Below are positions 1 through 64,000 of a DNA stretch of 64,000 nt, in pieces (positions within the stretch are counted from its first letter, which is position 1; the number at the start of each line of letters is the position of its first letter). Position numbers and translations under genes: made by a program. Origin of the DNA: Alphaproteobacteria bacterium (lineage in GTDB: Bacteria; Pseudomonadota; Alphaproteobacteria; G965222575); NCBI GenBank assembly GCA_965222575.1, contig OZ244958.1, forward strand, positions 288,001 through 352,000. The letters are read 5' to 3'. The notes beneath the pieces are model-generated. The model did not search any database. It had not been told where the DNA came from and saw only the letters and a program-made list of their open reading frames with translations.

Positions 1-485
1 GCTGTTTGTACTGTTTCAAGGAGGTTTTTACCTCCAATGTTTTTGACGTTGTTTTCAATGTCAATCTCAAGTGCCACCTGTCCAGCTTTCGTCAGCTTAA
101 TGTACCTCGTGTCTAACGTAATCTTCGTCTCAGCCATCTCCCCATCCTGCCAAGAGCCAAACTCCACTTGCGTTATCCGCCCCCGTATACTCACTACCAC
201 AGCATCAATAGCACTGCCTCCGCCTACTGCTCCCCGTATCACAAGTCCTACATTCTTGCCTTGGTCTATCCCATAAGACGACAACATTGACGCCGACAAC
301 TCCCCTAATGTAATCACAGTCTCCATAGCCTGCATACCCACCGCAACCTTTACAGGTGCCCCCATGCCAAACCCGCGATAATCCTGCGTCTCCTCCGCTA
401 TAGTCGGTAAATCTACCGACTTAACCTTGCTCTCTAATGCCGTCCCCTCAAAATGTGCCGAAAATGATGTAAGTGGTTTGCTCAT
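1..485 (-). CDS. Phage major tail tube protein (P2 FII-like), runs off the window edge
   Basis: Manual translation from ATG at 485: MSKPLTSFSAHFEG...VDLPTIAEETQDYRGFGMGAPVKV...RGRITQVEFGSWQDGE...EIDIENN; follows the sheath gene. Confidence 0.88.
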   Translation of the reverse strand, partial: MSKPLTSFSAHFEGTALESKVKSVDLPTIAEETQDYRGFGMGAPVKVAVGMQAMETVITLGELSASMLSSYGIDQGKNVGLVIRGAVGGGSAIDAVVVSIRGRITQVEFGSWQDGEMAETKITLDTRYIKLTKAGQVALEIDIENNVKNIGGKNLLETVQT

Positions 486-501
486 AGTCTTCTCCTATAT
501 C

Positions 502-1881
502 TTATAATATCTCCGTGTAATAGCCTTTGTTACGCACCGCTCTAAAGGTTATCCGTTCAACTGGCGCCGCAGGCTCAAAGTCAAAATCTACAACCAAATG
601 ACCCCTCTGTAACGCCTCACCATCATTGGCCTCCGGGTCTATTTTCGCCGTGCCGCCCAAAATCGCCCCTTGTGTCTTCAAACGCCTTAGGTATTCATTG
701 AGATTCTCCCCAATATCATAAATTAAGTTAGCACTAAACGGCTTGTCCACTGCCCAATACTGACCCGCTTCTATAGCATCATAAATCGCATCCGCCGTCC
801 GCCTCACTGCCAAAAACTGCCACCGACTATCAGTCCCCGTAGTCTGATTGCCCCATAAGCGATATCCGCCTCTGTAAATAATAGTGGCCACATTGCCAGC
901 GTTTAATTGATTCGCCTCAGAATTGGGACTCTGAGGGTTAAAGCCTATGACACGGGATGTCCCCACAATGCCCATTATCTCCTGATTACTCGGACTATGC
1001 CAAAAGCCTAACGCCGCATCAGTCTTGGCAATCAACCCCGCCACAAATGGAGATATGGGGGCGTTACTCGTCTGCCCGTCTGCCGTTAACACCGATGCAT
1101 AGGGGTCTACTACAAACAACCTGTCTGAAGTGAAGTCAGCGGCGTGACGAAGAGCGTCCGCTATTGTGGTATTAGGGGAATCACTCACCACCACGCCACG
1201 CAAACCGCGTGCCACATCCAATAAAGCACTTGTAATAGCGTTGCCTTTATTAGTAACAGTCGCCGTTAGTGTCGCACCACTGCCCCCGCCTCCCGATAAA
1301 GCAATTGTCGGCGTACTGGTATAGCCATAACCCGCGTTTGTAATGGTGATTTTTGTAATCTTGCCACTTTTCACTTCTGCTGTGGCTGTCGCCCCCGCTC
1401 CACCGCCACCTGAAAAAGAAATGGTCGGCGCTGAAGTATAAGATGACCCCGCTCCTGTAATAGATATGTCTGATACTATGCCATGCCGTACCCCTAAATA
1501 AGACGGCGCAATGAATATCTTAGGCGGACTCTCCACTGAACGCAAAAACGCATATGCCCCCGTCTGTGCACTTTTAGACCCCAGCAATGTTGTGATTTGT
1601 GCCACTGCTGTTTGCTTTGGCTCTACCCGTACTACCACAATAGGACTGCGGACTTGTGCGAAAATATGCCGAATGGAGGAAAGAAGTGTGCCTGCTGTTC
1701 CAAGTTTTTCAGCTTGTTGTATGGTGCGTACCACAACAGGGCGATTTAACGGGTAGGCGTCATTATCCGCCTCCGCCGCAGTCCCCAAAATGCCTATGGT
1801 TGATGTGGAAAGAGTGGCAAGCGCAGGGGCTCCCCGTTCCAGTTGGACGACTTCTGTTCCATGAAGATATTGCGTGGTCAT
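502..1881 (-). CDS. Phage tail sheath protein (P2 FI-like) with an internal Gly/Thr-rich insert
   Basis: YLHGTEV N-terminus, GFWHSPSN, GYRLWGNQT, FLAVRRTAD motifs; likely start MTTQY at 1881. Confidence 0.93.
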   Translation of the reverse strand: MTTQYLHGTEVVQLERGAPALATLSTSTIGILGTAAEADNDAYPLNRPVVVRTIQQAEKLGTAGTLLSSIRHIFAQVRSPIVVVRVEPKQTAVAQITTLLGSKSAQTGAYAFLRSVESPPKIFIAPSYLGVRHGIVSDISITGAGSSYTSAPTISFSGGGGAGATATAEVKSGKITKITITNAGYGYTSTPTIALSGGGGSGATLTATVTNKGNAITSALLDVARGLRGVVVSDSPNTTIADALRHAADFTSDRLFVVDPYASVLTADGQTSNAPISPFVAGLIAKTDAALGFWHSPSNQEIMGIVGTSRVIGFNPQSPNSEANQLNAGNVATIIYRGGYRLWGNQTTGTDSRWQFLAVRRTADAIYDAIEAGQYWAVDKPFSANLIYDIGENLNEYLRRLKTQGAILGGTAKIDPEANDGEALQRGHLVVDFDFEPAAPVERITFRAVRNKGYYTEIL

Positions 1882-1883
1882 AA

Positions 1884-2210
1884 TCAATCCTGTGCTGTTT
1901 GTGTTGTTAATGTACTCGGCGGCGTTGGCCAAGTTACAGAGTCTAGTATCGTTTTATCCGTAATGCCTTTTGTAATGTCTCGTAACGCTTGCCGGTAGGT
2001 ACCCCATTTTTCCTTTTCAACGGACGAAAGCGGTGCGTCAGGCAATTGCGTATAATCACTCATCAATAACAACGGCGCACGCACTTCCCGTATAGTCCCC
2101 AAAATGTCCTCTTTTGTCGGCAGGGGCGAAGAGGGTATTTCCACTTGTTTGGTGCGCGTAATCACACGTCCAGCTTGGAGGCTATAGAGAGTTGCCTTAT
2201 GTTGTGGCAT
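1884..2210 (-). CDS. Tail fibre assembly chaperone
   Basis: SDYTQLPDAP...WGTYRQALRDIT...VTWPTPP motif; directly downstream of the fibre gene. Confidence 0.85.
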   Translation of the reverse strand: MPQHKATLYSLQAGRVITRTKQVEIPSSPLPTKEDILGTIREVRAPLLLMSDYTQLPDAPLSSVEKEKWGTYRQALRDITKGITDKTILDSVTWPTPPSTLTTQTAQD

Positions 2211-3589
2211 TACACCCTCCCTATAAATTGTTCCGCAGAAAAATCAAACCGGTGTCCCGCTTCCCCTGAGTAAGGGGCAATACTCAATGCCTTGACAGTT
2301 GACCTCAATAAGAGTGTTGGCTCAGTGTAAAAATGCTTATAATAGAATTGATAATTAAAGTAATCTATACTATACCCCCTCACACCACTACCACCACCGT
2401 GAAGTGCGAAAAAGCTAGTGCTATGCAAGAAGTGATGATGCACTGAAGGAGTGATGAAGAGCCCTTTGGAAAAAATGATGTGAGTGTAAGTTGGTCGATG
2501 CTGTATCTCCATTTGAAAATCCACTGATTGTGTATCCTTTGGTATCTTTAAGCGCCAGTAGGCTAGGTTAGTTACAGTGTAGTCATATATCTCTAGCCTC
2601 ATCGCCTCCACATTAACGACTTGATTAGAAGCATCAGTAAATACAAATTTATAGCCGCTTTCATGTGTGTTGTCTCTTGGCGTTAGTGAGAATTTTATCT
2701 GTATACGTGGTTGAGAGGAGGGCGCTATAACTGTTGAGTCGAATTGGGTGCTATTTTCATTTGTCCCAGACAATGTTTGATTATAAGAGATGGGGGGAAA
2801 CCATGACCGCGCGGCGGCACTCCCCGCAGGCGTCACAGCCCTTATTGTATCCGTGCCCGTTTTTGTTTCTTCTGTTGTGGCTAATTCTACAATGCCCCGC
2901 CCACTCTCCGACGCAAGGGGAATTGGATTAACCAAAGCGGGGACAGCAGACCTCAAGCCCGCAGGCGTTACAGCACGAAGGGAATCTCTCCCGTCTCTCG
3001 CCTCATCCTCCGTTGCTAACTCTACTAATCCCGCTTGACTACTACTAGCTGTGGGGGCTGACGGCGCATGGGCAAGTACACTAGCTTTAACGCCCGCAGG
3101 TGTAGTGATTTTATTGTCCACAATCCCCCCCAAAACCTCATCCGCTGTGGCTATAGGGGCTATACCCGCCACCAGTGGCGTTGCCCGTGGAAACAAAGGC
3201 GTAACATCCCCCGTTGTAATTGTTGTGGGGGAGATACTGTGAAGTTGTAAAAATAGCACAAAAGAGACTGTCTCATTGGCTTCCTTTGTTGCTATGGGTG
3301 TGCTATGAGAACCATAAGCAAAGAGGACTCCCTCACTGGTTATTACGCCTATTTCTTTGGCTGACCAGTCATCACTACTTTCATCCAAAACTGACAAACT
3401 CAGTGCGTTTCCAACCTCTTGAACAGACGCAATCGTTAAAGTTTTGACAGTGTTGGCAATAGTGGTGGGGGAACTCTGATTATCACTTCCCAAGTGTATC
3501 TCTGTAAGGGATAATTTTACACCAGACGCCGTAGCATCTGTTGCCGCTTGTAACCCCTCTGATGTAATGGATAAGTTTAATACAGGCAT
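2210..3589 (-). CDS. Phage tail fibre protein
   Basis: P2 gpH-like N-terminus (ITSEG...AKEIGVITSEGVLFAYG), three G(L/I)xxxAT..E...VTPAG repeats, divergent C-terminal region. Confidence 0.85.
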   Translation of the reverse strand: MPVLNLSITSEGLQAATDATASGVKLSLTEIHLGSDNQSSPTTIANTVKTLTIASVQEVGNALSLSVLDESSDDWSAKEIGVITSEGVLFAYGSHSTPIATKEANETVSFVLFLQLHSISPTTITTGDVTPLFPRATPLVAGIAPIATADEVLGGIVDNKITTPAGVKASVLAHAPSAPTASSSQAGLVELATEDEARDGRDSLRAVTPAGLRSAVPALVNPIPLASESGRGIVELATTEETKTGTDTIRAVTPAGSAAARSWFPPISYNQTLSGTNENSTQFDSTVIAPSSQPRIQIKFSLTPRDNTHESGYKFVFTDASNQVVNVEAMRLEIYDYTVTNLAYWRLKIPKDTQSVDFQMEIQHRPTYTHIIFSKGLFITPSVHHHFLHSTSFFALHGGGSGVRGYSIDYFNYQFYYKHFYTEPTLLLRSTVKALSIAPYSGEAGHRFDFSAEQFIGRV

Positions 3590-3595
3590 ATCCCC

Positions 3596-3631
3596 TTTAT
3601 AGCAAAGAGAATATGATATGTTCAGAGTCTA
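3596..3631 (-). promoter_or_regulatory. Putative phage late promoter (TAGACTCTGAACA-17nt-TATAAA), 6 nt before the fibre ATG
   Basis: Same 13-mer and identical spacing to the start codon as at 11035-11070. Confidence 0.6.
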
Positions 3632-3979
3632 AGAATAAGTATTATCACCTCTTCTGTCTACTACTTCTACAGTGAAGCTTTCCTCTTCTAATTTGTCATC
3701 AAAGCACGGAAAGTCCCCCCATGGCGTTTTATAACAATATTGTCCAATGACTCGTAATCTTCCCTTCTTAAATCGCATGGGAACAAATGTAAAACCGCTT
3801 TCACAAAATATTTTTTGACCTTTAAGCTTTTCAGCAAAACTTTTCGGAAACTTATTTTGTGGTCTGTAAAGAAAGATTTTTTTTATTTCTTCAAGAAGCT
3901 CTTTCTCGTTTTCACTAAGACGAAGTTTTTGTATTTTTTTGTTTCCTTCCTTGGAAACCTGAAAACAACGCGGCAACAT
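3629..3979 (-). CDS. Hypothetical basic protein, putative toxin partner of the Panacea antitoxin
   Basis: ATG immediately follows the TAG of the antitoxin gene; AT-rich insert between tail genes; no recognisable motif. Confidence 0.5.
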   Translation of the reverse strand: MLPRCFQVSKEGNKKIQKLRLSENEKELLEEIKKIFLYRPQNKFPKSFAEKLKGQKIFCESGFTFVPMRFKKGRLRVIGQYCYKTPWGDFPCFDDKLEEESFTVEVVDRRGDNTYS

Positions 3980-4603
3980 CTACAGACGAGATAAACACTC
4001 TTCCAAAGATATGCATTCTTTTGGGTCTATAGGTTCTGAAGAGACTAGCTCTTCTGCCTCTAACATTTTCCAATCTATAGGATGGGTTTTGGCCCCTTCT
4101 TTTTTTGCTTTCCCCCATGCAAGTCTCCATAGTTCTTCTTCGTGGGACAAATCACAGAGAGAATAAAACTCCATTTTTGCGCAATCATCAGAGGCTCTTT
4201 GTAAATACTCTAAATCCGCATCAGTTAAAGTTTTTTTAGAAAAAGGAATCCTGCTTGTGCAATGCAACCGCCTGCTTCCCGTAGACTCATCAGAGCAATC
4301 TTCAACGCGCACTTTTTCATAAAAAGAGTGAACTCTGGGGGAATATTTATTCTTTTCCTCCGGAAGATCAAGAACATCTTGCATGGCCACGTACTCGTCA
4401 TCCAGAAGACCAAGAGCATTTTCAGGAACAGGACCTGCTTGCATTGCCACATAAGAAGACGTGGAAACAAGGCAATTTCTCTCCAGCATAGAGACCTTAT
4501 CTGCATAATATAAACTCTTCATTAAATGATAATGCCCTATACAGGGATGTCTATCTACTATAAAATGTAGTGACTCCACGAGCTTATTAAAATCAACAGA
4601 CAT
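3980..4603 (-). CDS. Panacea (DUF4065/SocA-like) antitoxin-domain protein
   Basis: LMKSLYYAD...YVAMQAGPVP...LCDLSHEEELWRLAW motifs typical of the family. Confidence 0.8.
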   Translation of the reverse strand: MSVDFNKLVESLHFIVDRHPCIGHYHLMKSLYYADKVSMLERNCLVSTSSYVAMQAGPVPENALGLLDDEYVAMQDVLDLPEEKNKYSPRVHSFYEKVRVEDCSDESTGSRRLHCTSRIPFSKKTLTDADLEYLQRASDDCAKMEFYSLCDLSHEEELWRLAWGKAKKEGAKTHPIDWKMLEAEELVSSEPIDPKECISLEECLSRL

Positions 4604-4665
4604 CCCTATCCCTTTCTCTAATCAATCATTTGTTGTTACAGTTTACAGAAAATTGTTAAAAAAAG

Positions 4666-5211
4666 TCAACCCCCTATATCTATTTGAATGATTTTCATCA
4701 GCCTTATTCCAACCCACAGAAACAAGTCAGAGGGGATTTTATAGTTGTTAGCGTCTCCGGGCGTTTCAATTGTATAATGAACGCCCGCTGGCTTTGTCCT
4801 GTTGACTATCTCTTTGATTTTTCCCTTCAGTTCTTCTTCCCCCCCTGTGCTACTGGTCATTTTCAAAACAAAAGTGCGGGGGCGCCCTTGTGGACGTTGG
4901 TCATACCACTCAAGGACTTCAATGCCAACTCCTTCATACGCTAATACTTCCCTCAGACTTCTCACTGTGCCTTTGTCCATGTGGGTTTGAATAGCTTGCT
5001 TAAGAATTGTGCGTTTACTTGTTTCACTCCAATCCTCTTCCCAGACGTCCACCGACAAAGTAAGGGCTAAATGCGCCAATAAATGTACGGGCAAGGACTC
5101 AACATCCATGGGCTTAGGGGTATCAAGTGCTAGCCTTTTGTCAGCTGTTGTATCCAGCGCTCTCTCAAGGGGCGTACTGTTATCAGGGAGAATGGTACCA
5201 CTAGTGGTCAT
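4666..5211 (-). CDS. Phage tail protein I (P2 gpI-like)
   Basis: ILPDNSTPLERAL...LAHLALTLSVDVWEEDWSETSKR...HMDKGT...EWY motifs. Confidence 0.9.
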   Translation of the reverse strand: MTTSGTILPDNSTPLERALDTTADKRLALDTPKPMDVESLPVHLLAHLALTLSVDVWEEDWSETSKRTILKQAIQTHMDKGTVRSLREVLAYEGVGIEVLEWYDQRPQGRPRTFVLKMTSSTGGEEELKGKIKEIVNRTKPAGVHYTIETPGDANNYKIPSDLFLWVGIRLMKIIQIDIGG

Positions 5212-6112
5212 ATTGTTATTCTCTCCGTAATCTCAATGGGATGTAGCATATATGACGCCTTTGAAACATCTTGCGAGGGCGCTGTAACGGAGATATCCTC
5301 AACTCCTTCCCCTTGTAGTGCCGCCCCCACCATAAAGGGGGTGAGTTTACCACCTATTTTGTGTTGTGACTTGGCCAAGGCACGCGCTCTGTTGCGCGCC
5401 GCTTCTAACACAGAAGCTTTTTGCGGCCCTTCTACTAAAGACACAGTCGCAGTGATGGCCACAGTTTGTATTGTTGCGGCGGCTACTGTAATACTATCCG
5501 TTACAGCCCGCACTTTTCTTTCTGTAGTGCCGTCTTAACTTTTGCTATTAACCCCCTATCCGCTAGCCCACTAGTGGGGTAACCACTGGGATTGCTGTCT
5601 GTTTGTTGTGCTAGAACTTCTACACGCACCACCCCGGGGGACGGCGATGTAATGCCTACATCTTTCACTTGTGCGTCTGCGGCTAAAGCATGCGCCTTGT
5701 ATGCCCCCGCTGTTCCGCCCCCAGTCAAGCCTTCTGGGGCTAACAGAATCCTCTTGCGTAACGCATCATCGTCCTCCAGTACTTCCTCTGAACCTGTTTC
5801 CTGAGACGCCTCCTGAACAACTTTACGGGTCAATCCAAATAACGCCGCCAAATGCTCTAAGTCCGCTCCCGTTGCTGTGGCCAAGTAAGACGCACTCACA
5901 GAGTGATTGATGCGATTGCGTAATAATAACTCGCGGTAGGCAAACGCTTCTAATACTTTTGTCACAGGGTCGCTTTCTAGGGCATCTACAAAAGACGGAT
6001 ACCGCGCCTGAAAATCTGTTTTGAGTGCCGCAAGAATGCCCTCGTAACTCAACTCCTCTATGGCTTGAGGCGGAGGCAACGCAGTCAAATCTAAATCAAC
6101 GTATACACTCAT
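5208..6112 (-). pseudogene. Baseplate J protein split by a frameshift in an A-run near 5515
   Basis: ORF 5501-6112 (LPPPQAIEELSYE...ATGADLEHLA) and ORF 5208-5513 (VRAVTDSITV) join into a P2 gpJ-like protein if one A is added; could be a sequencing error. Confidence 0.8.
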
Positions 6113-6461
6113 ACTATCTCACTTCTCAGCGTTATAGGCTCTTTTGTCTCTTTAAGAAAAGCCCTTACAAAAACAATCATAGTGGGCTAGCCTCTTTCCC
6201 CGATTCAAAGGCAATATCCGTCCTTATCACACTTATACGCGGCTCCCATTTACTCAGTGCTTCTGCCGTGGCGTGCGCCGCTTCTAAGCGTGTCGCTTCC
6301 CCCGCCGGCTTGTCCAACAAGTCCATTAACGCACTTCCGTAATCTGGGCGCATGACACGACTGCCTATGGGAGTCGTCAAAATATCATCAACGGACTGTT
6401 GTAAATGCCCTAATCCTCCTAGAGGCAACCCCGTACTTCTATTCATGCCACTAGTAGTCAT
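6109..6461 (-). pseudogene. Baseplate W/gp25 protein with a frameshift near its C-terminus
   Basis: GMNRSTG...HLQQSVDDILTTPIGSRVMRPDYGS...WEPRI; an alternative frame IVFVRAFLKETKEPITLRSEIV ends in a TGA overlapping the gpJ ATG. Confidence 0.75.
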
Positions 6462-6916
6462 ACCCCTCCTCCCACTGTCATTATGGGTTTGCCGTTCAGT
6501 GTACAGACACCCTTTAACGCTACTCCACTACTTGTTACTTTAACCTCCCCACCACCAAGCTTGAGTGTAATGGCATTACGGCGCACATCAACCAAATTAT
6601 CCCCATCCGCAGTAATCACCCGTAATCCCCCCTGAATACTTGTTTTTTTCAGCCTCGTCTCTTCCTCGCCGAGTACCATTACCCCACTAGTGGGTACACC
6701 CCCATCCGTTGTTGCTGGAAGCCCACTAGTGGGAGGGTGATTCGCATCAAACACACAGCCAATTATCACACCTCTATTAATGTTGCCTTCTGGTACGAGT
6801 ACCACGACTTGCTCCCCCACTTTAGGCGCCCACCACATTTTCGTCCCCCACACTACCCACGGCAAAGGCGGCGTAATAAGTTCTCCACTCTTTACCACTG
6901 CTTTTTTCGCCTCCAA
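6458..6916 (-). CDS. Baseplate spike gpV, N-terminus apparently truncated
   Basis: LPW...WWAPKVGEQVVVLVPEGNINRGVIIG motif; upstream frame closed by a stop shortly before SVDLEAK. Confidence 0.8.
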   Translation of the reverse strand: MEAKKAVVKSGELITPPLPWVVWGTKMWWAPKVGEQVVVLVPEGNINRGVIIGCVFDANHPPTSGLPATTDGGVPTSGVMVLGEEETRLKKTSIQGGLRVITADGDNLVDVRRNAITLKLGGGEVKVTSSGVALKGVCTLNGKPIMTVGGGV

Positions 6917-6976
6917 GTCTACAGATTTGAACTTTCACGCCTAGTAACCCCTGAGAGGGGATTTTATCCTTTGTTC

Positions 6977-7381
6977 TTATCCCCATCTTTCTACCTCAAA
7001 TTCATCCATCCAAAATAGTGCGCTCGGCAATAAATCCAACAGCCGTCCTCGTATAAACAGGTAGGGTTGTAACTGGTTTCCTACGCGGATGTTGGAGGCA
7101 ACAGTAACTGCGTTCTTCACCTGCTTTCTCATCTCATCTAATTTCCCTGCTACCTTTGAACCTCTCCGGTCATCAACAGATTTAAGACAAGTCACAATGC
7201 CAAAAGTGTTGGTGGTCTTAATTACGCGCCGATTGCCTTTGTCAAACACACCTCTTGACGACAACGGCACAAATAGGAAGGACGGGAATGAGAATGTTTT
7301 GTCGTCTAAGTCACTTGCCTCCATAACCCACCCAGTCTCAAGACCAGCCGCTTTAAGCCCCTGTTGTATAAACCTATACAC
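6977..7381 (-). CDS. Mu gp37-like tail terminator/completion protein
   Basis: Position after gpG; FIRGRLLDL...LFWMDEF C-terminus. Confidence 0.6.
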   Translation of the reverse strand: MYRFIQQGLKAAGLETGWVMEASDLDDKTFSFPSFLFVPLSSRGVFDKGNRRVIKTTNTFGIVTCLKSVDDRRGSKVAGKLDEMRKQVKNAVTVASNIRVGNQLQPYLFIRGRLLDLLPSALFWMDEFEVERWG

Positions 7382-7832
7382 CTGCTACCCTCCTGATAGT
7401 ACTCCTTAGGATATCCGCAATTTCTCTCTTGTCCTCCGCTCCAACGCCCAAAAACGGACGGGCTGGAACTTGTGACTGATACCCACTGGGCGCCGCGCCT
7501 TGACCAAATTGATGAAATGCCGCGTATTCTATATTCGTGCCAATGGTCACTGCTTGCGCCCCCGCCGCATAAGTAATTGACTGGTATAACCTCCGCGTAT
7601 CCTGAAGAGCTTTAGACCCTCTACCCGCCTTACGCCGCACTATAGTAGACGGCGCTAAGGGTTGCCACGCCATACCATCTGGGGAACGTTCCCGCTCAAA
7701 GTTATCTTGTGTGCTAGAGACCATGGACATTCCGATATCCTGTAGTGCTTTTGTCACTGCCAACGGCGCAGATTGCGCTAAGCGCTTAAGCAATGCTTTG
7801 GCTTCCGATGTCTTAATTTTAACTCTAATCAT
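7374..7832 (-). CDS. Phage virion morphogenesis protein (Mu gpG / P2 gpS family)
   Basis: NFERERSPDGMAWQPLAPST...LQDTRRL...IGTNIEYAAFHQFG...PARPFLG. Confidence 0.92.
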   Translation of the reverse strand: MIRVKIKTSEAKALLKRLAQSAPLAVTKALQDIGMSMVSSTQDNFERERSPDGMAWQPLAPSTIVRRKAGRGSKALQDTRRLYQSITYAAGAQAVTIGTNIEYAAFHQFGQGAAPSGYQSQVPARPFLGVGAEDKREIADILRSTIRRVAGV

Positions 7833-7834
7833 GG

Positions 7835-8161
7835 CTAGCTAAACACCCTTGGCTTTCCTTCAACCCCCACCTGTGACCCCCCGGGATAAGGGAGAGTTGC
7901 ACCAGTTGCTACCCGCTTTATAACCTCAAGTGCCACCTCATAACGCTCTTTCACCAGCGGGGGCAATACGTCTTCATAAACCCTTGCGTGGGCAATATCC
8001 ATGAGTATCGTTCGCAACTGGGGCAACTCGGGATTAACACCATAGGCTCGTATCATCTCTACAGCCTCTCCTATAGCCGCTGTCAAGTGAGAGTCCGAAT
8101 AGTGTCCACCTTCCCCTAAAGCCCTATATCGCTCTTTTAACTCCGTCGCCGTTAGAGTCAT
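7835..8161 (-). CDS. Mu gp36-like head-tail connector
   Basis: Position after the capsid gene; DIA...VKERYEVALEVIKRVATG motif. Confidence 0.7.
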   Translation of the reverse strand: MTLTATELKERYRALGEGGHYSDSHLTAAIGEAVEMIRAYGVNPELPQLRTILMDIAHARVYEDVLPPLVKERYEVALEVIKRVATGATLPYPGGSQVGVEGKPRVFS

Positions 8162-8165
8162 ATAC

Positions 8166-9026
8166 TTACGCCAAGTAGGGTGAGACTAGTATATCTGCTG
8201 TCTTGTACCACGGGTTACTCTTGCCAGCGTCCGTCCGCTCATTGCCTACCACTTCCCGCGCTTTTTGCTCCAGCGCAGGGGGAACAATAAGGAGATTTGG
8301 GATAACACCAATAGGCACCCCTGAGTCGCCTTTCATTGCCATCAATTTCTGCCTCCCTTTGGCATAGTTCTCCGCATTCAAAGTTTGCTTAGAACCCCAC
8401 GCAAACTGAGGCAAACCAAATCCCGCGGCAACTCGCGCCTCCACGCCAAATAAATACATATTGCGCATAAACCGCGTATCGCCGGTATCAGAAGTAAGGG
8501 AGGTGGTCATATAGTTTTTGCGTACCTGAAAAATCAAGGGCTTCAACGCCTTACTCGCATCCAACAGAAACCAAGGAGTTCCACTGCCACCATCCGTATT
8601 CCTATTCACCAAGAAGAAAGTTTTCCCATCGTAACCTTTTATAGTCCACCCCTTCTTCAGTAAGGCAAATACTAACTGATTAGGATGGGCAGCGGCGTTT
8701 GCTCCAAGTAGCCGTGCCGCATCACCATAAGACGCTATTTTGTTGTCCTCCAACTCTGTCACTGGTATCTCTAGGGTATCTTCATAAAGAATGTTTTTCA
8801 GAGCAAAACCACTGACTTTTAGTTTGTCCAAAGCTCTGTTTCCTATCCATTCCTTCAGTCCCGTGATTTTGCCTAGCCAAGGATAATTCGTAGTATCTGA
8901 ATCACTCCTCGTCACAGTTGCGACTTTTTTATAGTCCTCAGTGTTGCCAGTGGGTTTCAGTCCCTCTTTGAACGCCGTGTTAAGTCCCGTTTCTAAGGCT
9001 TTCAAATCCAAAGTTTTCATAGTCAT
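8166..9026 (-). CDS. Mu-like major capsid protein gpT
   Basis: YPWLGKITGLKEWIGNR, YDGKTFF, PWFLLDASKALKPLIFQVRK, NLLIVPPALE motifs. Confidence 0.95.
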   Translation of the reverse strand: MTMKTLDLKALETGLNTAFKEGLKPTGNTEDYKKVATVTRSDSDTTNYPWLGKITGLKEWIGNRALDKLKVSGFALKNILYEDTLEIPVTELEDNKIASYGDAARLLGANAAAHPNQLVFALLKKGWTIKGYDGKTFFLVNRNTDGGSGTPWFLLDASKALKPLIFQVRKNYMTTSLTSDTGDTRFMRNMYLFGVEARVAAGFGLPQFAWGSKQTLNAENYAKGRQKLMAMKGDSGVPIGVIPNLLIVPPALEQKAREVVGNERTDAGKSNPWYKTADILVSPYLA

Positions 9027-9047
9027 TTTCTTTTTCCTTTTTTTGAT

Positions 9048-9773
9048 TTAGTTTAGTTTTATGGTGGCTTGTCCACTCTTTATATCCACTATTTTCCCCA
9101 CCTCGGTACTACCCGTAGAAGTTACAGTAATTGTATTGCGCGACGCTATGTACGCTTTTTTGCCAATGTTGGCGCGGGCTAATGTCGTTGTAAAGACGGC
9201 TTGCCCCCCAGATTGTATATATAATTTCTTCCCGCCCCGCGCCGCTGTGAGGGCAATACCGACAATCACAGCGTTTTGTTTTTTCACCGCCGGTACAGCC
9301 TTGCCGCCATCATTCTCCACAAGGTCTCCTAACGCAACACTTGAGCCTGCTTTTACTGTCATCTCTAATACATACAAGCTTGGTAAGGTCGGAGAGTCCA
9401 CTAACTCCACCCACACATTGCTATTTTCCAAAGAGCGCACAATGCCAACAGCTGTGGTAGCTGCAGGAGCTTTTGTCACTGTGGTAGCATCCAATATATA
9501 AGCAAGACCCCCAATATCTTCTTGCCCTAGAGGACTATCACTGTCATTGGCAAAGCCAAATACAGCGTTGATTCTCACTCGTATCACTTCACCAGTACTC
9601 TCTGAATTGTAAATTGTCTCATCGGCAACACCCACAATCTTTACCCCCACACCTGCCACTGCTTCTTTGACTTTCTCCCCCACTGCCATTACAAGCGCCC
9701 CAGCAGAGATACTCTCTTCATCGGCAACTGCAAATGATGTTATATAGTGCGAGGGATTTTTTACTTCAGTCAT
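9048..9773 (-). CDS. Capsid decoration/cement-like protein with two tandem domains (DUF2190-like)
   Basis: Between protease and capsid; two copies of a G..V.....A.PA....IVG.A...DIG..AYI....TV domain. Confidence 0.65.
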   Translation of the reverse strand: MTEVKNPSHYITSFAVADEESISAGALVMAVGEKVKEAVAGVGVKIVGVADETIYNSESTGEVIRVRINAVFGFANDSDSPLGQEDIGGLAYILDATTVTKAPAATTAVGIVRSLENSNVWVELVDSPTLPSLYVLEMTVKAGSSVALGDLVENDGGKAVPAVKKQNAVIVGIALTAARGGKKLYIQSGGQAVFTTTLARANIGKKAYIASRNTITVTSTGSTEVGKIVDIKSGQATIKLN

Positions 9774-9776
9774 GTC

Positions 9777-10139
9777 TTACTCCACATACACCCAGACTTT
9801 GCCATCCTCCAGCGATTTTACCTTCCCAATGGCGGTATTGCCTGAATCAGATTTAATGACAGTTTGCGCATCAGATATATACGCACTGCCTCCTATTTCT
9901 GTCGCCGTTACACCCCCAGATGCCGCGTTCTTGAAACCAAAGACGCAACCACTGCGCACACGGACTTTCTCTCCTGCCTTCGCTCCATGAGTAGCAATGC
10001 CCACCAACACAGCATTTTCTTTCTTGGTGGCGGGTATGGCTTTGCCCCCAGAATTCTCCACAAGGTCTCCCTCCACTATTGTAGTACTTGCCTTAACAGT
10101 GAGCTCTACAATGTAATGACTGCTTCCTTTAACTAACAT
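9777..10139 (-). CDS. Capsid decoration/cement-like protein (single domain), paralog of the neighbouring gene
   Basis: VELTVKASTTIVEGDLVENSGGKAIPATKK matches the second domain of 9048-9773; likely start MLVKG. Confidence 0.65.
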   Translation of the reverse strand: MLVKGSSHYIVELTVKASTTIVEGDLVENSGGKAIPATKKENAVLVGIATHGAKAGEKVRVRSGCVFGFKNAASGGVTATEIGGSAYISDAQTVIKSDSGNTAIGKVKSLEDGKVWVYVE

Positions 10140-11028
10140 TTTGCTCTCCCTTTGTTTTTGAGTACTCTTTCTCATCTAATCCAAATTTCGCACAAACCTC
10201 CTTCTCCGCATCACTTAAAGTCTCTATTTTCCCGCCCCCCGTAGGTGTAGACAACGGCGCAAACAGTGCCAACTTCTCAGACTTGCTAGCGAGTATCTCC
10301 GTTACATACTCACTGCCTCCCTCTTTCTCAAGCCAACCTAAATACGTGGCTTTTTCAGTTGGGAGTACTTTGCCTTCCGCACAAGAAGCTTCTACTTGCG
10401 CTTTTAATGCGTGCTTTTCCTCCTTAAGCTTCTCTTCCTCCGCCTTTTCTTGTTCTGCTTTGAGCGCAAGGTTTTCCTTTTCTAATAGCTCAACCTGCTT
10501 CTGCAATGTCAAAAGCTCAGTCTGCTCAACAGCCGCTGTTACTGGTTGTTTGTCCGTCATTGTAGTCTCCTGTTGTGTAGTAAATAATTCTTTCAAGGAC
10601 AACGCTGGGTTGTTTGTTAAAGCAATGCGCTTGATTTTGCGCACAATGAATTTGTCTTTTCTCCCTTCATAATCTAACACCTCCTCGCCTGTTAAAGTAG
10701 GCGACAACCCCCTGAATTCCTTGTCCTCAACAGACTTTTTCCCCACTTCTGTCCACTCAACATCTCCCCATATGCCGCTCGACTCCGCTTTTAAGTTGCG
10801 TACCCAGCCAGCCGCCTTACTTGACCCACCGTACTTGTCGGTGCCATGGTCAAAGTCTATATGGATTTCCTTTGGCGAGGCCTTGATAATCTCCTCTAGC
10901 GACTCAAAGTCCATGACACGCCCATCGCGTGCTGTAATCTTGCCCGCACGAGGCGTAATCTGTATCCGCACAGGCGCCGTCACCTCGGCCGCTAACGCAA
11001 TCTCTAAGTAATAGTTTTCAGTATCCAT
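10129..11028 (-). CDS. Mu-like I prohead protease/scaffold
   Basis: ARDGR, IDFDHGT, KAAGWV, GIWGDVEWT, FRGLSP, ALTNNPAL motifs with coiled-coil C-terminus; start MDTENY. Confidence 0.93.
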   Translation of the reverse strand: MDTENYYLEIALAAEVTAPVRIQITPRAGKITARDGRVMDFESLEEIIKASPKEIHIDFDHGTDKYGGSSKAAGWVRNLKAESSGIWGDVEWTEVGKKSVEDKEFRGLSPTLTGEEVLDYEGRKDKFIVRKIKRIALTNNPALSLKELFTTQQETTMTDKQPVTAAVEQTELLTLQKQVELLEKENLALKAEQEKAEEEKLKEEKHALKAQVEASCAEGKVLPTEKATYLGWLEKEGGSEYVTEILASKSEKLALFAPLSTPTGGGKIETLSDAEKEVCAKFGLDEKEYSKTKGEQNVS

Positions 11029-11034
11029 ATCCCC

Positions 11035-11070
11035 CTTATACACCCCCTAAAACCCCTTGTTCAGAGTCTA
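11035..11070 (-). promoter_or_regulatory. Putative phage late promoter (TAGACTCTGAACA-17nt-TATAAG), 6 nt before the protease ATG
   Basis: Same 13-mer and spacing as at 3596-3631. Confidence 0.6.
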
Positions 11071-11097
11071 CTGAAACTTTTTTTGTGTCTAGACACT

Positions 11098-11125
11098 TTG
11101 ACTTTTAGAAGAGTTCGTATACAAT
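11098..11125 (+). promoter_or_regulatory. Sigma70-like promoter TTGACT-16nt-TACAAT directly upstream of a solitary CRISPR repeat
   Basis: The -10 ends 6 nt before the repeat; perfect palindrome GTGTCTAGACAC at 11085-11096 just upstream of the -35. Confidence 0.6.
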
Positions 11126-11131
11126 AATCTT

Positions 11132-11163
11132 GTCGCGCCCCTCGCGGGTGCGTGCATTGAAAC
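11132..11163 (+). CRISPR. Solitary type I-C-like CRISPR repeat (no array)
   Basis: GTCGCGCCCCTCGCGGGTGCGTGCATTGAAAC: 32 nt, GTCGC start, hairpin, ATTGAAAC end, as in I-C repeats. Confidence 0.85.
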
Positions 11164-11513
11164 ATCTTAGCAAGCTTAATACCCTGAGTAATAAAGTCCT
11201 CAGCCTGATTGTACGGGGGGTTGGTAACAATGTTGGGGACTTGCTTGTAGCAGGAGAGCGCTGAGATGAAATCCCAACCCGCCTCGCCATATCCATACTC
11301 GTAAAGGTCAGTTGATTTCACACAATATCCCGCCTGCTCTAATACTTTAGACATCGCCCCTAGTCCGCAAGCAGGCTCCCAGATATCGCCGACAAACTGC
11401 TCACACTTCAACAGCGCTTCTGTCGCCCAAACAGGAGTCGGATAAAAATCCGATTCAGGTCTACGCGGGGAACCACTAGTGGGGAACCCATTACTTTCCT
11501 TGATTTTCTTCAT
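11164..11513 (-). pseudogene. Small phage SAM-dependent N6-adenine methyltransferase, truncated at the CRISPR repeat
   Basis: DFYPTP, IWEPACGLG, TDL, NIVTNPPY motifs; after GIKLAKM the ORF reads through the repeat and promoter to a stop at 11061. Confidence 0.75.
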
Positions 11514-11627
11514 CTACCTGCTATAATAATTGGTAATGATGTCTGGGGAAGTTAAGTAGCATTGATCCACGGAAAGGTCGCCACTGCCGCTTCTTTGCTT
11601 CAGGTAAGCCGTGTTGCTTGGAGTACA

Positions 11628-12896
11628 TCATTTGCGTGTTCCCCCTTTTTTATATAAAAGAAACCCTTCTCGGACGTTGTTTAAGGTGTTCTTTTGACTG
11701 CGATTCAAAAATGTTAAGTCCTCTAACATACCTGCCGCCCCCTGAATAACAAAAATAACGTTGCTTTGTTCACCAAAATCAAGATTACAAATATATCTCT
11801 TTCTGATAACAGGCATACTCCTGCCCTTATAAACTCTCCTTTCAATGGTGCGCCAGATTTCTTGAGGGTTCTTGATTGCCTCCAGTAGTCCGCTTATATA
11901 TTTCCCACGCTTCAACCCCTTGCTCTGATATAAGTGTAGAGCTAGAGACTTTGCGTTTACTCTCACCGCTCCACCCATCACATCTTTCATGATGACATTA
12001 CCCCCACCCATGACTTTAGCAATGGATTCTTCCAGCTCTTTACCACTTGATGGCGAAGGGCTTGGCTTCATTTTTTTCAGTACGGGCAACTTTTCCTCAA
12101 GTCCGTGGTCTTTCCAATTTTTCAGGTTTTTGTTTGTTATCATCCACTTTTTTTTGTTCATCCCCCACGCCCGCAGTGTCGCAAACCCGAGGAAATCCGC
12201 GTAATTCCCCGTCCCAGCATTATAGGCAAAGCCCGGTGATATCCCCTGTGGCACACTCACCATTACCCGCCCCGCACTTGTGGTCATAGGGCGTATTTCC
12301 TTCCTAACGCGGGGGGCTTTTTTGGCAACTTTTAATCCTCGCCGACCCAAATCCCTATCATTAAGACTTTGGACACTACACCGACAACCCCAGCCATTAG
12401 GCGGCGTATGAGTCGACCACCACCCATCATCCACAGGGAGTATGGTATTATGCCAACTGCCATGCTCCGGGCGCTCCCGACCATCCATTAGTGCCGTATA
12501 ACGGAGATAGGGACGCGTTTCTTTGGTTGACTGTATCTGCTCCCACCGCCCTGCCGCATAGGCACTCCGTATGTTGGTCTGATAGATTATTCGACTCCGC
12601 CATGCTTTGTACTTTCTTCCTCCCTTTTGATACTTTTTCCAGCCGTGCCGTCCCGCAATTTCATTGAGATTTTTTCTGAACCACTTTAAGTCCTTGCCCT
12701 CTTCCATTGCGCGCAACAGAGAAGTATGGATATCCGCTAAACATTGCTCATTGCGCAGACCAGCCACCATAAAGGCACGACTATGCGCCCCCTGCCAAAT
12801 GTCATTCCAGCGCTCTGTTGGAACTTTGTGCTTCTTCTGCAGGAAATCAATAGCTTCTCCAAAAGGTAAGCCTCTGTTTATGACCTCACTCGTCAT
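11628..12896 (-). CDS. MuF/SPP1 gp7 minor head protein with C-terminal PBECR2-like extension
   Basis: AFMVAG, YQTNIRSAYAAGRW, DGRERPEH, PPNGWGCRC motifs; C-terminal LEAIKNPQEIW...KRYI. Confidence 0.88.
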   Translation of the reverse strand: MTSEVINRGLPFGEAIDFLQKKHKVPTERWNDIWQGAHSRAFMVAGLRNEQCLADIHTSLLRAMEEGKDLKWFRKNLNEIAGRHGWKKYQKGGRKYKAWRSRIIYQTNIRSAYAAGRWEQIQSTKETRPYLRYTALMDGRERPEHGSWHNTILPVDDGWWSTHTPPNGWGCRCSVQSLNDRDLGRRGLKVAKKAPRVRKEIRPMTTSAGRVMVSVPQGISPGFAYNAGTGNYADFLGFATLRAWGMNKKKWMITNKNLKNWKDHGLEEKLPVLKKMKPSPSPSSGKELEESIAKVMGGGNVIMKDVMGGAVRVNAKSLALHLYQSKGLKRGKYISGLLEAIKNPQEIWRTIERRVYKGRSMPVIRKRYICNLDFGEQSNVIFVIQGAAGMLEDLTFLNRSQKNTLNNVREGFLLYKKGGTRK

Positions 12897-14120
12897 TATC
12901 TTTGTATTCGTCTTGCCCTACCAAATGAGACAACGCTATGGCTTGTTGTAGTTTCTTTGGCGCTTCCCCTTTGATGTCTAACGCCTCTAGTTTGCCCGCC
13001 AAATCCTCTAAGGATGTAGCTTTGTTAGTAAGCTTTTCAATGTCTTTTAATATCTCCGCATCCCCATCACTCTCAAGCGATTCCTCTACTAAATAATCCA
13101 CACTATCCAGCACCTCCTCATCTTCTCCTGCTGCCATCTCTTCGTCTTTAGAGACCTCAGAGAGGCTTTGTGTGGTCATCCCCTCTGTCGCACCTGTCCG
13201 CGAAGGCGTATCATTTTCGTCCTTAGGCGCCGGCAATCCTAACTTTGAGCGTATAGCCTCTGCTGAGATTTTTACCCCTCTATCCATGGCCTTCATCACC
13301 ATGTCCATATCCGCCTTTTCTTCTGGCTCTATGACAATCTTGGGATATGCCTGCCTCTCACCACGATTAAGTGCCACTATCAACGGCACGACTTGCCTAT
13401 TGATTGTCTGGGCAATGGCAGTAGCATCCGACCTTAAAATAGAGGCTTTAACTTCGCCGTGGACTTTGGCTTGTGACATTGACGACCCGTCATCCGTTGT
13501 CATAGTTTGACCCAACACAAGCTTTGATATCTGTTTGTTAGAGTATTCTAACAATTTCTGATGGTCTGAGGAGGATTGGCCTTTGCCCCAAATCAACTCT
13601 ATATTCATACTTTGAGGCACCGCCGCCGCCATGTCAGACGACAGATTACGCAAGGCGCTCAACAGCTTTGTCTTGTCCTCTTCAGTGGCCTCCGCCCCAA
13701 ACTTGCCAACTCGAATAGGTTTGCCGAACAGTTCAAGATATTCCACCCAATCCTTCAGACTGAATTGCTGGTACAACCACAGCATCAACGCAGGCATAAG
13801 TAATCCTGCCGGAGTACCAGAAGACTTAAAACTATGCCGATGCACAACAATTTTGCCTTGTGGGATTTCCTCTTCATCTCCGACACTAGTGTCCTCTTTT
13901 TTCAGTTTCCATGCCCCCTCTTTGTGGACAAATCCCCTTTGGTCACGCCATTGAATATCCGGATGCCATACGTCCGAGTGGCGCCAAACAAGCTCTCCTA
14001 CCGAAAAACCCTTGGGGAGTGCGTCAAGTAAATCATAGACTACCTCTTCCCACGCTAATGACGATATCCATTGCTCTATTAACTCAGCATCGTCCTTTGA
14101 CGAAGGCGTATCATCCGCCG
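12886..14120 (-). pseudogene. Mu gp29-like portal (DUF935), frameshifted near 13900 and missing its N-terminus
   Basis: ELFGKPIRVGKF, ISKLVLGQTMTT; upstream frame reads ADDTPSSKDDAELIEQW...YDLLDALPKGFSVGELVW and ends where the ankyrin gene begins. Confidence 0.85.
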
Positions 14121-14588
14121 CTACACGAAGCAGCGAAAAAGGGGGATTTACAACAGTGCCAAGAGTTAATTTTGAAGGGACACGATGTTAATGAAAGAGA
14201 AGATAGTCGTTGGTCTGGTCACTTCACTCCTCTTCATTATGCTGCGGCGAGGGGACATTTGGATGTTGTATATTTACTCCTAAGTAGTGGTGCTCTTATT
14301 GATGCTCGGACTGTTTCAATGCGTGATACCCCCTTGGATAGAGCAAACAACAGAAGAAAGTGGAATGACGATGAGAGTACTAAGAAAATAGCGCTATTTT
14401 TAGCACAAGGAGGCGTTTGGGTAGAGGGACAAGATATCAACAAGGCTCTCCCTTCTGAGAAGGATAATACCCAAACACAGCCTAATGACCCCGATGAAGA
14501 TGATGGTGGTACTTTCTGGTTCTGGTTTTGGCTGATTTCAGCTATTTTCGTTGGCCTCGTAATTATAAGAAGAAAGAAGAAGAAATAG
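14112..14588 (+). CDS. Ankyrin-repeat protein with C-terminal TM anchor and basic tail; native 5' end apparently lost
   Basis: PLHEAAKKG, TPLHYAAARGH, TPLDRA; FWFWFWLISAIFVGLVII then RRKKKK; the first ~65 aa of ORF 13911 are antisense portal sequence. Confidence 0.75.
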   Translation, partial: HPPLHEAAKKGDLQQCQELILKGHDVNEREDSRWSGHFTPLHYAAARGHLDVVYLLLSSGALIDARTVSMRDTPLDRANNRRKWNDDESTKKIALFLAQGGVWVEGQDINKALPSEKDNTQTQPNDPDEDDGGTFWFWFWLISAIFVGLVIIRRKKKK

Positions 14589-14649
14589 CGTGTTGCCAAG
14601 CACGCTTTATAGCTTTATAGTATATTTATGGATAAAAATATAAAGGTGA

Positions 14650-15075
14650 ATGATGAAAAAGCTAATGATACTCAGTGCTTTGGGTGTAATCATAACACTT
14701 ACTTTTCATAGCCACCCTGTTAAGGCAGGAGTTTTAGATTCACTGCTCAAGCAACTGGTTGAGGAGAAAACTGGTATCTCAATTGACCAACTGACAAAGT
14801 CTATCCAAGAGGCAGCAAAAGCTGGAGATTTGAAGGGGATAAAAAAATTCATAGGGGAGGGAGCAAACATCAATGGGAGTTCTTTCGCGGACTCACCGCT
14901 GAAAAAAGCTATTGAGGGGGGGCACAAGGAGGTAGTAGCGTTCCTAGTGGAGAAGGGGGCTTCTGTGAAGGTACAGGATAAGGACGGCTTAACACCGCTT
15001 CAGTTAGCGGTTAAAGGAGGCAATAAGGATATAATTAGTATCCTAGAAACAGAACTCAATAAGACAGAAAATTAG
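14650..15075 (+). CDS. Secreted ankyrin-repeat protein (copy 1, intact signal peptide)
   Basis: MKKLMILSALGVIITL...VKA signal peptide; SPLKKAIEGGH and TPLQLAVKGG repeats. Confidence 0.88.
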   Translation: MMKKLMILSALGVIITLTFHSHPVKAGVLDSLLKQLVEEKTGISIDQLTKSIQEAAKAGDLKGIKKFIGEGANINGSSFADSPLKKAIEGGHKEVVAFLVEKGASVKVQDKDGLTPLQLAVKGGNKDIISILETELNKTEN

Positions 15076-15177
15076 TGCGTAAGCTGTAGCTTGTGCTCTT
15101 CTTTGTAGGCTTTCTCAAACAAAGCTTCACCTTTGTCTCTTGAAAACACCTGTTCCAATTTTGGACATCAATTAGTT

Positions 15178-15197
15178 TCTAATTTTTTACCACAATT
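15178..15197. repeat. 20-bp motif TCTAATTTTTTACCACAATT, repeated at 26836-26855
   Basis: Exact match; both copies lie downstream of a tRNA 3' end. Confidence 0.75.
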
Positions 15198-15217
15198 CAC
15201 AAAGGGTTGCCATGAGT

Positions 15218-15294
15218 TGGTGGGCGGTGACGGGCTCGAACCGCCGACCCTCTCGGTGTAAACGAGATGCTCTACCAAACTGAGCTAACCGCCC
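15218..15294 (-). tRNA. tRNA-Val(TAC)
   Basis: GGGCGGTTAGCTCAG...TCTCG TT TAC AC CGAGA...GGTTCGAGCCC...CCGCCCACCA cloverleaf with encoded CCA. Confidence 0.97.
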
Positions 15295-15335
15295 CCTCCG
15301 AAAAAAAACTTCCTCGTAAACCCCAGTAGCACAAC

Positions 15336-15542
15336 CTATATATAAAACGATGGACGCTTCCTCATCACCTTACGTGAACGCCGAAGCGTCTCAGAACGCT
15401 CCCGCTTCTTCCTCTCCGAAGGCTTCTCGTAATAACGATGCAACTTCATCTTCCTCAATAACCCCTCACGCTGTAGCTTCTTCTTCAAAAACTTCAACGC
15501 ATGCTCTATATTCCCTCCTCTCACCGTCACTTCTAACGTCAT
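15336..15542 (-). CDS. rpsU: 30S ribosomal protein S21
   Basis: NIEHALKFLKKKLQREG...YYEKPSERKKR. Confidence 0.95.
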   Translation of the reverse strand: MTLEVTVRGGNIEHALKFLKKKLQREGLLRKMKLHRYYEKPSERKKRERSETLRRSRKVMRKRPSFYI

Positions 15543-15710
15543 AAAAATCCCACTCAACCTTTCTTCATTACTTCCCCCACAAAAGCATACACCCTCTTAA
15601 AAAAACTCGCAAGATAAAAATCCCCCACAAATTCCCCTCTACATTTTTCCCTCACTATCCTTTATGATAGCATAAAGGCTCAACCTTCCCTCGTAAACCA
15701 TGCCCCCACT

Positions 15711-15989
15711 ATGAAAACACAACACAAAATCCTCCGAAGCTTCCTACAAGAATGGCAAGAATGGATCGCTTCCTTACTCGCTATCATCGGCTGCTTGCTC
15801 CTCGCTTTGAACTCCCTTGTCCTCTCAAAATGGGCTTACCTCTTCCTGCTCCCCTCTACCTTAGGATGGCTCGTCCTGTCTTGGCAACGGCATATGCCAC
15901 ACCTTGCTCTCCTCAATATCGTCTTGTCCTTTATCAATGTCTGGGGACTCTATGCATGGATCATTATCCCTCTCCTCTCATCACAATGA
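15711..15989 (+). CDS. Small membrane protein (about 3 TM segments)
   Basis: Hydrophobic EWIASLLAIIG...INVWGLYAW; stop overlaps the cysS ATG. Confidence 0.6.
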   Translation: MKTQHKILRSFLQEWQEWIASLLAIIGCLLLALNSLVLSKWAYLFLLPSTLGWLVLSWQRHMPHLALLNIVLSFINVWGLYAWIIIPLLSSQ

Positions 15990-17347
15990 TTATCCCTCCT
16001 CTCTTGCTCTATGATACACCAAAAGGCAAAAAACGACCCTTCATACCACGCAACCCTCAGCAAGTCGCTCTTTATGTCTGTGGCCCTACTGTCTATGACT
16101 CCCCTCATATCGGTAATGCGCGCGGTGCCCTGACCTTTGACCTCTGGGTACGACTCTTAAGACTCTTTTGGAACGTCAACTATATTAGAAATATCACAGA
16201 TATCGATGATAAAATCCTCGCCAAAGCACAACAAACAAAAATCCCTTGGCAAACAATCGTTGAAAACAATATCAAAGCCTATCATGCAGACATGGAGTGC
16301 TTGGGACTTTTGAACCCTTCTCACGAGCCAAGAGCGACACAGCATGTCCCTCAAATTATCGATTTTATTCAAAAAATCCTCTCAAAAAAACACGCCTACA
16401 CTAACCATCAACATGTCCTATTCGATGTCACAAAAACGAAACATTATGGACAGTTCGCACGCAAAACCCTCTCGGAAATGATCCCCGGCAAACGGGTCAC
16501 TGTAGAAAACTACAAAAAAAATCCTCTGGACTTCATCCTGTGGAAACCCTCCCATGACAATGAAGCAGGATGGAACTCCCCTTGGGGACGCGGACGACCA
16601 GGATGGCACATAGAATGCTCCGTTATGTGCTACCTTTATTGCGGCGAAACTATCGATATCCACGCAGGCGGCGCTGACCTCATCTTCCCTCACCATCAAA
16701 ACGAACTAGCTCAAACAACAGCCCTCACACACAAACCCTTAGCCAATTATTGGCTCCACAACGGACTGTTAACCACCAATAATGCTAAAATGTCCAAAAC
16801 CGTCGGCAATATCTTCTTGGTGAAAGACCTCCTCAAAACCTTCCAACCAGAAGTCCTCCGCTTAGCCCTCATCAAAACACACTATCGACAACAACTCTCC
16901 TTCTCAACCTCAACCCTCAAACAGGCAAAAGACCTCTTAGATAAATGGTACAGACTACTCCTCTCTCAACCCCCAACCCCCCTAACCCCCCCTAAACCCC
17001 ACAACCCAACTTCTCTTCAAGCAGACTTTCTAAACGCTCTCATGGATGACCTCAATATTCCAAAAGCTCTCTCCGTCCTCCATGTACTAGCAGAAAATGA
17101 ACCCATCTCTGCCCTCAAACACAACGCCCAATTCCTTGGACTCCTCCTGCAAAACCCTCAACAATGGTTCCAAGACCAAACAGAGACAACCTTAAAACAA
17201 GAGGATATCCAACAGTTAGTGCTCGCACGACAAACCGCACGGAAAAACAAAAACTTCAAAGACGCTGATGCTATTCGTGATAAGCTCTTAAAATATGGCA
17301 TTGCTCTTGAAGATAAAGGGGACAAAACCTTTTGGAGAGGAAAATGA
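15986..17347 (+). CDS. cysS: Cysteine--tRNA ligase
   Basis: [28 protein letters not shown]; start MIIPP. Confidence 0.97.
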
Positions 17348-18330
17348 GATTCCTAACAGCTTTTTCTTGTCTCTCTTTTCTTTTCATCATGCCTAAAACT
17401 CATGGTGTTGATAAACCCTTCCCCCAATGGCTCAAACAGCTCAAACAAGAAGCATTAGCCAAAGGATTTCAGCCGTTACTTGTGAAAACCGCCCTTGATG
17501 TCACCTATCGTGAGCAAATCCTCAAAAAAGACCAAAACCAACCCGAACAAAAACGCCTCTTCCAAGAGTACAAATCCGCCCTTCTTTCACCCAGCCGCAT
17601 CAGAAAAGGACAACAAATTCTGTCACAACACCATGCCCTCCTTGAGAAAATAGAACAGACTTACGGCGTGCCGAAATCACTCCTTGTAGCTATTACAGGT
17701 GTAGAAAGCTTCTATGGATTACAGCAAGGCAAAATCCCTGTGGGGGAAGCTCTTGTGGCACTGGCGTATCATAGCCGCCGTAGTACCTTCTTTCGTCGCG
17801 AAGTCTTTGCTTTCTTAAACATTGTCAAAACACTGAATATTCCCCCTAAAAGTCTCCTAGGTTCATGGGCAGGCGCTTTGGGGATGATTCAATTTTTGCC
17901 CACAACCTATCTTGCCTATGCTGTAGATTTTGATGCCGATGGAAAAACCGATATCTGGAAAAACTGGGCGGATGCTTTTGCTTCCGTAGCCTCTTTCCTC
18001 AAACAACGAGGATGGAACACCTCTTCTTATTGGTTTGAAAAAGTTTCCCTCCCCCCACAGTTCCTCATGCCTGCACACTTAAAATCAGGCTGTACCCTTA
18101 TCGAAAAACTGCCTTCACCCAATACTTTGCCACACTGGCGCACAAAAAGACTCAAACTTCTCTCAAAATACCACCCCTCCCTCCCTACAGATGACCAGAA
18201 ACTCTACCTCATCACCCTAGACAACAACGCATACTTAGTAACAAGCCATTATCTTGCCTTATTATCCTATAATTGCTCCCATTACTATGCGCTTTCTATC
18301 ACCCATCTCGCACATGCTTTCCAACAATAA
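17344..18330 (+). CDS. Lytic murein transglycosylase (MltB/SLT_2 family)
   Basis: GVESFYG, GSWAGALGMIQFLPT, AVDFDADGKTDIW, YNCSHYYA. Confidence 0.9.
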   Translation: MRFLTAFSCLSFLFIMPKTHGVDKPFPQWLKQLKQEALAKGFQPLLVKTALDVTYREQILKKDQNQPEQKRLFQEYKSALLSPSRIRKGQQILSQHHALLEKIEQTYGVPKSLLVAITGVESFYGLQQGKIPVGEALVALAYHSRRSTFFRREVFAFLNIVKTLNIPPKSLLGSWAGALGMIQFLPTTYLAYAVDFDADGKTDIWKNWADAFASVASFLKQRGWNTSSYWFEKVSLPPQFLMPAHLKSGCTLIEKLPSPNTLPHWRTKRLKLLSKYHPSLPTDDQKLYLITLDNNAYLVTSHYLALLSYNCSHYYALSITHLAHAFQQ

Positions 18331-19372
18331 TAACAAAAAGCCTGCTCTCCCTTTGCTCTTCCTGAGTGTTTGCCTGCTTGCCGTTTTCCCTCTACAGGGG
18401 TGTTTCAAAAGAGCCCCATCGCCACCACCTCCTCCGCCTCAAGAACCATCACAACCCTCGCAAAGTACAGCAAGAGACCTCAAAATTTTCTCTCCGCCCC
18501 CCTTGAATGCTTCAATCGATAACGTCCTGGTAGGCGTGCCTTATAAAATCAAAGGCAAATGGTATAGCCCTAAAAAAACCTCCCGTTACAAGGAAACAGG
18601 AATCGCTTCTTGGTATGGAAAACCATTCCATGGACGAAAAGCCGCTAATGGGGAAATTTACAACATGTACCACCTCACAGCAGCTCATCAAACGCTACCC
18701 TTGCCTTCTATCGTACGGGTCACCAATTTAGACAATAACCGCTCCTTGCTTGTGCGAATCAATGATAGAGGCCCCTTTATCAATGGACGCATTATTGACT
18801 TGAGTTTACGGGCCGCTCAATTACTAGACTTACATCAAAAGGGTCTTGCGCCCGTTCGCGTCGAACTGGTTTCGCCCTCTCAAGAAGAGCTACAGCAACA
18901 AGCCCTTGCCTTAAAACTCTCCTGTGAAGGACGCCTCTCTTTAGATAAAGCCCTATCCGGGTATCCCAACACACTGCCTACAGAAACAGACAACAAAACA
19001 CAGGACGACACAGAAGAGAATTCTCTCTTGAAAAGAGTTGGTAAAATCCTAGAAGAATTGGCTGACCAATTAGAAAACCGTCCTTTATCTCTTAAAGAAT
19101 TGCTACAAGAAAAGGCGGAAACCGCTGAATATAAAATTTTTGTGCAGGTTGCAGCGCTTTCCATAGAAAAAAATGCCGTGACACTCAAGAATTTCCTGCA
19201 AGACAAGTTACAAACCCCTGTGCAAATCATGCCGTACGCTGTCTCCTCTTCTCGTATCCTCTTCAGAGTCTCCGTAGGGCCTTTTGAGAGCCTTGAAAAA
19301 GCTGATGATATCCTACAGCGGCTCATTGACACAGGGTATCAGGACTCCATCATTGTCGTACGCAGGTTCTAA
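18314..19372 (+). CDS. rlpA: Septal lytic transglycosylase RlpA with SPOR domain
   Basis: Lipobox LQGC; GIASWYG, TAAHQTLPLP, RINDRGPF, RIIDLS; C-terminal SPOR. Confidence 0.92.
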   Translation: MLSNNNNKKPALPLLFLSVCLLAVFPLQGCFKRAPSPPPPPPQEPSQPSQSTARDLKIFSPPPLNASIDNVLVGVPYKIKGKWYSPKKTSRYKETGIASWYGKPFHGRKAANGEIYNMYHLTAAHQTLPLPSIVRVTNLDNNRSLLVRINDRGPFINGRIIDLSLRAAQLLDLHQKGLAPVRVELVSPSQEELQQQALALKLSCEGRLSLDKALSGYPNTLPTETDNKTQDDTEENSLLKRVGKILEELADQLENRPLSLKELLQEKAETAEYKIFVQVAALSIEKNAVTLKNFLQDKLQTPVQIMPYAVSSSRILFRVSVGPFESLEKADDILQRLIDTGYQDSIIVVRRF

Positions 19373-20041
19373 ATGCCACCTCCTCTTATCGCCCCTTCTC
19401 TCTTAGCAGCCAACCCCTTGGACTTCAAAGAAGAAATTCTCCATCTCCAGCACCATACGGAAGCCGATAGACTGCACCTAGACGTCATGGATGGACATTT
19501 CGTACCAGCTATTTCCTTTGGAGCAGGCTTGATTAAGGCTATTAGGCATCTCACGACTCTGCCCCTTGATGTGCATCTGATGATAACGCCTACTGCCTCT
19601 TCTGTGCACCAGTTTATTGAAGCGGGTCCCGACTCCATTGCTATTCATTATGAAGCAGACAAAAATCTTACGCCTTTCTTGGAAGCGATTAAAAAAGCGA
19701 AGATAAAAGCAGCGTTAGCAATCAATCCTCGCACCTCGTACACTCTTCTTATCCCTTTCTTGCCCCTTTTAGACCAGATTGTCATCATGACGGTTGTGCC
19801 GGGAGAATGCGGACAGCCCTTTTTACCGGAGATTGTTGGGAAAGTGCAAGCCCTTAAAAAGCTCATTGTGGAAAAAAACCTGCCTATCCGCCTCGTAGTA
19901 GACGGCGGTATCACCCTTAAGACAGCCCCTATTGCACTTCTAGCCGGGGCGCATATTCTTGTTAGTGGCAGTGGACTTTTTTCCTTCCCAAGAGAACAAA
20001 GAGCTTCTGTTATCAAGAAAATGAAAGAGCTTCCCTCGTGA
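19373..20041 (+). CDS. rpe: Ribulose-phosphate 3-epimerase
   Basis: IAPSLL, HLDVMDGHFVP, DVHLMI, VDGGI. Confidence 0.96.
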   Translation: MPPPLIAPSLLAANPLDFKEEILHLQHHTEADRLHLDVMDGHFVPAISFGAGLIKAIRHLTTLPLDVHLMITPTASSVHQFIEAGPDSIAIHYEADKNLTPFLEAIKKAKIKAALAINPRTSYTLLIPFLPLLDQIVIMTVVPGECGQPFLPEIVGKVQALKKLIVEKNLPIRLVVDGGITLKTAPIALLAGAHILVSGSGLFSFPREQRASVIKKMKELPS

Positions 20042-21603
20042 TAAAAGATATTCGTCCTATAAAAAGAGTGCTTGTGTCTTTAGCTGATAAAGAGTCGTTT
20101 TTGCCTTTTATCAAAGACATTGTCTTGCTAGCGGAGCAACACCACCACCCTGTTGAACTGCTCTCAACAGGTGAGACTGCCAAGGTTTTAAGAGAGCAGG
20201 GTCTTTCCGTTATACTTGTGGAAGAGGTGACGGCTTTTCCGCCTCTTCTCGGGGGGCGCGTAAAGACACTCCATCCTAAAATCCATGGGGCTCTTTTAGC
20301 GTCTCCTGATAATCAGGCACACCAGAAAGAGATGCAGCACTATGGGATAACCCCTGTGGATATGGTGATTGTGTCTTTATACCCTTTTGAAAAAGCTGTC
20401 AAAGACGGACTATCTCCCCAGAGGTGTTTAGAACAGATTGATATAGGCGGGTCTGCTCTATTGAGAGCTGGGGCTAAGAATGCAGACAATGTGAGTGTGA
20501 TTTGTGATACTGAAAGTGCTCGTTGTGCCTTAGAGGACATGAAAAAATTTGCCGGTATCCGACTTAAGACGCGTAAACAATTGGCGTACAAAACCTTTAG
20601 CCTCACGGCGCGTTACGATGCTCTTATAGCGCAATACTTACAAAAAAAAGAGTCGGGAGAATCCTTTCCTCCAACATGGACACTTACCGGCACACGCAAG
20701 CAAGTATTGCGCTATGGGGAAAACCCCCACCAAAAGGCGGCAGCTTATGTTACCACGCAAGGAGGTCTCCTTAGTGCTTCACAACTTCAAGGAAAAGAGT
20801 TGTCCTTTAATAACTTATTAGATGGTAATAGCGCTTGGAAAATTGTGACAGCCCTAGCCCCTCATCCTTGCCCACATAAAGTTGTCATTGTCAAGCATGG
20901 TAACCCTTGTGGCGTTGCAAAGGGGGCGTCTCTTCTTGAGACATGGAACAAGGCTCTTCATGCCGATAAAATCAGCGCTTTCGGTGGTATTATTGCTGTG
21001 AACTCAACCATCCATAAGGATGTTGCAGAGGCCATGACAAAGGAGTTCATTGAACTTGTACTTTGCCCCTCCCTCACAGAAGAGGCAAAAAGTGTCTTTC
21101 AACGAAAAAAATCCTTACGCCTGCTAGTGACTGCCGCACCTCCTCCTGCCTTGTATGAAAGTCGCCCCATCAGTGGAGGCTTTTTAGTACAAGAAGCGGA
21201 TACTCCCCCCCTCTCTCCCGATACCTTCCAAGTGGTGACCCACAAAGCCCCTACTCCCCAACAGATGGAAGACCTTCTTTTTGCTTTTGATGTCTGTCGG
21301 TTTGTACAATCAAACGCCATTGTTTTAGCGAAAGACGGGGTTACTGTCGGTATTGGAGCTGGACAAATGAACAGACTAGATAGTGTGAGTCTTGCTCTCC
21401 AAAAGGCAGCCCAAGGCAAAGGGTTGGTAGCTGCTAGTGATGCCTTCTTTCCTTTCCCAGATGCCCTAGAACTCTTAGCAAAGGCAAAAGTGGAAGCGGT
21501 GATACAACCCGGGGGGGCTAAGAGAGACCAAGAAGTTATCTCGTCTGCGAACCGCACTGGTCTTGCCATGGTGATGACCCGCCGCCGTGCTTTCTCGCAC
21601 TAA
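20038..21603 (+). CDS. purH: AICAR transformylase/IMP cyclohydrolase
   Basis: GRVKTLHP, IDIGG, LRYGENPHQ, ASDAFFPF. Confidence 0.97.
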   Translation: MIKDIRPIKRVLVSLADKESFLPFIKDIVLLAEQHHHPVELLSTGETAKVLREQGLSVILVEEVTAFPPLLGGRVKTLHPKIHGALLASPDNQAHQKEMQHYGITPVDMVIVSLYPFEKAVKDGLSPQRCLEQIDIGGSALLRAGAKNADNVSVICDTESARCALEDMKKFAGIRLKTRKQLAYKTFSLTARYDALIAQYLQKKESGESFPPTWTLTGTRKQVLRYGENPHQKAAAYVTTQGGLLSASQLQGKELSFNNLLDGNSAWKIVTALAPHPCPHKVVIVKHGNPCGVAKGASLLETWNKALHADKISAFGGIIAVNSTIHKDVAEAMTKEFIELVLCPSLTEEAKSVFQRKKSLRLLVTAAPPPALYESRPISGGFLVQEADTPPLSPDTFQVVTHKAPTPQQMEDLLFAFDVCRFVQSNAIVLAKDGVTVGIGAGQMNRLDSVSLALQKAAQGKGLVAASDAFFPFPDALELLAKAKVEAVIQPGGAKRDQEVISSANRTGLAMVMTRRRAFSH

Positions 21604-21668
21604 TCCGTCTCTATCTAGGGGAAACATGGGGGATAGAGAAGAGACCTTGTACAAAGGAGGTGAAGAAG

Positions 21669-21755
21669 GTGAAAAACCCTATTGTTGGGACGAATATAGA
21701 GCGCCCCACTTGGCTCTCCCCAGAACAAGCAGTACAATACTTAGGAATCAAGTAA
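21669..21755 (+). pseudogene. Truncated excisionase-like HTH_17 protein
   Basis: AGGAGGT SD then GTG: MKNPIVGTNIERPTWLSPEQAVQYLGIK-stop; WLS..QA..YLGI resembles the first helix of Xis/HTH_17. Confidence 0.55.
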
Positions 21756-21761
21756 TTGAAA

Positions 21762-21843
21762 ATAAGGCACTTGCAGAGGAAAGATGGATGTGATATCTTA
21801 ATGAGATAAGGATAAGGCACTTGACGGAGGAAAGATGGATGTG
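21762..21843. repeat. Two ~31-bp direct repeats (ATAAGGCACTTG..GAGGAAAGATGGATGTG), 50-bp period
   Basis: 21762-21792 versus 21812-21843. Confidence 0.75.
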
Positions 21844-22006
21844 GCAAAATAAATTTCATCTAGCGGAGCCGTGGGGGATAACGGAAATGAGGCAGGAAAT
21901 GGGTGCAAGGATATTGAAAATTAAAACTTGACAAAGGATTGGAAATTGCTTATACTCTAAAAAGATTTGAAAATGTGGTATATTAATAAAATAAGGATAT
22001 AAAAAA

Positions 22007-22342
22007 ATGAATTTATTAGATAAGATAGGAAAGAGGCTAAAAATAGAAGATCTGAAAGGGCTTCCAGACGATCTCAGGATTCAGTTAAATTTTGCTAGGA
22101 AGATTCCATTATCTGATGAGATTACTCATATCATAGATAGTAGGTATCAAGGGGCAGCAGATATTGATGAAATAATTTATGAATTTTATAAGAGGAAGCA
22201 AAAAATCATACAGCGCAAGGACTTCTATAAAATTATAAACAATATGCTGAAAAATAACATGATTTATAGAGTTAAAGGCAGAAGAGGAGTTTATTGCACA
22301 AGTGAAGGGAAAAAAATATGTGAAAACGAAATAGAATCATGA
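22007..22342 (+). CDS. Hypothetical winged-helix-like protein
   Basis: DLKGLPDDL...DIDEIIYEFY...MIYRVKGRRGVY; AT-rich; TTGACA/TATACT promoter-like boxes upstream. Confidence 0.6.
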   Translation: MNLLDKIGKRLKIEDLKGLPDDLRIQLNFARKIPLSDEITHIIDSRYQGAADIDEIIYEFYKRKQKIIQRKDFYKIINNMLKNNMIYRVKGRRGVYCTSEGKKICENEIES

Positions 22343-22385
22343 AGAATGGACTATAAATATAGTACTCTAATTTTAGGTAGGTTGT

Positions 22386-24197
22386 ATGAAGCTCATTAAA
22401 TTCCGGATACAAAACTATAAATCTATCAAGGACTCTGGGTGGTGCGACCTTGACTCTGATTTAATAGTACTTGCAGGTAAAAATGAGTCTGGGAAAACTT
22501 CAATTCTTGAGGCTCTACGGGATTTTAATACTAACGTTGAGAATCTGGAGGATGCACAGCCAATTGATAATAATGATGATAAACCTAAAATTACAATGTG
22601 TTTTGAGGTTAAAAAGCCGTTATTAGATGCAATTGCTAAGGAAGGAGATTTGAAAATCACTCGTGAGGTACGAGGTTATATATCAAAAAATCCTGTAACT
22701 ATTTCGAAATTTCATGATGGCGAGTATTGTATGAACGAAGAGCTTAATACTCTTCTTAATAAGGAAGAATTGAAAGAGCAGAAAGACGAAACACAAAAGC
22801 TTTCCAATATACTGAAAAGCTTGGATTTTTATGAAGAACTAGAAATTCCTTCTTTACAAGGTATTACTACCTCTGAAGAACTCAAAGAGTGCATTAGCAA
22901 AATCAGAGGAAAATTAGAAGAGTACTCTTTTAACGAAAAAGATACAATTATTAAAAAGCTAGAAACTATCACTAATGCATTACAAATAGATAGTATCTCA
23001 AGTAAATTCCTACAAAAGCTAAAAGAGAAAATCCCAAACTTTATACTCTTTACCAGTTTTTCAGATCTTTTGCCTTATGAAGTACCATTTAGTGAAATAA
23101 AAAATCACAAGGCAATAAAATATTTTGAGACAATAGCTAATCTTGATTTAGAGAAGATTGGTCAAGAAAGTGATTCACAAAAACGTTCTATTCAATTAGC
23201 AAAAGCAGCAGCAAAAATTACAGGTAACTTTCATGACTATTACAAGCAAAATAAAATTGATCTTTCTGTTGTCCCAAATGGAGAGAAGATATGCTTTTGG
23301 GTGAAGGATAGTAACTCTACTACACTGTTCAAAATAGAGCAAAGAAGTAAAGGCTTTCAATGGTTTTTATCTTTTTATCTATGCCTCAACGCAGAGTGTA
23401 GCGACAATGAAACAAGCGTCATTTTGATTGATGAACCTGATTTGCATCTCCATGCTAAGGCACAACAAGATGTATTGAAAGTACTAACTGACCTTTCAAA
23501 GAAATCTCAAGTCATATTTGGCACGCACTCACCCTATTTAATTGATGCAGAAAGACTTGATAGAGTGCGCCTAGTGGAGAAAAGAGTGCGCCTAGTTGAG
23601 AAAGATGAAGAAGAAGAAGGGACAAAAATTAATGGAATTCATAAAAATGCTGGTGCTGAAACACTAACACCTATCATAACAGCCATTGGACTTGATCTAT
23701 CACAATCCTTATCTTTTGAAAAGAGTAAAAAGCATGTATTACTTGAGGGGATATCTGACTATTATTACATGGAGGCCTTTCGAGAGCACTTGAATCTAAA
23801 GGTTGATCTAAGTTTTATTCCTTGTATAGGCGCCTCAAAGATACCTAATCTTGTGTCTTTATTAATAGGCTGGGGCTTCGACTATGCAGTAGTTTTAGAC
23901 AATGATAAAGCGGGAAAGACAGTTGAGAAAAAACTAAAAACAGGTATGATAATAGAGAAGAGAAAAATTATTTTTGTTGGGGAAGAAAATGACAACATTG
24001 AAGCATTGTTTTCAAAAAATGATAGAGAGCAGCATGATATTGAGTCAGACAAATCAAACAAAGCCTTAATAGCAAAAGAATTGCATGAGAAGGCTCTTAA
24101 AAATTCACTCTCTGTATCAAACGAAACAAAATCTGCTTTCAAAAAACTCTTTGAAAAAATTGAAGACGCCTTTCAAGAAAAAAACTCCTCCAATTAG
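22386..24197 (+). CDS. OLD-family ABC-ATPase/TOPRIM nuclease (candidate anti-phage protein)
   Basis: Walker A GKNESGKT, SKGFQWF signature, Walker B ILIDEP, THSP, TOPRIM LLEGISD and VLDND. Confidence 0.85.
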   Translation: MKLIKFRIQNYKSIKDSGWCDLDSDLIVLAGKNESGKTSILEALRDFNTNVENLEDAQPIDNNDDKPKITMCFEVKKPLLDAIAKEGDLKITREVRGYISKNPVTISKFHDGEYCMNEELNTLLNKEELKEQKDETQKLSNILKSLDFYEELEIPSLQGITTSEELKECISKIRGKLEEYSFNEKDTIIKKLETITNALQIDSISSKFLQKLKEKIPNFILFTSFSDLLPYEVPFSEIKNHKAIKYFETIANLDLEKIGQESDSQKRSIQLAKAAAKITGNFHDYYKQNKIDLSVVPNGEKICFWVKDSNSTTLFKIEQRSKGFQWFLSFYLCLNAECSDNETSVILIDEPDLHLHAKAQQDVLKVLTDLSKKSQVIFGTHSPYLIDAERLDRVRLVEKRVRLVEKDEEEEGTKINGIHKNAGAETLTPIITAIGLDLSQSLSFEKSKKHVLLEGISDYYYMEAFREHLNLKVDLSFIPCIGASKIPNLVSLLIGWGFDYAVVLDNDKAGKTVEKKLKTGMIIEKRKIIFVGEENDNIEALFSKNDREQHDIESDKSNKALIAKELHEKALKNSLSVSNETKSAFKKLFEKIEDAFQEKNSSN

Positions 24198-24404
24198 GGG
24201 TATCGTTCTCCTTTATAGTGAAGGATAGTCCAATCCCTTTACTTAGCACTCCACATTTATAACTTATTAATTGATTACCTGAATTGATATTCAATTATAG
24301 TGTATTTCCTCTTGATGTTGAAATCCCTGTAGTCTCTTCCTTCTATTTGAAAACTTCCCTGTGTCCTAGTATCCTGAAGTGTAGGAAAGAAGAGGAGAGG
24401 AGGT

Positions 24405-24755
24405 ATGTTCACCCCTTATCAAGCAAAGAGTTATGCGTACGACTTGACGGCTAAGAAGACAGGCTCAGAGCGCCTATCAGCCTCTTTAATGGAAGCAGAG
24501 ATTGAGACCTCAACCCCCATCAGATTGGAGCGGCTCTCTTTGTCTTGCGCTCTCCGCTCTCCAAAGGCGTCATCCTAGCGGACGAAGTCGGTTTAGGAAA
24601 GACCATTGAAGCAGGCCTCGTCCTTTGCCAGTACTGGACAGAGAGCAAACGCCACCTTCTTGTGATATGCCCTGCCTCCTTACGCCAGTAGTGGGCTTTA
24701 GAGATGAAAAGACAAGTTCCATCTGCCTAGCGCTATCATTGAAGAGAAGACCTCA
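24405..24755 (+). pseudogene. SNF2/DEAH helicase N-terminal fragment
   Basis: MFTPYQAKSYAYDLT / frameshift / DLNPHQIGAALF.LRSPLSKGVILADEVGLGKTIEAG...VICPASLRQ-stop. Confidence 0.85.
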
Positions 24756-24866
24756 CTCCCCCGTCTCCCCTTTTTCTCCCGTCTCCCCCGTCTCCCCCTT
24801 ATCCCCATCTTTGCCATCAACCCCTTTGGTTTTAATCTCCGCTACCGCCTTTAACGCCTCCGCCGC
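24753..24866 (-). pseudogene. Collagen-like (Gly-X-Y) fragment, probably from a phage fibre gene
   Basis: AEALKAVAEIKTKGVDGKDGDKGETGETGEKGETGE. Confidence 0.55.
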
Positions 24867-25128
24867 CGCAAAAGCTGGAGATTTAGCGGCTATAAAAACA
24901 TTGATAGGGGAGGGGGCAAACATCAACGGGAGTTCTTTCGCTGACTCACCGCTGAAAAAAGCCATTGAGGGAGACCACAAGGAGGTAGTAGCGTTTCTAG
25001 TGGAGAAGGGGGCTGATGTGAATGCAAAGACCAAGGACGGCATAACACCGCTCCAGTTAGCCAAAAAAAGCGGCAATAAGGATATAATCAAAATCCTAGA
25101 AACAGCGCTCAATAAGACAGAAGATTAG
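24865..25128 (+). pseudogene. Ankyrin protein copy 2, 5'-truncated
   Basis: Near-identical to the C-terminal parts of copies 1 and 3 from AAKAGDL onward. Confidence 0.8.
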
Positions 25129-25184
25129 TGCGTAAGCAGCTGTAGCTTGCCCAATATTTCAATAACGATACAAAGCCTTGGACG

Positions 25185-25226
25185 ATACAAAGCCTTGGAG
25201 GTTTTGTGGACACCAAGGCTTCGTAT
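25185..25226. terminator. Hairpin ATACAAAGCCTTGG...CCAAGGCTTCGTAT downstream of CRISPR repeat unit 2 (and of ankyrin copy 2)
   Basis: 14-bp stem with one G-U/mismatch; stem conserved but loop different in the 26658-26699 copy. Confidence 0.7.
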
Positions 25227-25252
25227 TTGATTACAAGGATACGATATATTTC

Positions 25253-25284
25253 GTTTCCATGTGACACGCCCGCGAAAGCGTGAA
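25253..25284 (-). CRISPR. Solitary degenerate type I-C-like repeat (unit 2)
   Basis: Minus strand TTCACGCTTTCGCGGGCGTGTCACATGGAAAC, 32 nt, hairpin plus GAAAC end. Confidence 0.65.
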
Positions 25285-25291
25285 TACCCCT

Positions 25292-25320
25292 AAGATATAA
25301 ACTTTTTCACTCGTTGTCAA
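25292..25320 (-). promoter_or_regulatory. Sigma70 promoter TTGACA-17nt-TATCTT, 7 nt before repeat unit 2
   Basis: Consensus -35 with optimal spacing. Confidence 0.7.
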
Positions 25321-25519
25321 TAGACTCTAATTTAAGAGAAAAAACTCCTAACATTTGCATTCTCCCCACAAAAGCTATAGACTTTGATAAAAAAGACGGG
25401 ACAAGCCTTTTGTGCTAGAGGCTGACTATGAAGGAGAGGATATCTCTTTAGTAGGCCGCGTAGTAGCCAGCATGCGGGAGTGGTAATCTCTATCCTAAAA
25501 CAAACTAAGATATCCCTTT

Positions 25520-26002
25520 ATGGCTTATAAAAAATGTCCAAACTGCTCAGAATTTAAGTTTAACGGCTTTATTTGTAAAAATTGTAAGTACAAATCGCCG
25601 CTAAAGAAAAAAACCGATATAATAGCCTTTGGCTTTCTTGCTATTTTTCTTCTAGGCATTTTCATTTTGGGAAAAGACGAACAGGCTAGCAAAGACGAAC
25701 AGGCTAGCTTGGAAGAGTCTGAAAAGCAGATAACTCTTGAGGATATCAAATAGGATGTGTATTTCAGAGCAAGAGACTCCATGAAAGAAGTAATAAAGGC
25801 ACCATCAACAGCAAAATTCGCTAGCTATTCTGATAGTACCATAGTAACCGATGGAGGATGGCCTGTAGTAACTGTTAGTGTTATCTCATATGTTGATGCG
25901 CAAAATTCCTTTGGCGCTATGCTCCGACAGAACTTCAAAGTTATAGTCTCTTATAACTATAACACTGATAAATATACCCTTCTTGATTACTCTCTTTATT
26001 AA
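25520..26002 (+). pseudogene. Zn-ribbon/TM phage-type membrane protein interrupted by an in-frame TAG at 25751
   Basis: ORFs 25520-25753 (CPNC..CKNC, TM) and 25757-26002 (KAPSTAKF...SYVDAQNSFGAMLR) are in the same frame. Confidence 0.7.
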
Positions 26003-26227
26003 AATCCAATTACAGGCACATCTGGGGCGTGACTTTTCCCCGGCTAGCCTGCTCTTCTGTGAAGTCTTGATTTTGTTTTTCTTGTCTCTCAAGAGATAAA
26101 AAATCTACAAACCTTTATTTTCTGGGCGGGGGAAAATTGCAAATGTTTATTTTCCGAGAGCTCTTTTTGATGTTCCGCCTATAAGGGGGTATAAACCAAG
26201 TTAAAATAAGGGTTTATACGCGGTTAG

Positions 26228-26629
26228 ATGCCCTTAGATGCCTTTACAAGCCTTTATTTGTTTTTACACCCTGCTAAGGCAGGAATTTTAGACTCACTGC
26301 TCAAACAAATCGTCAAAGAGCAAACGGGTATTGATATTGATAACCTTACCTCTGCAATCCAAGCGGCGGCTAAAAGTGGAGATTTAGCGGCTATAAAAAC
26401 ATTGATAGGGGAGGGGGCAAACATCAACGGGAGTTCATTCGCCGACTCACCGCTGAAAAAAGCCATTGAGGGAGACCACAAGGAGGTAGTAGCGTTTCTA
26501 GTGGAGAAGGGGGCTGATGTGAATACAAAGACCAAGGACGGCTTAACACCGCTTCAGTTAGCGGTTAAAGGAGGCAATAAGGATATAATCAAAATCCTAG
26601 AAACAGCGCTCAATAAGACAGAAGATTAG
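26228..26629 (+). CDS. Ankyrin protein copy 3, signal peptide replaced
   Basis: Homology to copy 1 starts at HPAKAGILDSLLKQ (~26268). Confidence 0.75.
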   Translation: MPLDAFTSLYLFLHPAKAGILDSLLKQIVKEQTGIDIDNLTSAIQAAAKSGDLAAIKTLIGEGANINGSSFADSPLKKAIEGDHKEVVAFLVEKGADVNTKTKDGLTPLQLAVKGGNKDIIKILETALNKTED

Positions 26630-26657
26630 TGCGTAAGCTGTAGCTTGTCCAATAACG

Positions 26658-26699
26658 ATACAAAGCCTTGGAGGTTTTAGCGCCACCAAGGCTTCGTAT
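26658..26699. terminator. Hairpin downstream of CRISPR repeat unit 3
   Basis: Same stem as 25185-25226. Confidence 0.7.
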
Positions 26700-26725
26700 T
26701 TGATTACAAGGATACGATATATTTC

Positions 26726-26757
26726 GTTTCCATGTGACACGCCCGCGAAAGCGCGAA
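26726..26757 (-). CRISPR. Solitary degenerate type I-C-like repeat (unit 3)
   Basis: Minus strand TTCGCGCTTTCGCGGGCGTGTCACATGGAAAC; differs from unit 2 by one A-to-G change that keeps stem pairing (G-U). Confidence 0.65.
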
Positions 26758-26764
26758 TACCCCT

Positions 26765-26793
26765 AAGATATAAACTTTTTCACTCGTTGTCAA
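26765..26793 (-). promoter_or_regulatory. Sigma70 promoter TTGACA-17nt-TATCTT before repeat unit 3
   Basis: Identical to 25292-25320. Confidence 0.7.
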
Positions 26794-26954
26794 TACCTAG
26801 TCCAGTAGTGGGGGTATCTCGGCTTGTGCGCCTGCTCTAATTTTTTACCACAATTATTTCCCCAACTTGGCAAAAATTACCATTCGTAATTTCCCCAGTC
26901 CGCTCAGCTGTACCAATGCCTAATCACTCTTTACCCCTTATTTAACATGGTTTA

Positions 26955-26990
26955 CCTGTCCTAATCTGTCCTAATCTGTCCTAACCTGTT
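26955..26990. repeat. 10-bp tandem repeat CTGTCCTAAT, about 3.5 copies
   Basis: Seen directly, ~50 bp from the tRNA-Met 3' end. Confidence 0.7.
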
Positions 26991-27039
26991 TTTACATGCC
27001 TTTATTTCTTTTCACACAGATCATCCTACTCAAAAGCCC

Positions 27040-27113
27040 TAGCGGGAGAGGGACTTGAACCCCCGACACATGGATTATGATTCCACTGCTCTAACCAACT
27101 GAGCTATCCCGCC
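27040..27113 (-). tRNA. tRNA-Met(CAT), elongator-like, CCA not encoded
   Basis: GGCGGGATAGCTCAGTTGGTTAGAGCA GTGGA AT CAT AA TCCAT...GGTTCAAGTCCCTCTCCCGCTA. Confidence 0.93.
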
Positions 27114-27229
27114 ATCACCTCCTTCTATTCTTCAAGATTTTTCCTCCCTTGACAAGATAGAATATCTCTTCACACGCCCCCTTGGACATGCTATCCTATC
27201 ACAATCAAAAAAAAAATAGAGAGAATAGC

Positions 27230-28252
27230 ATGGCTTCCACGAGAACTTCCGTACAAAAAAAAGACGCCAAAGATGCCTTAGAAAGCGTCTTAGAAAAAAT
27301 TAAAACCTCCTTCGGAAAAGGCACCATCATGCGTATGGGAGAAAATAAAGCCGAAGAAGTTGAAGCCATCTCCACCGGTAGCTTAGGCTTGGATATGGCG
27401 CTCGGAGTCGGCGGATTCCCAAAAGGAAGAGTCGTTGAAATCTATGGACCAGAATCCTCCGGAAAAACCACTCTAGCTCTACATTGTATAGCAGAATCTC
27501 AAAAAACCGGCGGAACATGCGCTTTTATCGACGCAGAACATGCTATTGACCCAATTTATGCCAAAAACTTAGGAGTAGATACAGACAATCTCCTAATCTC
27601 ACAACCCGATACAGGAGAACAAGGGCTACAAATCACAGAAAGCCTCGTTCAATCAGGCGTCGTAGACGTTATTGTCATCGATAGCGTTGCCGCTTTAATC
27701 CCAAAAGCAGAATTGACCGGCGAAATGGGGGGGAGTCACCCAGGCTTGCATGCCCGCCTCATGTCTCAGGCACTAAGAAAACTCACAGGCGTTATTCATA
27801 AATCCAAAACCCTGGTCATCTTCTTAAACCAATTGCGACAAAAAATCGGAGTCTACTACGGCGGCAACAATGAAGTCACAACAGGAGGAAATGCTTTGAA
27901 GTTTTATGCCTCTGTTCGTGTAGATATCCGCCGCAGAGAACCACTGAAAGAAGGAACCAAAGTGGTAGGAAATCGTACCAAAGTAAAATTGGTGAAAAAT
28001 AAAGTCGCTCCCCCGTTCAAAATCGTAGAGTTCGATATCTTCTATGGAAAAGGTATCCATAAAATACGAGAACTCTTAGACATCGGCCTCAACATCGGAG
28101 TCATTAAGAAATCTGGTGCCTATTTGTCCTATGGTGACAAAACCTTGGGGCATGGTATGACAAAAGCTACTCTGTTTTTGGAAAACGACCCTTCTCTAAC
28201 AGAGGATTTGAAAAAAGAAATTCAGGAGAAAATTACTTCAGAAAAACTCTAA
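27230..28252 (+). CDS. recA: Recombinase A
   Basis: [36 protein letters not shown]; start MAST. Confidence 0.98.
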
Positions 28253-28257
28253 AAGGG

Positions 28258-28416
28258 ATGCTAGTGAACAAAAAAGAAAGAGCCCTTGCTCCTAAGGATA
28301 AAGCACTCAGAGAAAACTTGAAACGCCGTAAAAAACAACAGTCTAAAGCACTCCCTATTAAGAATCACGCATCAAGTTTAATCCTCAAAATGACACACCA
28401 CAAAAACGCATCATGA
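28258..28416 (+). CDS. Small basic hypothetical protein upstream of murA
   Basis: 52 aa, KALRENLKRRKKQ motif like the small alphaproteobacterial ORFs before murA; ATGA overlap with murA. Confidence 0.6.
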   Translation: MLVNKKERALAPKDKALRENLKRRKKQQSKALPIKNHASSLILKMTHHKNAS

Positions 28417-29690
28417 CAGCTTTTGTCATGCAAGGAGGACACGCTCTCTTTGGACAAATTCCTATTAGCGGCGCTAAAAATGCCACCTTGCCCCTCCTCG
28501 CCGCCTCTTTTCTAACACATGAACCCTTTTCTCTCCTCCATGTGCCAAAACTCATAGACACAACAACTATGCTCGCTCTCCTCCGCGCCATGGGAGCTCA
28601 TATCAAGGAAGATTGGCAAAAAAAACTCCTCACTATCTCTACCGCTCATGTCAAAACCCTAGAACACAACCCCTCTTATGCCCCTCTCTTCCAGAAAATA
28701 CGCGCAAGTATCTTGTTGCTAGGACCACTGCTTGCGAGATTCTCAAAAGCTTATGCCATGATACCAGGGGGTTGTGCCATCGGCAAACGTCCTATTGATA
28801 TTCACCTAGAATGCCTCAAAAAAATGGGCGCAACCATTCAAGTGAATCAGCACCTCATACAAGCTTCTGCTCCAAAAGGATTGAAAGGAACACATATCCG
28901 CTTGCCCTTCCCTTCCGTAGGAGGAACAGAAAATCTCTTAATGGCCGCAACAGCCGCTAAAGGCGAAACTATTCTGGAAAATGTCGCTCTCGAACCAGAA
29001 ATCGATGACCTCATCACTTGCCTGAAATCTATGGGCGCTACTATCTCCAGACCAACAGCGAACACTCTCCTCATAAAAGGAGAAAAACCCTTATCCGGTA
29101 CAACTCACCACATTATGCCAGATAGAATAGAAGCCGGTACCTATTGTATCGCCGCCGCCATGACAAAAGGAGAAATTACACTCAAAGGCGCCAAAAGTCA
29201 GCACATGACTACCTTCCTATCGGCTCTCAAACAAGCAGGCGCTTCCATCACAGAAGGAGACAATACCCTCACAGTAAAACAACAAACAGAACTAAAAGCT
29301 CTCTCCATCACCACAGGCCCTTTCCCCGCTTTCCCCACAGACCTACAAGCCCAATTCCTAGCTATGATGACCCTAGCAAAAGGAACTAGCTGTATCAAAG
29401 AAACTGTCTTCGAAAATCGCTTCCTGCATGTCCAACAATTACAACGCCTCGGCGCCTCCATTACTATGGAGGGAAGAAAAGCTTACGTGAAAGGAGGCAC
29501 GCCTCTAACAGGCAATAAGGTAGAAGCCACAGACCTTAGAGCTTCTGTTTGCCTCGTATTAGCAGGACTATGCGCAAAAGGGCAAACCACCATTACCCAT
29601 ATCCATCACCTCGACAGAGGATATGAAGACCTAGAACATAAACTCTCCGCCTTAGGGGCCAATATCAAAAGAGTCTCAACTCCAGTGTGA
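28413..29690 (+). CDS. murA: UDP-N-acetylglucosamine 1-carboxyvinyltransferase
   Basis: SGAKNA, PGGCAIGKRP, FPTDLQAQ, TDLRAS. Confidence 0.97.
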   Translation: MTAFVMQGGHALFGQIPISGAKNATLPLLAASFLTHEPFSLLHVPKLIDTTTMLALLRAMGAHIKEDWQKKLLTISTAHVKTLEHNPSYAPLFQKIRASILLLGPLLARFSKAYAMIPGGCAIGKRPIDIHLECLKKMGATIQVNQHLIQASAPKGLKGTHIRLPFPSVGGTENLLMAATAAKGETILENVALEPEIDDLITCLKSMGATISRPTANTLLIKGEKPLSGTTHHIMPDRIEAGTYCIAAAMTKGEITLKGAKSQHMTTFLSALKQAGASITEGDNTLTVKQQTELKALSITTGPFPAFPTDLQAQFLAMMTLAKGTSCIKETVFENRFLHVQQLQRLGASITMEGRKAYVKGGTPLTGNKVEATDLRASVCLVLAGLCAKGQTTITHIHHLDRGYEDLEHKLSALGANIKRVSTPV

Positions 29691-29778
29691 TTTCTTCACT
29701 TTTACAGGAATGGTAAGATTGATATCAATCTTTTTTATGTTATAATGGCTTTCCTGATACACAAGACAAAGACCATCA

Positions 29779-30114
29779 ATGAGTATTAGCACCCGTCTTT
29801 ATACCTTTTTTAAGGGGCAGTATCAGGGACAAGATGAAAAGGGCAACCGATATTATTGTCACCGCTATAATCTTAAAAAGCGGTGGGTCCTCTATAAAAC
29901 AGAGGTAGAAGCGTCTTGTGTACCCCCCCTTTGGAACGCTTGGCTACACGGCAATCAGGACGAGTTGCCCTCTCCTTACAAACCTCGGTGGTGGGAAAAA
30001 TCTTGGGTTGGAAACCAAACAGGAACTAAAAGGGCGTATTTCCCTAAAGACCCTCTTGCCTTCAAGAACCCTTTACTTTATACGCCATGGACTCCAGCTA
30101 ATAAGAAAAAATGA
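29779..30114 (+). CDS. NDUFA12-family complex I accessory protein
   Basis: GQDEKGNRYY, KRWVLY, EASCVPPLWNAWLH. Confidence 0.88.
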   Translation: MSISTRLYTFFKGQYQGQDEKGNRYYCHRYNLKKRWVLYKTEVEASCVPPLWNAWLHGNQDELPSPYKPRWWEKSWVGNQTGTKRAYFPKDPLAFKNPLLYTPWTPANKKK

Positions 30115-30554
30115 AGTCTAATGTCTTTGAAACCTTGATTGGCGCTGTTGTCTTAGTAAGCGCGGGCTGTTTTCTGTTTTTCGCTTACAGTGTAAGCGGT
30201 ATGAAAGTTTCTACCGACACCTACAAGCTACGAGCGCGCTTTCAAAATATAGGAACTGTCACACTCGGTAGTGATGTCAAAATCAGTGGTATCACTGTTG
30301 GTAAAGTGGTGAAACAAACATTAGACCCGCAAACTTTTCAAGCCATTCTCACCTTGGAAATAGAGAACGCTATTGACTTGCCTAGAGATAGCTCCGTTAC
30401 CATTTTAGCCTCAGGATTACTCGGAGGAGGCTATGTGAAGATAGACCCGGGAGGCGATGACCTTTTATTAAAAGAAGGGGAGCTCATTCTCTACACGCAA
30501 GATTATATCGGCTTTATCGATATACTAGGAAAACTTTTCTCCTTAGGAAAATGA
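30111..30554 (+). CDS. mlaD: Outer-membrane lipid asymmetry MCE protein
   Basis: ETLIGAVVL, GSDVKISGITVGKV, SGLLGG. Confidence 0.9.
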   Translation: MKSNVFETLIGAVVLVSAGCFLFFAYSVSGMKVSTDTYKLRARFQNIGTVTLGSDVKISGITVGKVVKQTLDPQTFQAILTLEIENAIDLPRDSSVTILASGLLGGGYVKIDPGGDDLLLKEGELILYTQDYIGFIDILGKLFSLGK

Positions 30555-30892
30555 TACGCCACACACTTTTGCTAGGAGTCGCTCTCTTTTCTATGGCGGC
30601 TCAAGGACAAGAGGTCACACTACAAATTCTCGATAAAGTCATTGGGAAAGCCTATCAGGTCACACTTAAAGAACAACAGTGGCAACAGGTAGGGGCTCTA
30701 CAAATCAGGGCGCGGCAATGTATACGATACCCCCGCCCAACACCTCAAGAAGCTGTCTTTCTTGAAATTAAAGACTCGTCTTCAGACTCCATGTTAGGGG
30801 AACGCTGGTTTTTTACCCAGCTCACAACAACCTTCTTTGACCATTCCGTCTATGATATCAGACCCCTTTCCTGTAAAACCTCTTCTCCTTAA
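30551..30892 (+). CDS. DUF2155-family exported protein
   Basis: LQILDKVIG...FDHSVYDI; usual position after mlaD. Confidence 0.75.
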   Translation: MIRHTLLLGVALFSMAAQGQEVTLQILDKVIGKAYQVTLKEQQWQQVGALQIRARQCIRYPRPTPQEAVFLEIKDSSSDSMLGERWFFTQLTTTFFDHSVYDIRPLSCKTSSP

Positions 30893-32247
30893 GAAATCTG
30901 TTCCTTAAGCATAGGAAGAGTCGTCTCTAGCCAATGAATATCATAGTTGCCATCCACAATATCCGGGTGATTTATAATCGCTCTGTGTAAAGGACACAAG
31001 GTTTTAATCCCTTCCACCACCATTTCTTCAAGGGCTCTGTCCATGCGTCTTAAGGCTTCATCTCTTGTGTTGCCTTTGGTAATGATTTTCGCAAACATAC
31101 TATCGTAACAAGAGGGCATGGTATAGCCGCTATAAGCCACCGTATCAACTCGTACACCGATGCCTCCCGGCATATGATAGTGTTCGATATATCCCGGCGA
31201 TGGTAAAAAGGTTAAGGGGTCTTCCGCATTTATACGGCACTCTATAGCGTGGCCTTTAGGCACCATGATATCCTCTTGAGAAAAGGAAAGTTTATTGCCT
31301 TGGGCAATATGGATTTGCTCTTTGACCAAATCAACACCAGAAATTTCCTCTGTAATAGGGTGTTCCACTTGTAGTCGTGTGTTCATCTCTATAAAATAGA
31401 GCTTTTTGCCATCATATAAGAACTCCAAAGTTCCAGCGCCAACATATCCGTACGCTTTTATGAAAGCGCAAATTTTTTGCATCATTTTTTGCCTTAAAGC
31501 CACTGGAAAATGTGGAGAAGGCGTTTCTTCAACGATTTTTTGATGCTTCCTTTGAGTCGAACAGTCTCTTTCTGGAAAACACACAACATTGCCATGGGTA
31601 TCTGCTAGGACTTGAAACTCTATATGTCGCGGATTCAACAGATACTTTTCAACATACATATCCCCGCATCCGAAAGCGACTCTTGCTTCTTGAGACGCTA
31701 GATCGTAAGCTCTTGCAAGAGAGCGTTTATCAGTGACCAAGCGCATGCCACGTCCCCCGCCTCCCGATACAGCTTTCAATAACACAGGAAACTTAAGGCG
31801 CTCAGCTTGTTCACCAGCCGCCTTAGCACTGTTCGCAACGCTCGTCACCCCCGGCACGGAAGGAATGTTGTACTGCGCCGCTGTGGCTTTCGCCATAACT
31901 TTATTCCCCATGGTACGAATGTGTTCAGGACTCGGGCCAATGAAAATCATGTTGTGTAAAAGAACAGCAGTAGCAAATTTTGCATTCTCCGCTAAAAATC
32001 CCACCCCCGGGTGAATGGCTTCTGCATGAGTAATCTGGGCCGCTGCAATCACAGCGGGAATGTTCAAATAACTCTCCAAAGGAGAATCCTTCCCTATGCA
32101 AACACTTTCATCGGCTAGCAACACATGAGCAGAATTCTTATCCGTTACCGAATGCACAGCAATCGTTTGTAGCCCCATATCCTTACAAGTCCTCAAAATG
32201 CGTAAGGCAAGCTCCCCCCTGTTTGCTATCAAAACTTTTTGAAACAC
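30889..32247 (-). CDS. accC: Acetyl-CoA carboxylase biotin carboxylase
   Basis: IANRGE, GGGGRGMR, EMNTRLQVEH, RINAED. Confidence 0.97.
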   Translation of the reverse strand: MFQKVLIANRGELALRILRTCKDMGLQTIAVHSVTDKNSAHVLLADESVCIGKDSPLESYLNIPAVIAAAQITHAEAIHPGVGFLAENAKFATAVLLHNMIFIGPSPEHIRTMGNKVMAKATAAQYNIPSVPGVTSVANSAKAAGEQAERLKFPVLLKAVSGGGGRGMRLVTDKRSLARAYDLASQEARVAFGCGDMYVEKYLLNPRHIEFQVLADTHGNVVCFPERDCSTQRKHQKIVEETPSPHFPVALRQKMMQKICAFIKAYGYVGAGTLEFLYDGKKLYFIEMNTRLQVEHPITEEISGVDLVKEQIHIAQGNKLSFSQEDIMVPKGHAIECRINAEDPLTFLPSPGYIEHYHMPGGIGVRVDTVAYSGYTMPSCYDSMFAKIITKGNTRDEALRRMDRALEEMVVEGIKTLCPLHRAIINHPDIVDGNYDIHWLETTLPMLKEQIS

Positions 32248-32694
32248 CTAATCCTCACTAATCACTGCTAACTGCTGGCCGAACTCTACCGGGTCTTCAT
32301 TCTCAACATCAATACTAGTAATTTCCCCAGAAACTGGAGAAATAATAGGATTCATTGTCTTCATCACCTCAATAATAAACATGGTTTGCCCTTTTTTTAC
32401 CTTTTTTCCCACTGTAATAAAAGACGGCGCCCCGGGCTTAGGCGACGTATAGACCGTCCCCACAATAGGACTTGTGACAGGGGTGCCATGACTAGATTCT
32501 TCACTAGCGACACCCTTATCATCACTTGCACTCCTTGCCTGTGAGGACGTTTCCACCACCACTCCTCCTTCTTGCTTGCGACAAAGACGAATGCTAGCAT
32601 CCCCCTCTTTCCACTCAATCTCTGTGAGATTATTATCATGCAAAGACTTTGCTAACAGCGCAATGATTTTTGTGTCAATATTAAGTTTCATCAC
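32248..32694 (-). CDS. accB: Biotin carboxyl carrier protein
   Basis: SPIVGT, IIEVMKTMN, VEFGQ. Confidence 0.93.
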   Translation of the reverse strand: MMKLNIDTKIIALLAKSLHDNNLTEIEWKEGDASIRLCRKQEGGVVVETSSQARSASDDKGVASEESSHGTPVTSPIVGTVYTSPKPGAPSFITVGKKVKKGQTMFIIEVMKTMNPIISPVSGEITSIDVENEDPVEFGQQLAVISED

Positions 32695-32702
32695 TAAGCG
32701 GA

Positions 32703-33023
32703 CTATTTTTTATAAGCCATATCACAATGTTTTTGACAATAAGGCTTATCTTTGAGGGTTTCAAGAGAGCAAAACCGAAAGGTTTTTTCTCCCGGAAAGC
32801 CAATAGGCCATTGACAGAGGTCTTTCTTTTTTTGTACGGGGGGTTTGACAAGAGAAGAGGTCTTTTTAGGGGGGAGTTTTAGTCTATGAGCTTTCCCAAT
32901 AACAGCATGTTTGGTGATGGAAGACCCTAAGAGTTTAGCAATATCAGTGCAATTTTTATCTGTTAACCAAAGGCTTTTTAGCTTAGCAATGGTTTCTTTT
33001 GTCCAAACCGTTTGTCTCACCAT
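32703..33023 (-). CDS. gcrA: GcrA cell-cycle regulator (short form)
   Basis: WT..LKSLW, AVIGKAHRL, CQWPIG, PYCQKH. Confidence 0.88.
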   Translation of the reverse strand: MVRQTVWTKETIAKLKSLWLTDKNCTDIAKLLGSSITKHAVIGKAHRLKLPPKKTSSLVKPPVQKKKDLCQWPIGFPGEKTFRFCSLETLKDKPYCQKHCDMAYKK

Positions 33024-33166
33024 TGTCCCCTTAAACTCAAAAAAAATAGAGTATCAGTATATCAAAGAGAGGGAATCCTTTTCAATCTCTTTATCATCAG
33101 GATGATGCTTAAGGGCGAAAGTGCTGGTTGCAGGGGCTTCCCCTTGAGCGGAGAATAAGGCGCTTA

Positions 33167-34312
33167 TCATAAGGGGCGAAAGGCGCTCTGGTTTTGAGGA
33201 AGATGAGAAAGCAAGAATTCTCTCCCTCTTTTGACGCTTTTCTGCCCATTATAAGTGATAATATCCGCTGTGGCATAGGTGCTACTCCAAGTGTGCGGAA
33301 AATAAGAGCCCGTGCCAATGGTATTGACTGGAGCCTTGACAGACCCGAAGAGTTTGCACTTTTCTGTGGTAAAATTAGAACTTGCTGTAATTTTCACCTT
33401 TTCAAAGCCATGTTTATCCAAGGTTTCTCTGAGATGAAACAGTGCTGCCGCACTAACGCCTGTTCCTAAAAGATAGTGTAACTCGTGCGGTTCTCTGTAA
33501 TGTCTGATGGCTTCTGGTACACATCGTTCAATAACGCCATAAGAGCGTTCAGGGTCTAACCCTTGTACATATCGTCCCCCATGGGTATCAATGCGTACAG
33601 CAAGGTCTACAAGGCCTGAAAAATGTTGACAGACTCTTAACGTATCGTCTAGTTCCTTTCCAAAATAGTCTATCAGCACTGTTAAGGGGTCATGAGGAAA
33701 AGAGCGGTGGTATAATTGAGCGGCTTTGAGGGTATCTTTAGCATATCCTATGAGAGAGTGGGGCATAGTCCCAAGTCCTCTTTTCAGTCCAAAAAAAGGA
33801 GCCGTTAAATCTGTAGAGGTTCCAATAAATCCTTTTGCCCCCGCGGCTTGCGCCTTTTTACTGCCAACAAACGCCCCATAAGCCATAGCTATAGCCATAT
33901 CCTTGCCTGTACAGTGACGGCTGTCCATGGCCATAAAGGCAGCATAAGGACAAGAATGGGTCATGTGAAAAACAGTGTAGGCTATGACACAAGGAGGGCC
34001 GAGCTTCTGTAAACAGAGTGTTTCAACTTCCGATAAAACTTGTAAACTCCCTTTCAGCAATAACAGCACATTGCCGCCTCCTACAAAGTCTCCCTCTTGA
34101 TAGGGAGAAAATACGCTAATAGGCTTCTTTCTCAAGACTTTCACTTGTTTGAGGAAGTCTTCTATGAGCTTTGGTGCGTAAATCACCGGTTGGCGAATAA
34201 AAAAGGCATAGATCACTTCTACATCTCCATTTTCTTCCACAATACGAGCGGTTTTGGAGAAATACTTATCGGTTTCCTCCAAGAGTGTTTTTTCCGTCAG
34301 CGAATCGGTCAT
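33167..34312 (-). CDS. Nicotinate phosphoribosyltransferase-like protein
   Basis: TDKYF, MDSRHC, GTMPHSLIG, VLIDY, VRIDTHGGR. Confidence 0.8.
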   Translation of the reverse strand: MTDSLTEKTLLEETDKYFSKTARIVEENGDVEVIYAFFIRQPVIYAPKLIEDFLKQVKVLRKKPISVFSPYQEGDFVGGGNVLLLLKGSLQVLSEVETLCLQKLGPPCVIAYTVFHMTHSCPYAAFMAMDSRHCTGKDMAIAMAYGAFVGSKKAQAAGAKGFIGTSTDLTAPFFGLKRGLGTMPHSLIGYAKDTLKAAQLYHRSFPHDPLTVLIDYFGKELDDTLRVCQHFSGLVDLAVRIDTHGGRYVQGLDPERSYGVIERCVPEAIRHYREPHELHYLLGTGVSAAALFHLRETLDKHGFEKVKITASSNFTTEKCKLFGSVKAPVNTIGTGSYFPHTWSSTYATADIITYNGQKSVKRGREFLLSHLPQNQSAFRPL

Positions 34313-34824
34313 TTTCTCTCCATTGTTAAAAATTCAAAGACCAACTCCTTTTCTTTTTTCCTTTCTTGCTTCAGAATCGTCCAGTCTACAAGATTCAAAG
34401 GGGGAAATTTTGTGTCTCCCTGAAAATCTTTGAGAATACGCGTCATATAAAGACGTGTCACCAAAGGTAAGGTTTGTTCATAGAGCGTTTGTCCGCCGAT
34501 ACAAAAAAATTCCTCAACCCCGTGTTGCACACAATAGTCCTTTGCCGCTTGAAGTGCCTCTTCCAAAGAAGAGACATAAAAAACATGGGGAGCCTGTTTA
34601 GGCTCATGGGTTAGCACAATGTTGTAGCGATGAACCAAAGGCTTAGAGAAGGATTGAAAGGTTTTACGTCCCATAATCACAGGGTGATATAAGGTGATTT
34701 TTTTGAAGTGTTGCATATCTTCTTTGATACGCCATGGAAGAGACCCCCTTTGTCCAATGACATGATTTTGCGCCATTGCTACAATAATAGAAAAACGCAA
34801 GGACATAACGAAACTAAACGGCAA
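34309..34824 (-). CDS. folA: Dihydrofolate reductase
   Basis: VIG..LPW, IMGRKT, IGG, GDTKFP. Confidence 0.95.
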   Translation of the reverse strand: MPFSFVMSLRFSIIVAMAQNHVIGQRGSLPWRIKEDMQHFKKITLYHPVIMGRKTFQSFSKPLVHRYNIVLTHEPKQAPHVFYVSSLEEALQAAKDYCVQHGVEEFFCIGGQTLYEQTLPLVTRLYMTRILKDFQGDTKFPPLNLVDWTILKQERKKEKELVFEFLTMERK

Positions 34825-35614
34825 TAGGAGCTTTTATGTGAGCATGGGGGTGATAGGAACACAAGAGTATATCCTGGACACGAAAGTCAAAAATGTTAGT
34901 AATATCTTGGTTGAGCTTTAGTGTGGGAAGAGGGCGCGGTAAGCGCTTCGACTGCGTCTTAGCTTGGTGTATATGGTTCAGATACAGATGCGTATCACCC
35001 GTTGAGATAATAAGCTCTCCCGGTCTTAACTTTGTGACTTGTGCAATCATCAGTGTTAAGAGGCTATAGGAGGCAATGTTGAAGGGTAAGCCTAGGAAGA
35101 CATCTACACTGCGTTGATAGAGGTGACAACTGAGAATTGCGTTGGTGACATTAAACTGAAAGAAGCAATGACAAGGAGGAAGGGACATTTTGTCTAGTTC
35201 TCCTACATTCCAAGCACTAACAATATGGCGTCTGGAGTTAGGATTGTGCTTTAAGGTTTCTATCACATGAGAAATCTGGTCAAAAGAGCCTCCTTTTTGG
35301 GTTTTCCATCTGCGCCATTGTGCACCGTAGATAGGCCCTAACTCTCCTTGTGCATCAGCCCAAGGGTCCCATATCGTCACATCATGCCTCTTGAGATACT
35401 CAATATTCGTCTCTCCGCGCAAAAACCATAAAAGCTCAGTAACAATGGACTTCATATGGAGCTTTTTGGTGGTGAGAAGAGGATAAGGAACCAAGGGGAC
35501 TCTCAGTTGGCACCCAAAGAGACTCAAGGCCTTAATCCCTGTTCTATTCTGCTTTTCTTCTCCTGTCTTCAGAATTGTGTCTAGCAACTCAAGATAGACG
35601 CGCATAACACACAA
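34814..35614 (-). CDS. thyA: Thymidylate synthase
   Basis: LPPCH, YQRSVD, PFNIASY. Confidence 0.97.
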   Translation of the reverse strand: MCVMRVYLELLDTILKTGEEKQNRTGIKALSLFGCQLRVPLVPYPLLTTKKLHMKSIVTELLWFLRGETNIEYLKRHDVTIWDPWADAQGELGPIYGAQWRRWKTQKGGSFDQISHVIETLKHNPNSRRHIVSAWNVGELDKMSLPPCHCFFQFNVTNAILSCHLYQRSVDVFLGLPFNIASYSLLTLMIAQVTKLRPGELIISTGDTHLYLNHIHQAKTQSKRLPRPLPTLKLNQDITNIFDFRVQDILLCSYHPHAHIKAPIAV

Positions 35615-35627
35615 GTAAGGACAGCGG

Positions 35628-36176
35628 TTATTTTAATAAATTATTGCGCGACTCTGTTTCCTTAACAGATAATGAAAATCCTTTAAGAGAGAATTTAATT
35701 TCCAGAGGGCTTTCATTAAACCACTTCGTTTTCAACAACCCCTCACTTGAAGCAGCCCGAAAGGTCTTCAATAAATCATTGCTCAAAGACAATTCCACAA
35801 GACATCCCTGACCGGTACAGGTCTTAACGCTCAGTTTCGTGAACAAAACCCTTTTGTTGAGGGTCATTTGATAGCCTTCCGATAGCAAAGTCCCAAGAGG
35901 GGCGACAATATTCGCTGTGTATTTCCTCTTATCGGAATCGTAATCCACAACCATCACCATAATTTGCTGTTTATCCTCTGTATACACAGTATGAACAGCC
36001 TGACACTTCCAGATGCGTTTCGAATCTTCCGGGGCTTTGACACAAATGGTTTTCCAATTGCCATAGTTTAGCTCTATGGAATCGGAATCTAGCTCATTTG
36101 CTTGGGAGACATTGCCCCATAAAAAAGCGAAGCAGAAGAATAAAAAATAGATAAAAGAGTTCATAATTTTTCTCAC
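35628..36176 (-). CDS. Invasion-associated locus B (IalB) family protein
   Basis: Signal peptide, YGNWKTIC, APLGTLL, CTGQGC, FSLKGF. Confidence 0.78.
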   Translation of the reverse strand: MRKIMNSFIYFLFFCFAFLWGNVSQANELDSDSIELNYGNWKTICVKAPEDSKRIWKCQAVHTVYTEDKQQIMVMVVDYDSDKRKYTANIVAPLGTLLSEGYQMTLNKRVLFTKLSVKTCTGQGCLVELSLSNDLLKTFRAASSEGLLKTKWFNESPLEIKFSLKGFSLSVKETESRNNLLK

Positions 36177-36297
36177 CTATTACTTGATTATTTTCATGAA
36201 ACTCAATTGTAACGAACTACTGATTTAATGTAAAGGAAGTTTTGATTTTTGTTTGCGGTGTTTCTATAGTAGCGGCAAAGGGTGTAAGGAAACACAG

Positions 36298-37167
36298 ATG
36301 ATTATTGACGGCAAAGCTTATGCACAGGAGATTTGTGACTCCCTAAAAGCAGAGTGGCAAAAAATGCAAGTCGTTTCTCCTCCTCCGTGTCTAGGGGTTG
36401 TACAAGTGGGCAACAATCCTTCTTCTAGTCTTTACATTGAAAAGAAAAAAAAAACATGTGAATCCTTAGGCTTTCAGTGTCTTCATCGTCATTTTCCAGC
36501 AACTGTTCAACAGCACACACTGGAAAAAGAACTCAAGCATCTGAATAGCAACGACTCTGTTCATGGCATTATTGTTCAGTTGCCGCTGCCACCTCATATA
36601 GAGACTCAGTCTATTGTAGAAGCCATAGCCTCTCAAAAAGATGTAGATGGGTTCAGTGCTCAAAATGTTCAAAGACTCCGCACAGGGCAAGAAGGATTGT
36701 TCCCTTGTACGCCCCTTGGTTGTGTCACTCTTCTGAAGCGACTGCCTATTACTTTACAAGGCAAGCGCGCTCTTGTGATAGGGCGCTCTCAGGTGGTAGG
36801 TCGTCCTATGGCGGATATGCTGTTAAGGGAAAATTGCACCGTCACCATTGCCCACAGTCATACGCAAGACCTTCCTGCCTTGTGTAGGCAATCAGACATT
36901 GTCATCGCTGCCACAGGTCAAGCAGAAATGGTGAAAGGCAACTGGATTAAAAAAGACGCCGTTGTGTTAGATGTTGGCATCAACCGTATCATACGAGGAG
37001 GAAAACCTACAATTGTAGGCGATGTAGACTTCCCCGCAGCACTCAAACACACCCTAGCCATCACACCGGTACCCGGAGGAGTAGGCCCCATGACGGTCGC
37101 CATGTTAATGCGTAATGTCTGGAAGGCTTTCAACAGCCTAAAACAAAATCAGCGGACGCAACAATAA
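36298..37167 (+). CDS. folD: Methylene-THF dehydrogenase/cyclohydrolase
   Basis: IIDGK, VQLPLP, KDVDG, PCTP, TPVPGGVGPMT. Confidence 0.97.
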   Translation: MIIDGKAYAQEICDSLKAEWQKMQVVSPPPCLGVVQVGNNPSSSLYIEKKKKTCESLGFQCLHRHFPATVQQHTLEKELKHLNSNDSVHGIIVQLPLPPHIETQSIVEAIASQKDVDGFSAQNVQRLRTGQEGLFPCTPLGCVTLLKRLPITLQGKRALVIGRSQVVGRPMADMLLRENCTVTIAHSHTQDLPALCRQSDIVIAATGQAEMVKGNWIKKDAVVLDVGINRIIRGGKPTIVGDVDFPAALKHTLAITPVPGGVGPMTVAMLMRNVWKAFNSLKQNQRTQQ

Positions 37168-37461
37168 AAGGCCTAATATGGCCACAAGAGGAGAAAGGTC
37201 TATGCCTCCCAGATTCGGTAAAAGGCGTCGCAACGGGTCTAAAAGAGGCGAGGTTAGCCGCGTTAATAAATCATAGAGAAAACAAAATCTCTGATTGGCA
37301 ACAGTCAAAATCTGTAAAACAAACAACCAGTGAAAGATGGTATAGCCAATAATACAATAAATATAAAGACGTATGAGGGCGTCAATGACAAGAGATAACA
37401 AAGAAATCATTAAAAAAAAACCTGAGACCTTAGAGAACGCTGCCGTGAAGAAGTTTATCAA
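37138..37461 (-). CDS. YggT-family membrane protein
   Basis: LTSPLLDPLRRLLPNLGGIDLSPLVA. Confidence 0.9.
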   Translation of the reverse strand: MINFFTAAFSKVSGFFLMISLLSLVIDALIRLYIYCIIGYTIFHWLFVLQILTVANQRFCFLYDLLTRLTSPLLDPLRRLLPNLGGIDLSPLVAILGLLLLRPLILF

Positions 37462-37506
37462 ATTTTCTTGTTTGAAACAAGATAGAGCGTTACACTAGCA
37501 GTAACG

Positions 37507-37845
37507 ATGACCTATGTTGTAACAGAAATCTGTATAAAGTGTAAGCACACTGATTGTGTGGAAGTGTGTCCTGTGGACTGTTTTATGGAGGGGGATAATA
37601 TGCTGGTGATTGACCCTGATGTCTGTATAGACTGCGGGGTTTGTGAGCCGGAATGTCCGGTGAATGCTATTTTACCTGACACGGAAGATGGGGCGGAGGA
37701 ATGGCTTGCGTTGAACAGGGAGTATGCTAGTCAATGGCCTGTTCTTACGCAAAAAAAAGACCCTTTACCGGAAGCAGTAAAGCATAAAGAGGAAACGGGA
37801 AAGTTTGACAAGTATTTTTCTCCTAATCCGGGCAAGAAAAAATAG
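37507..37845 (+). CDS. fdxA: 7Fe ferredoxin
   Basis: [25 protein letters not shown]...[12 protein letters not shown]. Confidence 0.95.
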
Positions 37846-37926
37846 GAAGGGCTTTAACAGCCTTTTTAACAGGGAAGCCCTACAATAGTGTGAAAAGATA
37901 TTACAGAGTAAAACAAGAGGCATATC

Positions 37927-38859
37927 TTGGCGCGGGTTGCGGTTATTGGAGCTGATAGCGGTCTTGGGATTCATCTGATAAGAACCCTTATCAAGTCCGG
38001 CTACAGAGTCCTAGCTCTTGGGGGAGGACATGGGACTTTAAGGTTTGTGAAATCCCCCAGCAGACCCGGACAGCTGTTCTCTGTGCCGGTATCGATTCTC
38101 TCTTTGCCAAAGGGCATTTTTTCCTCTACAGAAGCGGTGATTAGTCTTTTAGACGCCAAGATTTTAAGGGAGAGTTTTTATCTTAAGGCTGTGGAGCAGC
38201 TCACGAAAAGGGCGTGCGAAGAGGAGGTGAGGTGTCTTGTGGGACTCTCGAGTTTGTGTGAGGACGGGCAGCAATACAAGGATGTGTTAAAACCCGCTTT
38301 TTATCACAATTTTCAACAGGCAGAACCCCTTTATAGGGCCTGCAAACAGGCCATTATTGTTAGACCATCTCTTCTGTTTGGAGCACCACACTACCCCTTG
38401 GAATCCTTAGCTTCTGTTTACCGCTTTCTCCCCTGCACCCCAATCCTGCAAGGAAAATATCAACCCTTACACATTGGAGATATGGCCCAAGGTATTGTCA
38501 ACATCCTCACACAAAAGCCGTCTACTACTGACTTTGAAATGACAGGTCCTGAAACCTATACTTTTCGGGAACTCATGAAGATAATCGGACACTATACGCA
38601 ACGCCCCAACAAACCCCTGTTGCCCCTTCCGCTAAAAGTCCTGATAGGAATCTGTTGGTGCTTGAGAAAAACCCCACTGCCCTTTCCCCTAAGCCCTAAC
38701 GATATCATCGCCTTGACCATGAATCAGACAGCAAGAAAAACAGGAGGGTCTCTTAAGGACTTAGGCATCACACCAACTCCACTTGAGTGCTTTATCTCCT
38801 CGTGTTTCGGACGATTTCGCGCAACTTCTCCCCTAGATACCGATGCCATTATTCCATAA
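37927..38859 (+). CDS. NAD(P)-binding epimerase / NDUFA9-like protein (divergent)
   Basis: VAVIGADSGLG, IVRPSLLFG, QPLHIGD, TGPETYTF. Confidence 0.75.
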   Translation: MARVAVIGADSGLGIHLIRTLIKSGYRVLALGGGHGTLRFVKSPSRPGQLFSVPVSILSLPKGIFSSTEAVISLLDAKILRESFYLKAVEQLTKRACEEEVRCLVGLSSLCEDGQQYKDVLKPAFYHNFQQAEPLYRACKQAIIVRPSLLFGAPHYPLESLASVYRFLPCTPILQGKYQPLHIGDMAQGIVNILTQKPSTTDFEMTGPETYTFRELMKIIGHYTQRPNKPLLPLPLKVLIGICWCLRKTPLPFPLSPNDIIALTMNQTARKTGGSLKDLGITPTPLECFISSCFGRFRATSPLDTDAIIP

Positions 38860-39618
38860 CGTCCATAGGATTAACCCACTCCCTAAAACCATGCGGTACA
38901 GCACAAAAGCTTTCATTGTAAAATGTTGAACATAACGCACAAAAACCCGTAAGCTTAAAAAAGACAGAACAGCTGAAAATCCCATAACAGGGAGTATCAG
39001 CAGTTTTTCTCCTTGGAGATTGTACAGATGATAGAAAGACAAAAGCGTCACAGCTCCTAAGGGGAGGATTCCAAGAAAAGCGGATATCTTAACAGCCTGT
39101 AGGCGCGAAAATCCTTTGAATCGCAAAGCGGTGATGCACACACCTGACCGAGAACTTCCGGGTATCAAGGCAAAAAGATGCCAAAGTCCTACAAAAAGAG
39201 CCGTTCTAAAAGTCAATTGATGAGCACCTACCCTCTCTTCTTGAGGCGCTTTGTCCGCTTTATAAAGAAAAAAGCCAAAGACAATACAACCCATCCCTAT
39301 AATGAGCGGTGCTTCAAGATGGTAAATGATCCCTGTGAAATGAAGGAAAAATCCTACAACTAAAAGAGGGAAAGACGCAAACAAGATAAAAATTATCAGC
39401 ACTCTAGGGACAACAGAAAAAGAAGCCCGCTCTCCCCAATAGTCTTTCGAGAAAAAGTACACAGCCGCTAAAAAAGTCCCACCATGAGCAGCAACACTCA
39501 TCAGATGTGCATTCTCCGCCTTTAGGAAAGAACTCACCAATAACAAGTGTGCAGAAGAGCTCACAGGAAGAAACTCTGTCACACTCTGAAGAACTGCTAA
39601 GAGAAAAGTGTCTATCAT
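38833..39618 (-). CDS. uppP: Undecaprenyl-diphosphate phosphatase
   Basis: QSVTEFLPVSSSAH, LIPGSSRSG, FVLYR; start MIDTF. Confidence 0.93.
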   Translation of the reverse strand: MIDTFLLAVLQSVTEFLPVSSSAHLLLVSSFLKAENAHLMSVAAHGGTFLAAVYFFSKDYWGERASFSVVPRVLIIFILFASFPLLVVGFFLHFTGIIYHLEAPLIIGMGCIVFGFFLYKADKAPQEERVGAHQLTFRTALFVGLWHLFALIPGSSRSGVCITALRFKGFSRLQAVKISAFLGILPLGAVTLLSFYHLYNLQGEKLLILPVMGFSAVLSFLSLRVFVRYVQHFTMKAFVLYRMVLGSGLILWTLWNNGIGI

Positions 39619-39685
39619 TTCAAACAATCTGTTATACCATAGAACTATACCAATAGAAGCATCAGCAGAGTAGCAAATTTCCCTG

Positions 39686-40159
39686 ATGAACAAAACTGTT
39701 ACAGAAAACAGAAAAGCAAAATTTCTCTACGCTATAGAGGAAACGCTAGAAGCTGGTCTTGTGCTGCAAGGATGGGAAGTCAAGTCCTTGCGGACAGGAG
39801 GAGGAGATATGACAGGGGCTTATATCGATGTACGAAAAGGCGAAGGATTCTTGATAGGCAGTACTGTCACAGCGTTGAAACAATCAAAAGGAAACCCTGA
39901 AAAATGCCACGAAACCCGTATCAGAAAACTGCTCTTAAAAGGGAGAGAACTCCGCAGGCTCTCCGGGAAAACACAAGAACAAAAATACGCTATCGTTCCC
40001 CTTAAACTGTATTTTAATCACAAAGGCATACTCAAACTTCTCATAGGAGTCGGAAAACGCAAACACTATGCCGATAGACGACAGGAAATCAAAAAACGCC
40101 AGTGGAATAGACAAAAACAAGCGCTAACAAAAAAAATCAAACAAACAGTCTCAAGGTGA
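39686..40159 (+). CDS. smpB: SsrA-binding protein
   Basis: ENRKA, EAGLVLQGWEVKSLR, RKLLL. Confidence 0.96.
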   Translation: MNKTVTENRKAKFLYAIEETLEAGLVLQGWEVKSLRTGGGDMTGAYIDVRKGEGFLIGSTVTALKQSKGNPEKCHETRIRKLLLKGRELRRLSGKTQEQKYAIVPLKLYFNHKGILKLLIGVGKRKHYADRRQEIKKRQWNRQKQALTKKIKQTVSR

Positions 40160-41108
40160 AAAATAGACCATAAATTCCCAAGAATAATGCGCCTATGAGA
40201 CGCGGGGGGCAAGACTTGAGCAAAAGAAGACCAAGAGAAGACGCAATGAGAAATATATAGATATCTCTATCAAGATTTTGATTCTTTGTAGCGATATCTC
40301 CTATAAAAAGCGCGCTTGCTAACACCAAAGACGGATTGATAATGTTGCTGCCTACAATGTTGCCAACCCCCAAAGCTATTTGTCCTTTTCTCATGGCGCT
40401 GAACGTCACAGCAAGCTCAGGCAGAGAAGTGCCTACAGCTATGATGAGAAGCCCTACTGTTGCGTGAGGAAGGTGAAAATAGGTCGCAAACCCAATACCG
40501 CCGGTTACAAACAGGTTGCTACCCCAATACATAATACCACCTGTTAGAAGCATCATCCCTAAAGCGCTAGGCACAACAAGATATGAGGCTTTTTTCATCA
40601 GTGGTCGAAAAAGAGGAGGAAAAGGCGGGGGCGGTTGAAGAGGGCTTTTTTTCCAACAATGGAGGAACGTTAAGAGAAACAACAAGACAAGGATTAGTCC
40701 TGCGTAGAAGACAAAAGCCTCTATGGTATAGAGTATCACAAACACCCCCACAATGACTGTAAGCCAAAGCAAGGAAGGATAAAGAGAAGGGAAGGACGGG
40801 GTTGTTTGGCGAAAGGGGTAGAGGAAGAAGCCTAAGCCAAGAATTAAAAAGGTGTTAGCGATATTGCTCCCGACAATATTCCCGAGAATGATACCGTCGC
40901 TTCCCTTAAGGCTTGCGGAGATGGTTGTGAACATTTCCGGGAGTGAGGTGGCAAAGGCTGTTGCCATTAAGGCAAGAAAAAAGGGAGAAATCCTTAGCAC
41001 ATAAGAGAGAAAAGTTGTCAATTGCACAAGCAGTTCCCCGGCAATGAACACAATTATAAGCCCTAGTACTAAAGGCAAACAAAAAGCCGTTATCATCATG
41101 AATCTCAT
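40137..41108 (-). CDS. Ca2+/Na+ antiporter (YrbG family)
   Basis: Two ATSLPE/GTSLPE and GNIVGSNI alpha repeats. Confidence 0.92.
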   Translation of the reverse strand: MRFMMITAFCLPLVLGLIIVFIAGELLVQLTTFLSYVLRISPFFLALMATAFATSLPEMFTTISASLKGSDGIILGNIVGSNIANTFLILGLGFFLYPFRQTTPSFPSLYPSLLWLTVIVGVFVILYTIEAFVFYAGLILVLLFLLTFLHCWKKSPLQPPPPFPPLFRPLMKKASYLVVPSALGMMLLTGGIMYWGSNLFVTGGIGFATYFHLPHATVGLLIIAVGTSLPELAVTFSAMRKGQIALGVGNIVGSNIINPSLVLASALFIGDIATKNQNLDRDIYIFLIASSLGLLLLKSCPPRLIGALFLGIYGLFFTLRLFV

Positions 41109-41163
41109 GTTATACTGTCACCAGAAAAGTATAAAGGCATAAGTTAGAAGACCCCGGTATGCA

Positions 41164-41352
41164 ATGACGAAAAAGAGGGAACAGACAGTAACGGATGATG
41201 TTGTGTATTGTAGTGGGGACTGTACCTCAGCAAACGATGAAGCAACACAGACTCAAGGGAGTCACCCTAGAGTTTTTATCAAGATAGACCCTCAAACTGA
41301 GAAGGGGAAATGTCCTTATTGCGGCGCAGTATTTGTGAAGAAAAGCCCCTAG
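41164..41352 (+). CDS. zf-CHCC zinc-finger protein
   Basis: VYCSG...HPRVFI...CPYCG. Confidence 0.88.
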   Translation: MTKKREQTVTDDVVYCSGDCTSANDEATQTQGSHPRVFIKIDPQTEKGKCPYCGAVFVKKSP

Positions 41353-41355
41353 TTT

Positions 41356-43764
41356 TTAAGGAAGTAGTCCTTTGAACTGTAGAATAAGGGAGGTCATATC
41401 ATCAAAGGCAGGTGTTTTATCTGTAAACTTATCCAATGCATTTTGAAGGGTATTTAAGAGTGTTTGGCAAGAGCTTGCAGTTTGGTTCTTGAGGAACTCT
41501 TCCAAGCGTTCTTCTCCAAACTGGTGATTTTGACTATCCATTGCTTCTGTTATGCCGTCAGTGAAGAGGAATAATCTGCTTTCTTTTGGTAATATCACTG
41601 TTTTTTCTTGATAAGAAAAATCTGTAATCACTCCAACAGCTGTGCCTTGCGTACCGGGAAGTGGTGTGATGTGGTTAGGGGTGAGAAGATAGGGACAACA
41701 ATGTCCTGCGTTAACATAGGTCATTTTCCCGGTACGCAGGTCCAAAATCCCATAGAAAATTGTAATAAAAAAGTGTTTTTCATTGACATCACAAATCATC
41801 TTATTCACATGCGTCATGCATTGTCCGCAGGAAGGTTTATAGCATGCAATAGAACGCAAAAGAGTCCGCACAACAGCCATAAAAAGAGCTGCTACAATTC
41901 CTTTCCCGGAAACATCGCCAATCACAATAGCGAAGCGGTTTTTATCAATGAAGAAATAGTCATAAAAGTCTCCCCCTAAATCTTTAGCGGGAATCATAGA
42001 GGTTGCAATGGCTAAATTGTCTGCTTCAGGCGGTGTTTTAGGCAAAATAGAAGCTTGTACTTCTCTAGCATATAAAAGTTCTTCTTGTAAATTCAGAAAG
42101 TCTTGTTCGGCTTTAGAAGCTTTTTTGAGGGCTTTGAGTATTTTAGACAAGCGTTGATTTTGTTTCAGAATGTATCCAAAAGCCTTTTGCAAAGTTTCCA
42201 TCATGGATAAAAACTGGCTTTGCCCTCCTTTGGCTACGGAGGAGAATTCCCAGTCATAGGATTCTTTAAGGTGGTCTTGCATTTTGACGACATTTCTTTT
42301 AATAAGTTCTATTTGTTGCTTGTTTTGCTTTTCATAGCCATCGCACCGTTTTTTTAGTCCTGATAATCGGTAACTTAGGGTGTGAATATAGCGTTCAATT
42401 TTTCGTGCGGGCTTAAAGGGAATAGGGGAAGGTTCTTGTGCTTGTAGAACTTTTTTCAGGGAAGCTCGAATATGCTCCATGCCTCTTTTCCAGAAGGATA
42501 AGAGTGTTCTCATTTCAAAAAAGACGAGAAGAAGGAAAAGACTAAAGACCAGAATTTTTGAAACAATGCCCCAAAAGAGACTACCAATAGGAAAAACAGA
42601 AACAACATATAGCCCTAGAGGCCTGTGTTCTTTTTGAGGAATCACAGAGGAGTCCATTCTATCAAATAGAGAGGTATTGTTGGCTGGTGAAGACAAGTGA
42701 TTAAGTTCTTGAATGAAAAAAAAGGCCCCCGCGCGGTATTGCATAGAAAGCGACTGCTTTGGAGGTTTTAACTGCTGATAGTCCGGTAAGGAAAAGGTTG
42801 AAGAAATAAGGGAGGTCTGAAAAGTCCCTAGCCCGTCTATAATCACAAGGGGGGTGTAAATGTCTTCCTGTAGTTGATGCAGTAGCGTACTGAGGGCAAT
42901 GGCTAAGCCTTTTCCGGGAGTTTTTTCTATAAAAATCCAAAGAGCGGGTTTGCCATTAGGTAACACTTCTTTCACAAAGAAGCGTCCTCCTCCAAAGGGA
43001 ATGAGGACGCTATTTTCTTTAAGCGTCAACGGGATGAGGGCTGTGCGCAAAAGGCTATGGGTATCGTGCTGATGAGAAGACCCTTCTAAAAAAGCAAAGG
43101 CTTGATGAATGGTAAAGAGGACAAGTTTCCTGTCTGCTAAGGACAAGCTCTTCAGATACTGATTATGATGAGGCATCGTAGAGGTGATGAGCCAGCCAAA
43201 AAACATCAGAAAAATCAAAAAGAGAAGGAGCTGTTTTCCATACCACTCTCGTTTTCTATAGTGAGAGAAAGGCGGCCATATTTTGGCTAATTTGTTGAGG
43301 CTGTAGATGAGTTTATCCACGCGCATTCTGTTTACGGCATCGGGTTGACTGGAGCGTATGGCGTTAGCGTCTTCCTGACAAGCCTTATGGGTCAGATGCA
43401 ATTGATTAATTTGTTGTTGTAGAGACTTGCCTAAGCCAAATCCAGACTCTTCCCTGAACCCATGCTCCAAACGCACACCACTATTCAAACTTTTTTGCAC
43501 TCCTGCTAAAGGGAGAAAAAACCATCTCCTCACGAAAAAATAGACCGCACAGCCCGCTATGCCACTGCCCCCTAACAGCACGAGTATAGTCTTTCTCCCA
43601 CCACCACCACCTTCCTCTAAAAAGGCAGGAAATGATGGGACAAGCAGAGGTACCCCATACAAAACTGCCCACCCCAACAACAGACTCCCACAAACCCCCA
43701 AAAATACTAGCAACAGGTAAAGTCGGCTATAAGCCAATATGGAATGACGGGGGAAAAATGTCAT
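41356..43764 (-). CDS. Membrane-bound PP2C/SpoIIE (RsbU-like) phosphatase
   Basis: TM segments plus AREVQASILP, GGDFYD, IGDVSGKG, VNAGH, FTDGITEA, DDMT. Confidence 0.9.
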   Translation of the reverse strand: MTFFPRHSILAYSRLYLLLVFLGVCGSLLLGWAVLYGVPLLVPSFPAFLEEGGGGGRKTILVLLGGSGIAGCAVYFFVRRWFFLPLAGVQKSLNSGVRLEHGFREESGFGLGKSLQQQINQLHLTHKACQEDANAIRSSQPDAVNRMRVDKLIYSLNKLAKIWPPFSHYRKREWYGKQLLLFLIFLMFFGWLITSTMPHHNQYLKSLSLADRKLVLFTIHQAFAFLEGSSHQHDTHSLLRTALIPLTLKENSVLIPFGGGRFFVKEVLPNGKPALWIFIEKTPGKGLAIALSTLLHQLQEDIYTPLVIIDGLGTFQTSLISSTFSLPDYQQLKPPKQSLSMQYRAGAFFFIQELNHLSSPANNTSLFDRMDSSVIPQKEHRPLGLYVVSVFPIGSLFWGIVSKILVFSLFLLLVFFEMRTLLSFWKRGMEHIRASLKKVLQAQEPSPIPFKPARKIERYIHTLSYRLSGLKKRCDGYEKQNKQQIELIKRNVVKMQDHLKESYDWEFSSVAKGGQSQFLSMMETLQKAFGYILKQNQRLSKILKALKKASKAEQDFLNLQEELLYAREVQASILPKTPPEADNLAIATSMIPAKDLGGDFYDYFFIDKNRFAIVIGDVSGKGIVAALFMAVVRTLLRSIACYKPSCGQCMTHVNKMICDVNEKHFFITIFYGILDLRTGKMTYVNAGHCCPYLLTPNHITPLPGTQGTAVGVITDFSYQEKTVILPKESRLFLFTDGITEAMDSQNHQFGEERLEEFLKNQTASSCQTLLNTLQNALDKFTDKTPAFDDMTSLILQFKGLLP

Positions 43765-44510
43765 GAATCTCCATAATTTTTTTCAATTTTCTTCAGGGAA
43801 TGACGAACAGTTCGTATCGCTTGTTTGGACTCCTTTAACTCCTCCATAAATCTTCCGGTACAGGAGAGTAAAAGTCCTTCTTTGATTGCACCCTTTTTGC
43901 CGCTTATCTTAGCAGCGACAGAAACGATATGCCGATGAATCGGAGTCGTCACAAGAAAGAGAAAAAGACTTAAAAAAAGACCTCCCACACCACCAGCCAC
44001 TCCCCACCATATCCCTATGATTTTCCACCTTTTCCAAAGATAATCCCAAAAAGAAAGAGGAGCAGTCAGTAAAACAAGAGAAAATTCTTCCTCAGGGTCC
44101 AAAGCTTGACTGATGATATGAAGGGAAGAATGCACGAACCTCTCCCTGTTGAAGTGATGACCTGTATGGAGCGGCGGGATTGATTGTAAAACAGTCCCTT
44201 GAGCGTTTATGACCAAAACAGCACGAAAAAACGGAACAGAAACAAGGGTTTGTTGAGCTGATGGTGAAAGAAAAAGCCTGTCCTCTAAGGAAAGCACCTC
44301 CTCCCAATCCACTGTAGCACACGCTTGCTCATAAGCCCTCTGGTACCCCTGATTTAGGTGATGATACTGAAGATAAAGCGAGACGATAATCATGCCTGCT
44401 AACAAAAGCCACAAGAAGCCGCACCAAAACCCTATGCAAAAACGCCGAAACCTCATGACCTCACCACCTTTTAGCCCGTAAATGTCTTGCGTAAGACACC
44501 TCTTTATCAA
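43761..44510 (-). CDS. Hypothetical 2-TM sensor-like membrane protein
   Basis: Two TM helices around a periplasmic region; overlaps the start of the phosphatase gene. Confidence 0.55.
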   Translation of the reverse strand: MIKRCLTQDIYGLKGGEVMRFRRFCIGFWCGFLWLLLAGMIIVSLYLQYHHLNQGYQRAYEQACATVDWEEVLSLEDRLFLSPSAQQTLVSVPFFRAVLVINAQGTVLQSIPPLHTGHHFNRERFVHSSLHIISQALDPEEEFSLVLLTAPLSFWDYLWKRWKIIGIWWGVAGGVGGLFLSLFLFLVTTPIHRHIVSVAAKISGKKGAIKEGLLLSCTGRFMEELKESKQAIRTVRHSLKKIEKNYGDS

Positions 44511-44638
44511 AGAAGATTTTCTTTAAGAAAGGATTGTGATACGGCTCTTGGATTTTTGTTTATGGGCAGGTTTTACTGATTCTTAAAGCCTTGTTGTCAT
44601 ACTAGCACTCTCTCTTCTTAACAGATAAAAAAGGCATC

Positions 44639-45010
44639 ATGACATCCTCAGCACCCTCAAAAACGTTAGGAGAATTAGCCTTAATTGCTAGTTCTCTTGG
44701 TTGGAATCAGCAGGCTAATACAATTATAGAAGGATTAGAGATTGTATCAGAAGGCGTTTATCCTTTAATTGTAAAATCTGTGCATAAGCTTAATAGCGGT
44801 CAAGTGCAAGACGCTATTGACTTGCTTCAGAATCAGGCCTTAAAGCAAGATAGCGGCAATGTAGACGTGTTAGCCATTTTAGCATTAGCGTTCAAATTAA
44901 ATGGCTATGAGAAAAAAAGTCAGGAGATTGCAGAACAAATTCTTGCACAAGAAGAGAATGGTGACACCCAAGCGGGACAATTTGCTTCTGCTCTTTTGAA
45001 GGGCGATTAA
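44639..45010 (+). CDS. T3SS TPR chaperone-like protein (YscG/EscG/SsaH-like)
   Basis: 123-aa TPR-like helices at the head of the T3SS operon. Confidence 0.6.
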   Translation: MTSSAPSKTLGELALIASSLGWNQQANTIIEGLEIVSEGVYPLIVKSVHKLNSGQVQDAIDLLQNQALKQDSGNVDVLAILALAFKLNGYEKKSQEIAEQILAQEENGDTQAGQFASALLKGD

Positions 45011-45037
45011 CGAAGAGGAAAAGAGGAGAAGAGTCTG

Positions 45038-45484
45038 GTGGATACACAAATCACGCAACAAATAAGCCAAAAGGTTCTTTCTGAAGCGCAACGCGAAGTA
45101 GCCAAGCAGCCACAAACTCAAGATGTAGAAACCTTCAAGCAAGCCATGCAAGAGGGGGGGGGGCAACAACAACAGACACAACAAACCTCAACAGTAGAAG
45201 GTACCCAGAGAGTTCAAGAAAAAGGGGAAATACAGCCGACAGAAGGCGTCAAAAATTCCGGAGAAAAAATTCTGGATAATCTCAGCAATATGAACAAATC
45301 TTTTAAGGAGAGCCTACAGAAAATTCATAACATTTTAGACAAAGATGGCATGCAAGTGATTTCTACGCGGGATATGATGAAAGTTCAAATGGAGCTTTAT
45401 ACCATGCAATTCAAACAAGAAATGACGAGCAAAATTGCAACAAAAAGCACGCAAAATCTTGATTCTCTACTTAAGAATCAGTAA
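45038..45484 (+). CDS. sctI: T3SS inner rod protein
   Basis: C-terminal MMKVQMEL...SKIATKSTQNLDSLLKNQ. Confidence 0.75.
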   Translation: MDTQITQQISQKVLSEAQREVAKQPQTQDVETFKQAMQEGGGQQQQTQQTSTVEGTQRVQEKGEIQPTEGVKNSGEKILDNLSNMNKSFKESLQKIHNILDKDGMQVISTRDMMKVQMELYTMQFKQEMTSKIATKSTQNLDSLLKNQ

Positions 45485-46080
45485 TGGAAGAATGGATTTA
45501 TATCTCTCCAGATACGAAAATTCTCAAGGCAGAAACCTATCAGGAATATATCACCTCAAAATCTATCCTAGACGAGGCGCACCAACAAGCGGACGAGATT
45601 TTATCGCAACAAAAACTTGCCTATGATATCGGCTACATACGCGGCGTAGAAAGGGCTAAGAGACAAGAAGCGCGTCAGTCCTTAAAGCGTATGTTAGAAG
45701 CACTTTGGACAGAAGCTTCTTTTTTCCATAACCAAAAAGCCCCCGCTACCGCTATGGCTAGTAAAGCGCTGGAAAAATTACTAGGCTCTATTGAAAACTC
45801 CGAGCGAATAGAACAAGAAGTCCAAGCCTCTCTTGAAGAAGTTCAAGGACGCTCCTTTTTAGAGCTACAGGTACACCAAAGCGTCCTTGAAAAGACCCAA
45901 GAAAAACTCCAAGCTCTCAATAAAACCCTTTGTGTTCCGTCATTTTTTTCAGTCACTGCTCATCACGGCATCGCTTATCCTAGCCGTTGTGCTATTCATT
46001 GTCGCTTTGCTTGCATAGAAGGGCTGCTAAGAGAGATGCTCAAGGACTTACAAACTCTTGTCAAGGAGCTTGGCTCTTAA
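45484..46080 (+). CDS. sctL: T3SS stator-like protein (divergent)
   Basis: KILKAETY...[12 protein letters not shown]...GYIRG; directly before the ATPase gene. Confidence 0.65.
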
Positions 46081-46081
46081 A

Positions 46082-47404
46082 ATGCTCTCTAACCTGAACT
46101 ATATCAACGATGTGTTCAAGAGCGTCATTAGCGAGCTATCGCTGTTGCAGATTAGAGGCCGTGTTACGCAAGTCATTGGGACGATTATCAAAGCTTTTGT
46201 TCCTTCTGCTAAAGTGGGGGAGTTGTGTCTTCTTCAGAACAGAGACGAGGATTTTTCTATTACCGCTGAAGTGGTGGGGTTTGCGAAGGGTGCTGCGTTA
46301 TTGACGCCTATTGGGGAGATGCGAGGGGTTTCTACTGCAACGGAAGTGATTCCTACAGGCAAAACGCATCTCGTAGGAGTAGGCCCGGGCCTCTTAGGAC
46401 GCGTCCTAGATGGAATAGGCAATCCTTATGATAATAAAGGGGATTTGAAAGCAGAGACTTATTATCCTGTTTATCAAGAAGCTCCTGACCCTATGATACG
46501 GCGCATTATCAAAGACCCTTTGCCCTTAGGCCTACGGGTTATCGATGGGTTTTTGACCTTAGGAGAAGGACAGAGAATGGGGATTTTCGCGGCGGCTGGC
46601 GGGGGGAAAAGCACGCTTTTATCCTCTATTGTGAAAGGGGCTCAGGTGGATATTACGGTCGTGGCGTTAATCGGAGAAAGAGGAAGGGAAGTGAGAGAAT
46701 TTATAGAACATGACCTTGGAGAAGAGGGAATGAAAAAATCTGTTATTGTCTGTGCTACTTCAGATAAATCCTCTATGGAAAGAGCAAAAGCCGCTTATGT
46801 TGCAACGGCTATCAGTGAGTATTTCAGAGACCAAGGGGAGAAAGTTTTGTTGTTGATGGATTCTGTGACGCGCTTTGCTAGGGCGCAAAGAGAAATCGGA
46901 TTAGCCGCAGGAGAACCTCCCACTAGAAGAGGATTCCCCCCTTCTGTCTTTGCCATGTTGCCTAAGCTCATGGAAAGGGCTGGCAATAACGATAAAGGCT
47001 CTATCTCTGCTCTTTATACCATTCTGGTAGAAGGAGACGATATGACGGAACCGATTGCTGATGAAACGCGTTCTATTTTGGACGGCCATATTATTCTCTC
47101 ACGCAAACTTGCCTCTTCTAACCATTATCCCGCTATTGATGTGCTCGCTAGCACAAGCCGTACCATGAACAATGTGGTGGCTGATGAACAAAAGGCAAAC
47201 ACAGGAAAAATCAGAGAATTACTGGCAAAATACACCCAAGTGGAGCTGCTGCTGAAAATTGGCGAGTACAAATCCGGCGCGGACCAAGTCACAGACGAAG
47301 CCGTTGAGAAAATTGACGCTATTAACGCTTTCCTCAAACAAGGACTAGGGGAAATCTCCTCTTTCCCAGAAACGCTCAAACGCCTCACAGAACTAACAAA
47401 ATGA
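46082..47404 (+). CDS. sctN: T3SS ATPase
   Basis: [42 protein letters not shown]. Confidence 0.96.
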
Positions 47405-47877
47405 CAGAAAATGTCTATAGCTCTTTATTGAGCCTTAAGAAATTTCAGGAAAAATCTAAAGAGGATAAAGTCCGCCGACAAAGAGATATCTTCAAACAAG
47501 AAGACATCATGGTAGGCAAACGTAGACATGAACTGAAAACCTATAACCTAGAACGCAAACAAAAAGAAAACAGCATGTATGACAATATTATGGAAAAATG
47601 TATCCCTCTTGACCAACTACAAGGAGTCAATCTCTCCATTACCTCCTTAAGAGAAGAGGAAAAACAGTACGAAAACCGCCTAACAGACTCTCTCTCTAAT
47701 AAGAAGAAAGCGGAAGTGGATTTAACGGTTGCTAAAAAAGAACACCATCTTGCTATCAAAAAAACACAAAAATTTGAGGAACTGAATACAGAAAACGACA
47801 CGCTCATCAAAAAAGAAAACCAACACAAAGAAGAAATGGAAATGGAAGAATTTTCTCCATCCTCCCCCTTATTGTAA
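47401..47877 (+). CDS. sctO: T3SS stalk protein
   Basis: Coiled coil after sctN ending in EEMEMEEF. Confidence 0.75.
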
Positions 47878-47879
47878 CT

Positions 47880-49136
47880 ATGACTATCAAAACAGACTCT
47901 CCCCCTCCCTCCCCTTCCAGTGGGCACACCACGCCTGCGGGACCTAGACAAAATACCGCTAGTGTCCGCGACCAACAAGAAACTTTTCTTAAGTTTATGG
48001 AGAAAAAAGCCCCTCAAGAAAAAGGCACGCAACAGAAGCCTTTTGAACAGACTCATAAAAATACAGAACAATCTGCCTTCTCACTCTTTGGAAAAAAATC
48101 CTCCCACACACCCCAAAGACAAGACCTCCCACAAGCACCACTCTCAAAGTCCCCCCAAAATCTTCAACAAGCGGAAGTCTCAAAAGCTCCCCAAGACCTT
48201 CAACAAGCATCACTCTCAAAAGCTCCCCAATCTTCAACCTTCAACAAGCCTCTGTCTCAAAAGCTCCTCAAAATCTTCAACAAGCCTCTGTTCTCAAAAG
48301 CTCCCCAAAATCTTCAACAAGCTTCTGTTTCAAAAGCTCCCCAAGACCTTCAACAAGCCTCTGTCTCAAAAGCTCCCCAAAATCTTCAACAAGCCTCTGT
48401 TTCAAAAGCTCCCCAAGACCTTCAACAAGCCTCTGTCTCAAAAGCTCCCCAAAATCTTCAACAAGCTTCTGTTTCAAAAGCTCCCCAAGACCTTCAACAA
48501 GTGCCTGTTTCAAAAGCTCCTCAAGACCTTCAACAAGCCTCTGTTTCAAAAGCTCCTCAAAATCTTCAACAGACTCCTACTTCAACAGCCTCTTTGGAGG
48601 CACGTCAAGAGCAGCCGTCGCCTCTCAAGGCGTCGCCCCTCAGGGCTTCAAAGGCGGAAACCCTTTCTGCTACAGAGCGTGCTGTTGCCGATAAGGTGAT
48701 TCCAGAAAAAGCGGCTCTTGTGGGCATGGAGGCAACTGCTTTCGCAGAAAAAATAGCCATAGCGGACAAAAATGTGCCTGCTCCCTCTAGAATTGCGGAA
48801 ATCGCCAATAAAGTTGCCAAGCAAATACTGGTACAGGATGCCGCTTTTTCAAGTCAAAAACAGGTGACAATCAAAATTAGCGATAGTCTTCTTCCTCAAA
48901 CAGAGATTGTTGTTCAAAAAGTTGGAGGGACATTACAAATCGATATTCAAACGCTCTCCGATGCTGCTGGGAAACTTTTGTCTTCTCAACTCCCCTCTTT
49001 ACAACAACAGCTTCACAATCGCTTACAGGGGGATGTAGCGGTATCGCTGAATTATACCCCCGAAGACCAACAAACGGATCAGGATGGGCGCTCCAGACAG
49101 GAATATGTTGCACCTGAAGAGGAAAGTGAGCACTGA
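47880..49136 (+). CDS. sctP: T3SS needle-length control (ruler) protein with tandem repeats
   Basis: Position O-P-Q; C-terminal T3S4-like ISDSLLPQTEIVV...QDGRSRQ. Confidence 0.78.
   Translation: MTIKTDSPPPSPSSGHTTPAGPRQNTASVRDQQETFLKFMEKKAPQEKGTQQKPFEQTHKNTEQSAFSLFGKKSSHTPQRQDLPQAPLSKSPQNLQQAEVSKAPQDLQQASLSKAPQSSTFNKPLSQKLLKIFNKPLFSKAPQNLQQASVSKAPQDLQQASVSKAPQNLQQASVSKAPQDLQQASVSKAPQNLQQASVSKAPQDLQQVPVSKAPQDLQQASVSKAPQNLQQTPTSTASLEARQEQPSPLKASPLRASKAETLSATERAVADKVIPEKAALVGMEATAFAEKIAIADKNVPAPSRIAEIANKVAKQILVQDAAFSSQKQVTIKISDSLLPQTEIVVQKVGGTLQIDIQTLSDAAGKLLSSQLPSLQQQLHNRLQGDVAVSLNYTPEDQQTDQDGRSRQEYVAPEEESEH
48120..48575 (+). repeat. 36-bp tandem repeat (SKAPQ[N/D]LQQASV), about 12-13 units
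   Basis: Seen directly in DNA and protein. Confidence 0.92.
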
Positions 49137-49556
49137 AGATATATCAAAACTTATACAGCACAGGAAGTCATGCTCAACAATCACAGTGTGTCAAGGGAAA
49201 ACAAAGCGTCTCTCTTTTGCCGTTGGCGGTATTCCTTATACACGTCTTTTTTTAGAGGACATACCAGATGAAAATGAGTACTGAAATACTATCGGACACT
49301 TATACAGCACAGGAAGTCATACTCAACAATATCGTGTGTCAAGGGAAAACAGAGCGTCTCTCTTTTGCCGTTGGCGGTATTCCTTATACCCTGCTTTTAG
49401 AGGACATACCAGATGAAAATGAGTACTGAAATACTATCGGACACTTATACAGCACAGGAAGTCATACTCAACAATATCGTGTGTCAAGGGAAAACAGAGC
49501 GTCTCTCTTTTGCCGTTGGCGGTATTCCTTATACCCTGCTTTTAGAGGGCATACCA
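49122..49556 (+). repeat. Three tandem ~145-bp copies of the sctQ 5' end
   Basis: Copies at ~49122, 49268 and 49413; the last two are almost identical. Confidence 0.92.
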
Positions 49557-50402
49557 AAAGAGAAACCCCAAGAGAGGGGATGTTGGTATTGCCTTCAAAC
49601 ACCAGCTTGGAAGCTGAATTGTTTTATCCCTGACCTTTTGTGTCGCTGTTTCATACAGGATACAGCCCAGATGAAAGAGGTAGATTTATTTCTAGCCGAT
49701 GAAGAGGTGGTGGATGTGTTGCTCAGGTGTGCTCTTGAGCCTCTTTTTTCCAAGATTACGCCTGTGTCTTTCGGGCGTGGTCGAGAAGAGAGTGAACAGG
49801 GTATTGATGTTGTTTGTACCCTCCAGCGTAAAAACCAACCTTTTGCTTGTTCTGTGCTTTTAGAGCTCCCTAGCAGTGCTCTTACCTTCTTCAAAGACCT
49901 CTCTCTTCAGACACAGGAGAAGGACATTGAAGATTTGTGTGTGTTTGAAACATTTTTGCTTCTTGGAGAGTGCACTTTAACGCCAGAAGAGTTAGGCATA
50001 CTTGAGAAAGGAGATATTGTCTTTTTAGACTCCCCTGTAAGAGGGCTACAAAAGGGAGAAAAATGCATCTCATGCGGGGAAGCGGACTACCTTGTCTTGG
50101 ATAAAAAGGGGAGCATACAACGTCTGTCAAAACCCAAAGAAGAAAATGCTTCTGTCATCAAGGCAACAGTGAGGGTGCAGATACCATTTCTCTCTTTATC
50201 CTTAAAGCAGCTAAAGGATGTGTTAGAACAAAAGCTCTTCTTACATAGCACCCCTAAAGAGCCGCAAAATGTCAAAGCTTATGTACAAGACAAGCTGTTA
50301 GCCGAGGGCATTTATTGCTCCATTATAGGAAAAGAGGCTGTACAGCTGACTAAGGTTTGTCTTGCGGCAGAAGCTCAAGCAACGAAAGAGAGCCTAAGCT
50401 AG
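49413..50402 (+). CDS. sctQ: T3SS cytoplasmic ring protein (divergent)
   Basis: LGECTLTPEELGILEKGDIV and C-terminal LLAEG...AVQLTKV SpoA-like motifs; position after sctP. Confidence 0.65.
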   Translation: MKMSTEILSDTYTAQEVILNNIVCQGKTERLSFAVGGIPYTLLLEGIPKEKPQERGCWYCLQTPAWKLNCFIPDLLCRCFIQDTAQMKEVDLFLADEEVVDVLLRCALEPLFSKITPVSFGRGREESEQGIDVVCTLQRKNQPFACSVLLELPSSALTFFKDLSLQTQEKDIEDLCVFETFLLLGECTLTPEELGILEKGDIVFLDSPVRGLQKGEKCISCGEADYLVLDKKGSIQRLSKPKEENASVIKATVRVQIPFLSLSLKQLKDVLEQKLFLHSTPKEPQNVKAYVQDKLLAEGIYCSIIGKEAVQLTKVCLAAEAQATKESLS

Positions 50403-51208
50403 TGGAGAGTAATGCTCTTAACCTTGAAGAGTTGATAGGCGCGTATGAAAAAGGCTTTTTATCTGTTATTCTGTGCTTTCCGCGTCTACACGCTACTTTC
50501 GCTCTTTTGCCTTTTATGAGCAAGCAGGTGATTCCGGGCATGGCGCGAAATGGGATGGTCTTATCCCTAGGGATACCCTTATATGCCCCTATGTACTCAG
50601 CATTAAACCTAGACATGATAACCCCTATGTTTGTGTTCGCTCTTATTCTCAAGGAGGTATTTGTAGGCTTGTGCATGGGCTTTTTGTTTGCCATTTCCAT
50701 TTGGGCTGTAGAAGCGGCAGGGTTTTTTATTGATAACCAACGGGGGGCGTCCATGGCGAGCTCCATGAACCCGCTCTCAGGGAGTACAACATCTCCTTTA
50801 GGCATTTTATTTATTCAAGTGCTAGCAGCGTTTATCTTTGTATCCGGGATTTTCTTATTGTTTTTGCAAGCGATTTATGAAAGCTATCATGTCTGGCCGG
50901 TTTTATCCTTCGTGCCTAACTTGAATCAACCCTTAGAGGGATTTTTTCTCTCTCAGTTAGACAAACTCATGTCCCTAGCTGTCATTTTAGCGGGACCATT
51001 AATTTTATCTATGTTCTTAAGTGAGATGGGGCTAGCGTTCGTCAATAGGTTTGCACCTCAATTGCAGGTGTTTTTCCTTGCTATGCCTATTAAAAGCGGG
51101 GTCGGCATTTTTATTCTCATCATCTACATGCCTTTCCTTGTGCAGTATGTCATCGACAATTTCACGGACTTTGAAGGGATTTTCTCAGATTTCCTCAAGC
51201 TATTATAA
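50402..51208 (+). CDS. sctT: T3SS export apparatus protein SctT
   Basis: KEVFVG, AGFFIDNQRG, RFAPQLQVFFLAMPIKS. Confidence 0.93.
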   Translation: MESNALNLEELIGAYEKGFLSVILCFPRLHATFALLPFMSKQVIPGMARNGMVLSLGIPLYAPMYSALNLDMITPMFVFALILKEVFVGLCMGFLFAISIWAVEAAGFFIDNQRGASMASSMNPLSGSTTSPLGILFIQVLAAFIFVSGIFLLFLQAIYESYHVWPVLSFVPNLNQPLEGFFLSQLDKLMSLAVILAGPLILSMFLSEMGLAFVNRFAPQLQVFFLAMPIKSGVGIFILIIYMPFLVQYVIDNFTDFEGIFSDFLKLL

Positions 51209-51218
51209 CCCGTTCCTC

Positions 51219-52286
51219 ATGAGTGAAAAAACAGAACCCCCTACGGATAAGAAGATAAGAGACTCCCGAAAAAAGGGGCAAGTCGCAAACAGCAAAGAGT
51301 TAGTGTCGGCTTTCATGCTCACTGTTATACTGATGTATTTTTGGGTTACCTCGGACTTTTTGCTCACTCATTTTACAAAACTCATTTCACTGCCCGCCGA
51401 TTTTTACGAGCTCCCCTTTCGTGATGCGCTACCGGGCGTCTTCAAAGCCTTGTTTAAGCATGTTTTTCTTATCCTCCTCCCTGTCATAGGCCTGACTCTC
51501 ATAGGCGGTATTTTTATCAATTTCGTACAAGTAGGCCCTCTTCTAGCTTTTCAAGGGCTCAAACCGGATTTGAAGAAACTCAATCCTGCCCAAGGTATGA
51601 AAAAAATCTTTGCCATGAAAAATCTCGTGGAGTTTATCAAATCCTCTGTGAAAATCTGCTTTTTAGGAACATTGATGTTCTTGCTGGTGAAAAATGCCAT
51701 TGCAGACCTCGTGATAGCCCCAGCCTTTGGCATTGGCAGCATTATAGACATAGGGGCTGACCAATTCAAAAAGGTCATTATCTACACGCTTTTAGCCTTC
51801 GCGCTGGTGGCGGCGTTTGATGTGTTCTATCAACGCATGCGCTATACAAAAGATTTAATGATGTCCAAAGATGAAATCAAGCGTGAGTACAAAGAACAAG
51901 AGGGCGACCCCCTTATCAAGAGTAAACGCAAACAATTCCACAGAGAAATGATAGAGGGAGGAGTAGAAAAAAAGGTGGCCTCTTCCTCTGCTGTGGTGAC
52001 TAATCCTACGCATTGCGCTGTTGCCATTACCTATAAAGCAGAAAAAACGCCTCTACCAGTGATTGTCGCTAAGGCAGAAGGAACAAGGGCTCAAAGAATC
52101 ATTGAAATTGCGAAAAAAGCTTCTGTGCCTATCATGCAAAATATTCCCCTTGCAAGAGGTCTTTATGAAGCAGCAGAGTGTGATCACTATATTCCTTCCG
52201 ATTTCATTGAGCCGGTGGCGGAAGTGTTGCAATGGGTTCAACAATTAAAATCCCAAACACCCTCCTCTGAGAACAGCACGCCGTAG
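51219..52286 (+). CDS. sctU: T3SS export switch protein SctU
   Basis: MSEKTEPPT.KK, KREYKEQEGDP, NPTH. Confidence 0.95.
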   Translation: MSEKTEPPTDKKIRDSRKKGQVANSKELVSAFMLTVILMYFWVTSDFLLTHFTKLISLPADFYELPFRDALPGVFKALFKHVFLILLPVIGLTLIGGIFINFVQVGPLLAFQGLKPDLKKLNPAQGMKKIFAMKNLVEFIKSSVKICFLGTLMFLLVKNAIADLVIAPAFGIGSIIDIGADQFKKVIIYTLLAFALVAAFDVFYQRMRYTKDLMMSKDEIKREYKEQEGDPLIKSKRKQFHREMIEGGVEKKVASSSAVVTNPTHCAVAITYKAEKTPLPVIVAKAEGTRAQRIIEIAKKASVPIMQNIPLARGLYEAAECDHYIPSDFIEPVAEVLQWVQQLKSQTPSSENSTP

Positions 52287-52365
52287 CATACAAGAAACAC
52301 AATTTTAAGCATTTAGAGATAGCCTATTGCCACGTAAAGGAAGTAAATCTATAGTGTAACTAGGT

Positions 52366-53763
52366 ATGCCTGCCATAAAACAGAATCCTGCTACTTTATT
52401 GGCGAGTACAGCGGTTGCTCAAAAGAATAATCAAAAAGAGGAGCAATTACTTGGCCGATCTGTTACTCTTTCGGCAAGTCGACAACAATTAAAAGAGAAT
52501 CCTGCTGCTTCGTTGGCGCATGCAGCGGTTAATCAAAAGAATAATGAAAAGCAATTACTTGACCGATCTGTTAGTCTTTCGGCAAGGCACCAACCCTCTA
52601 ATCAAGTCAACCCCTCGAAGAATCAAAGCCTAAATTCCTTAAAACCCTTGGGGCAAGATGTATTATTAGGGGAGAAAACCCCCTCATTTCTGCAGGGGAT
52701 TAATCAACATCTGTCTTTTAACGAAGTGGTGGCAACCTTTGTTGGGCCAGAGGTAATTGTTGACAATATGGAAGACCTCATCAAGACCTTGGAGGGGGCG
52801 AACAATGACTCTGTGACACATTGTACTCATCAACTGCTCTCTTCTTTGGAAAATGAACATGAGCAGTTGGAGCAACAAGCATGGAGTCTTGTTAGTGAAG
52901 AGGTTGCTGAAAAAGTACAACCAAGGACAGAACCCTTAAAAAGGGAAGAGGGCTTTGAGAAAAGCGATGTGTTGAAATTGTGGTCAGCGACATCAACGAC
53001 ATCAAATGCAGAGAAGCAATTTTACGACATGAAAGAAGAACTTGAGCAATTAAATTCCCATCTTCAACAAGAGGAGGAACATATATCATTTGCCCCTGCT
53101 CCTGTTAAAGCTTTACAGAGAAGTCAGGAGTATTTATCGCAAATACAACAAGATTCTAAGTCAAGAATCAAGTCTTTCAAAAAGCCGTTGCGACAACTAT
53201 CTCATCGTTTAAGTACTGAAATCCAAGACCGAAAAAGAAGTATAGAAAACGATCTCCCGTTATTAGAAAAGGAAGCAAGAAAAGCAAAGGAAGGAAAGAA
53301 AAGAAAAGCACCACAGGTGCGGCAATTGTCTGATTTATTAGAAAAGGTCAAGCAAAATAATATGAAAATTGTTTATGTGAAAGCGTTGGCTCAAGAAGGA
53401 AGCAAAACAGCTTCGAAAATAGCGAATCATTTAAGAGAAAACTTAGGCTCTATGCCTAAACCTACGCCACCTATGCCTACACCTGCGCCACCTATGCCTA
53501 AAGCTACGCCACCTACGCCTACACCTGCGCCACCTACGCCTACACCTGCGCCACCTATGCCTAAAGCTAAGCCACCTACGCCTACACCTGCGCCACCTAC
53601 GCCTACACCTGCGCCACCTACGCCTACACCTGCGCCACCTATGCCTACACCTGCGCCACCTATGCCTAAAGCTAAGCCACCTACGCCACCTACGCCTACA
53701 CCTACGCCACCTACGCCTAAAGCTAAGCCACCTACGCCTAGTAGATGGAGCATGGATATTTAG
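52366..53763 (+). CDS. Hypothetical protein with coiled coil and Pro/Thr-rich tail; T3SS effector candidate
   Basis: Follows sctU; duplicated N-terminal ~32 aa; (PTPAPPT)n tail. Confidence 0.7.
   Translation: MPAIKQNPATLLASTAVAQKNNQKEEQLLGRSVTLSASRQQLKENPAASLAHAAVNQKNNEKQLLDRSVSLSARHQPSNQVNPSKNQSLNSLKPLGQDVLLGEKTPSFLQGINQHLSFNEVVATFVGPEVIVDNMEDLIKTLEGANNDSVTHCTHQLLSSLENEHEQLEQQAWSLVSEEVAEKVQPRTEPLKREEGFEKSDVLKLWSATSTTSNAEKQFYDMKEELEQLNSHLQQEEEHISFAPAPVKALQRSQEYLSQIQQDSKSRIKSFKKPLRQLSHRLSTEIQDRKRSIENDLPLLEKEARKAKEGKKRKAPQVRQLSDLLEKVKQNNMKIVYVKALAQEGSKTASKIANHLRENLGSMPKPTPPMPTPAPPMPKATPPTPTPAPPTPTPAPPMPKAKPPTPTPAPPTPTPAPPTPTPAPPMPTPAPPMPKAKPPTPPTPTPTPPTPKAKPPTPSRWSMDI
53452..53740 (+). repeat. 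21-bp coding tandem repeat (PTPAPP[T/M])
   Basis: CCTACACCTGCGCCACCTA[C/T]G units. Confidence 0.9.
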
Positions 53764-53776
53764 AGCTTTTGGGGAA

Positions 53777-53860
53777 GGCTGGAGGTCTCTGGCTGGAAGT
53801 CTCTGGCTGGAGGTCTCTGGCTGGAGGTCTCTGGCTGGAAGTCTCTGGCTGGAAGTCTCT
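53777..53860. repeat. 6 x 14-bp tandem repeat GGCTGGA[G/A]GTCTCT
   Basis: Counted directly. Confidence 0.95.
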
Positions 53861-53913
53861 TACTTCCTAAAAGAGATGTCCTTCTCGTAAAAAATCAGGA
53901 GGGCATGACAAAA

Positions 53914-54053
53914 GCCCCTAGAAAATTGTTGCTGCCCCTACAAAATTGTTGCTGCCCCTAGAAAATTGTTGCTGCCCCTACAAAATTGTTGCTGCCCCTA
54001 CAAAATTGTTGCTGCCCCTACAAAATTGTTGCTGCCCCTACAAAATTGTTGCT
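53914..54053. repeat. 7 x 20-bp tandem repeat GCCCCTA[C/G]AAAATTGTTGCT
   Basis: Counted directly; no spacers. Confidence 0.95.
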
Positions 54054-54085
54054 GATGTTGTAGCAACCCTTTATACTGCCCTCAT

Positions 54086-54709
54086 ATGAAAACGTCTGAT
54101 TTCCATAGGCTGATGACTTTAGAGAAGGTTTTGTCAGTGGTACTACAAAAAGCTGGGTTTCGTATACCCGCTGAGTTGTCTTACTATAGCTTAACAGAAC
54201 TGCTTCACCTCACCCACACACAGCAGCTCCCTGAAAATGTCTTGCCCGAAGAAGCAGTCCAATTCCTTGCAGGCTTTTTCCACTTATCTGCTAGAATGCA
54301 AGACAATACCATCAAAAATCTTCATATTACCGCTTCAAAAGAAAAGCTCCTACAGCATTTTTATGTCCGTTTCTCTTGCCTCCACTTAGAAATCCTGTAC
54401 GCTTTTATTCTCAGTGCTGAAAAAGGGATACACACCTCTCTTCTGCTGGAAGCCGGCACCAAGAAAAAAATCAATCTCATCCCTAAAGACCTCCTCAATA
54501 AAATTCTCCCGCACTTTAGCCACTCCTCCATGTCTGTTCTGCTACTACACAATCATCCAAGTGGCATCGCCGACCCTTCTAAAGAAGATATTCTTTTCAC
54601 CAAACACATACAGAACTCTTTAATTTCGTTGAATATTCCTCTCTATGATCATTGGATTATTGGTCATAATACCTATTTTAGTTTCAAAAACCAGGGGCTT
54701 ATCCTCTGA
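54086..54709 (+). CDS. radC: RadC-family JAB-domain protein
   Basis: LHNHPSG...PSKED...LYDHWIIG...YFSF. Confidence 0.85.
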   Translation: MKTSDFHRLMTLEKVLSVVLQKAGFRIPAELSYYSLTELLHLTHTQQLPENVLPEEAVQFLAGFFHLSARMQDNTIKNLHITASKEKLLQHFYVRFSCLHLEILYAFILSAEKGIHTSLLLEAGTKKKINLIPKDLLNKILPHFSHSSMSVLLLHNHPSGIADPSKEDILFTKHIQNSLISLNIPLYDHWIIGHNTYFSFKNQGLIL

Positions 54710-54724
54710 GCTCCCCGCATAACC

Positions 54725-56860
54725 TCATACTTGCAGGTCGGTAAAAATAGTACGGGCAAATTCCAGCGATTGCTCGAGAAGCGCTAAATATTGCTCTCTC
54801 CTTGCGTCGTTTTTTATTTCACTAGCATCCACTTCGAGTCCTATTGCATTTTCTATCCGTTGCAGTGTCTCTGAAACGGTACCCCTGTCGCTGATACCTA
54901 AGACCTCAAGGAATTTTTTTGGGGTTTCGATCTGGTGCCCCAAGTCCGCCCATATCCCTTGAATCTCCTGCCATTCTTCAAGATTGTTTCCTACTATCTG
55001 TTGCATCTGTCCTTCTAGGTCTAGTGCTTGTCTCCCAGCAGGCCCAACGGACTTAATATCTTCTAGGGGGGCATACATAGCAGTGATAAACTCCCGCGTT
55101 TTCTTGATAAGCGCTACATGTTGCTCTTTCTCTGCGTCCCCTCCCATGGTACTAGCATCCGTTCTTTCTGATTGTGCAATTCCCCCTTCTATCTGTTTCA
55201 TTATCTCTGCAGGGGTATCCCTGTCGTTGATACCTAAGACATCAAGGAAGTCTTGTGGGGTTTCGACCGCTAGCCCAAAGTCCTGATATCCCTCTTGAAT
55301 CTCCCGCCAGTCGTTAGGAAGAGCGTTCATTGTCTGTTGCACCCGTCCTTTTAGGTCTAGTCCTTGATTTTCTCCTACTATGTCTTGCATCTGTCCTTCT
55401 AGGTTTAGGTCTTGATTTTCTCTTACTGTCTGTTGCGTCTGTCCTTCTAGGTCTAGTTCTTGTCTCCTCATACGCTCAACGGGTCCAGTATCTTCTATGG
55501 GGACAAATGCACCAAGGACAAATTCCCGCAATTGCTTGATAAACGCTACATATTGCTCTTTCTTTTCGGCGTCTATGGCACTAGCATCCACATCTTGTTC
55601 CGATATCTCTTGTATCTGTGCCAGTATCTCTGGAACGGTATCCGTATTATCTTTGGTGATACCTAAGACATCAAGGATTTGTTTTGAGTTTTCGACCTCT
55701 ATCCCCAAGGCCTGAGCTTTCTCTTGAATCCCCTGCCATGCCTCAAAATTTCCTTTTACTGTCTGTTCTAGCCGTCCGGGTATGTTTGCTCCTAGTGCGT
55801 TGAACCAAGCCTTGCGAACGGAATCAATAATGCTGTCCCCTTTATCAGATGTTAAACTCTCTCTTAAATCAGATATAGCATAAAATTTCTGTACCAATTT
55901 TTCCTTATGTTTTTCAAAACTTAAGATATTCTTAAAGTCCTCTCCTCCAGAAAAATTGGAGAGACGGCTTAGCTTGTTTAGGTCTTGTGTTAAGGAGTTC
56001 ATCACACCTCCTAGTTTTTGTCGGCGGTCATTGAAAAAAGCTTGGGCCTGCTTGTAGCGCTTAGCAGAATCTCTAAACAATAGTCCTCCCGTTGCTCTAT
56101 TCCATTTTTGCTTTTTTTTCAGAGGTTGGTATTCCTCTTCCTGTAAATTGAGAGCCACTAGCTCGTCGCTTTTAGACTGAAGATTCTTACTGACAACTTT
56201 TAGCTGTTCTTGTACAAGACTCTCAAACTCTTTTGGTTCAGAGACGTTTGTAGCAGCCAACAAGGAGACATCAATTCCTTCTCGTTTCAAATTTTTGTTT
56301 ATCTCATCAAAGTGTACAAAAGCCCTGTCTAATCTTTCACCCATCTGCTCTAGTTCCGTATCACAGCGGTCTACAACCTCTGCTTTTGTCATTGTCTCTA
56401 ACTTTTGTATATAGGCATCAGGTAACTGATCCCCTATAAAAAATTGTTTCAACAGAGAGTGATTGATATGCTGGGCTTGTTCTCTAACACTGGAAGGGAC
56501 ATCAGGCCCCTTAAAGACCTCACCTGTCAAGCTTTCTTCTTCCCATTTCACAAAGCCTTTAACATCGTCAGACGTAATAAGCCCGTACTTATGGTTACAT
56601 TGAAGAAAGCTAGAAAAATCTCGCTCAATTTTTCTCTGGTCCTTGTGTCCCATGCCGCTTTCTGCTAAGTGCTGGGCAACAGCGTGCTTCACTTGTGCGT
56701 TAGAGTGCGAGACCTTTGCTTGTTCCCCTGGTGTCATCACATGCTTAATATCACGCTTTGCAATTCCCTCATGGAGCACAACAACCTTGCCGCTTGCCCC
56801 CTCTGTTCTCACCGGATAGTTACCCTGCGTGCTGAGAATGTCTCCTAAACCAATATTCAT
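54725..56860 (-). CDS. Hypothetical helical protein, paralog A (three C-terminal repeats); effector candidate
   Basis: High identity to 56973-58721; repeated W..IQ....LG...ET....L.VLGI module. Confidence 0.8.
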   Translation of the reverse strand: MNIGLGDILSTQGNYPVRTEGASGKVVVLHEGIAKRDIKHVMTPGEQAKVSHSNAQVKHAVAQHLAESGMGHKDQRKIERDFSSFLQCNHKYGLITSDDVKGFVKWEEESLTGEVFKGPDVPSSVREQAQHINHSLLKQFFIGDQLPDAYIQKLETMTKAEVVDRCDTELEQMGERLDRAFVHFDEINKNLKREGIDVSLLAATNVSEPKEFESLVQEQLKVVSKNLQSKSDELVALNLQEEEYQPLKKKQKWNRATGGLLFRDSAKRYKQAQAFFNDRRQKLGGVMNSLTQDLNKLSRLSNFSGGEDFKNILSFEKHKEKLVQKFYAISDLRESLTSDKGDSIIDSVRKAWFNALGANIPGRLEQTVKGNFEAWQGIQEKAQALGIEVENSKQILDVLGITKDNTDTVPEILAQIQEISEQDVDASAIDAEKKEQYVAFIKQLREFVLGAFVPIEDTGPVERMRRQELDLEGQTQQTVRENQDLNLEGQMQDIVGENQGLDLKGRVQQTMNALPNDWREIQEGYQDFGLAVETPQDFLDVLGINDRDTPAEIMKQIEGGIAQSERTDASTMGGDAEKEQHVALIKKTREFITAMYAPLEDIKSVGPAGRQALDLEGQMQQIVGNNLEEWQEIQGIWADLGHQIETPKKFLEVLGISDRGTVSETLQRIENAIGLEVDASEIKNDARREQYLALLEQSLEFARTIFTDLQV

Positions 56861-56972
56861 GATAAAAATCCCTGTGCTGTTTTGTACTCTTTTTAGACCT
56901 TACAAAGAAAAAATTAAAAAAATCAATCTCATTCTAAAGAAGATATTCTTTTCACCAAACACATACAGAACT

Positions 56973-58721
56973 CTATACAAGTAGTTTTGTAAAAGTATCA
57001 CGGGCAAATTCCATGGATTGCTTGAGAAGCGGTACATATTGATCTCTCCTTGAGTCTTTTATGGCACTAATATCCACTTGGCGTCCTATTACATCTTCTA
57101 TGCGTTGCAATATCTCTAGAACGGTATTCTTGTTGTTGACCCCTAAGACCTTAAGGAATTTTCGTGGGGTTTCGACCTGTTGCCCCAAGGCCGCCCATTT
57201 CTCTTGAATCCCCTTCCATTCATCAAGCTTTTCTCCTACTATGTCTTGCATCTGTCCTTCTAGGTTTAGGTCTTGATTTTCTCTTACTGTCTGTTGCGTC
57301 TGTCCTTCTAGGTCTAGTTCTTGTCTCCTCATACGCTCAACGGGCCCAGTATCTTCTATGGGGGCAAATGCCCCAAGGACAAATTCCTGCAATTGCTTGA
57401 TAAACGCTACATATTGCTCTTTCTTTTCGGCGGCTATGGCACTAGTATCCACATCTTGTTCCGATATCTCTTGTATCTGTGTTAGTATCTCTGAAACGGT
57501 ATTCTTATAATTTTTGGTGATACCTAAGACATTAAAGATTTGTTTTGAGGTTTCGACCTCTATCCCCAAGGCCTGAGCTTTCTCTTGAATCCCCTGCCAT
57601 GCCTCAAAATTTCCTTCTATTGTCCGTTCTAGCCGTCCGTATATGTTTGCTCCTAGTGTGCTGTCCCAAGCCTTGCGAACGGCAACAATAATGCTGTCCC
57701 CTTTATCAGATGCTAAACTCTCTCTTAAATCAGATATAGCATCAAAGCGCTGTAAAAAAATTTCCTTATTTTTTCCAAACCTTAAGATATCCTTCAAGTC
57801 CTTTCCTCCAGAAATCTCGGAGAGATGGCTTAGCTTGGTGAGTTCTGCTGTTAAGGCGCCCCCCACCTTTTGTAGTTTTTCTCGGCGGCCATGGAAAGAC
57901 GCTTTGACCTCCTTGTAGCGCTTAGCAGAATCTCTAAACAATAGTCCTCCCGTTGCGCTATTCAATTTTTTCCTTCTTTTCAGAGGTTGGTATTTCTCTT
58001 CCTGTGAATCGAGATCAAATAGCTCTTTGAGGTTAGACCCAATATTCTTATTGATAGTTTTTAGCTGTTCTTTTACAAGATTCTTAAACTCTTCTGGGTC
58101 AGAGACGTTTACAGCAGCCAACAAGTCAACATCAATTCCTTCTCGTTTCAAATTTTCGTTTATCCCATCAAAGTACTCAATAGCCTTATCTAATTCTTGA
58201 TGCATCTGCTCTAGTTCCGTATCACAGCGGTCTAAAATCCCTTCTTTTGTCACTGTCTTTAAATTTTGTGTATAGGTATCAGGTAACTGATCCCCTAGAA
58301 AAAAATCTTGCAACAGAGGCACCCCTATACGCTGGGCTTGTTCTCTGACACTGGAAGGGACATCAGGCCTATTAAAGACCTCCTTTATCAAGGCTTGTCC
58401 TTCCCATTTTACAAAGGCTTTAACATCTTCAGACGTAATAAACCCCTCCCTATTGTGATATTGAAGAAAGCCCGTAAAATCTCGCTCGACTTTTCTCTGG
58501 TCCTTGTGTCCCATGCCGCTTTCTGCTAAGTGCTGGGCAACAGCGTGCTTCACTTGTTCGTTAGAGCGCGAGACCTTTGCTTGTTGCTCTGGTGTCACAC
58601 ACTTAATATCACGCGCCCTTACAAATCCCTCACGGAACACAACAACCTTGCCGCTTTCCGCCTCTGCTCTCACCGGAAAGTTACCCTGCGTGCTGAGAAT
58701 ATCTCCTAAACCAATATTCAT
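56973..58721 (-). CDS. Hypothetical helical protein, paralog B (two C-terminal repeats); effector candidate
   Basis: Same N-terminus MNIGLGDILSTQGN and shared upstream region. Confidence 0.8.
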   Translation of the reverse strand: MNIGLGDILSTQGNFPVRAEAESGKVVVFREGFVRARDIKCVTPEQQAKVSRSNEQVKHAVAQHLAESGMGHKDQRKVERDFTGFLQYHNREGFITSEDVKAFVKWEGQALIKEVFNRPDVPSSVREQAQRIGVPLLQDFFLGDQLPDTYTQNLKTVTKEGILDRCDTELEQMHQELDKAIEYFDGINENLKREGIDVDLLAAVNVSDPEEFKNLVKEQLKTINKNIGSNLKELFDLDSQEEKYQPLKRRKKLNSATGGLLFRDSAKRYKEVKASFHGRREKLQKVGGALTAELTKLSHLSEISGGKDLKDILRFGKNKEIFLQRFDAISDLRESLASDKGDSIIVAVRKAWDSTLGANIYGRLERTIEGNFEAWQGIQEKAQALGIEVETSKQIFNVLGITKNYKNTVSEILTQIQEISEQDVDTSAIAAEKKEQYVAFIKQLQEFVLGAFAPIEDTGPVERMRRQELDLEGQTQQTVRENQDLNLEGQMQDIVGEKLDEWKGIQEKWAALGQQVETPRKFLKVLGVNNKNTVLEILQRIEDVIGRQVDISAIKDSRRDQYVPLLKQSMEFARDTFTKLLV

Positions 58722-58959
58722 GATAAAAATCCCTGTGCTGTTTTGGTATCTTTATTAGACCTTACGCAGAAAAAATAAAAAAAATCCTACTTGCCCGTAT
58801 TAGACCTCTTATTTATTTTGAGTGAGCCGCTTTCGGTAGTACTTGGGATATTGTGGGGGTTTTGAGAGAGGGAAAAGTGGGTACTATACACTTTGTTAAG
58901 TGAAAAGTCTTACTCTTAGTCTTTGATATTAGTTAAGATGTTGGAGATAAATAGGGAAC

Positions 58960-60225
58960 ATGCCTTTTGGTAGGATTGATAAGTCTTCTCCCCCGCCTGA
59001 AGCGTCAGCGGTTGTTGGAGAGCAAGCTGTAGGGAAAAAGGGGGGAAAGGGAGCATTAGGCAAGCGTTCTGTGGAGCAAAAGGAGGGCTCCCCTATAGAG
59101 AGGGGAGAGGTGAGCAGCAAGGAAGGAGGAGGGATTTTTAAGAAGCTTAAGGAGAGGGTTGTAAGCAAGTTTAGCAGGAAGAGAGAGGTTTCTCCGGAGG
59201 CGGGGTTACCGAGGGGTACGAAGGGGGCTTCTGAGGGGCTTTCGCGGGAGAAAAGTGCTTTGGAAGCGCGGTTGCCGAGCGGCATGAAGCTTAAGGAGAT
59301 GGAGTCTATCTTAATCAAGTGCGGGGGCAACACGGATTTAAACTTGAAGCACTTGTCGGAAGGAGAGAAAATATTACGGGTGAAGGATGAGTTACAAGGG
59401 CTTGTTGCTGATAGGAGTAAAGAGTATGCGGAAGCGGCCGAAAAAGCGCCGATTAAGGAGGCGCATGTGAAGGCGATTGAACGTCTGCGTGTGCGGGCGG
59501 CGGAAATTGAACTGAAGATAAGAGGAGGAAAAATAGGCAATAAAGAGCAGATGAAACACAGTCAGGAAGTGCTTCATAAGGTAAGAGAACATTTACAACG
59601 CGAGGAGGAAGGGCTGTCTCGTTACGGCGATGTTGGCACGGAGCGTGACAAGATGAAGGCGTCTTTGGAGATGACGCGTTTTTCAAAATCAACGGGAGAG
59701 ATACGGGACTTCATCACGCAGTATCGGTATCATCTAGGCAGTCAGAAAGTGCTTCAGGCAGAGGGTATGCAGAAGGGTACTAGCCCAGAGCCTCTACAGG
59801 AGCGTTTTACGAAAGCCTGTCAAAAGCATCCAGAAGAATGGGCAGCAGTAAAGGAGAATTTAGAAGAGCAACGGGAGACTCGCCGGCGTGAGCAGCTGAT
59901 AAAGAAAGCTGGAACAGGCCGCGCCATGAAGTCCTACATGGCTTTTTCAAGAGGTTTTCCGGGCAATACAGACTTGGGAGCCGTTGCGTCGGCGAATGTT
60001 TTAGGAGAGAATTTTTGGTCCTCACACAAGCCTTTTAGTATGTCGGATGGGCAAGCTTTTGTAGAATTGCTTGGGGGGCGCATGGAGTCGCAAAGTCAAC
60101 AAGATATGCGCACAGATATCCTGTTTAGGGAGAGCAATCCTTTGGTTGAAGCTGGAAGTGCGGAGACGGATGCGGACCACGAATTGTGGCTTCAGTGTCG
60201 TGAGTTTGCCCACAGCTTTTTGTAG
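58960..60225 (+). CDS. Hypothetical protein with disordered Ser/Gly/Lys-rich N-terminus; effector candidate
   Basis: 421-aa ORF with SD; no recognisable domain. Confidence 0.65.
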   Translation: MPFGRIDKSSPPPEASAVVGEQAVGKKGGKGALGKRSVEQKEGSPIERGEVSSKEGGGIFKKLKERVVSKFSRKREVSPEAGLPRGTKGASEGLSREKSALEARLPSGMKLKEMESILIKCGGNTDLNLKHLSEGEKILRVKDELQGLVADRSKEYAEAAEKAPIKEAHVKAIERLRVRAAEIELKIRGGKIGNKEQMKHSQEVLHKVREHLQREEEGLSRYGDVGTERDKMKASLEMTRFSKSTGEIRDFITQYRYHLGSQKVLQAEGMQKGTSPEPLQERFTKACQKHPEEWAAVKENLEEQRETRRREQLIKKAGTGRAMKSYMAFSRGFPGNTDLGAVASANVLGENFWSSHKPFSMSDGQAFVELLGGRMESQSQQDMRTDILFRESNPLVEAGSAETDADHELWLQCREFAHSFL

Positions 60226-60297
60226 TTCACACCTTGAAACGGGCTATTTTGTTGAGTATGATAGCCTAGAGACGAGCTTCGTAAAGAATGAGGTTGT

Positions 60298-61068
60298 ATG
60301 TCTACATTAGTAGGAATTTTCATAAGTTATCAAGGGCTATTCCCAGCAGCTCTGCTTCATGAAGCAGTAGACAAGGGAGATATCAGGGAGGTTCAAACAC
60401 TTTTAGAACGTGGTGTTGATATTGATGCCAAGAATGAGGAGGGCTGGGCAGCTCTCCATTTAGTGGTGTTGGGGGAGGATGTGAAGATGGCGCAGTTGTT
60501 GATAGAGCAGGGAGCTTCTCTTGAGATAGCCGCTACTAGTCATGGACAAACACCACTACATATGGCTGTGCTAAGAGGGCGTGAGGAGATGATGCGCTTG
60601 CTGATAGAAGCTGGCGTAGAGGTGGACAAGGGGGATGCCACAGGGTGTACTCCGTTGTATTATGGAGTGGATCAACCCCTAGGGGAAGGGTGGACTTCCA
60701 TCAGTGATTTGGTCACTTTACTGCAGGCAGGGGCTTCTATCAATGCGCAAAATCTAGGCGGTAACACCCCGCTTCACGGAGCAACCTATCAGGGGGATTT
60801 AGAAGTTGTTGCCTTTCTGATAAAAAATGGAGCCTCTGTGAGCATCAGGAACAAGAAAGGAGAGACTCCTCTCTATAACGCTGTGTATCAAGGAGATATC
60901 AACATGGTGAAAGCACTCATCAAGGCGGGGGCTAGGATTGATGTGAAGAACAAAGCAGGAATCACCCCCCTTGTGTTAGCACAAAAGCTACTGGCAAAAC
61001 GAACAATTGATTGGGAGAAAAAGCATTACCAAGACATGATACCGTTTTTAGAAGGCAACAAAGAATAG
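60298..61068 (+). CDS. Ankyrin-repeat protein (about 6-7 repeats)
   Basis: LLHEAV, ALHLVV, TPLHMAV, TPLHGA, TPLYNAV. Confidence 0.92.
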   Translation: MSTLVGIFISYQGLFPAALLHEAVDKGDIREVQTLLERGVDIDAKNEEGWAALHLVVLGEDVKMAQLLIEQGASLEIAATSHGQTPLHMAVLRGREEMMRLLIEAGVEVDKGDATGCTPLYYGVDQPLGEGWTSISDLVTLLQAGASINAQNLGGNTPLHGATYQGDLEVVAFLIKNGASVSIRNKKGETPLYNAVYQGDINMVKALIKAGARIDVKNKAGITPLVLAQKLLAKRTIDWEKKHYQDMIPFLEGNKE

Positions 61069-61141
61069 GGAGTTATCCCTTTTTTATCTTCTCACCGCTA
61101 TTTTATAGGGTATGTAATGTCTTCAAGCCGAGAGATTAGAG

Positions 61142-62164
61142 ATGCATTTTTCGTCCAAGATTTTTGACTCTAAAGGAAAAATCAATCAACCTGTTCAACT
61201 AGATGTTGCTAAGAATAGACTGGTTCTAAAAGGAGGCAGGTTCAAGAGATGGATACAGCGTATCAAAAGCCCTTTTGTGAAGAAATTGAAGAACATGAAT
61301 GAATATCAACAACAAGTCGTTGCCTTTTCTGTTTTTCGGGCGTTACAAGATTATAAGACGCAGTTTCCCCCCCCGCAAAGTTTAGAGGTTCAGAATCAGA
61401 ATAAAGCATTAGCCCCCCCGCCTGATACACTCAAAGCGCTTGCCAAAAGTGAGGGGTGGTTGCAAAATGGTGTACTAGAAGAAGGCATGCTCAAAGAAAC
61501 CATCACAAGAGGATTTACGCCCCAAGAGGTAACACTAAAGGAAGGGTTACAGCAACGGGTATTTCCAGATGCCATCTTTCACCATCAGGGGTTTGATAAT
61601 ATCAAGGAGGCACTTTTTGAGTCTCCGGAAGCCTTTTTAGATGGCGAGTTTCTCAAGAAAGCCTTTGATGTGATTAAGCATCCCGCAGACCAAGACAAAG
61701 TAAGGGCATACAATAAGGAATTAATCCGCCGCGTTTTTCCTTGTGAGAAATTCACAAGCATTCTAAAGTCCAGGAAATTAGATATTCACGAGGGGGTTTT
61801 TCAACAATGGGGTCTTGAAAAGAAATTACAGGATTTTGAAAAGCACCTAGAGAACACACTCCCAGAAGTCTGCCATAGCCCCCAAGAATACTCTTCCTAT
61901 AGAAAGTTTTTGCTCTCTGAGTACGAGGGATTTCTTGACGCCGCGCTAGGGAGTATGAAGAAGGCAGGATTGACACTTCCTAAGAGTGAAAAGCCCTTTG
62001 AAAACTCCAGCACCTTGCCGCCCATGACCACCCCTTTTCCTCTTAGAGGAAAGAATCAAAAGGGTGTCCCCTCGCCTTTTTTTGCCAAGCAGGCACAAGG
62101 AAATCCTGTAGCACTGGAAGAAATACCCCTCCTACCCCTAAGGAATTCAAGGCACAAAGGTTGA
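61142..62164 (+). CDS. Hypothetical protein
   Basis: 340-aa ORF; no recognisable domain. Confidence 0.6.
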   Translation: MHFSSKIFDSKGKINQPVQLDVAKNRLVLKGGRFKRWIQRIKSPFVKKLKNMNEYQQQVVAFSVFRALQDYKTQFPPPQSLEVQNQNKALAPPPDTLKALAKSEGWLQNGVLEEGMLKETITRGFTPQEVTLKEGLQQRVFPDAIFHHQGFDNIKEALFESPEAFLDGEFLKKAFDVIKHPADQDKVRAYNKELIRRVFPCEKFTSILKSRKLDIHEGVFQQWGLEKKLQDFEKHLENTLPEVCHSPQEYSSYRKFLLSEYEGFLDAALGSMKKAGLTLPKSEKPFENSSTLPPMTTPFPLRGKNQKGVPSPFFAKQAQGNPVALEEIPLLPLRNSRHKG

Positions 62165-62262
62165 CGAAAAATTCTGTAAATGAAAGGGTCTTGATAGGAA
62201 ATTTTACTTGATAAATTAAAAGATTTTTGTTAAACTTAAGAGCAATAATTGAGGGAATACTA

Positions 62263-64000
62263 ATGAGTCAGTGTAAAAGCTTGAAGAAAGGATTTTTTAT
62301 CTCACTTTGTGTGGCAGGGATTGGGGTAATGCTACAGGGTTGCGGCGGGGGTGGAGGCGGCGGAGGTGCAAGTGGGGGCGGAGGAGGCGGAGGGTCACCT
62401 TCACCACCTTCACCAACAGTGACCGAGGCTCAGGTCAACACTGTAGCGTCAACTGCTGCAACCGCAGTGGACGCTATTTTCAAGCTTAAGAAAGAAGTAA
62501 AGCCGTTCACTGAATCTATAGCTGTGACTTTAACCGATCCCGCTAGAGCCGCTCTCACTGCGGTGGAAGAAGCGAGAACGGCGGCAAAAGCCGCTCAAGC
62601 TAAGGCGCAGGAAGCGAAGAGTTTATTTGATGCAGACCCGACGCAAGCCAGTGTATTGGAGGCGATAAATGACGCAATAAGCTTAACATCTACCGCCCAA
62701 AAAGCCATTGAGAAAGCTGTTATTGCTCTTATTAACGTTGCTACACTAGCTCTCAAAGAAACAACTTTGACAACAGCAGCAAATGCAGTACTAGATAAGT
62801 ATTCGGAGCAAGCAACAACAGCAGTGGACAAAACGCTAACTGAATTGTTCAACACGGCAAAAGGAAAGGAAGAAGAGGCAGAGGAGAAAAAGCTTGATGC
62901 GTTAAGAGAACGGAATAATACGCAAAATGCGCTCACTGTCGCCGCCGCAAAGACCGCCAAAGGGAAGGCGAATAGAGCGTATGATGAAGCTCTAGATGCC
63001 GCCAATGCCGCTAAAGGTGCCGCCAATACCGCAAAACACCTCAAAACCTTCAATTCCGAAAAGGTCAAAGACATTCAAGACCTTGCCGATGAGGCTCTAC
63101 GTCATGCCAATAAGGCGAGCGAGTATGTCACTGAGGCTCTAAATGCCCTAAACACAAAAGGGCTTGAGGTGCTAGAGGAATATTTAGCAGCGGCACTGGA
63201 AGGAAGAAGGAAGGCTCTCGCCGCGTGGGAAGTGGTGAGAGATGCTCCCAATGATGATACTGCCGATTCTCTTGAAAGTTCCGCCGTTGACGCTGAAACT
63301 GCCGCCGCTGACGCTGACGCCGCTGCCAAAGCCGCTGACGCAAAATCCCTCGAAGAATTTGAGACTGCTGGACAGGTCCATGCCACTAAAGGAGCTGCCT
63401 CTGAGGCGAGAAGTTTTGCCCAGTCTGCTCGAAATGCCGTAACCAATCGAAGACAAAAAGAAACGCTAGATGGATATTTAAAAACGGCAGAGGACCAAAG
63501 AGACAAGGCACTGGAGCAAAAGGGGATTGCGGAAGACGAACGGGATTTGGCGCAAGCGGATGATGCTACTGCCGCTACTGCTCGAAGTGCCACCGTTGAG
63601 GCGAATACAGCCGCCGAAAAGGCGAATACAGCCGCCGGTAAGGCGAGAGATGCGGCTCGGGAAGCCACGAAAATCGACTCTGAAAGTCAGCAGGCGAAAG
63701 ACGCTTGGGCGGCGGCGGATTTTGCCACTGAATATGCAAATACAGCAGTAGAAGCTGTCAAAGCCGCCCAAATAGCTACTAATGCTGCCGTAGCAGCAAA
63801 GAATACAAATCTTTTGAGCTTAAAAAAAGTGGCAGAAGAGGGAAAAGCGGCCGCAGAAGCCGCGCTGGGTGAAGCGGAAACCGCACGGGATGCGGCGAAC
63901 GCTGCCACCACATACGCTACTAAGAAACCGCACGTCTCGGATGCGAGGGCGAAAGCCACAGAAGCTCGAGAGCTTGCTGCTCCCGCTGTTAAGGCTGGTC
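62263..64000 (+). CDS. Large Ala-rich helical surface lipoprotein (open to window end)
   Basis: Manual translation MSQCKSLKKGFFISLCVAGIGVMLQG-CGGGGGGGGASGGG...; lipobox LQGC; no stop seen; absent from the ORF track because it is unterminated. Confidence 0.85.
   Translation, partial: MSQCKSLKKGFFISLCVAGIGVMLQGCGGGGGGGGASGGGGGGGSPSPPSPTVTEAQVNTVASTAATAVDAIFKLKKEVKPFTESIAVTLTDPARAALTAVEEARTAAKAAQAKAQEAKSLFDADPTQASVLEAINDAISLTSTAQKAIEKAVIALINVATLALKETTLTTAANAVLDKYSEQATTAVDKTLTELFNTAKGKEEEAEEKKLDALRERNNTQNALTVAAAKTAKGKANRAYDEALDAANAAKGAANTAKHLKTFNSEKVKDIQDLADEALRHANKASEYVTEALNALNTKGLEVLEEYLAAALEGRRKALAAWEVVRDAPNDDTADSLESSAVDAETAAADADAAAKAADAKSLEEFETAGQVHATKGAASEARSFAQSARNAVTNRRQKETLDGYLKTAEDQRDKALEQKGIAEDERDLAQADDATAATARSATVEANTAAEKANTAAGKARDAAREATKIDSESQQAKDAWAAADFATEYANTAVEAVKAAQIATNAAVAAKNTNLLSLKKVAEEGKAAAEAALGEAETARDAANAATTYATKKPHVSDARAKATEARELAAPAVKAG

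Follow-up and report, generated by a model that had tools for sequence, protein, structure and literature searches.

A solitary type I-C CRISPR repeat behind a promoter-like site in a Mu-like prophage, and a structured small RNA gene beside ankyrin genes, in an alphaproteobacterial genome

The window, i.e., the whole stretch of 64,000 nucleotides analysed here (positions 288,001 to 352,000 of contig OZ244958.1, assembly GCA_965222575.1; coordinates below are those of the window unless the genome is named), contains in a Mu-like prophage a type I-C CRISPR repeat (site 1; 11132..11163, plus strand) that is solitary and, judged by its sequence, genuine. The repeat belongs to a cassette with defined edges, follows a promoter-like site and shares its genome with a matching host CRISPR-Cas system, one spacer of which is related to the prophage. 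Site 1 is regarded here as an RNA anti-CRISPR or crRNA-like decoy unit of the prophage, and two further places of the window (sites 2 and 3), together with a copy elsewhere in the genome (site 4), as an unrelated structured small RNA gene of about 105 nt, an explanation that we consider rather probable as a whole. The initial annotation had called I-C repeats at all three places of the window; the letters are as it described them, and a sigma70-like promoter does lie 6-7 nt before each, TTGACT-16-TACAAT at site 1 and TTGACA-17-TATCTT at sites 2 and 3, but the repeat call stands for site 1 and falls for the other two.

Identity of the repeat and the host system

The identification of site 1 comes from a covariance model (R1) built from 47 distinct I-C repeats, all from other genomes, from comparison with the host repeat and from folding. 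Site 1 scores 39.4 bits against the model (E 2.9e-8), the repeats of the host array reaching 48.8 bits; it is the sole match above noise within the window, and all other strong matches genome-wide are inside the array at 26.7-29.0 kb. The repeat agrees with the host's own in 28 of 32 bases, with a Smith-Waterman score of 48 (20 for sites 2 and 3), and outside the array it is the only repeat-like sequence of the genome at up to 10 mismatches. All nine invariant columns of the 47-repeat alignment are kept, as are seven of the eight nearly invariant ones, the exception being position 24 in the handle, where site 1 has C and at least 90% of the 47 repeats have G, a substitution that could weaken Cas5d binding. 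The hairpin, preserved through a G-U wobble, folds at -13.6 kcal/mol, and the last 11 nt are identical to the host 5' handle in 10 positions. The Cas5d cut is predicted between 11152 and 11153 because of the 11-nt handle described in the available text of bioRxiv 10.1101/2024.12.27.630466. There is no second repeat nearby and there are no adjacent cas genes, in keeping with a solitary repeat unit (SRU); a mini-array, which needs at least two repeats flanking a spacer, was considered and rejected, only one repeat being present.

The absence of cas genes noted at first is true of the window but not of the genome, a single contig of 1.2 Mb that carries site 1 together with a complete I-C operon, cas3-cas5d-cas8c-cas7-cas4-cas1-cas2 (Pfam: Cas3, Cas5d, Csd1/Cas8c, Cas7, Cas4, Cas1, Cas2), and an array of 29 perfect repeats. 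Both lie about 260-270 kb from site 1, the cas operon at about 262 kb. The search for such an operon, proposed along with the initial annotation, thus found the full set and an array with a near-identical repeat, and because these share the genome with site 1 it is plausible that site 1 borrows the host Cascade, as a decoy or as a guide, in agreement with the published work on Racr (PMC10651486) and on viral crlRNA/Cracr elements (bioRxiv 10.1101/2024.10.29.618823), as far as the available parts of these reports go. Spacer 22 of the host array has a partial protospacer within the prophage at 6253..6288 (plus strand; blastn-short against the genome, E 0.006), which is preceded by TTA and matches in 25 of 36 positions, including 22 of 24 in one run. 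Site 1 is thus borne by a prophage, possibly a defective one, in a host with CRISPR-Cas of the matching subtype, as is asked of a Racr.

Structure of the cassette and its prophage context

Site 1 sits between the genes for Mu F and Mu-like protease I in the late region of the prophage (1..13845, minus strand; Pfam and PHROGs), which comprises a portal fragment, Mu F, protease I, major head, neck, baseplate, fibre and sheath genes, so that portal, head and tail genes surround the repeat. The cassette of 78 nt, consisting of a palindrome, a promoter-like site and the repeat, has taken the place of the 3' portion of a phage DNA methyltransferase gene, of which the N-terminal part of about 115 codons persists at 11169..11513 on the minus strand (phrog_799, profile positions 203-307 of 458). 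The methyltransferase homology ends at the site-1 repeat, while the open frame continues through the cassette to 11061. The fragment is matched by 190 phage records, and the matches among the 12 listed end at query residue 110-116; two annotated full-length relatives have 186 and 189 aa. The left edge of the cassette was set at 11085/11086 by homology with a paralogous fragment, and both edges are defined to within a few bases.

The promoter-like site (11098..11125, plus strand; motif scan) agrees with the sigma-70 consensus in 10 of 12 positions, and its -10 box ends 6 nt upstream of the repeat start. Counting both strands, the 1.216-Mb genome has only 296 promoter-like sites of at least 10/12, and a given point would have one ending 5-9 nt upstream of it by chance with a probability of about 6e-4. 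A perfect 12-bp palindrome read from the sequence, GTGTCTAGACAC (11087..11098), abuts the -35 box and is a possible operator. Site 1 has the layout proposed at the outset: a promoter, a repeat and, behind it, a sequence to which the 5' handle would stay attached once Cas5d had cut. Transcription would begin at or just before the repeat; host Cas5d would cut the RNA at the 3' base of the hairpin, between the two nucleotides given above, leaving a near-native 11-nt 5' handle on an open-ended 3' part, and this RNA may be loaded by host Cas5d/Cas8c/Cas7 and compete with the host crRNAs. As an RNA anti-CRISPR or crRNA-like decoy it might shield the prophage and its kin, the inhibition being presumed.

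Against the decoy stands the reading of site 1 as a scar without function, left when illegitimate recombination or a failed CRISPR-related event brought a repeat into a decaying prophage, with a promoter-like site that is fortuitous or serves something else; we hold this to be doubtful, though with an appreciable chance. The prophage seems truncated: the portal gene matches profile positions 128-336 only, its N-terminal part being missing, no terminase gene was found beside it by Pfam and gene neighbourhood, and the next genes past the Mu-like region are an ORF of unknown function, an ankyrin gene, tRNA-Val and cysS. The prophage is probably a remnant, and, since the portal N-terminus and the adjacent terminase are missing, the cassette could be a leftover. 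The guide-sized sequence behind the repeat (11164..11199, plus strand) is simply the antisense of the broken methyltransferase gene, and the site-1 RNA shows neither a second hairpin by folding nor a terminator-like site before 11477, where the site found is weak. No counterpart of the cassette was found in related phages, for which the comparison drew on loci at 32-45% identity, 6 of them viral and 5 from metagenomes; a scan of the 6 viral loci for repeats gave 0 hits. The altered handle base at position 24 is also in line with a scar. On the other side, a 10/12 promoter exactly at the repeat start would be a rare accident by the estimate above, the perfect palindrome adjoins its -35 box, the hairpin is maintained by a wobble change with all invariant columns intact, and the four differences from the host repeat speak against a unit simply picked up from the host array.

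That site 1 makes a true guide, aiming the host Cascade at rival phages with an intact methyltransferase gene or, by partial pairing, at a host promoter in the manner of Cracr/crlRNA silencing, is in our estimation unlikely. The order of promoter, repeat and a sequence behind a handle with 10 of its 11 bases is that of the published crlRNA/Cracr elements and unlike that of RacrIF1, as these are described in the available reports, and one genomic site has a TTC PAM with the first 10 guide bases exact, about 0.04 such sites being expected by chance. However, this site (genome 404959, minus strand) lies 13-51 nt upstream of a gene of the fumarylacetoacetate-hydrolase family and so fronts a housekeeping-type gene rather than a cas, toxin or defence gene. 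A match of at least 9 PAM-proximal seed bases, the Cracr/crlRNA criterion, occurs for site 1 neither in the cas locus and its upstream region nor in the prophage or the island of sites 2 and 3; the sequence at 11164..11199 has no second full match in the genome and no match to any phage sequence in viral_contigs. The guide has no 3' hairpin or terminator to set its length, and its sequence looks accidental, i.e., whatever adjoined the break. The initial suggestion of a guide aimed at a competitor or a promoter thus found no convincing target, for the downstream sequence of site 1 or for that of sites 2 and 3.

Relation to known solitary repeats

Site 1 agrees with a class already known from publications, the solitary repeat units of phages (Racr and viral crRNA-like RNAs), of which it would be a further example. 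According to the available text of PMC10651486 (Camara-Wilpert et al., Nature 2023), about 83% of prophage SRUs share the subtype of the host, a type I-C Racr, RacrIC1, was validated as an inhibitor of interference, and a non-targeting crRNA alone also reduced interference. Like the Racrs described there, site 1 is a lone CRISPR-like repeat carried by a prophage; it immediately follows a predicted promoter, lies apart from cas genes and has a host of the same subtype. Unlike RacrIC1, which that report gives as co-transcribed 11 nt behind an acrIC5 homologue, it has a predicted promoter of its own and no acr-like neighbour recognised among the flanking genes by Pfam and PHROGs. The active RNA of RacrIF1 is reported in the same source to lie upstream of the cleavage site and to have no 5' handle, whereas the predicted transcript of site 1 starts at the repeat and its long product would be handled; that no transcription is predicted upstream of the repeat, where the active part of RacrIF1 lies, argues against a Racr role of site 1.

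The Cracrs (Liu et al., bioRxiv 10.1101/2024.10.29.618823), for which type I-C members are reported in the available text, resemble site 1 in that a phage carries one repeat-like unit with a spacer-like sequence behind it. There they are described as having at least 9 PAM-proximal matches to the host CreA/CreR spacer or to a cas or toxin promoter, and a terminator at the end; unlike them, site 1 has no terminator or 3' hairpin bounding its spacer-like part. Phage mini-arrays likewise place CRISPR repeat material on a virus and depend on the host for Cas proteins, yet they contain at least two repeats around a spacer and site 1 a single one. That phages use solitary repeats to evade and hijack CRISPR has been recognised recently, and few type I-C cases have been examined; site 1 is a clean case, with defined cassette edges and a matching host system in the same genome. 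Because its handled long product would differ from the best-studied Racr, it is a good test case for distinguishing a real guide from a decoy that merely occupies Cascade.

The small RNA gene at sites 2 to 4

Sites 2 and 3 are not I-C repeats. In a search that included the window, neither was found by the 47-repeat model at E<=10 with filters off; searched alone, site 3 reached 5.1 bits with only 'GU...GAAAC' matched, a score of which about 70 instances are expected per window on scaling the E-value, so that the resemblance is no better than chance and the repeat call was rejected. Read by eye, six of the nine invariant columns are kept and three are wrong. A GC hairpin followed by GAAAC is thus insufficient for calling an I-C repeat, and repeats may be over-called by eye. 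The placement of all three sites in mobile DNA likewise applies to site 1 alone, sites 2 and 3 being outside the prophage, in a chromosomal island between purH and tRNA-Met/recA, among housekeeping genes, an OLD-family nuclease gene and ankyrin genes. Nor is a reusable module shared with site 1, the promoter regions being alike in the consensus hexamers only.

Each is indeed a lone unit, as noted at first, but the two are copies of one duplicated module of 141 nt, 96% alike: site 2 (25182..25320, minus strand) comprises promoter and small RNA with a 25-nt duplication after the terminator, and site 3 (26655..26793, minus strand) promoter and small RNA gene, the promoters being at 25320-25292 and 26793-26765, respectively. 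The third copy (site 4) is at genome 593,065-593,210. The RNA has a 5' hairpin, a small hairpin and a long terminator hairpin; for site 3 the 109-nt fold has -41.6 kcal/mol (z -4.8), equalled by none of 200 shuffles. The three copies differ mainly in the spacer of the promoter and in the loop of the terminator; within the RNA body a G-U/A-U change in the first stem is the sole difference. All copies lie in chromosomal DNA, each in tail-to-tail orientation to a small ankyrin gene, which for site 2 is at 24625..25128 and for site 3, within the same duplication, at 26228..26629 (both plus strand; Pfam Ank families). In the favoured reading the copies are those of a small RNA gene that has a promoter and an intrinsic terminator of its own and was duplicated alongside the small ankyrin genes. 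None of 40 class-level genomes has a match, nor have two of three further genomes, the third giving no more than a match of 20 nt at E 0.8; with three copies that are almost identical, all in one genome, and without relatives, the evidence of constraint is weak. The small RNA beside ankyrin genes is new.

Two readings connect this RNA with the host I-C system. By the first, which we regard as highly improbable, sites 2-4 encode crRNA-like RNAs of type I-C, highly degenerate and working through the host Cascade, with a repeat-like hairpin, an 11-12-nt tail ending in GAAAC, a guide of about 33 nt and a 3' hairpin. The shape resembles the I-C crlRNAs of bioRxiv 10.1101/2024.12.27.630466, described in its available text with an 11-nt handle and a 3' end in the loop of the 3' hairpin, and loosely echoes that of the host I-C crlRNAs supervising defence genes, which are the subject of that report, and of CreTA/CreR elements, with their repeat-like hairpin, 11-nt handle, partial-match guide and 3' hairpin; the first seven and last eight bases are repeat-like, and the tail has 7 of the 11 handle bases. 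An OLD-family nuclease gene lies 1 kb away, and the same source reports that Gabija, which has a GajA of the OLD family, is under I-C control. A strong 3' hairpin is present, as one bounds the spacer-like part of a Cracr/crlRNA, but the repeat test failed, both by the model score and by the three wrong invariant columns. The host crlRNAs and CreTA/CreR elements are located within or next to cas operons, with a TTC/TTA-PAM target adjoining the genes that they regulate. Sites 2-4, by contrast, are 285-565 kb from the cas locus; neither the island, the surroundings of the third copy nor the cas locus has a PAM-bearing target, the genome as a whole has none beyond chance, and there is no viral match.

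By the second, the most improbable of the readings weighed here, the small RNA regulates cas5d in trans as an antisense RNA, pairing through its single-stranded middle with codons 2-10 of the cas5d mRNA. The predicted duplex (-25.3 kcal/mol; 14 of 15 and 6 of 7 positions paired) ranks 9th among 1554 ORF starts, its energy is reached by 2 of 500 dinucleotide shuffles, and the remaining six cas starts are unremarkable. However, the pairing was found post hoc, with P about 0.03 after allowing for seven cas genes, duplex predictions give many false positives, and there is no conservation by which to test it. That the RNA of sites 2-4 controls the host I-C system in trans in either of these ways, in the second by repressing cas5d translation, and that the site-1 cassette is at the same time a portable unit making the downstream sequence a Cascade-loaded RNA, appears very unlikely; if true, a reduced, ankyrin-rich genome would steer its own CRISPR-Cas in trans from loci beside putative effector genes.

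Sequence identity of the three sites

At the three positions interpreted in the initial annotation as I-C-like CRISPR repeats, the letters were confirmed by reading the DNA as GTCGCGCCCCTCGCGGGTGCGTGCATTGAAAC at 11132-11163 on the forward strand (site 1), and as TTC[A/G]CGCTTTCGCGGGCGTGTCACATGGAAAC at 25253-25284 and 26726-26757 on the reverse strand (sites 2 and 3). The sigma-70-like sites claimed just upstream of each are also present, namely TTGACT-16-TACAAT at 11098-11125 (+) for site 1, and TTGACA-17-TATCTT at 25320-25292 (-) and 26793-26765 (-) for sites 2 and 3, respectively. Only 296 promoter-like sites scoring at least 10/12 occur genome-wide on both strands, which makes the chance of finding one that ends 5-9 nt upstream of any given base about 6e-4. 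A common module across the three sites was not borne out, because the promoter regions share the consensus hexamers only, with nothing alike past them between site 1 and the small RNA to which sites 2 and 3 belong.

The host Cas7, used as a query, gave 80 I-C loci in other genomes, and arrays were extracted from 54 of these; the 47 distinct full-length I-C repeats that were kept formed an alignment (A2), from which a covariance model (R1) was built. In the search with R1, run with filters off on the window and the locus of a further copy of the small RNA module (site 4, 74,000 bases together), site 1 scored 39.4 bits (E 2.9e-8), while all other matches had E 3.3 or worse and did not include sites 2, 3 and 4; site 3 searched alone reached 5.1 bits, through 'GU...GAAAC' only. 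Over the whole genome, where 150 of the 393 candidates were scored, R1 returned the host array, each repeat at 48.8 bits, a diverged, inverted repeat in the trailer, site 1, and noise. Site 1 agrees with A2 at 9/9 invariant and 7/8 nearly invariant columns, with C for G at position 24, in the handle, and nowhere else outside the array does the sequence come within 10 mismatches of the host repeat; at sites 2 and 3, three of the nine invariant columns are not kept. The window contains one real solitary I-C repeat, site 1, and two look-alikes, sites 2 and 3, to which the I-C-like designation does not extend. The Rfam search at gathering scores gave two tRNAs only, and at E<=10 over 10900-27200 it gave six matches, none of them at sites 1-3.

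Host type I-C system

The genome is a single contig of 1,215,846 bases, of which the window covers 288,001-352,000, and its array at genome (whole-contig) coordinates 26.7-29.0 kb consists of 29 perfect copies of GTCGCGCCCCTTGTGGGCGCGTGGATTGAAAC and degenerate end copies, adjoined by the full set of Cas2, Cas1, Cas4, Cas7, Csd1 (Cas8c), Cas5d and Cas3 helicase genes (Pfam). The earlier statement that there are no cas genes holds for the window but not for the genome, and with a matching I-C system present the objection that the host has none falls away. When host spacers were compared with the genome, a single one, spacer 22, had a match in the prophage around site 1, at 6253-6288 (25/36 bases, with 22/24 in one run, E 0.006, and TTA in front), which suggests that a relative of this prophage was once targeted. 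The PAM-proximal part of the match is mismatched, which argues against present cleavage.

Within the array (genome 26,762-28,954) the spacer lengths are very uneven (13 to 42 nt) and several repeats are truncated, and in its trailer a diverged repeat is inverted, lying on the opposite strand (genome 26,822-26,854, 39.8 bits). These features suggest that the array is decaying, or that it includes what is left of a second one in opposite orientation. Upstream of cas3, at genome 37.0-37.7 kb, a Phd/Doc-like toxin-antitoxin pair with an apparently interrupted Doc part was suggested by eye, from the DNA alone and without a family search; a strong intrinsic terminator lies between the pair and cas3, and no CreR-like or repeat-like element was seen upstream of cas3. 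An I-C repeat identical to that of the host (32/32 bases) occurs in OZ251487.1, a gammaproteobacterial MAG of 1.83 Mb, whose Cas7 is only 58% identical.

The site 1 cassette and its prophage

The placement of the sites in mobile DNA is correct for site 1, which is surrounded by genes of a Mu-like prophage, and incorrect for sites 2 and 3, whose surroundings are chromosomal. Site 1 and the late genes of the prophage (Pfam, PHROGs) are on opposite strands; the late genes comprise a portal fragment (12886-13845, profile positions 128-336 only), Mu F (11628-12896), Mu-like protease I (10129-11043) and, as far as the window start, genes for head, neck, baseplate, fibre and sheath. The ORF at 11061-11513 (-) begins as a phage DNA methyltransferase, of which it retains the first ~115 residues (phrog_799, profile 203-307 of 458); 190 phage records match it, and in the 12 listed the match ends at query residue 110-116. 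Two relatives annotated as full-length measure 186 and 189 residues, which puts the loss here at about 75 residues; past the homology, the frame continues as junk across the repeat and the promoter. The homology with a paralogous fragment of the protease upstream region (genome 992,148-992,321) begins at 11085; this edge and the end of the methyltransferase homology delimit a cassette at 11086-11163, which has a perfect palindrome of 12 bp (11087-11098) besides the promoter and the repeat. The sequence 3' of the repeat is the antisense of the broken methyltransferase gene, with no terminator-like site before a weak one at 11477. The cassette edges are unusually well defined, and the layout would leave the 5' handle on the long product. 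A less likely reading of site 1 is a functionless scar in a decaying prophage.

Relatives of Mu F were found in six viral and five metagenome loci, all at 32-45% identity, and the six viral loci, to which the repeat scan was confined, contained no repeats. The contigs of three DNA runs over 9500-27500 were fragmented and of mixed strains; a joint 26793/26835 in these contigs was rejected as a strain variant, since it fits a paralogous locus at genome 1.096 Mb. Other Mu-like fragments are located at genome 119.9-146.1 kb (portal 53%, protease 42% and head 48% identity), and the fragment at genome 992,148-992,321 is a protease start of 44 residues with 77% identity. This phage type has invaded the genome repeatedly, and every copy looks broken.

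Possible action of site 1

Site 1 is a candidate RNA anti-CRISPR (Racr) or crRNA-like RNA in the form of a prophage solitary I-C repeat. The transcript would start at the repeat, and Cas5d would cut it between 11152 and 11153 into a 21-nt hairpin and a long RNA; the latter would carry a handle native at 10/11 positions and, as we infer, load Cas5d, Cas8c and Cas7 and compete with the host crRNAs. Solitary repeats are common in viruses, with 2,103 on viral sequences and about 83% of the prophage-borne ones being of the host subtype, according to PMC10651486; the same paper describes RacrIC1, an I-C example, as inhibiting I-C interference, reports that a non-targeting crRNA also lowers interference by competition, and places the active part of RacrIF1 upstream of the cut, without the handle. 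The cut in type I-C crRNA-like RNAs is placed by bioRxiv 10.1101/2024.12.27.630466 immediately 3' of the hairpin, with a handle of 11 nt retained, and bioRxiv 10.1101/2024.10.29.618823 presents viral single-repeat Cracr RNAs, I-C included, that silence cas or toxin promoters via at least 9-10 PAM-proximal matches.

The main functional rival is that site 1 gives a true guide RNA. The seed and PAM scan of the genome found for it one TTC+10-base site (0.04 expected) at genome 404,959, upstream of a hydrolase-family gene, a weak lead as a putative target. Neither the cas locus nor its upstream region contains a seed match to the guide, and no match to it was found in phage sequence, viral_contigs containing no exact match to either repeat core or either downstream sequence. 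For sites 2-4, the genome scan gave non-PAM matches only, among them a repeat family in four copies whose PAM is ACA. No site with either a TTC or a TTA PAM came up when the cas locus, the prophage, the island around sites 2 and 3 and the third-copy region were scanned locally, and blastn-short of the downstream sequences against the genome gave only chance matches of 11-15 nt. An exact 13-nt match between the small RNA and the cas7 coding region (TAA PAM) and a 10-mer upstream of the OLD gene were likewise taken as chance.

A predicted small RNA gene family at sites 2 and 3

Sites 2 and 3 belong to a predicted small RNA gene family that is unrelated to I-C repeats. They are two copies of a 141-nt module, 96% alike, with the third copy (site 4) at genome 593,065-593,210; each copy stands tail-to-tail with an ankyrin gene of 133-167 residues, and a fourth ankyrin paralogue (14650-15075) is without the module. 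The surroundings comprise cysS, lytic transglycosylases, rpe, purH and a low-GC OLD-family nuclease gene, past which lie ankyrin genes, tRNA-Met, recA and aroA. The predicted 109-nt RNA comprises three hairpins, the first at its 5' end, the second small and the last a long terminator (-41.6 kcal/mol, z -4.8, none of 200 shuffles as good), and its 9-codon ORF has no clear ribosome-binding site. Apart from a single G-U/A-U change in the first stem, the three copies have the same promoter hexamers and RNA body, the other differences falling at four positions of the 17-nt promoter spacer and four of the terminator loop; this pattern suggests constraint on the small RNA, three paralogues being thin evidence. 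The module was absent from 40 class-level relatives, none closer than the same class, and from two of three further genomes; the third, OZ251487.1, with the identical CRISPR repeat, gave one 20-nt match (E 0.8), not a credible one.

The single-stranded middle of the small RNA can be aligned with cas5d mRNA codons 2-10, pairing at 14/15 and 6/7 positions in a predicted duplex of -25.3 kcal/mol, which ranks 9 of 1554 ORF starts and is reached by 2 of 500 shuffles. The other six cas gene starts were unremarkable, as were the ankyrin gene starts (ranks 531-1231 of 1554). Pairing with cas5d mRNA would be a weak lead, found post hoc, with a corrected P of about 0.03.

Other observations

The OLD-family ATPase-TOPRIM nuclease gene at 22386-24197 (+) has 33% GC, its best PADLOC matches being AriA, Old, PtuA and GajA, and together with the 111-residue ORF ahead of it (22007-22342, a weak AbiEi-like match) it makes up a small island of defence genes, flanked by purH and tRNA-Met. 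Dense tandem repeats of 36, 145, 21, 14 and 20 nt occupy 48070-48615, 49102-49539 and 53408-54074, with seven 20-nt units (GCCCCTACAAAATTGTTGCT-like) at 53894-54074. The region 54700-58750 contains a family of 3-5 diverged direct repeats of 95-300 nt, probably paralogous genes, among them a 1861-nt tandem duplication (55368-55667 against 57229-57528, 96% alike). A short AATTGTGGTAAAAAATTAGA-like motif, perhaps an ancient attachment or junction sequence, occurs at 15178-15197 and 26835-26860, downstream of tRNA-Val and tRNA-Met, and at genome 1,095,872-1,095,923, where it abuts a copy of the small RNA -35 region without the RNA.

What the first reader, a model, noticed from the sequence alone, without database searches (positions are those of the whole stretch)
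11132..11200. CRISPR repeat fused directly onto a phage methyltransferase gene: possible spacer-protospacer recombination scar that removes the PAM
Seen: the MTase homology stops exactly at the repeat end. The bases after ATTGAAAC (ATCTTAGCAAGCTTAATACCCTGAGTAATAAAG) are antisense MTase coding sequence (..FITQGIKLAKM). Known: the I-C PAM is 5'-TTC, and a repeat end in the PAM position marks self. Inference: if the intact gene continued ATG-AAx (M-K, plausible for the usual ..KVAMLL continuation), the + strand would have read TTC-ATCTTAG, a perfect PAM plus protospacer. The locus may come from recombination with a leader-repeat-spacer. That would protect this prophage from self-targeting and express a guide against relatives with the intact MTase.
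Basis: partly seen in the sequence, partly recalled or inferred. Interest (0 to 1): 0.82.

Follow-up and report, generated by a model that had tools for sequence, protein, structure and literature searches.

The report
Solitary CRISPR repeat inside a prophage
A single CRISPR repeat with its own promoter has replaced the end of a methyltransferase gene in a Mu-like prophage, at the very spot where the intact gene carries the CRISPR recognition motif, which suggests that the phage once recombined with a CRISPR spacer aimed at it.

Summary
Window 11132-11163 (+) is one solitary type I-C CRISPR repeat. It lies 6 nt behind a sigma-70-like promoter and abuts the antisense 5' part of a phage methyltransferase (MTase) gene that has lost its last 83 codons. 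The locus sits in the head-gene block of a defective Mu-like prophage. The same 1.2-Mb genome carries a complete I-C system (cas3-cas5-cas8c-cas7-cas4-cas1-cas2 plus about 30 repeats) 270 kb away. Its repeat differs from the solitary one at 4 of 32 positions.

Homologues do not end here. In contigs of two public runs the intact allele reads TTC exactly where the repeat's last three bases now lie. Only the first base after it differs (T, against A here).

I therefore read the locus as a product of recombination between a leader-repeat-spacer unit and its protospacer, which removed the PAM (confidence about 0.55). The donor was not found. The upstream piece does not resemble the host leader, so a phage-borne mini-array is the likelier donor.

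What the element does now is open: an RNA anti-CRISPR-like decoy, a one-repeat guide, or an inert scar. C24 in the Cas5c recognition trinucleotide argues against full activity.

The parts
11085..11096 (.). Perfect 12-bp palindrome GTGTCTAGACAC just upstream of the -35 hexamer. It is native phage intergenic DNA and may be an operator.
   Evidence: Read. It lies in the part that an X2 contig also covers (11011-11099, 3 differences). It is absent from the remnant copy at genome ~992,100. Its function was not tested.
11098..11125 (+). Sigma-70-like promoter: TTGACT, 16 nt, TACAAT. It ends 6 nt before the repeat. The -35 lies in native DNA and the -10 in the foreign 25-nt piece.
   Evidence: 10 of 12 consensus matches; 3 promoter-like sites found in 10800-11800 against 1.3 +/- 1.2 in shuffles. 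A consensus match only; no RNA data are available.
11107..11131 (+). 25-nt leader-like piece (AGAAGAGTTCGTATACAATAATCTT), foreign to the native allele.
   Evidence: the X2 allele-specific contig starts at 11106, and the other allele runs on unlike the window after 11106. The remnant in L006 also diverges here. There is no likeness to the host leader.
11132..11163 (+). Solitary type I-C CRISPR repeat unit (SRU).
   Evidence: It is 28/32 identical to the host repeat and 30/32 to the widespread variant. Its first 17 nt equal those of the host array's terminal degenerate repeat.
11164..11198 (+). Pseudo-spacer: the 35 nt after the repeat, antisense MTase coding sequence. It is identical to the intact allele from 11165; base 11164 is A here and T in the intact allele.
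   Evidence: The 35-nt length is nominal, taken from typical spacers of the host array. No second repeat follows: 11196-11228 has about 15/32 matches by eye and no hairpin beyond shuffles (z +0.40).
11166..11513 (-). Truncated N6-adenine-type MTase gene (residues 1-116 of about 199, including the NPPY motif). The open frame reads on through the repeat to a stop at 11061.
10129..11043 (-). Mu I-type protease/scaffold gene, next downstream in the late-gene direction.
   Evidence: Pfam Mu-like_Pro, E 7.2e-30.
11628..12896 (-). Mu F-like head morphogenesis gene with a PBECR2 nuclease-like C-terminus, next upstream.
   Evidence: Pfam Phage_Mu_F E 9.7e-22 and PBECR2 E 1.4e-15.
6252..6288 (+). Imperfect protospacer of host array spacer 22, inside a baseplate wedge gene of the same prophage. 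The three bases 5' of it are TTT, not TTC.
   Evidence: 22/24 core match, E 0.006, the only spacer hit outside the array with E below 0.2. Sequence read; gene named (phrog_43). The gapped reading of 29/36 is my own by eye.

Best explanation
The locus is a recombination product. A leader-repeat-spacer unit of a type I-C CRISPR array carried a spacer taken from this phage MTase gene next to a TTC PAM. It recombined with that protospacer in the phage. On the right the crossover lay inside the spacer/protospacer homology. On the left it lay at or before the shared TTGACTTTT of the intergenic promoter region. The result replaced the 3' end of the MTase gene (at least 83 codons) and the native intergenic DNA with 58 nt: a 25-nt leader piece, the 32-nt repeat and one base.

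The protospacer now follows AAC of a repeat instead of TTC, so it is marked as self and can no longer be attacked through that spacer. The donor was more likely a mini-array in a sibling phage than the host's own array. The 25-nt piece is unlike the host leader. The repeat carries two changes (T18, C24) that are absent or nearly absent from ordinary arrays, although the adjoining MTase DNA is identical to the intact allele.

What remains is a solitary repeat unit directly behind a promoter, in a prophage whose host has a complete I-C system. That is the anatomy of an RNA anti-CRISPR (Racr) candidate. I infer that it is transcribed from about 11131-11133 and that the hairpin RNA can still engage host Cas5c/Cas7 as a decoy.

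Shown: the anatomy, the truncation, TTC at the junction of the intact allele, and the host system. Inferred: the recombination event, the kind of donor, transcription, and any activity.

My odds. Origin by spacer-protospacer recombination, about 0.55-0.65. Present activity, given that origin or not: decoy about 0.3, guide about 0.15-0.2, none about 0.4.
For: - The repeat is solitary and of I-C type and keeps the 7-bp stem and pentaloop.
- The gene is truncated. P0003 and the family continue for about 83 residues, and that C-terminus is absent from the genome.
- The intact allele appears in contigs of X1 and X2. The 30 letters before window 11165 translate in antisense as KLAKKKVAMLLRLA (my translation), matching P0003's KLAEKKVAMLLRLA. 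They place TTC at the positions equivalent to 11161-11163.
- The allele-specific X2 contig spans exactly 11106-11198, so the foreign piece is 11107-11164.
- The host has a complete I-C operon and an array. Spacer 22 of that array matches this prophage imperfectly, so the system has met its relatives.
- TTC is the working I-C PAM in B. halodurans and X. oryzae (PMC7049708, passages; PMC8406640, abstract).
- The promoter ends 6 nt before the repeat. [quoted passage not shown]
- Leaders of phage mini-arrays differ from host leaders, and spacer gain by recombination has been proposed for them (PMC7099407).
- The slot next to the protease/scaffold gene is where Mu-like Pseudomonas phages keep their anti-CRISPR region (PMC3993853).
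Against: - No donor was found. There is no array, mini-array or second copy with this exact repeat or with the 25-nt piece plus repeat. None of the host's 32 spacers matches the MTase, nor does any of 132 fetched loci.
- The first base after the repeat (A) differs from the intact allele (T).
- The TTC lies in a (CTT)3 run made by three Lys codons. Such a run contains TTC in one register of three and could itself attract microhomology joining (TCTT), so the 2% figure overstates the surprise.
- The intact allele is known only from a 30-letter consensus of one contig per run, in two samples of one study.
- Against present activity: C24 changes the U22-G23-G24 trinucleotide on which B. halodurans Cas5c recognition centres (PMC8524198). 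No C occurs at that position in 1,836 repeat copies from 120 loci.
- The predicted fold pairs G23 and C24 with U2 and G1.
- The promoter is only a consensus match, and the transcript would run antisense to the late operon.
- The prophage looks defective: the portal gene lacks its N-terminal third and no terminase or early genes follow.
- No acr or aca gene was recognised nearby; I did not test for one.
Confidence: 0.55

Rival explanations
1. Inert scar. Whatever its origin, the repeat is a decaying relic in a defective prophage. It is not made as RNA in useful amounts, or Cas5c no longer recognises it, and it does nothing today.
For: C24 lies in the Cas5c recognition trinucleotide (PMC8524198) and is unseen among 1,836 natural repeat copies. 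The prophage lacks the 5' third of the portal gene and everything beyond it. The MTase is a pseudogene. The genome holds another prophage remnant.
Against: The hairpin is intact: 3 of the 4 differences from the host repeat lie in the loop or keep pairing as G-U. A 10/12 promoter sits 6 nt upstream. The allele is present unchanged in a second sample. S. mutans Cas5c tolerates changes next to the cut site (PMC8524198).
Confidence: 0.4
2. A mobile Racr cassette was inserted by illegitimate or microhomology joining. A promoter-plus-repeat module landed in the MTase gene by chance, the TTC in the intact allele is a coincidence of the Lys-codon run, and no spacer was ever involved.
For: SRUs behind promoters are common in (pro)viruses: 2,103 were found (PMC10651486). 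The junction shares TCTT with a (CTT)3 run. Base 11164 does not match the intact allele. No matching spacer is known.
Against: The cassette was found nowhere else. TTC stands in exactly the right register, on the right strand and in the right orientation relative to the repeat, as predicted beforehand. The -35 of the promoter is native DNA, so the 'cassette' would not be self-contained.
Confidence: 0.25
3. One-repeat guide for rivalry between phages. Because I-C Cascade has no Cas6 and Cas5c sits on the 5' handle, the single upstream repeat suffices. Cas5c cuts after nucleotide 21, and the RNA that follows (11-nt handle plus MTase antisense) loads Cascade and directs Cas3 against sibling phages with the intact, TTC-flanked MTase. 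The carrier's own copy is protected by the repeat.
For: The pseudo-spacer matches the intact allele from base 2 onward, with TTC in place. Both alleles coexist in samples X1 and X2. Viral mini-arrays typically carry one spacer against a close relative (PMC7099407). Cas5c binds the 5' handle at the tail of Cascade and recognises the nucleotides downstream of the cut (PMC8524198).
Against: No downstream repeat defines the 3' end. C24 lies in the handle. There is a mismatch at guide position 1. In type I-F a functional crRNA needed an added second repeat (PMC10651486). The intact allele persists beside the carrier in the same samples, although the two could be in different cells.
Confidence: 0.17
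4. Regulatory crRNA-like RNA. The repeat plus the adjoining bases guide Cascade by partial pairing to a host promoter (cas genes or another defence system) and repress it.
For: Prophage mini-arrays that repress cas genes are described (bioRxiv 10.1101/2023.03.03.530964; abstract of 10.1101/2024.10.29.618823). One TTC plus 10-nt seed match lies between a promoter-like site and the start of a hydrolase-like ORF at genome 404950-404962.
Against: The genome-wide search for TTC plus the first 14 nt, with up to 3 mismatches, gave 3 hits, none in or near the cas locus. A TTC-flanked exact copy elsewhere is found for 1,843 of 27,574 control 10-mers (6.7%), so the one hit is at chance level. The 'spacer' is simply the phage's own gene in place.
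Confidence: 0.03
5. Assembly chimera that joins a CRISPR array read to a prophage contig.
For: Other I-C arrays with similar repeats are present in the same metagenome (table 5c and the loose end behind 11165).
Against: A contig from a second sample covers 11106-11198 with no difference, with 58 and 35 nt on either side of the junction. The genome is a single 1.2-Mb contig.
Confidence: 0.02

Closest known systems
Solitary repeat units / RNA anti-CRISPRs (Racrs), including RacrIC1 (Camara-Wilpert et al. 2023, PMC10651486; sections 6 and 9 and passages read)
   Same: A single CRISPR-like repeat in a provirus, not next to other repeats or cas genes, directly behind a predicted promoter. It is of the same subtype as the host's CRISPR-Cas system and the hairpin is kept.
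   Different: It is fused in register to a truncated phage gene whose intact form has a PAM at the junction. It is antisense to the late operon. It carries C24 in the Cas5c recognition trinucleotide. No acr gene was recognised beside it. Nothing is known of its expression or activity.
Virus-borne mini-CRISPR arrays (Faure et al. 2019 and Medvedeva et al. 2019, both recalled; described in PMC7099407 and PMC8616872, passages read)
   Same: The leader is unlike the host's. There is one spacer-length stretch that matches a close relative's gene, with a correct PAM there. The carrier's own copy is protected.
   Different: There is only one repeat. The 'spacer' is not a separate insert but the carrier's own gene at its native place, running on for 350 nt.
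Recombination between CRISPR spacers and phage protospacers (Varble et al. 2019, Nat Microbiol; recalled; only its title was seen, in papers that cite it)
   Same: The homology between a spacer and its target serves as a crossover site that joins CRISPR DNA to phage DNA.
   Different: That work concerns laboratory staphylococcal type II/III loci and transduction of CRISPR loci. Here there is a fixed natural product inside a prophage of an uncultured-type genome, with I-C and PAM loss. I did not read that paper.
Anti-CRISPR region of Mu-like Pseudomonas phages (Pawluk et al. 2014, PMC3993853, passages read)
   Same: The same slot in the head-gene block: directly before the protease/scaffold gene and after the F/G morphogenesis genes.
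   Different: Those regions hold protein acr genes in the late-gene orientation. Here there is an RNA-type element on the opposite strand plus a broken MTase, and no G homologue was seen.
Regulatory mini-arrays / crRNA-like RNAs (Shmakov et al. preprint 10.1101/2023.03.03.530964, passages read)
   Same: A repeat-like unit outside an array, possibly with a diverged repeat.
   Different: No partial target was found at cas or defence promoters.

Membership tests
Type I-C CRISPR repeat | 32-nt unit with a 2-nt 5' overhang, 7-bp stem, pentaloop and 11-nt 3' overhang (as described in PMC8524198) | tested here: met
   stem 3-9/15-21 and loop 10-14 are kept, with G6-U18 in place of G-C. The predicted fold adds U2-G23 and G1-C24.
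Type I-C CRISPR repeat | Sequence likeness to known I-C repeats, including the ATTGAAAC 3' end | tested here: met
   28/32 to the host array repeat. 30/32 to the variant found 1,615 times in 120 public loci.
Type I-C CRISPR repeat | U22-G23-G24 after the cut site (recognition focus of B. halodurans Cas5c, PMC8524198) | tested here: not met
   The SRU has U22-G23-C24. Position 24 is G in 1,617 and A in 219 of 1,836 copies, never C.
Type I-C CRISPR repeat | Member of an array of spaced repeats | tested here: not met
   There is no second copy within 9 mismatches outside the host array.
SRU / Racr candidate (criteria of PMC10651486) | Matches a known repeat and is not associated with other full or partial repeats | tested here: met
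   The stretch 11196-11228 is not a repeat.
SRU / Racr candidate (criteria of PMC10651486) | Lies on a virus, provirus or plasmid | tested here: met
   It lies between the Mu I and Mu F genes of a myovirus-type prophage block.
SRU / Racr candidate (criteria of PMC10651486) | Promoter within 250 bp upstream | tested here: met
   TTGACT-16-TACAAT at 11098-11125. A consensus match only.
SRU / Racr candidate (criteria of PMC10651486) | Intergenic location | tested here: inconclusive
   It lies behind a truncated gene. The broken ORF reads through it to 11061, so a gene caller would place it inside a CDS.
SRU / Racr candidate (criteria of PMC10651486) | Host encodes a CRISPR-Cas system of the same subtype | tested here: met
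   All seven I-C cas genes give full-length Pfam matches and an array is present.
SRU / Racr candidate (criteria of PMC10651486) | Expressed as a small RNA, bound or processed by the Cas ribonuclease, and inhibits interference | not testable with these tools
   No RNA run is listed. This needs bench work.
Viral mini-CRISPR array | A spacer flanked by two repeats, the second of which may be truncated | tested here: not met
   there is no second repeat.
Viral mini-CRISPR array | Spacer matches a related virus next to a valid PAM | tested here: inconclusive
   The 35 nt after the repeat match the intact allele from base 2 onward, with TTC in place. But they are the carrier's own gene, and only 30 + 35 nt of the other allele are known.
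Viral mini-CRISPR array | Leader differs from the host leader (a feature of phage mini-arrays, PMC7099407) | tested here: met
   Local alignment score 9, against a shuffle mean of 9.8, sd 1.6.
Spacer-protospacer recombination product | Repeat end abuts the target in register with the PAM of the uninterrupted sequence | tested here: met
   TTC stands at the equivalent of 11161-11163 in the intact allele. The background frequency is 2.0%.
Spacer-protospacer recombination product | A donor array holding the same repeat, leader and spacer | tested here: not met
   None was found in the host array, in viral, genome or metagenome collections, in GenBank phages, or in 132 fetched loci. These searches need exact or near-exact matches, so absence is weak.
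Regulatory crRNA-like RNA | PAM-flanked partial match at a cas or defence promoter beyond chance | tested here: not met

The most novel reading that the evidence does not exclude
The prophage has turned its own broken gene into a permanent CRISPR guide. Recombination with a spacer both erased the PAM on its own copy and placed a promoter and repeat in front of it. In I-C, which has no Cas6 and where Cas5c sits on the 5' handle, a single upstream repeat would then be enough to load host Cascade with MTase antisense RNA and destroy sibling phages that still carry the intact, TTC-flanked gene. More generally, solitary repeats and Racrs in phages would arise as survivors of CRISPR attack by recombining with the very spacer that targeted them.
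Probability: 0.17. Interest if true: 0.85.

Novelty: new variant of a known kind. Interest (0 to 1): 0.6.

Why it matters
Solitary CRISPR repeats in phages are known, and some act as RNA anti-CRISPRs, but how they get into phage genomes is not settled. I found no paper on their origin among those returned by my searches. Those searches cover open-access text only, and Faure et al. 2019 was not held.

This locus keeps both junctions of the event, and the uninterrupted allele still exists in the same samples. It therefore gives a concrete, testable origin: recombination between a spacer and its protospacer, which removes the PAM and leaves a promoter-driven repeat behind. If that holds more widely, CRISPR attack itself seeds phages with repeat mimics. 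One event would then yield escape, a possible decoy and a possible weapon against siblings.

It also shows a complete I-C system, a self-related spacer and a repeat-bearing prophage together in a 1.2-Mb genome rich in ankyrin-repeat genes.

Tried and rejected
- **Rfam scan of 10000-12500 at E up to 10:** no CRISPR-DR family hit the repeat. There were only two sub-threshold chance matches elsewhere, so Rfam gives no name.
- **Pfam and NCBIfam on the MTase ORF:** no family. PHROG 799 named it.
- **Exact or near-exact searches for a donor or a second copy.** The SRU 32-mer gave 0 hits in viral contigs and 0 in genome contigs. Window 11169-11191 gave 0 in metagenome contigs and viral contigs. Window 11119-11139 gave 0 in both. 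blastn of the SRU against GenBank phages gave no match.
- **P0003 in IMG/VR:** one relative at 48% identity, in a different gene context. Not informative.
- **Mu F protein in IMG/VR:** 6 loci at 32-40% identity. None holds an I-C-like repeat. In L016 a 377-aa ORF lies between the Mu F homologue and the next large ORFs; I did not analyse it.
- **Relatives:** 40 genomes of the same class were searched with window 10400-12400. None has the locus; one (G013) only shares I-C repeats. The family holds no other genome.
- **Host spacers against the genome:** only spacer 22 hits the prophage, and none hits the MTase.
- **Second repeat after the pseudo-spacer:** rejected.
- **Regulatory-guide idea:** rejected as chance.
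- **No RNA holder listed.** This says nothing about expression.
- **Run X3** (another study) holds parts of the prophage at low depth but has no cover of 11100-11500. X4 laid nothing. Neither counts for or against.
- **Phasing in X2:** I could not tell from contig depths which flanks go with which allele, nor how long the replaced native segment is. One X2 contig runs on for about 580 nt unlike the window without rejoining it.
- **Closed or unavailable sources:** Supplements of PMC10651486 (SRU lists) were closed. Faure et al. 2019 and Bondy-Denomy et al. 2013 are not held.
- **Organism:** I did not identify it.
Full report
**What is there**

Window 11132-11163 (+) reads GTCGCGCCCCTCGCGGGTGCGTGCATTGAAAC. 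It is a single copy in the window and in the whole 1,215,846-base, single-contig genome in which the window lies (window = genome 288001-352000). It is 2 mismatches from the I-C repeat variant GTCGCGCCCCTCGCGGGCGCGTGGATTGAAAC. No shuffle of the window (0 of 100) gives a match at up to 3 mismatches. It folds as a 7-bp stem with a pentaloop (-13.6 kcal/mol). This is the shape described for I-C repeats: a 2-nt 5' overhang, 7-bp stem, pentaloop and 11-nt 3' overhang, with the cut after nucleotide 21 (PMC8524198, passages read).

**Surroundings**

All neighbouring genes are on the minus strand and are phage structural genes:
- tail sheath, fibre, baseplate and neck genes at 502-7832 (PHROGs);
- Mu gpT major head 8166-9026, two cement-like genes, Mu I protease/scaffold 10129-11043, Mu F 11628-12896, and a Mu portal gene 12886-13845 that matches only profile positions 128-336 (Pfam).

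Beyond 13845 come plus-strand ankyrin-type ORFs. The prophage therefore looks cut off and defective.

Between Mu I and Mu F lies the ORF 11061-11513 (-). It matches PHROG 799 'DNA methyltransferase' over residues 12-115. The repeat sits on the opposite strand, inside the tail of this ORF.

**The gene is truncated at the repeat**

The best outside homologue, P0003 (199 aa), is identical at 115 of the first 116 residues. It then continues ...KLAEKKVAMLLRLAFLEG..., whereas the window reads ...KLAKM and then translates the repeat. Of the 120 listed homologues, 118 are 172-205 aa long; the other two are the window's own 150-aa ORF and one 123-aa entry (search limited to 64-205 aa). An alignment of ten members shows a conserved C-terminal half that the window lacks. 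tblastn finds that half nowhere in the genome (best E 0.14).

**The host system**

At genome 26762-28954 (minus strand) there is an array of 33 repeat-like units, 29 of them identical (GTCGCGCCCCTTGTGGGCGCGTGGATTGAAAC). It lies directly behind cas2-cas1-cas4-cas7-cas8c-cas5-cas3. All seven genes give full-length Pfam matches.

The solitary repeat differs from the array repeat at four positions:
- positions 12 and 14, in the loop;
- position 18, in the stem (G-C becomes G-U);
- position 24, the third base of the 3' overhang.

Its first 17 bases equal those of the array's terminal, degenerate repeat. Spacer 22 matches the prophage's baseplate wedge gene at window ~6252-6288 imperfectly (22/24 core, E 0.006), with TTT rather than TTC in front. 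The system has therefore met relatives of this prophage, and nothing in the array targets the prophage perfectly today.

**Promoter and left junction**

TTGACT-16-TACAAT lies at 11098-11125 (10/12 consensus), 6 nt before the repeat. A second prophage remnant at genome 992148-992303 matches window 10930-11085 at 82%. After a 13-nt gap that removes the palindrome GTGTCTAGACAC (11085-11096), it shares TTGACTTTT and then diverges. In run X2 a contig fits 11011-11099, and another runs on after 11106 with letters that resemble the remnant and not the window. So the native DNA ends at 11106, and the -35 hexamer is native. The -10 hexamer, the remaining 6 nt and the repeat are foreign. The stretch upstream of the repeat shows no likeness to the host's leader (score 9, against 9.8 +/- 1.6 for 300 shuffles).

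**Right junction and the PAM test**

Runs X1 and X2 come from one study and two samples; X1 may be the source of the assembly. Both hold the window sequence.
- In X2 a 93-nt contig covers exactly 11106-11198 with no difference. This is the allele-specific stretch plus its k-mer flanks.
- In both runs another contig fits from 11165 rightwards and carries 182 other letters before it. The last 30 are AAGCTAGTCTCAGTAGCATTGCGACCTTCT.
- Joined to 11165 onward and read in antisense (my translation), this gives KLAKKKVAMLLRLA, which is the intact MTase (compare P0003).
- On the plus strand the intact allele therefore reads ...CGACC TTC T TCTTAGCAAGC..., where the window reads ...TGAAAC A TCTTAGCAAGC....

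TTC occupies exactly the three positions now filled by the repeat's AAC (11161-11163). The next base is T, against A in the window, and everything from 11165 is shared.

TTC is the functional I-C PAM in the B. halodurans and X. oryzae systems (PMC7049708, passages; PMC8406640, abstract). On this strand TTC fills 2.0% of positions (7 of 348 in the retained gene part, and 2.0% over window 1-13900).

Three caveats apply. The TTC lies in a (CTT)3 run from three Lys codons. The first base after it disagrees. The other allele is known from only one contig per run.

**Reading of the origin**

A 58-nt piece (25 nt + repeat + A) replaces at least 252 nt of gene plus the native intergenic DNA. Its right end is in register with a PAM-flanked protospacer. 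Its left end lies at a 9-nt identity (TTGACTTTT) or in longer homology to the left. This is what a crossover between a leader-repeat-spacer unit and the matching protospacer would leave, and it removes the PAM from the survivor.

The donor was probably not the present host array, for three reasons:
- The leader differs.
- The repeat has T18 and C24. Among 1,836 copies of this repeat class in 120 public loci, T18 occurs once and C24 never.
- Yet the adjoining 382 nt of MTase are identical between the alleles in X1, so the two repeat changes were probably already in the donor.

Phage-borne mini-arrays fit this. They typically hold one spacer against a close relative, their leaders differ from host leaders, and spacer gain by recombination has been proposed for them (PMC7099407; PMC8616872). 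Recombination between spacers and protospacers has been shown in staphylococci (Varble et al. 2019; recalled, not read). No donor was found in any collection I could search.

**Reading of the present function**

By anatomy the element is a solitary repeat unit: one repeat, in a provirus, directly behind a promoter, with a host of the same subtype. In the published survey 83% of such units match the host subtype, and a type I-C one (RacrIC1) restored infection by a targeted phage (PMC10651486). Its slot, directly before the protease/scaffold gene, is where Mu-like Pseudomonas phages carry their anti-CRISPR region (PMC3993853).

Several points count against activity:
[quoted passage not shown] The element has C24, and the predicted fold pairs G23 and C24 with U2 and G1.
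- S. mutans Cas5c is more tolerant (same paper), so this is not decisive.
- A guide function would need Cascade to load without a 3' repeat. That is conceivable in I-C, where Cas5c sits on the 5' handle, but it is untested, and in I-F a second repeat was needed.
- No RNA data exist.

I therefore commit to the origin at about 0.55-0.65. For present activity my odds are: decoy about 0.3, guide about 0.15-0.2, none about 0.4, other about 0.1.

**Novelty**

Solitary repeats and Racrs are known, and so are mini-arrays and spacer-protospacer recombination. What I did not find described is a solitary repeat caught in register with the PAM of its uninterrupted allele, which would give such elements a concrete origin. 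My searches were made, over open-access text only. Faure et al. 2019 is not held and the supplements were closed. I file this as a new variant of a known kind.

Noticed in passing
outside the window: genome G000:C1:26762-28954 (locus L003 2763-4955): The host I-C array is irregular. Spacers run from 13 to 42 nt. Three repeats are truncated or degenerate in their 3' half (units 5, 30, 31). An inverted repeat copy lies inside the last 70-nt 'spacer'. The terminal repeat shares its first 17 nt, including the CTCGC loop, with the prophage's solitary repeat rather than with the array consensus.
   Followed up: partly
window 6252-6288: Host spacer 22 matches the prophage's baseplate wedge gene imperfectly (22/24 core; about 29/36 with one gap, by eye). 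TTT stands where a TTC PAM would be. This looks like an escaped or diverged target.
   Followed up: partly
outside the window: genome 990648-993803 (L006): A second small remnant: the first ~40 codons of a Mu I gene plus the same promoter region (82% identical to window 10930-11085, without the palindrome). A 308-aa ORF follows that looks like a Dam-type MTase (the DPPY motif was seen by eye), and further ORFs come after it. No family search was run.
   Followed up: no
window 12886-13911: The Mu portal gene lacks its N-terminal third (Pfam profile positions 128-336 only). The prophage block ends there, and plus-strand ankyrin-repeat-like ORFs follow (13911-15075). So the prophage is truncated or rearranged.
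   Followed up: partly
window 11085-11096: Perfect palindrome GTGTCTAGACAC directly upstream of the -35 hexamer. It is present in the native allele of X2 and missing from the remnant copy. It may be an operator.
   Followed up: no
loci L022, L032, L036, L044, L068, L100, L110, L119, L128 (genome contigs): Nine interior, apparently solitary copies of the widespread I-C repeat in unrelated public genomes, with no second repeat within 9 mismatches in the locus. I did not determine whether they sit in prophages or abut truncated genes. An ORF listing was inconclusive.
   Followed up: partly
outside the window: genome 404950-404962: TTC plus the first 10 nt of the pseudo-spacer occurs between a promoter-like site and the start of a hydrolase-like ORF. 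The control shows this is at chance level: 6.7% of prophage 10-mers have such a copy.
   Followed up: yes
window 48070-54074 and 54577-58753: Dense tandem repeats with periods of 36, 21, 20 and 14 nt, and a ~1.86-kb segmental duplication (families D1, D2, D6, D7, D10, D12, D14). They are unrelated to the finding.
   Followed up: no
run X1, laid on window 11132-11165: The source metagenome holds at least one other I-C array with repeats at least 85% like the solitary repeat. Evidence: a repeat-36 nt-repeat joint, and a contig that leaves the window after 11165. Its spacers are not in the host array.
   Followed up: no

Follow-up and report, generated by a model that had tools for sequence, protein, structure and literature searches.

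We identified a three-copy unit of about 110 bases, with its own promoter-like site, in the 1.2-Mb (1.216 Mb; 45.7% G+C) single-contig genome of an alphaproteobacterium, and we estimate a probability of roughly one half that this unit is a solitary-repeat-unit gene, a member of the class of solitary-repeat, crRNA-like RNAs. Two of the copies lie in the window, the stretch of 64,000 nucleotides (contig positions 288,001 to 352,000) that was analysed, and their coordinates are collected in Table 1 together with those of the third copy. The original prediction had described, on the minus strand, a TTGACA-17-TATCTT promoter followed by a repeat, a guide and a hairpin with a 14-bp stem, and all of these parts, the repeat as a repeat-like hairpin, are present in the sequence. 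It had also described a second copy with identical promoter, guide and stem but a changed loop, as we confirmed: copies 1 and 2 have the same hexamers, spacing, guide and stem arms, and are separated by four substitutions in the loop and one in the repeat stem. The label "repeat" is meaningful only in relation to an I-C array that lies outside the window and to a solitary I-C repeat in the prophage within it; the 64-kb window itself contains no CRISPR array.

Table 1. Positions of the unit, its parts and neighbouring features, and variable columns in the alignment of its three copies (positions are those of the window, except for copy 3)
Feature	Position	Strand	Remarks
Copy 1, whole unit	25185-25320	(-)	
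Copy 1, promoter	25292..25320	(-)	-35 TTGACA 25320-25315, 17-nt spacer, -10 TATCTT 25297-25292
Copy 1, repeat-like segment (PsiR)	25253..25290	(-)	38 nt
Copy 1, leader of repeat-like segment		(-)	8 nt, GGGGUAUU
Copy 1, repeat-like stem	25282-25276 + 25271-25265	(-)	7 bp, GC-rich, CACGCUU/GGGCGUG
Copy 1, tail	25264-25253	(-)	12 nt, UCACAUGGAAAC
Copy 1, spacer-like stretch (PsiS)	25227..25252	(-)	26 nt, GAAAUAUAUCGUAUCCUUGUAAUCAA; identical in 3/3 copies
Copy 1, 3' hairpin	25185..25226	(-)	14-bp stem, 14-nt loop
Extra tandem copy of the 17-nt unit containing the hairpin 3' arm	25165..25181	(-)	copy 1 only
Copy 2, whole unit	26658-26793	(-)	
Copy 2, promoter	26765..26793	(-)	TTGACA-17-TATCTT
Copy 2, repeat-like segment	26726..26763	(-)	one A-to-G change in the stem (A-U to G-U), in common with copy 3
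Copy 2, spacer-like stretch	26700..26725	(-)	same as in copy 1
Copy 2, 3' hairpin	26658..26699	(-)	arms as in copy 1, loop UGGCGCUAAAACCU
Copy 3	contig position 593072-593207	(+)	~280 kb away
Convergent ankyrin-repeat gene by copy 1	24625..25128	(+)	167 aa; 3' half duplicated along with the unit
Convergent ankyrin-repeat gene by copy 2	26228..26629	(+)	133 aa; paralogue of the genes at copies 1 and 3
Solitary I-C repeat of the prophage	11132-11163		between head protease gene and methyltransferase fragment
Variable columns, two promoter hexamers			0/12
Variable columns, promoter spacer			4/17 (4 substitutions in copy 3)
Variable columns, repeat-like segment			1/39 (A/G, pair kept)
Variable columns, guide and 5' arm			0/40
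Variable columns, hairpin loop			4/14 (4 substitutions in copy 2)
Variable columns, 3' arm			0/14
Variable columns, hairpin to ankyrin stop codon			2/28
Variable columns, ankyrin coding sequence			28/253
Variable columns, ankyrin third codon positions			15/85

The promoter of copy 1, judged by consensus match only, agreed with the consensus at 10 of 12 positions and was the top promoter-like site within 24400-27200. Transcription is predicted to start about 7 nt downstream of the -10 box, at or just before the repeat-like hairpin, the 7-bp stem of which includes two G-U pairs and closes on a UCGC loop (4 nt). The 30-nt guide of the original prediction (GAAATATATCGTATCCTTGTAATCAAATAC, 25252-25223) runs at its end into an arm of the 3' hairpin. 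The arms of that hairpin (25226-25213 and 25198-25185) form 14 pairs, one of them G-U. Fold prediction returned the same three hairpins in all three copies, with z-scores of -4.0 to -4.9 relative to shuffles; the middle one is a weak hairpin in which the handle and the guide are predicted to pair partly with each other, ACATGGAAACGA and TCGTATCCTTGT being complementary at 10 of 12 positions around AATATA. The 38-nt repeat-like segment occurred twice in the window, compared with no occurrences in 100 shuffles, and three times in the genome.

Comparison of the three copies, which are paralogous, recent duplicates and constitute the only comparative material, points to constraint, the variation being as would be expected for a transcribed, structured RNA with a working promoter. 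Taken together, the hexamers, repeat, guide and stems varied at 1 of 105 columns, whereas variable columns were more frequent in the promoter spacer and loop combined (8 of 31; Fisher 2.5e-5), in the coding sequence of the adjoining ankyrin gene (28 of 253; Fisher 3.7e-4) and at the third codon positions of that gene (15 of 85; Fisher 2.7e-5). Exclusion of a cluster of 9 variable columns, read from the alignment, gave a Fisher value of 4.4e-3, and the hexamers compared with the promoter spacer alone did not differ significantly (Fisher 0.10). The four loop changes fall within 5 nt and are possibly one event, and an appearance of constraint could also arise from gene conversion between copies or from mutations that occurred in clusters. 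As the original prediction had noted, the single A/G substitution in the repeat-like stem keeps the pairing; however, a lone change among three copies of recent origin does not amount to true covariation. Upstream of the -35 box, copies 2 and 3 have a further stretch in common, of which a segment of about 39 nt is absent from copy 1.

Each copy is convergent with a small paralogous ankyrin-repeat gene. Copies 1 and 2 are situated between purH and tRNA-Met/recA, where they adjoin a low-GC (34%) gene for an OLD-family ATPase-nuclease, with an AbiEi-like neighbour; this defence gene is about 1 kb from copy 1. Copy 3 is found 113 nt downstream of tRNA-Ala, beside its ankyrin gene and an S24-peptidase gene. 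The surroundings of copies 2 and 3 are small accessory islands, each downstream of a tRNA gene. No phage, plasmid, integrase or recombinase genes were adjacent to the copies, and no duplicated (att-like) 3' ends of tRNA-Met or tRNA-Ala were found near the islands. The nearest end of the prophage is about 10 kb from the unit.

Three CRISPR arrays are present in this genome. The I-C array, made up of 30 repeat copies that are all identical to the query repeat GTCGCGCCCCTTGTGGGCGCGTGGATTGAAAC, adjoins a complete type I-C operon (cas3, cas5c, cas8c, cas7, cas4, cas1), and the predicted Cas3, Cas5c, Cas8c/Csd1, Cas7/Csd2, Cas4 and Cas1c all exceeded the NCBIfam cut-offs. A type II array with cas9 and cas1 represents the second system, and the third array, with a 35-nt repeat, has no recognisable cas gene alongside. 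The three copies of the unit are located at 313, 315 and 593 kb of the contig and the I-C operon and array at 27-37 kb, which places the unit in the window about 284 kb from the I-C array and about 277 kb from cas3.

The repeat-like segment resembled the I-C repeats of this genome more than expected by chance, and it departed from them in several details. In a local alignment with the solitary repeat of the prophage, 18 of 23 positions over the loop, 3' arm and handle were identical, giving a score of 12 that only 0.5% of 6000 random 136-nt genome windows attained. In the control alignments with the array-3 and type II repeats, 55-89% of the random windows scored as high; there was no similarity above chance, and both repeats were rejected as a parent of the unit. 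The prophage repeat itself matches the I-C array repeat at 28 of 32 positions and is preceded by a TTGACT-16-TACAAT promoter that ends 6 nt upstream of it, comparable to the 7 nt between the end of the -10 box of our unit and the start of the aligned repeat. TCGCGGG and the AUGGAAAC tail are common to the unit and the I-C repeats. With a motif that was chosen after the unit had been seen (AT[TG]GAAAC preceded by a GC-rich hairpin), 34 of the 139 genomic occurrences of AT[TG]GAAAC had the hairpin. These comprised all 30 repeats of the array, the solitary one of the prophage and the unit in its three copies, and nothing else; the other 105 had no such hairpin. A looser hairpin-plus-GAAAC descriptor had 6 background matches in the genome, compared with 4-7 in shuffled genomes.

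The canonical I-C repeat is described as folding into a 7-nt stem with a 5-nt loop and overhangs of 2 nt (5') and 11 nt (3') (PMC8524198). Our unit has the same stem length, but a loop of 4 rather than 5 nt and a tail of 12 rather than 11 nt. Its handle (CACAUGGAAAC) is identical to that of the host repeat (UGGAUUGAAAC) at 7 of 11 positions and has UCA in place of UGG after the predicted cut site; this trinucleotide is reported to be the main determinant for Cas5c of B. halodurans, Cas5c of S. mutans being more tolerant (PMC8524198). A covariance model of canonical I-C repeats (R1) did not match the unit at E values up to 10 with filters off, whereas it scored the prophage solitary repeat at 53.3 bits; the model, built from 9 repeats of 7 genomes, is narrow, with a mean column identity of 92%. 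Rfam yielded nothing at the gathering score in the window and nothing relevant at E values up to 10 in 25100-25420, a blank that is hardly informative, since true I-C repeats reach no more than 21.6 bits on CRISPR-DR9, where the gathering score is 45, and the solitary repeat of the prophage stays under it too, at 15.3 bits. Judged from these comparisons, a degenerate I-C-like repeat appears more likely than a chance resemblance, even with two strict tests of membership, the UGG of the handle and recognition by the repeat profile, having come out negative. The proposal in the original prediction that the RNA mimics a crRNA thus draws support from the complete I-C system, the above-chance likeness and the pattern of constraint, and is weakened by the covariance model and by the UCA.

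The original prediction had found no match to the guide elsewhere in the window, and neither seed scans nor a blastn-short search with the handle-to-hairpin stretch revealed one beyond chance level in the window or the genome. It had also looked to a site with a TTC PAM and a seed match at cas promoters, elsewhere in the genome, or in phages or plasmids, but these searches came back empty. Sites with a TTC PAM and the seed numbered 0 in the genome, and the 7 seed sites with a TTA, TTT or TTG PAM were all inside ORFs. Genome-wide seed scans in registers -2 to +2 with a TTN PAM gave only chance-level partial matches, none of them in promoters. Local scans around each copy and the I-C locus (26-40 kb) produced no target; at the best site of the I-C locus, 11 of 15 positions could pair, and the PAM was not TTC. 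Blastn against phages and plasmids gave no match; viral, metagenome and genome collections, queried with a guide in which every sixth base was set to N, gave no match either, and none of them contained an exact 19-mer or 21-mer of the repeat-like segment.

Several partial matches were considered and rejected. Members of a repeated gene family at 42-60 kb accounted for four seed matches of 11/12, within ORFs and with an ACA PAM, where about 5 would be expected by chance; a fifth site had a match of 10/12. At position 1147865, 17 of 20 positions could pair, with an ATG PAM and at an ORF start, and a TTC with 13/15 at 747891 was in register -1 inside a 644-aa ORF. A 13-nt exact match inside cas7 had an E value of 1.5. 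The full 136-nt query had no homologue at E values up to 0.1 among 60 other genomes of the same class; we observed a 20-nt match, ascribed to chance, in one of the other genomes (G049), and in the unit's own genome the promoter part gave a single match of 22 nt. The 400 other genomes searched are related to this genome no more closely than at the level of class.

On paper, the closest known counterparts of the unit are the type I-C crlRNAs, the RNA anti-CRISPRs (Racrs) and the CreR/Cracr RNAs. Type I-C crlRNAs are reported to arise from solitary repeat units and to repress the promoters of defence genes ('CRISIS'; Shu et al., bioRxiv 10.1101/2024.12.27.630466). As described there, they are cut 3' of a repeat-like hairpin so as to keep an 11-nt handle ahead of a spacer-like stretch, end within the loop of a 3' hairpin at a length of 49-50 nt, and repress through about 16 bp of complementarity adjoining a TTC or TTA PAM (10.1101/2024.12.27.630466). 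Our unit matches this description in architecture: the repeat-like hairpin passes into a handle that ends in GAAAC, this is followed by a spacer-like stretch of fixed sequence and then by a 3' hairpin that is not a repeat, and the geometry fits, with 52 nt from the hairpin base to the 3' loop. The host possesses I-C Cascade genes, and the OLD family, represented by a gene near copy 1, includes GajA, one of the regulated genes published. The idea in the original prediction that a hairpin replaces the second repeat is therefore in keeping with the published crlRNA layout, but lacks the PAM-flanked target that would go with it. Furthermore, the crlRNA units described in that report lie inside the cas operon (before cas5c), with a TTC- or TTA-flanked target just upstream of the regulated genes, whereas about 280 kb separate our unit from the cas genes. 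It is triplicated, each copy runs convergently to an ankyrin gene, and no target was detected; its handle region is 12 nt with UCA after the stem. Three defining features of crlRNAs, namely recognition by the repeat profile, a PAM-flanked target and location in the cas locus, were thus not found for our unit.

Racrs (including RacrIC1) are described as being encoded by phages, prophages and plasmids and as closely mimicking the host repeat (Camara-Wilpert et al., Nature 2023, PMC10651486). Like them, the unit has a solitary repeat-like segment immediately behind a promoter of its own, which, as a consensus match, lies within the 250 bp used as a criterion for Racrs, and there is no association with cas genes; a dose-dependent competition for Cas proteins would also be in line with its three copies and strong promoter. 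Unlike Racrs, it is not flanked by phage or plasmid genes and is more degenerate than the solitary repeat of the prophage in the same window. CreA, CreR and the mimics on mobile elements (Cracr) are reported to act on the promoter of a cas or toxin gene within their own CRISPR locus, through a guide with partial complementarity and without cleavage (10.1101/2024.10.29.618823; Shmakov et al. 10.1101/2023.03.03.530964). Features in common with our unit are the degenerate repeat, the spacer-like guide and, among V-A members, the replacement of the second repeat by a terminator hairpin; however, no match to the guide of our unit was found in its own I-C locus.

If the unit is a solitary-repeat-unit gene, a sigma-70-type promoter would start transcription at about the first base of the degenerate I-C repeat, and Cas5c would cut at the 3' base of the 7-bp hairpin to leave an 11-12-nt handle ending in AUGGAAAC. 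The invariant spacer-like stretch would then be coated by Cas7 subunits and the 14-bp hairpin would serve as a 3' cap, yielding a mature RNA of about 50-65 nt; read on the opposite strand, the same hairpin would end the convergent ankyrin gene. The loaded complex would not cleave. We infer every one of these steps from the anatomy, which is the part that was observed. As no PAM-flanked match was found in the chromosome, the RNA might guide Cascade to a partly matching site that is too degenerate, or is on an element absent from the assembly, or it might compete with array crRNAs for Cas5c and Cas7, like the RNA anti-CRISPRs. The degenerate repeat and fixed guide would fit a regulator better than a competitor, and the strong near-consensus promoter, the three copies and the missing target would fit a competitor better than a regulator.

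Solitary CRISPR repeat units that produce regulatory or decoy RNAs are a recent discovery and have so far been found mostly in cas operons or on phages and plasmids. A unit of this kind with three dispersed copies, each linked to an ankyrin gene of a small genome, would have an unusual setting and would widen where such RNAs are to be sought. A genome with three arrays and a prophage solitary repeat would additionally offer a compact natural system in which array crRNAs compete with a phage-borne and a host-borne mimic. It is conceivable, but quite improbable, that in this reduced-genome and apparently host-associated bacterium I-C Cascade is wired to effector-like ankyrin cassettes, each with its own crRNA-like RNA far from the cas genes, and that CRISPR supervises these cassettes, or is tuned by them, through an unsampled target or through convergent transcription into the ankyrin gene. 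If so, CRISPR-guided regulation would extend from the cargo of cas loci to dispersed chromosomal gene cassettes.

We considered it unlikely that no minus-strand RNA is made at all, in which case the unit would simply belong to the 3' flank, terminator included, of an ankyrin gene that duplicated recently, with motifs arisen by chance and a high identity due to this duplication or to gene conversion. The unit is always duplicated together with the 3' half of the ankyrin gene, and part of the copy 1 hairpin (25198-25222) is followed, on the plus strand, by a T-rich tail, GTATTTGATT, so that the hairpin may terminate the convergent gene too. Promoter-like sites were no commoner in 24400-27200 than in shuffles (5 observed, mean 4.4), and, as no homologue was found outside this genome among the collections searched, conservation amounts to that of three paralogous copies. 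However, a terminator role covers just 42 of the 136 nt, and would account for the stem but not for the invariant 65 nt beyond it or for the intact hexamers at 17-nt spacing. Substitutions avoid the 105 specified positions and cluster in the promoter spacer and the loop, while the neighbouring ankyrin coding sequence is about ten times more variable. The original prediction had set a hairpin acting only as the ankyrin terminator against the crRNA-like idea; the T-rich tail does fit a terminator, but termination on one strand is compatible with a crRNA-like RNA on the other and does not exclude it.

A Cas-independent small RNA of about 110 nt, with three hairpins and a real promoter, appeared doubtful to us as well; its I-C likeness would be chance or a relic, and its action would rest on a bound protein or on base pairing, with the ankyrin gene, for instance, under antisense or convergent control. 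The constraint pattern and the stable, conserved fold require an RNA and not Cas, the I-C covariance model misses the unit, and no CRISPR-type target was found. Moreover, the minus-strand form of the 3' hairpin lacks a U-run, which could allow transcription to continue in antisense direction into the ankyrin gene. Such an RNA would not explain why the 7-bp GC hairpin, TCGCGGG, the AUGGAAAC tail and the transcription start next to this hairpin all agree with the host I-C type and not with the two other repeat types of the genome; in addition, no Rfam family matches. Were the resemblance due to chance, the unit would still be a well-constrained, but ordinary, small RNA candidate. Far less probable is a function at the DNA level, as an imperfect palindrome used as an operator or recombination site, or a tiny gene using a GTG-started frame of 47-52 codons that begins in the repeat-like stem. 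The complementarity of ACATGGAAACGA and TCGTATCCTTGT and the location of copies 2 and 3 in islands downstream of tRNA genes could speak for a DNA site, but the palindrome is weak and neither an integrase or recombinase gene nor a duplicated tRNA end is nearby. The GTG frame is open in 3/3 copies; we rejected a coding role as unlikely, since no ribosome-binding site precedes the GTG, an indel gives the copies different C-termini, and residues are also altered by the substitutions in the loop. We therefore continue to favour the solitary-repeat-unit gene.

The prophage that carries the other solitary I-C repeat occupies the first 14 kb of the window and encodes a tail sheath, tail fibre, major head protein, protease, portal and Mu-F-like protein. 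A target for the spacer-like stretch of this repeat was sought and none was found. Conversely, one spacer of the I-C array matches the prophage degenerately.

The window opens on a prophage or prophage remnant, recognised by genes for tail sheath, tail fibre, major head, head protease, Mu-F-like minor head protein and portal, with one end near a tRNA-Val gene. Within it sits a solitary type I-C repeat, identical at 28/32 positions to the repeat of the 30-repeat type I-C array and carrying its own promoter (TTGACT-16-TACAAT). This unit is flanked by the head protease gene on one side and a truncated DNA methyltransferase gene on the other, and runs antisense to the two genes. As a candidate for an RNA anti-CRISPR carried by a phage, or for a viral crRNA-like RNA, it is a textbook case; no target for its spacer-like stretch was found in the genome. 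Elsewhere in the prophage, a site matches one spacer of the I-C array at 22/24 PAM-distal positions. Its seed is disrupted, the PAM position is occupied by T-rich bases (TTT or TTA), and the site looks like an escaped protospacer.

Locations of the features described, in window coordinates unless marked
Feature	Location	Strand
Prophage or remnant	1-14600	
Prophage site matching I-C spacer	~6253-6288	
Solitary I-C repeat with promoter	11097-11163	+
tRNA-Val	15218-15294	
Low-GC cassette	22007-24197	+
10-nt tandem repeats and 41-nt motif family	26956-26989 and 26209-26269	
Segment upstream of -35 box, copy 2	26796-26834	
Long tandem-repeat arrays	48142-48571, 49118-49556, 53450-54054	
I-C array spacer	contig 27525-27560	
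Type II spacer and its match (outside window)	contig 1127350-1127379 and 659502-659531	
Third CRISPR-like array	contig 929138-929900 (L009 ~9139-9901)	
409-aa ORF	L009 9983-11212	-
Promoter + terminator unit (outside window)	L008 ~7860-7960	-

A type II array spacer matches another site on the same chromosome perfectly (30/30) and is self-targeting; such spacers usually mean that an inhibitor is present or that the system is inactive. The third CRISPR-like array, with a repeat of 35 nt and spacers of 31 nt, forms two blocks separated by a 227-nt gap; no recognisable cas gene was found near it, and the adjoining 409-aa ORF had no match in Pfam or NCBIfam. About 200 nt upstream of cas3 lies a short promoter and terminator unit whose likeness to the I-C repeat is limited to CCCCTTGT, with remnants of a Fic/Doc-like gene farther upstream.

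The low-GC (34%) cassette holds an AbiEi-like ORF of 111 aa and the gene for an OLD-family ATPase of 603 aa that contains a TOPRIM domain; the top PADLOC matches of the ATPase were AriA, Old, PtuA and GajA. It has no partner helicase, and the OLD-family gene is probably a defence gene gained horizontally.

Of the three copies of the crRNA-like candidate unit, copies 2 and 3 share a segment of ~39 nt directly upstream of their -35 box that copy 1 lacks; contigs of sequencing runs X1 and X2 carry an alternative form in which 26793 is joined to 26835, with four other letters between. The interval from tRNA-Met to copy 2 and the region upstream of the second ankyrin gene contain short tandem repeats of 10 nt (CTGTCCTAAT, ~3.4 copies) together with a 41-nt motif family related to them. 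Several long tandem-repeat arrays in the window have periods of 36, 145, 21 and 20 nt, and ankyrin repeats of 99-nt period are abundant genome-wide.
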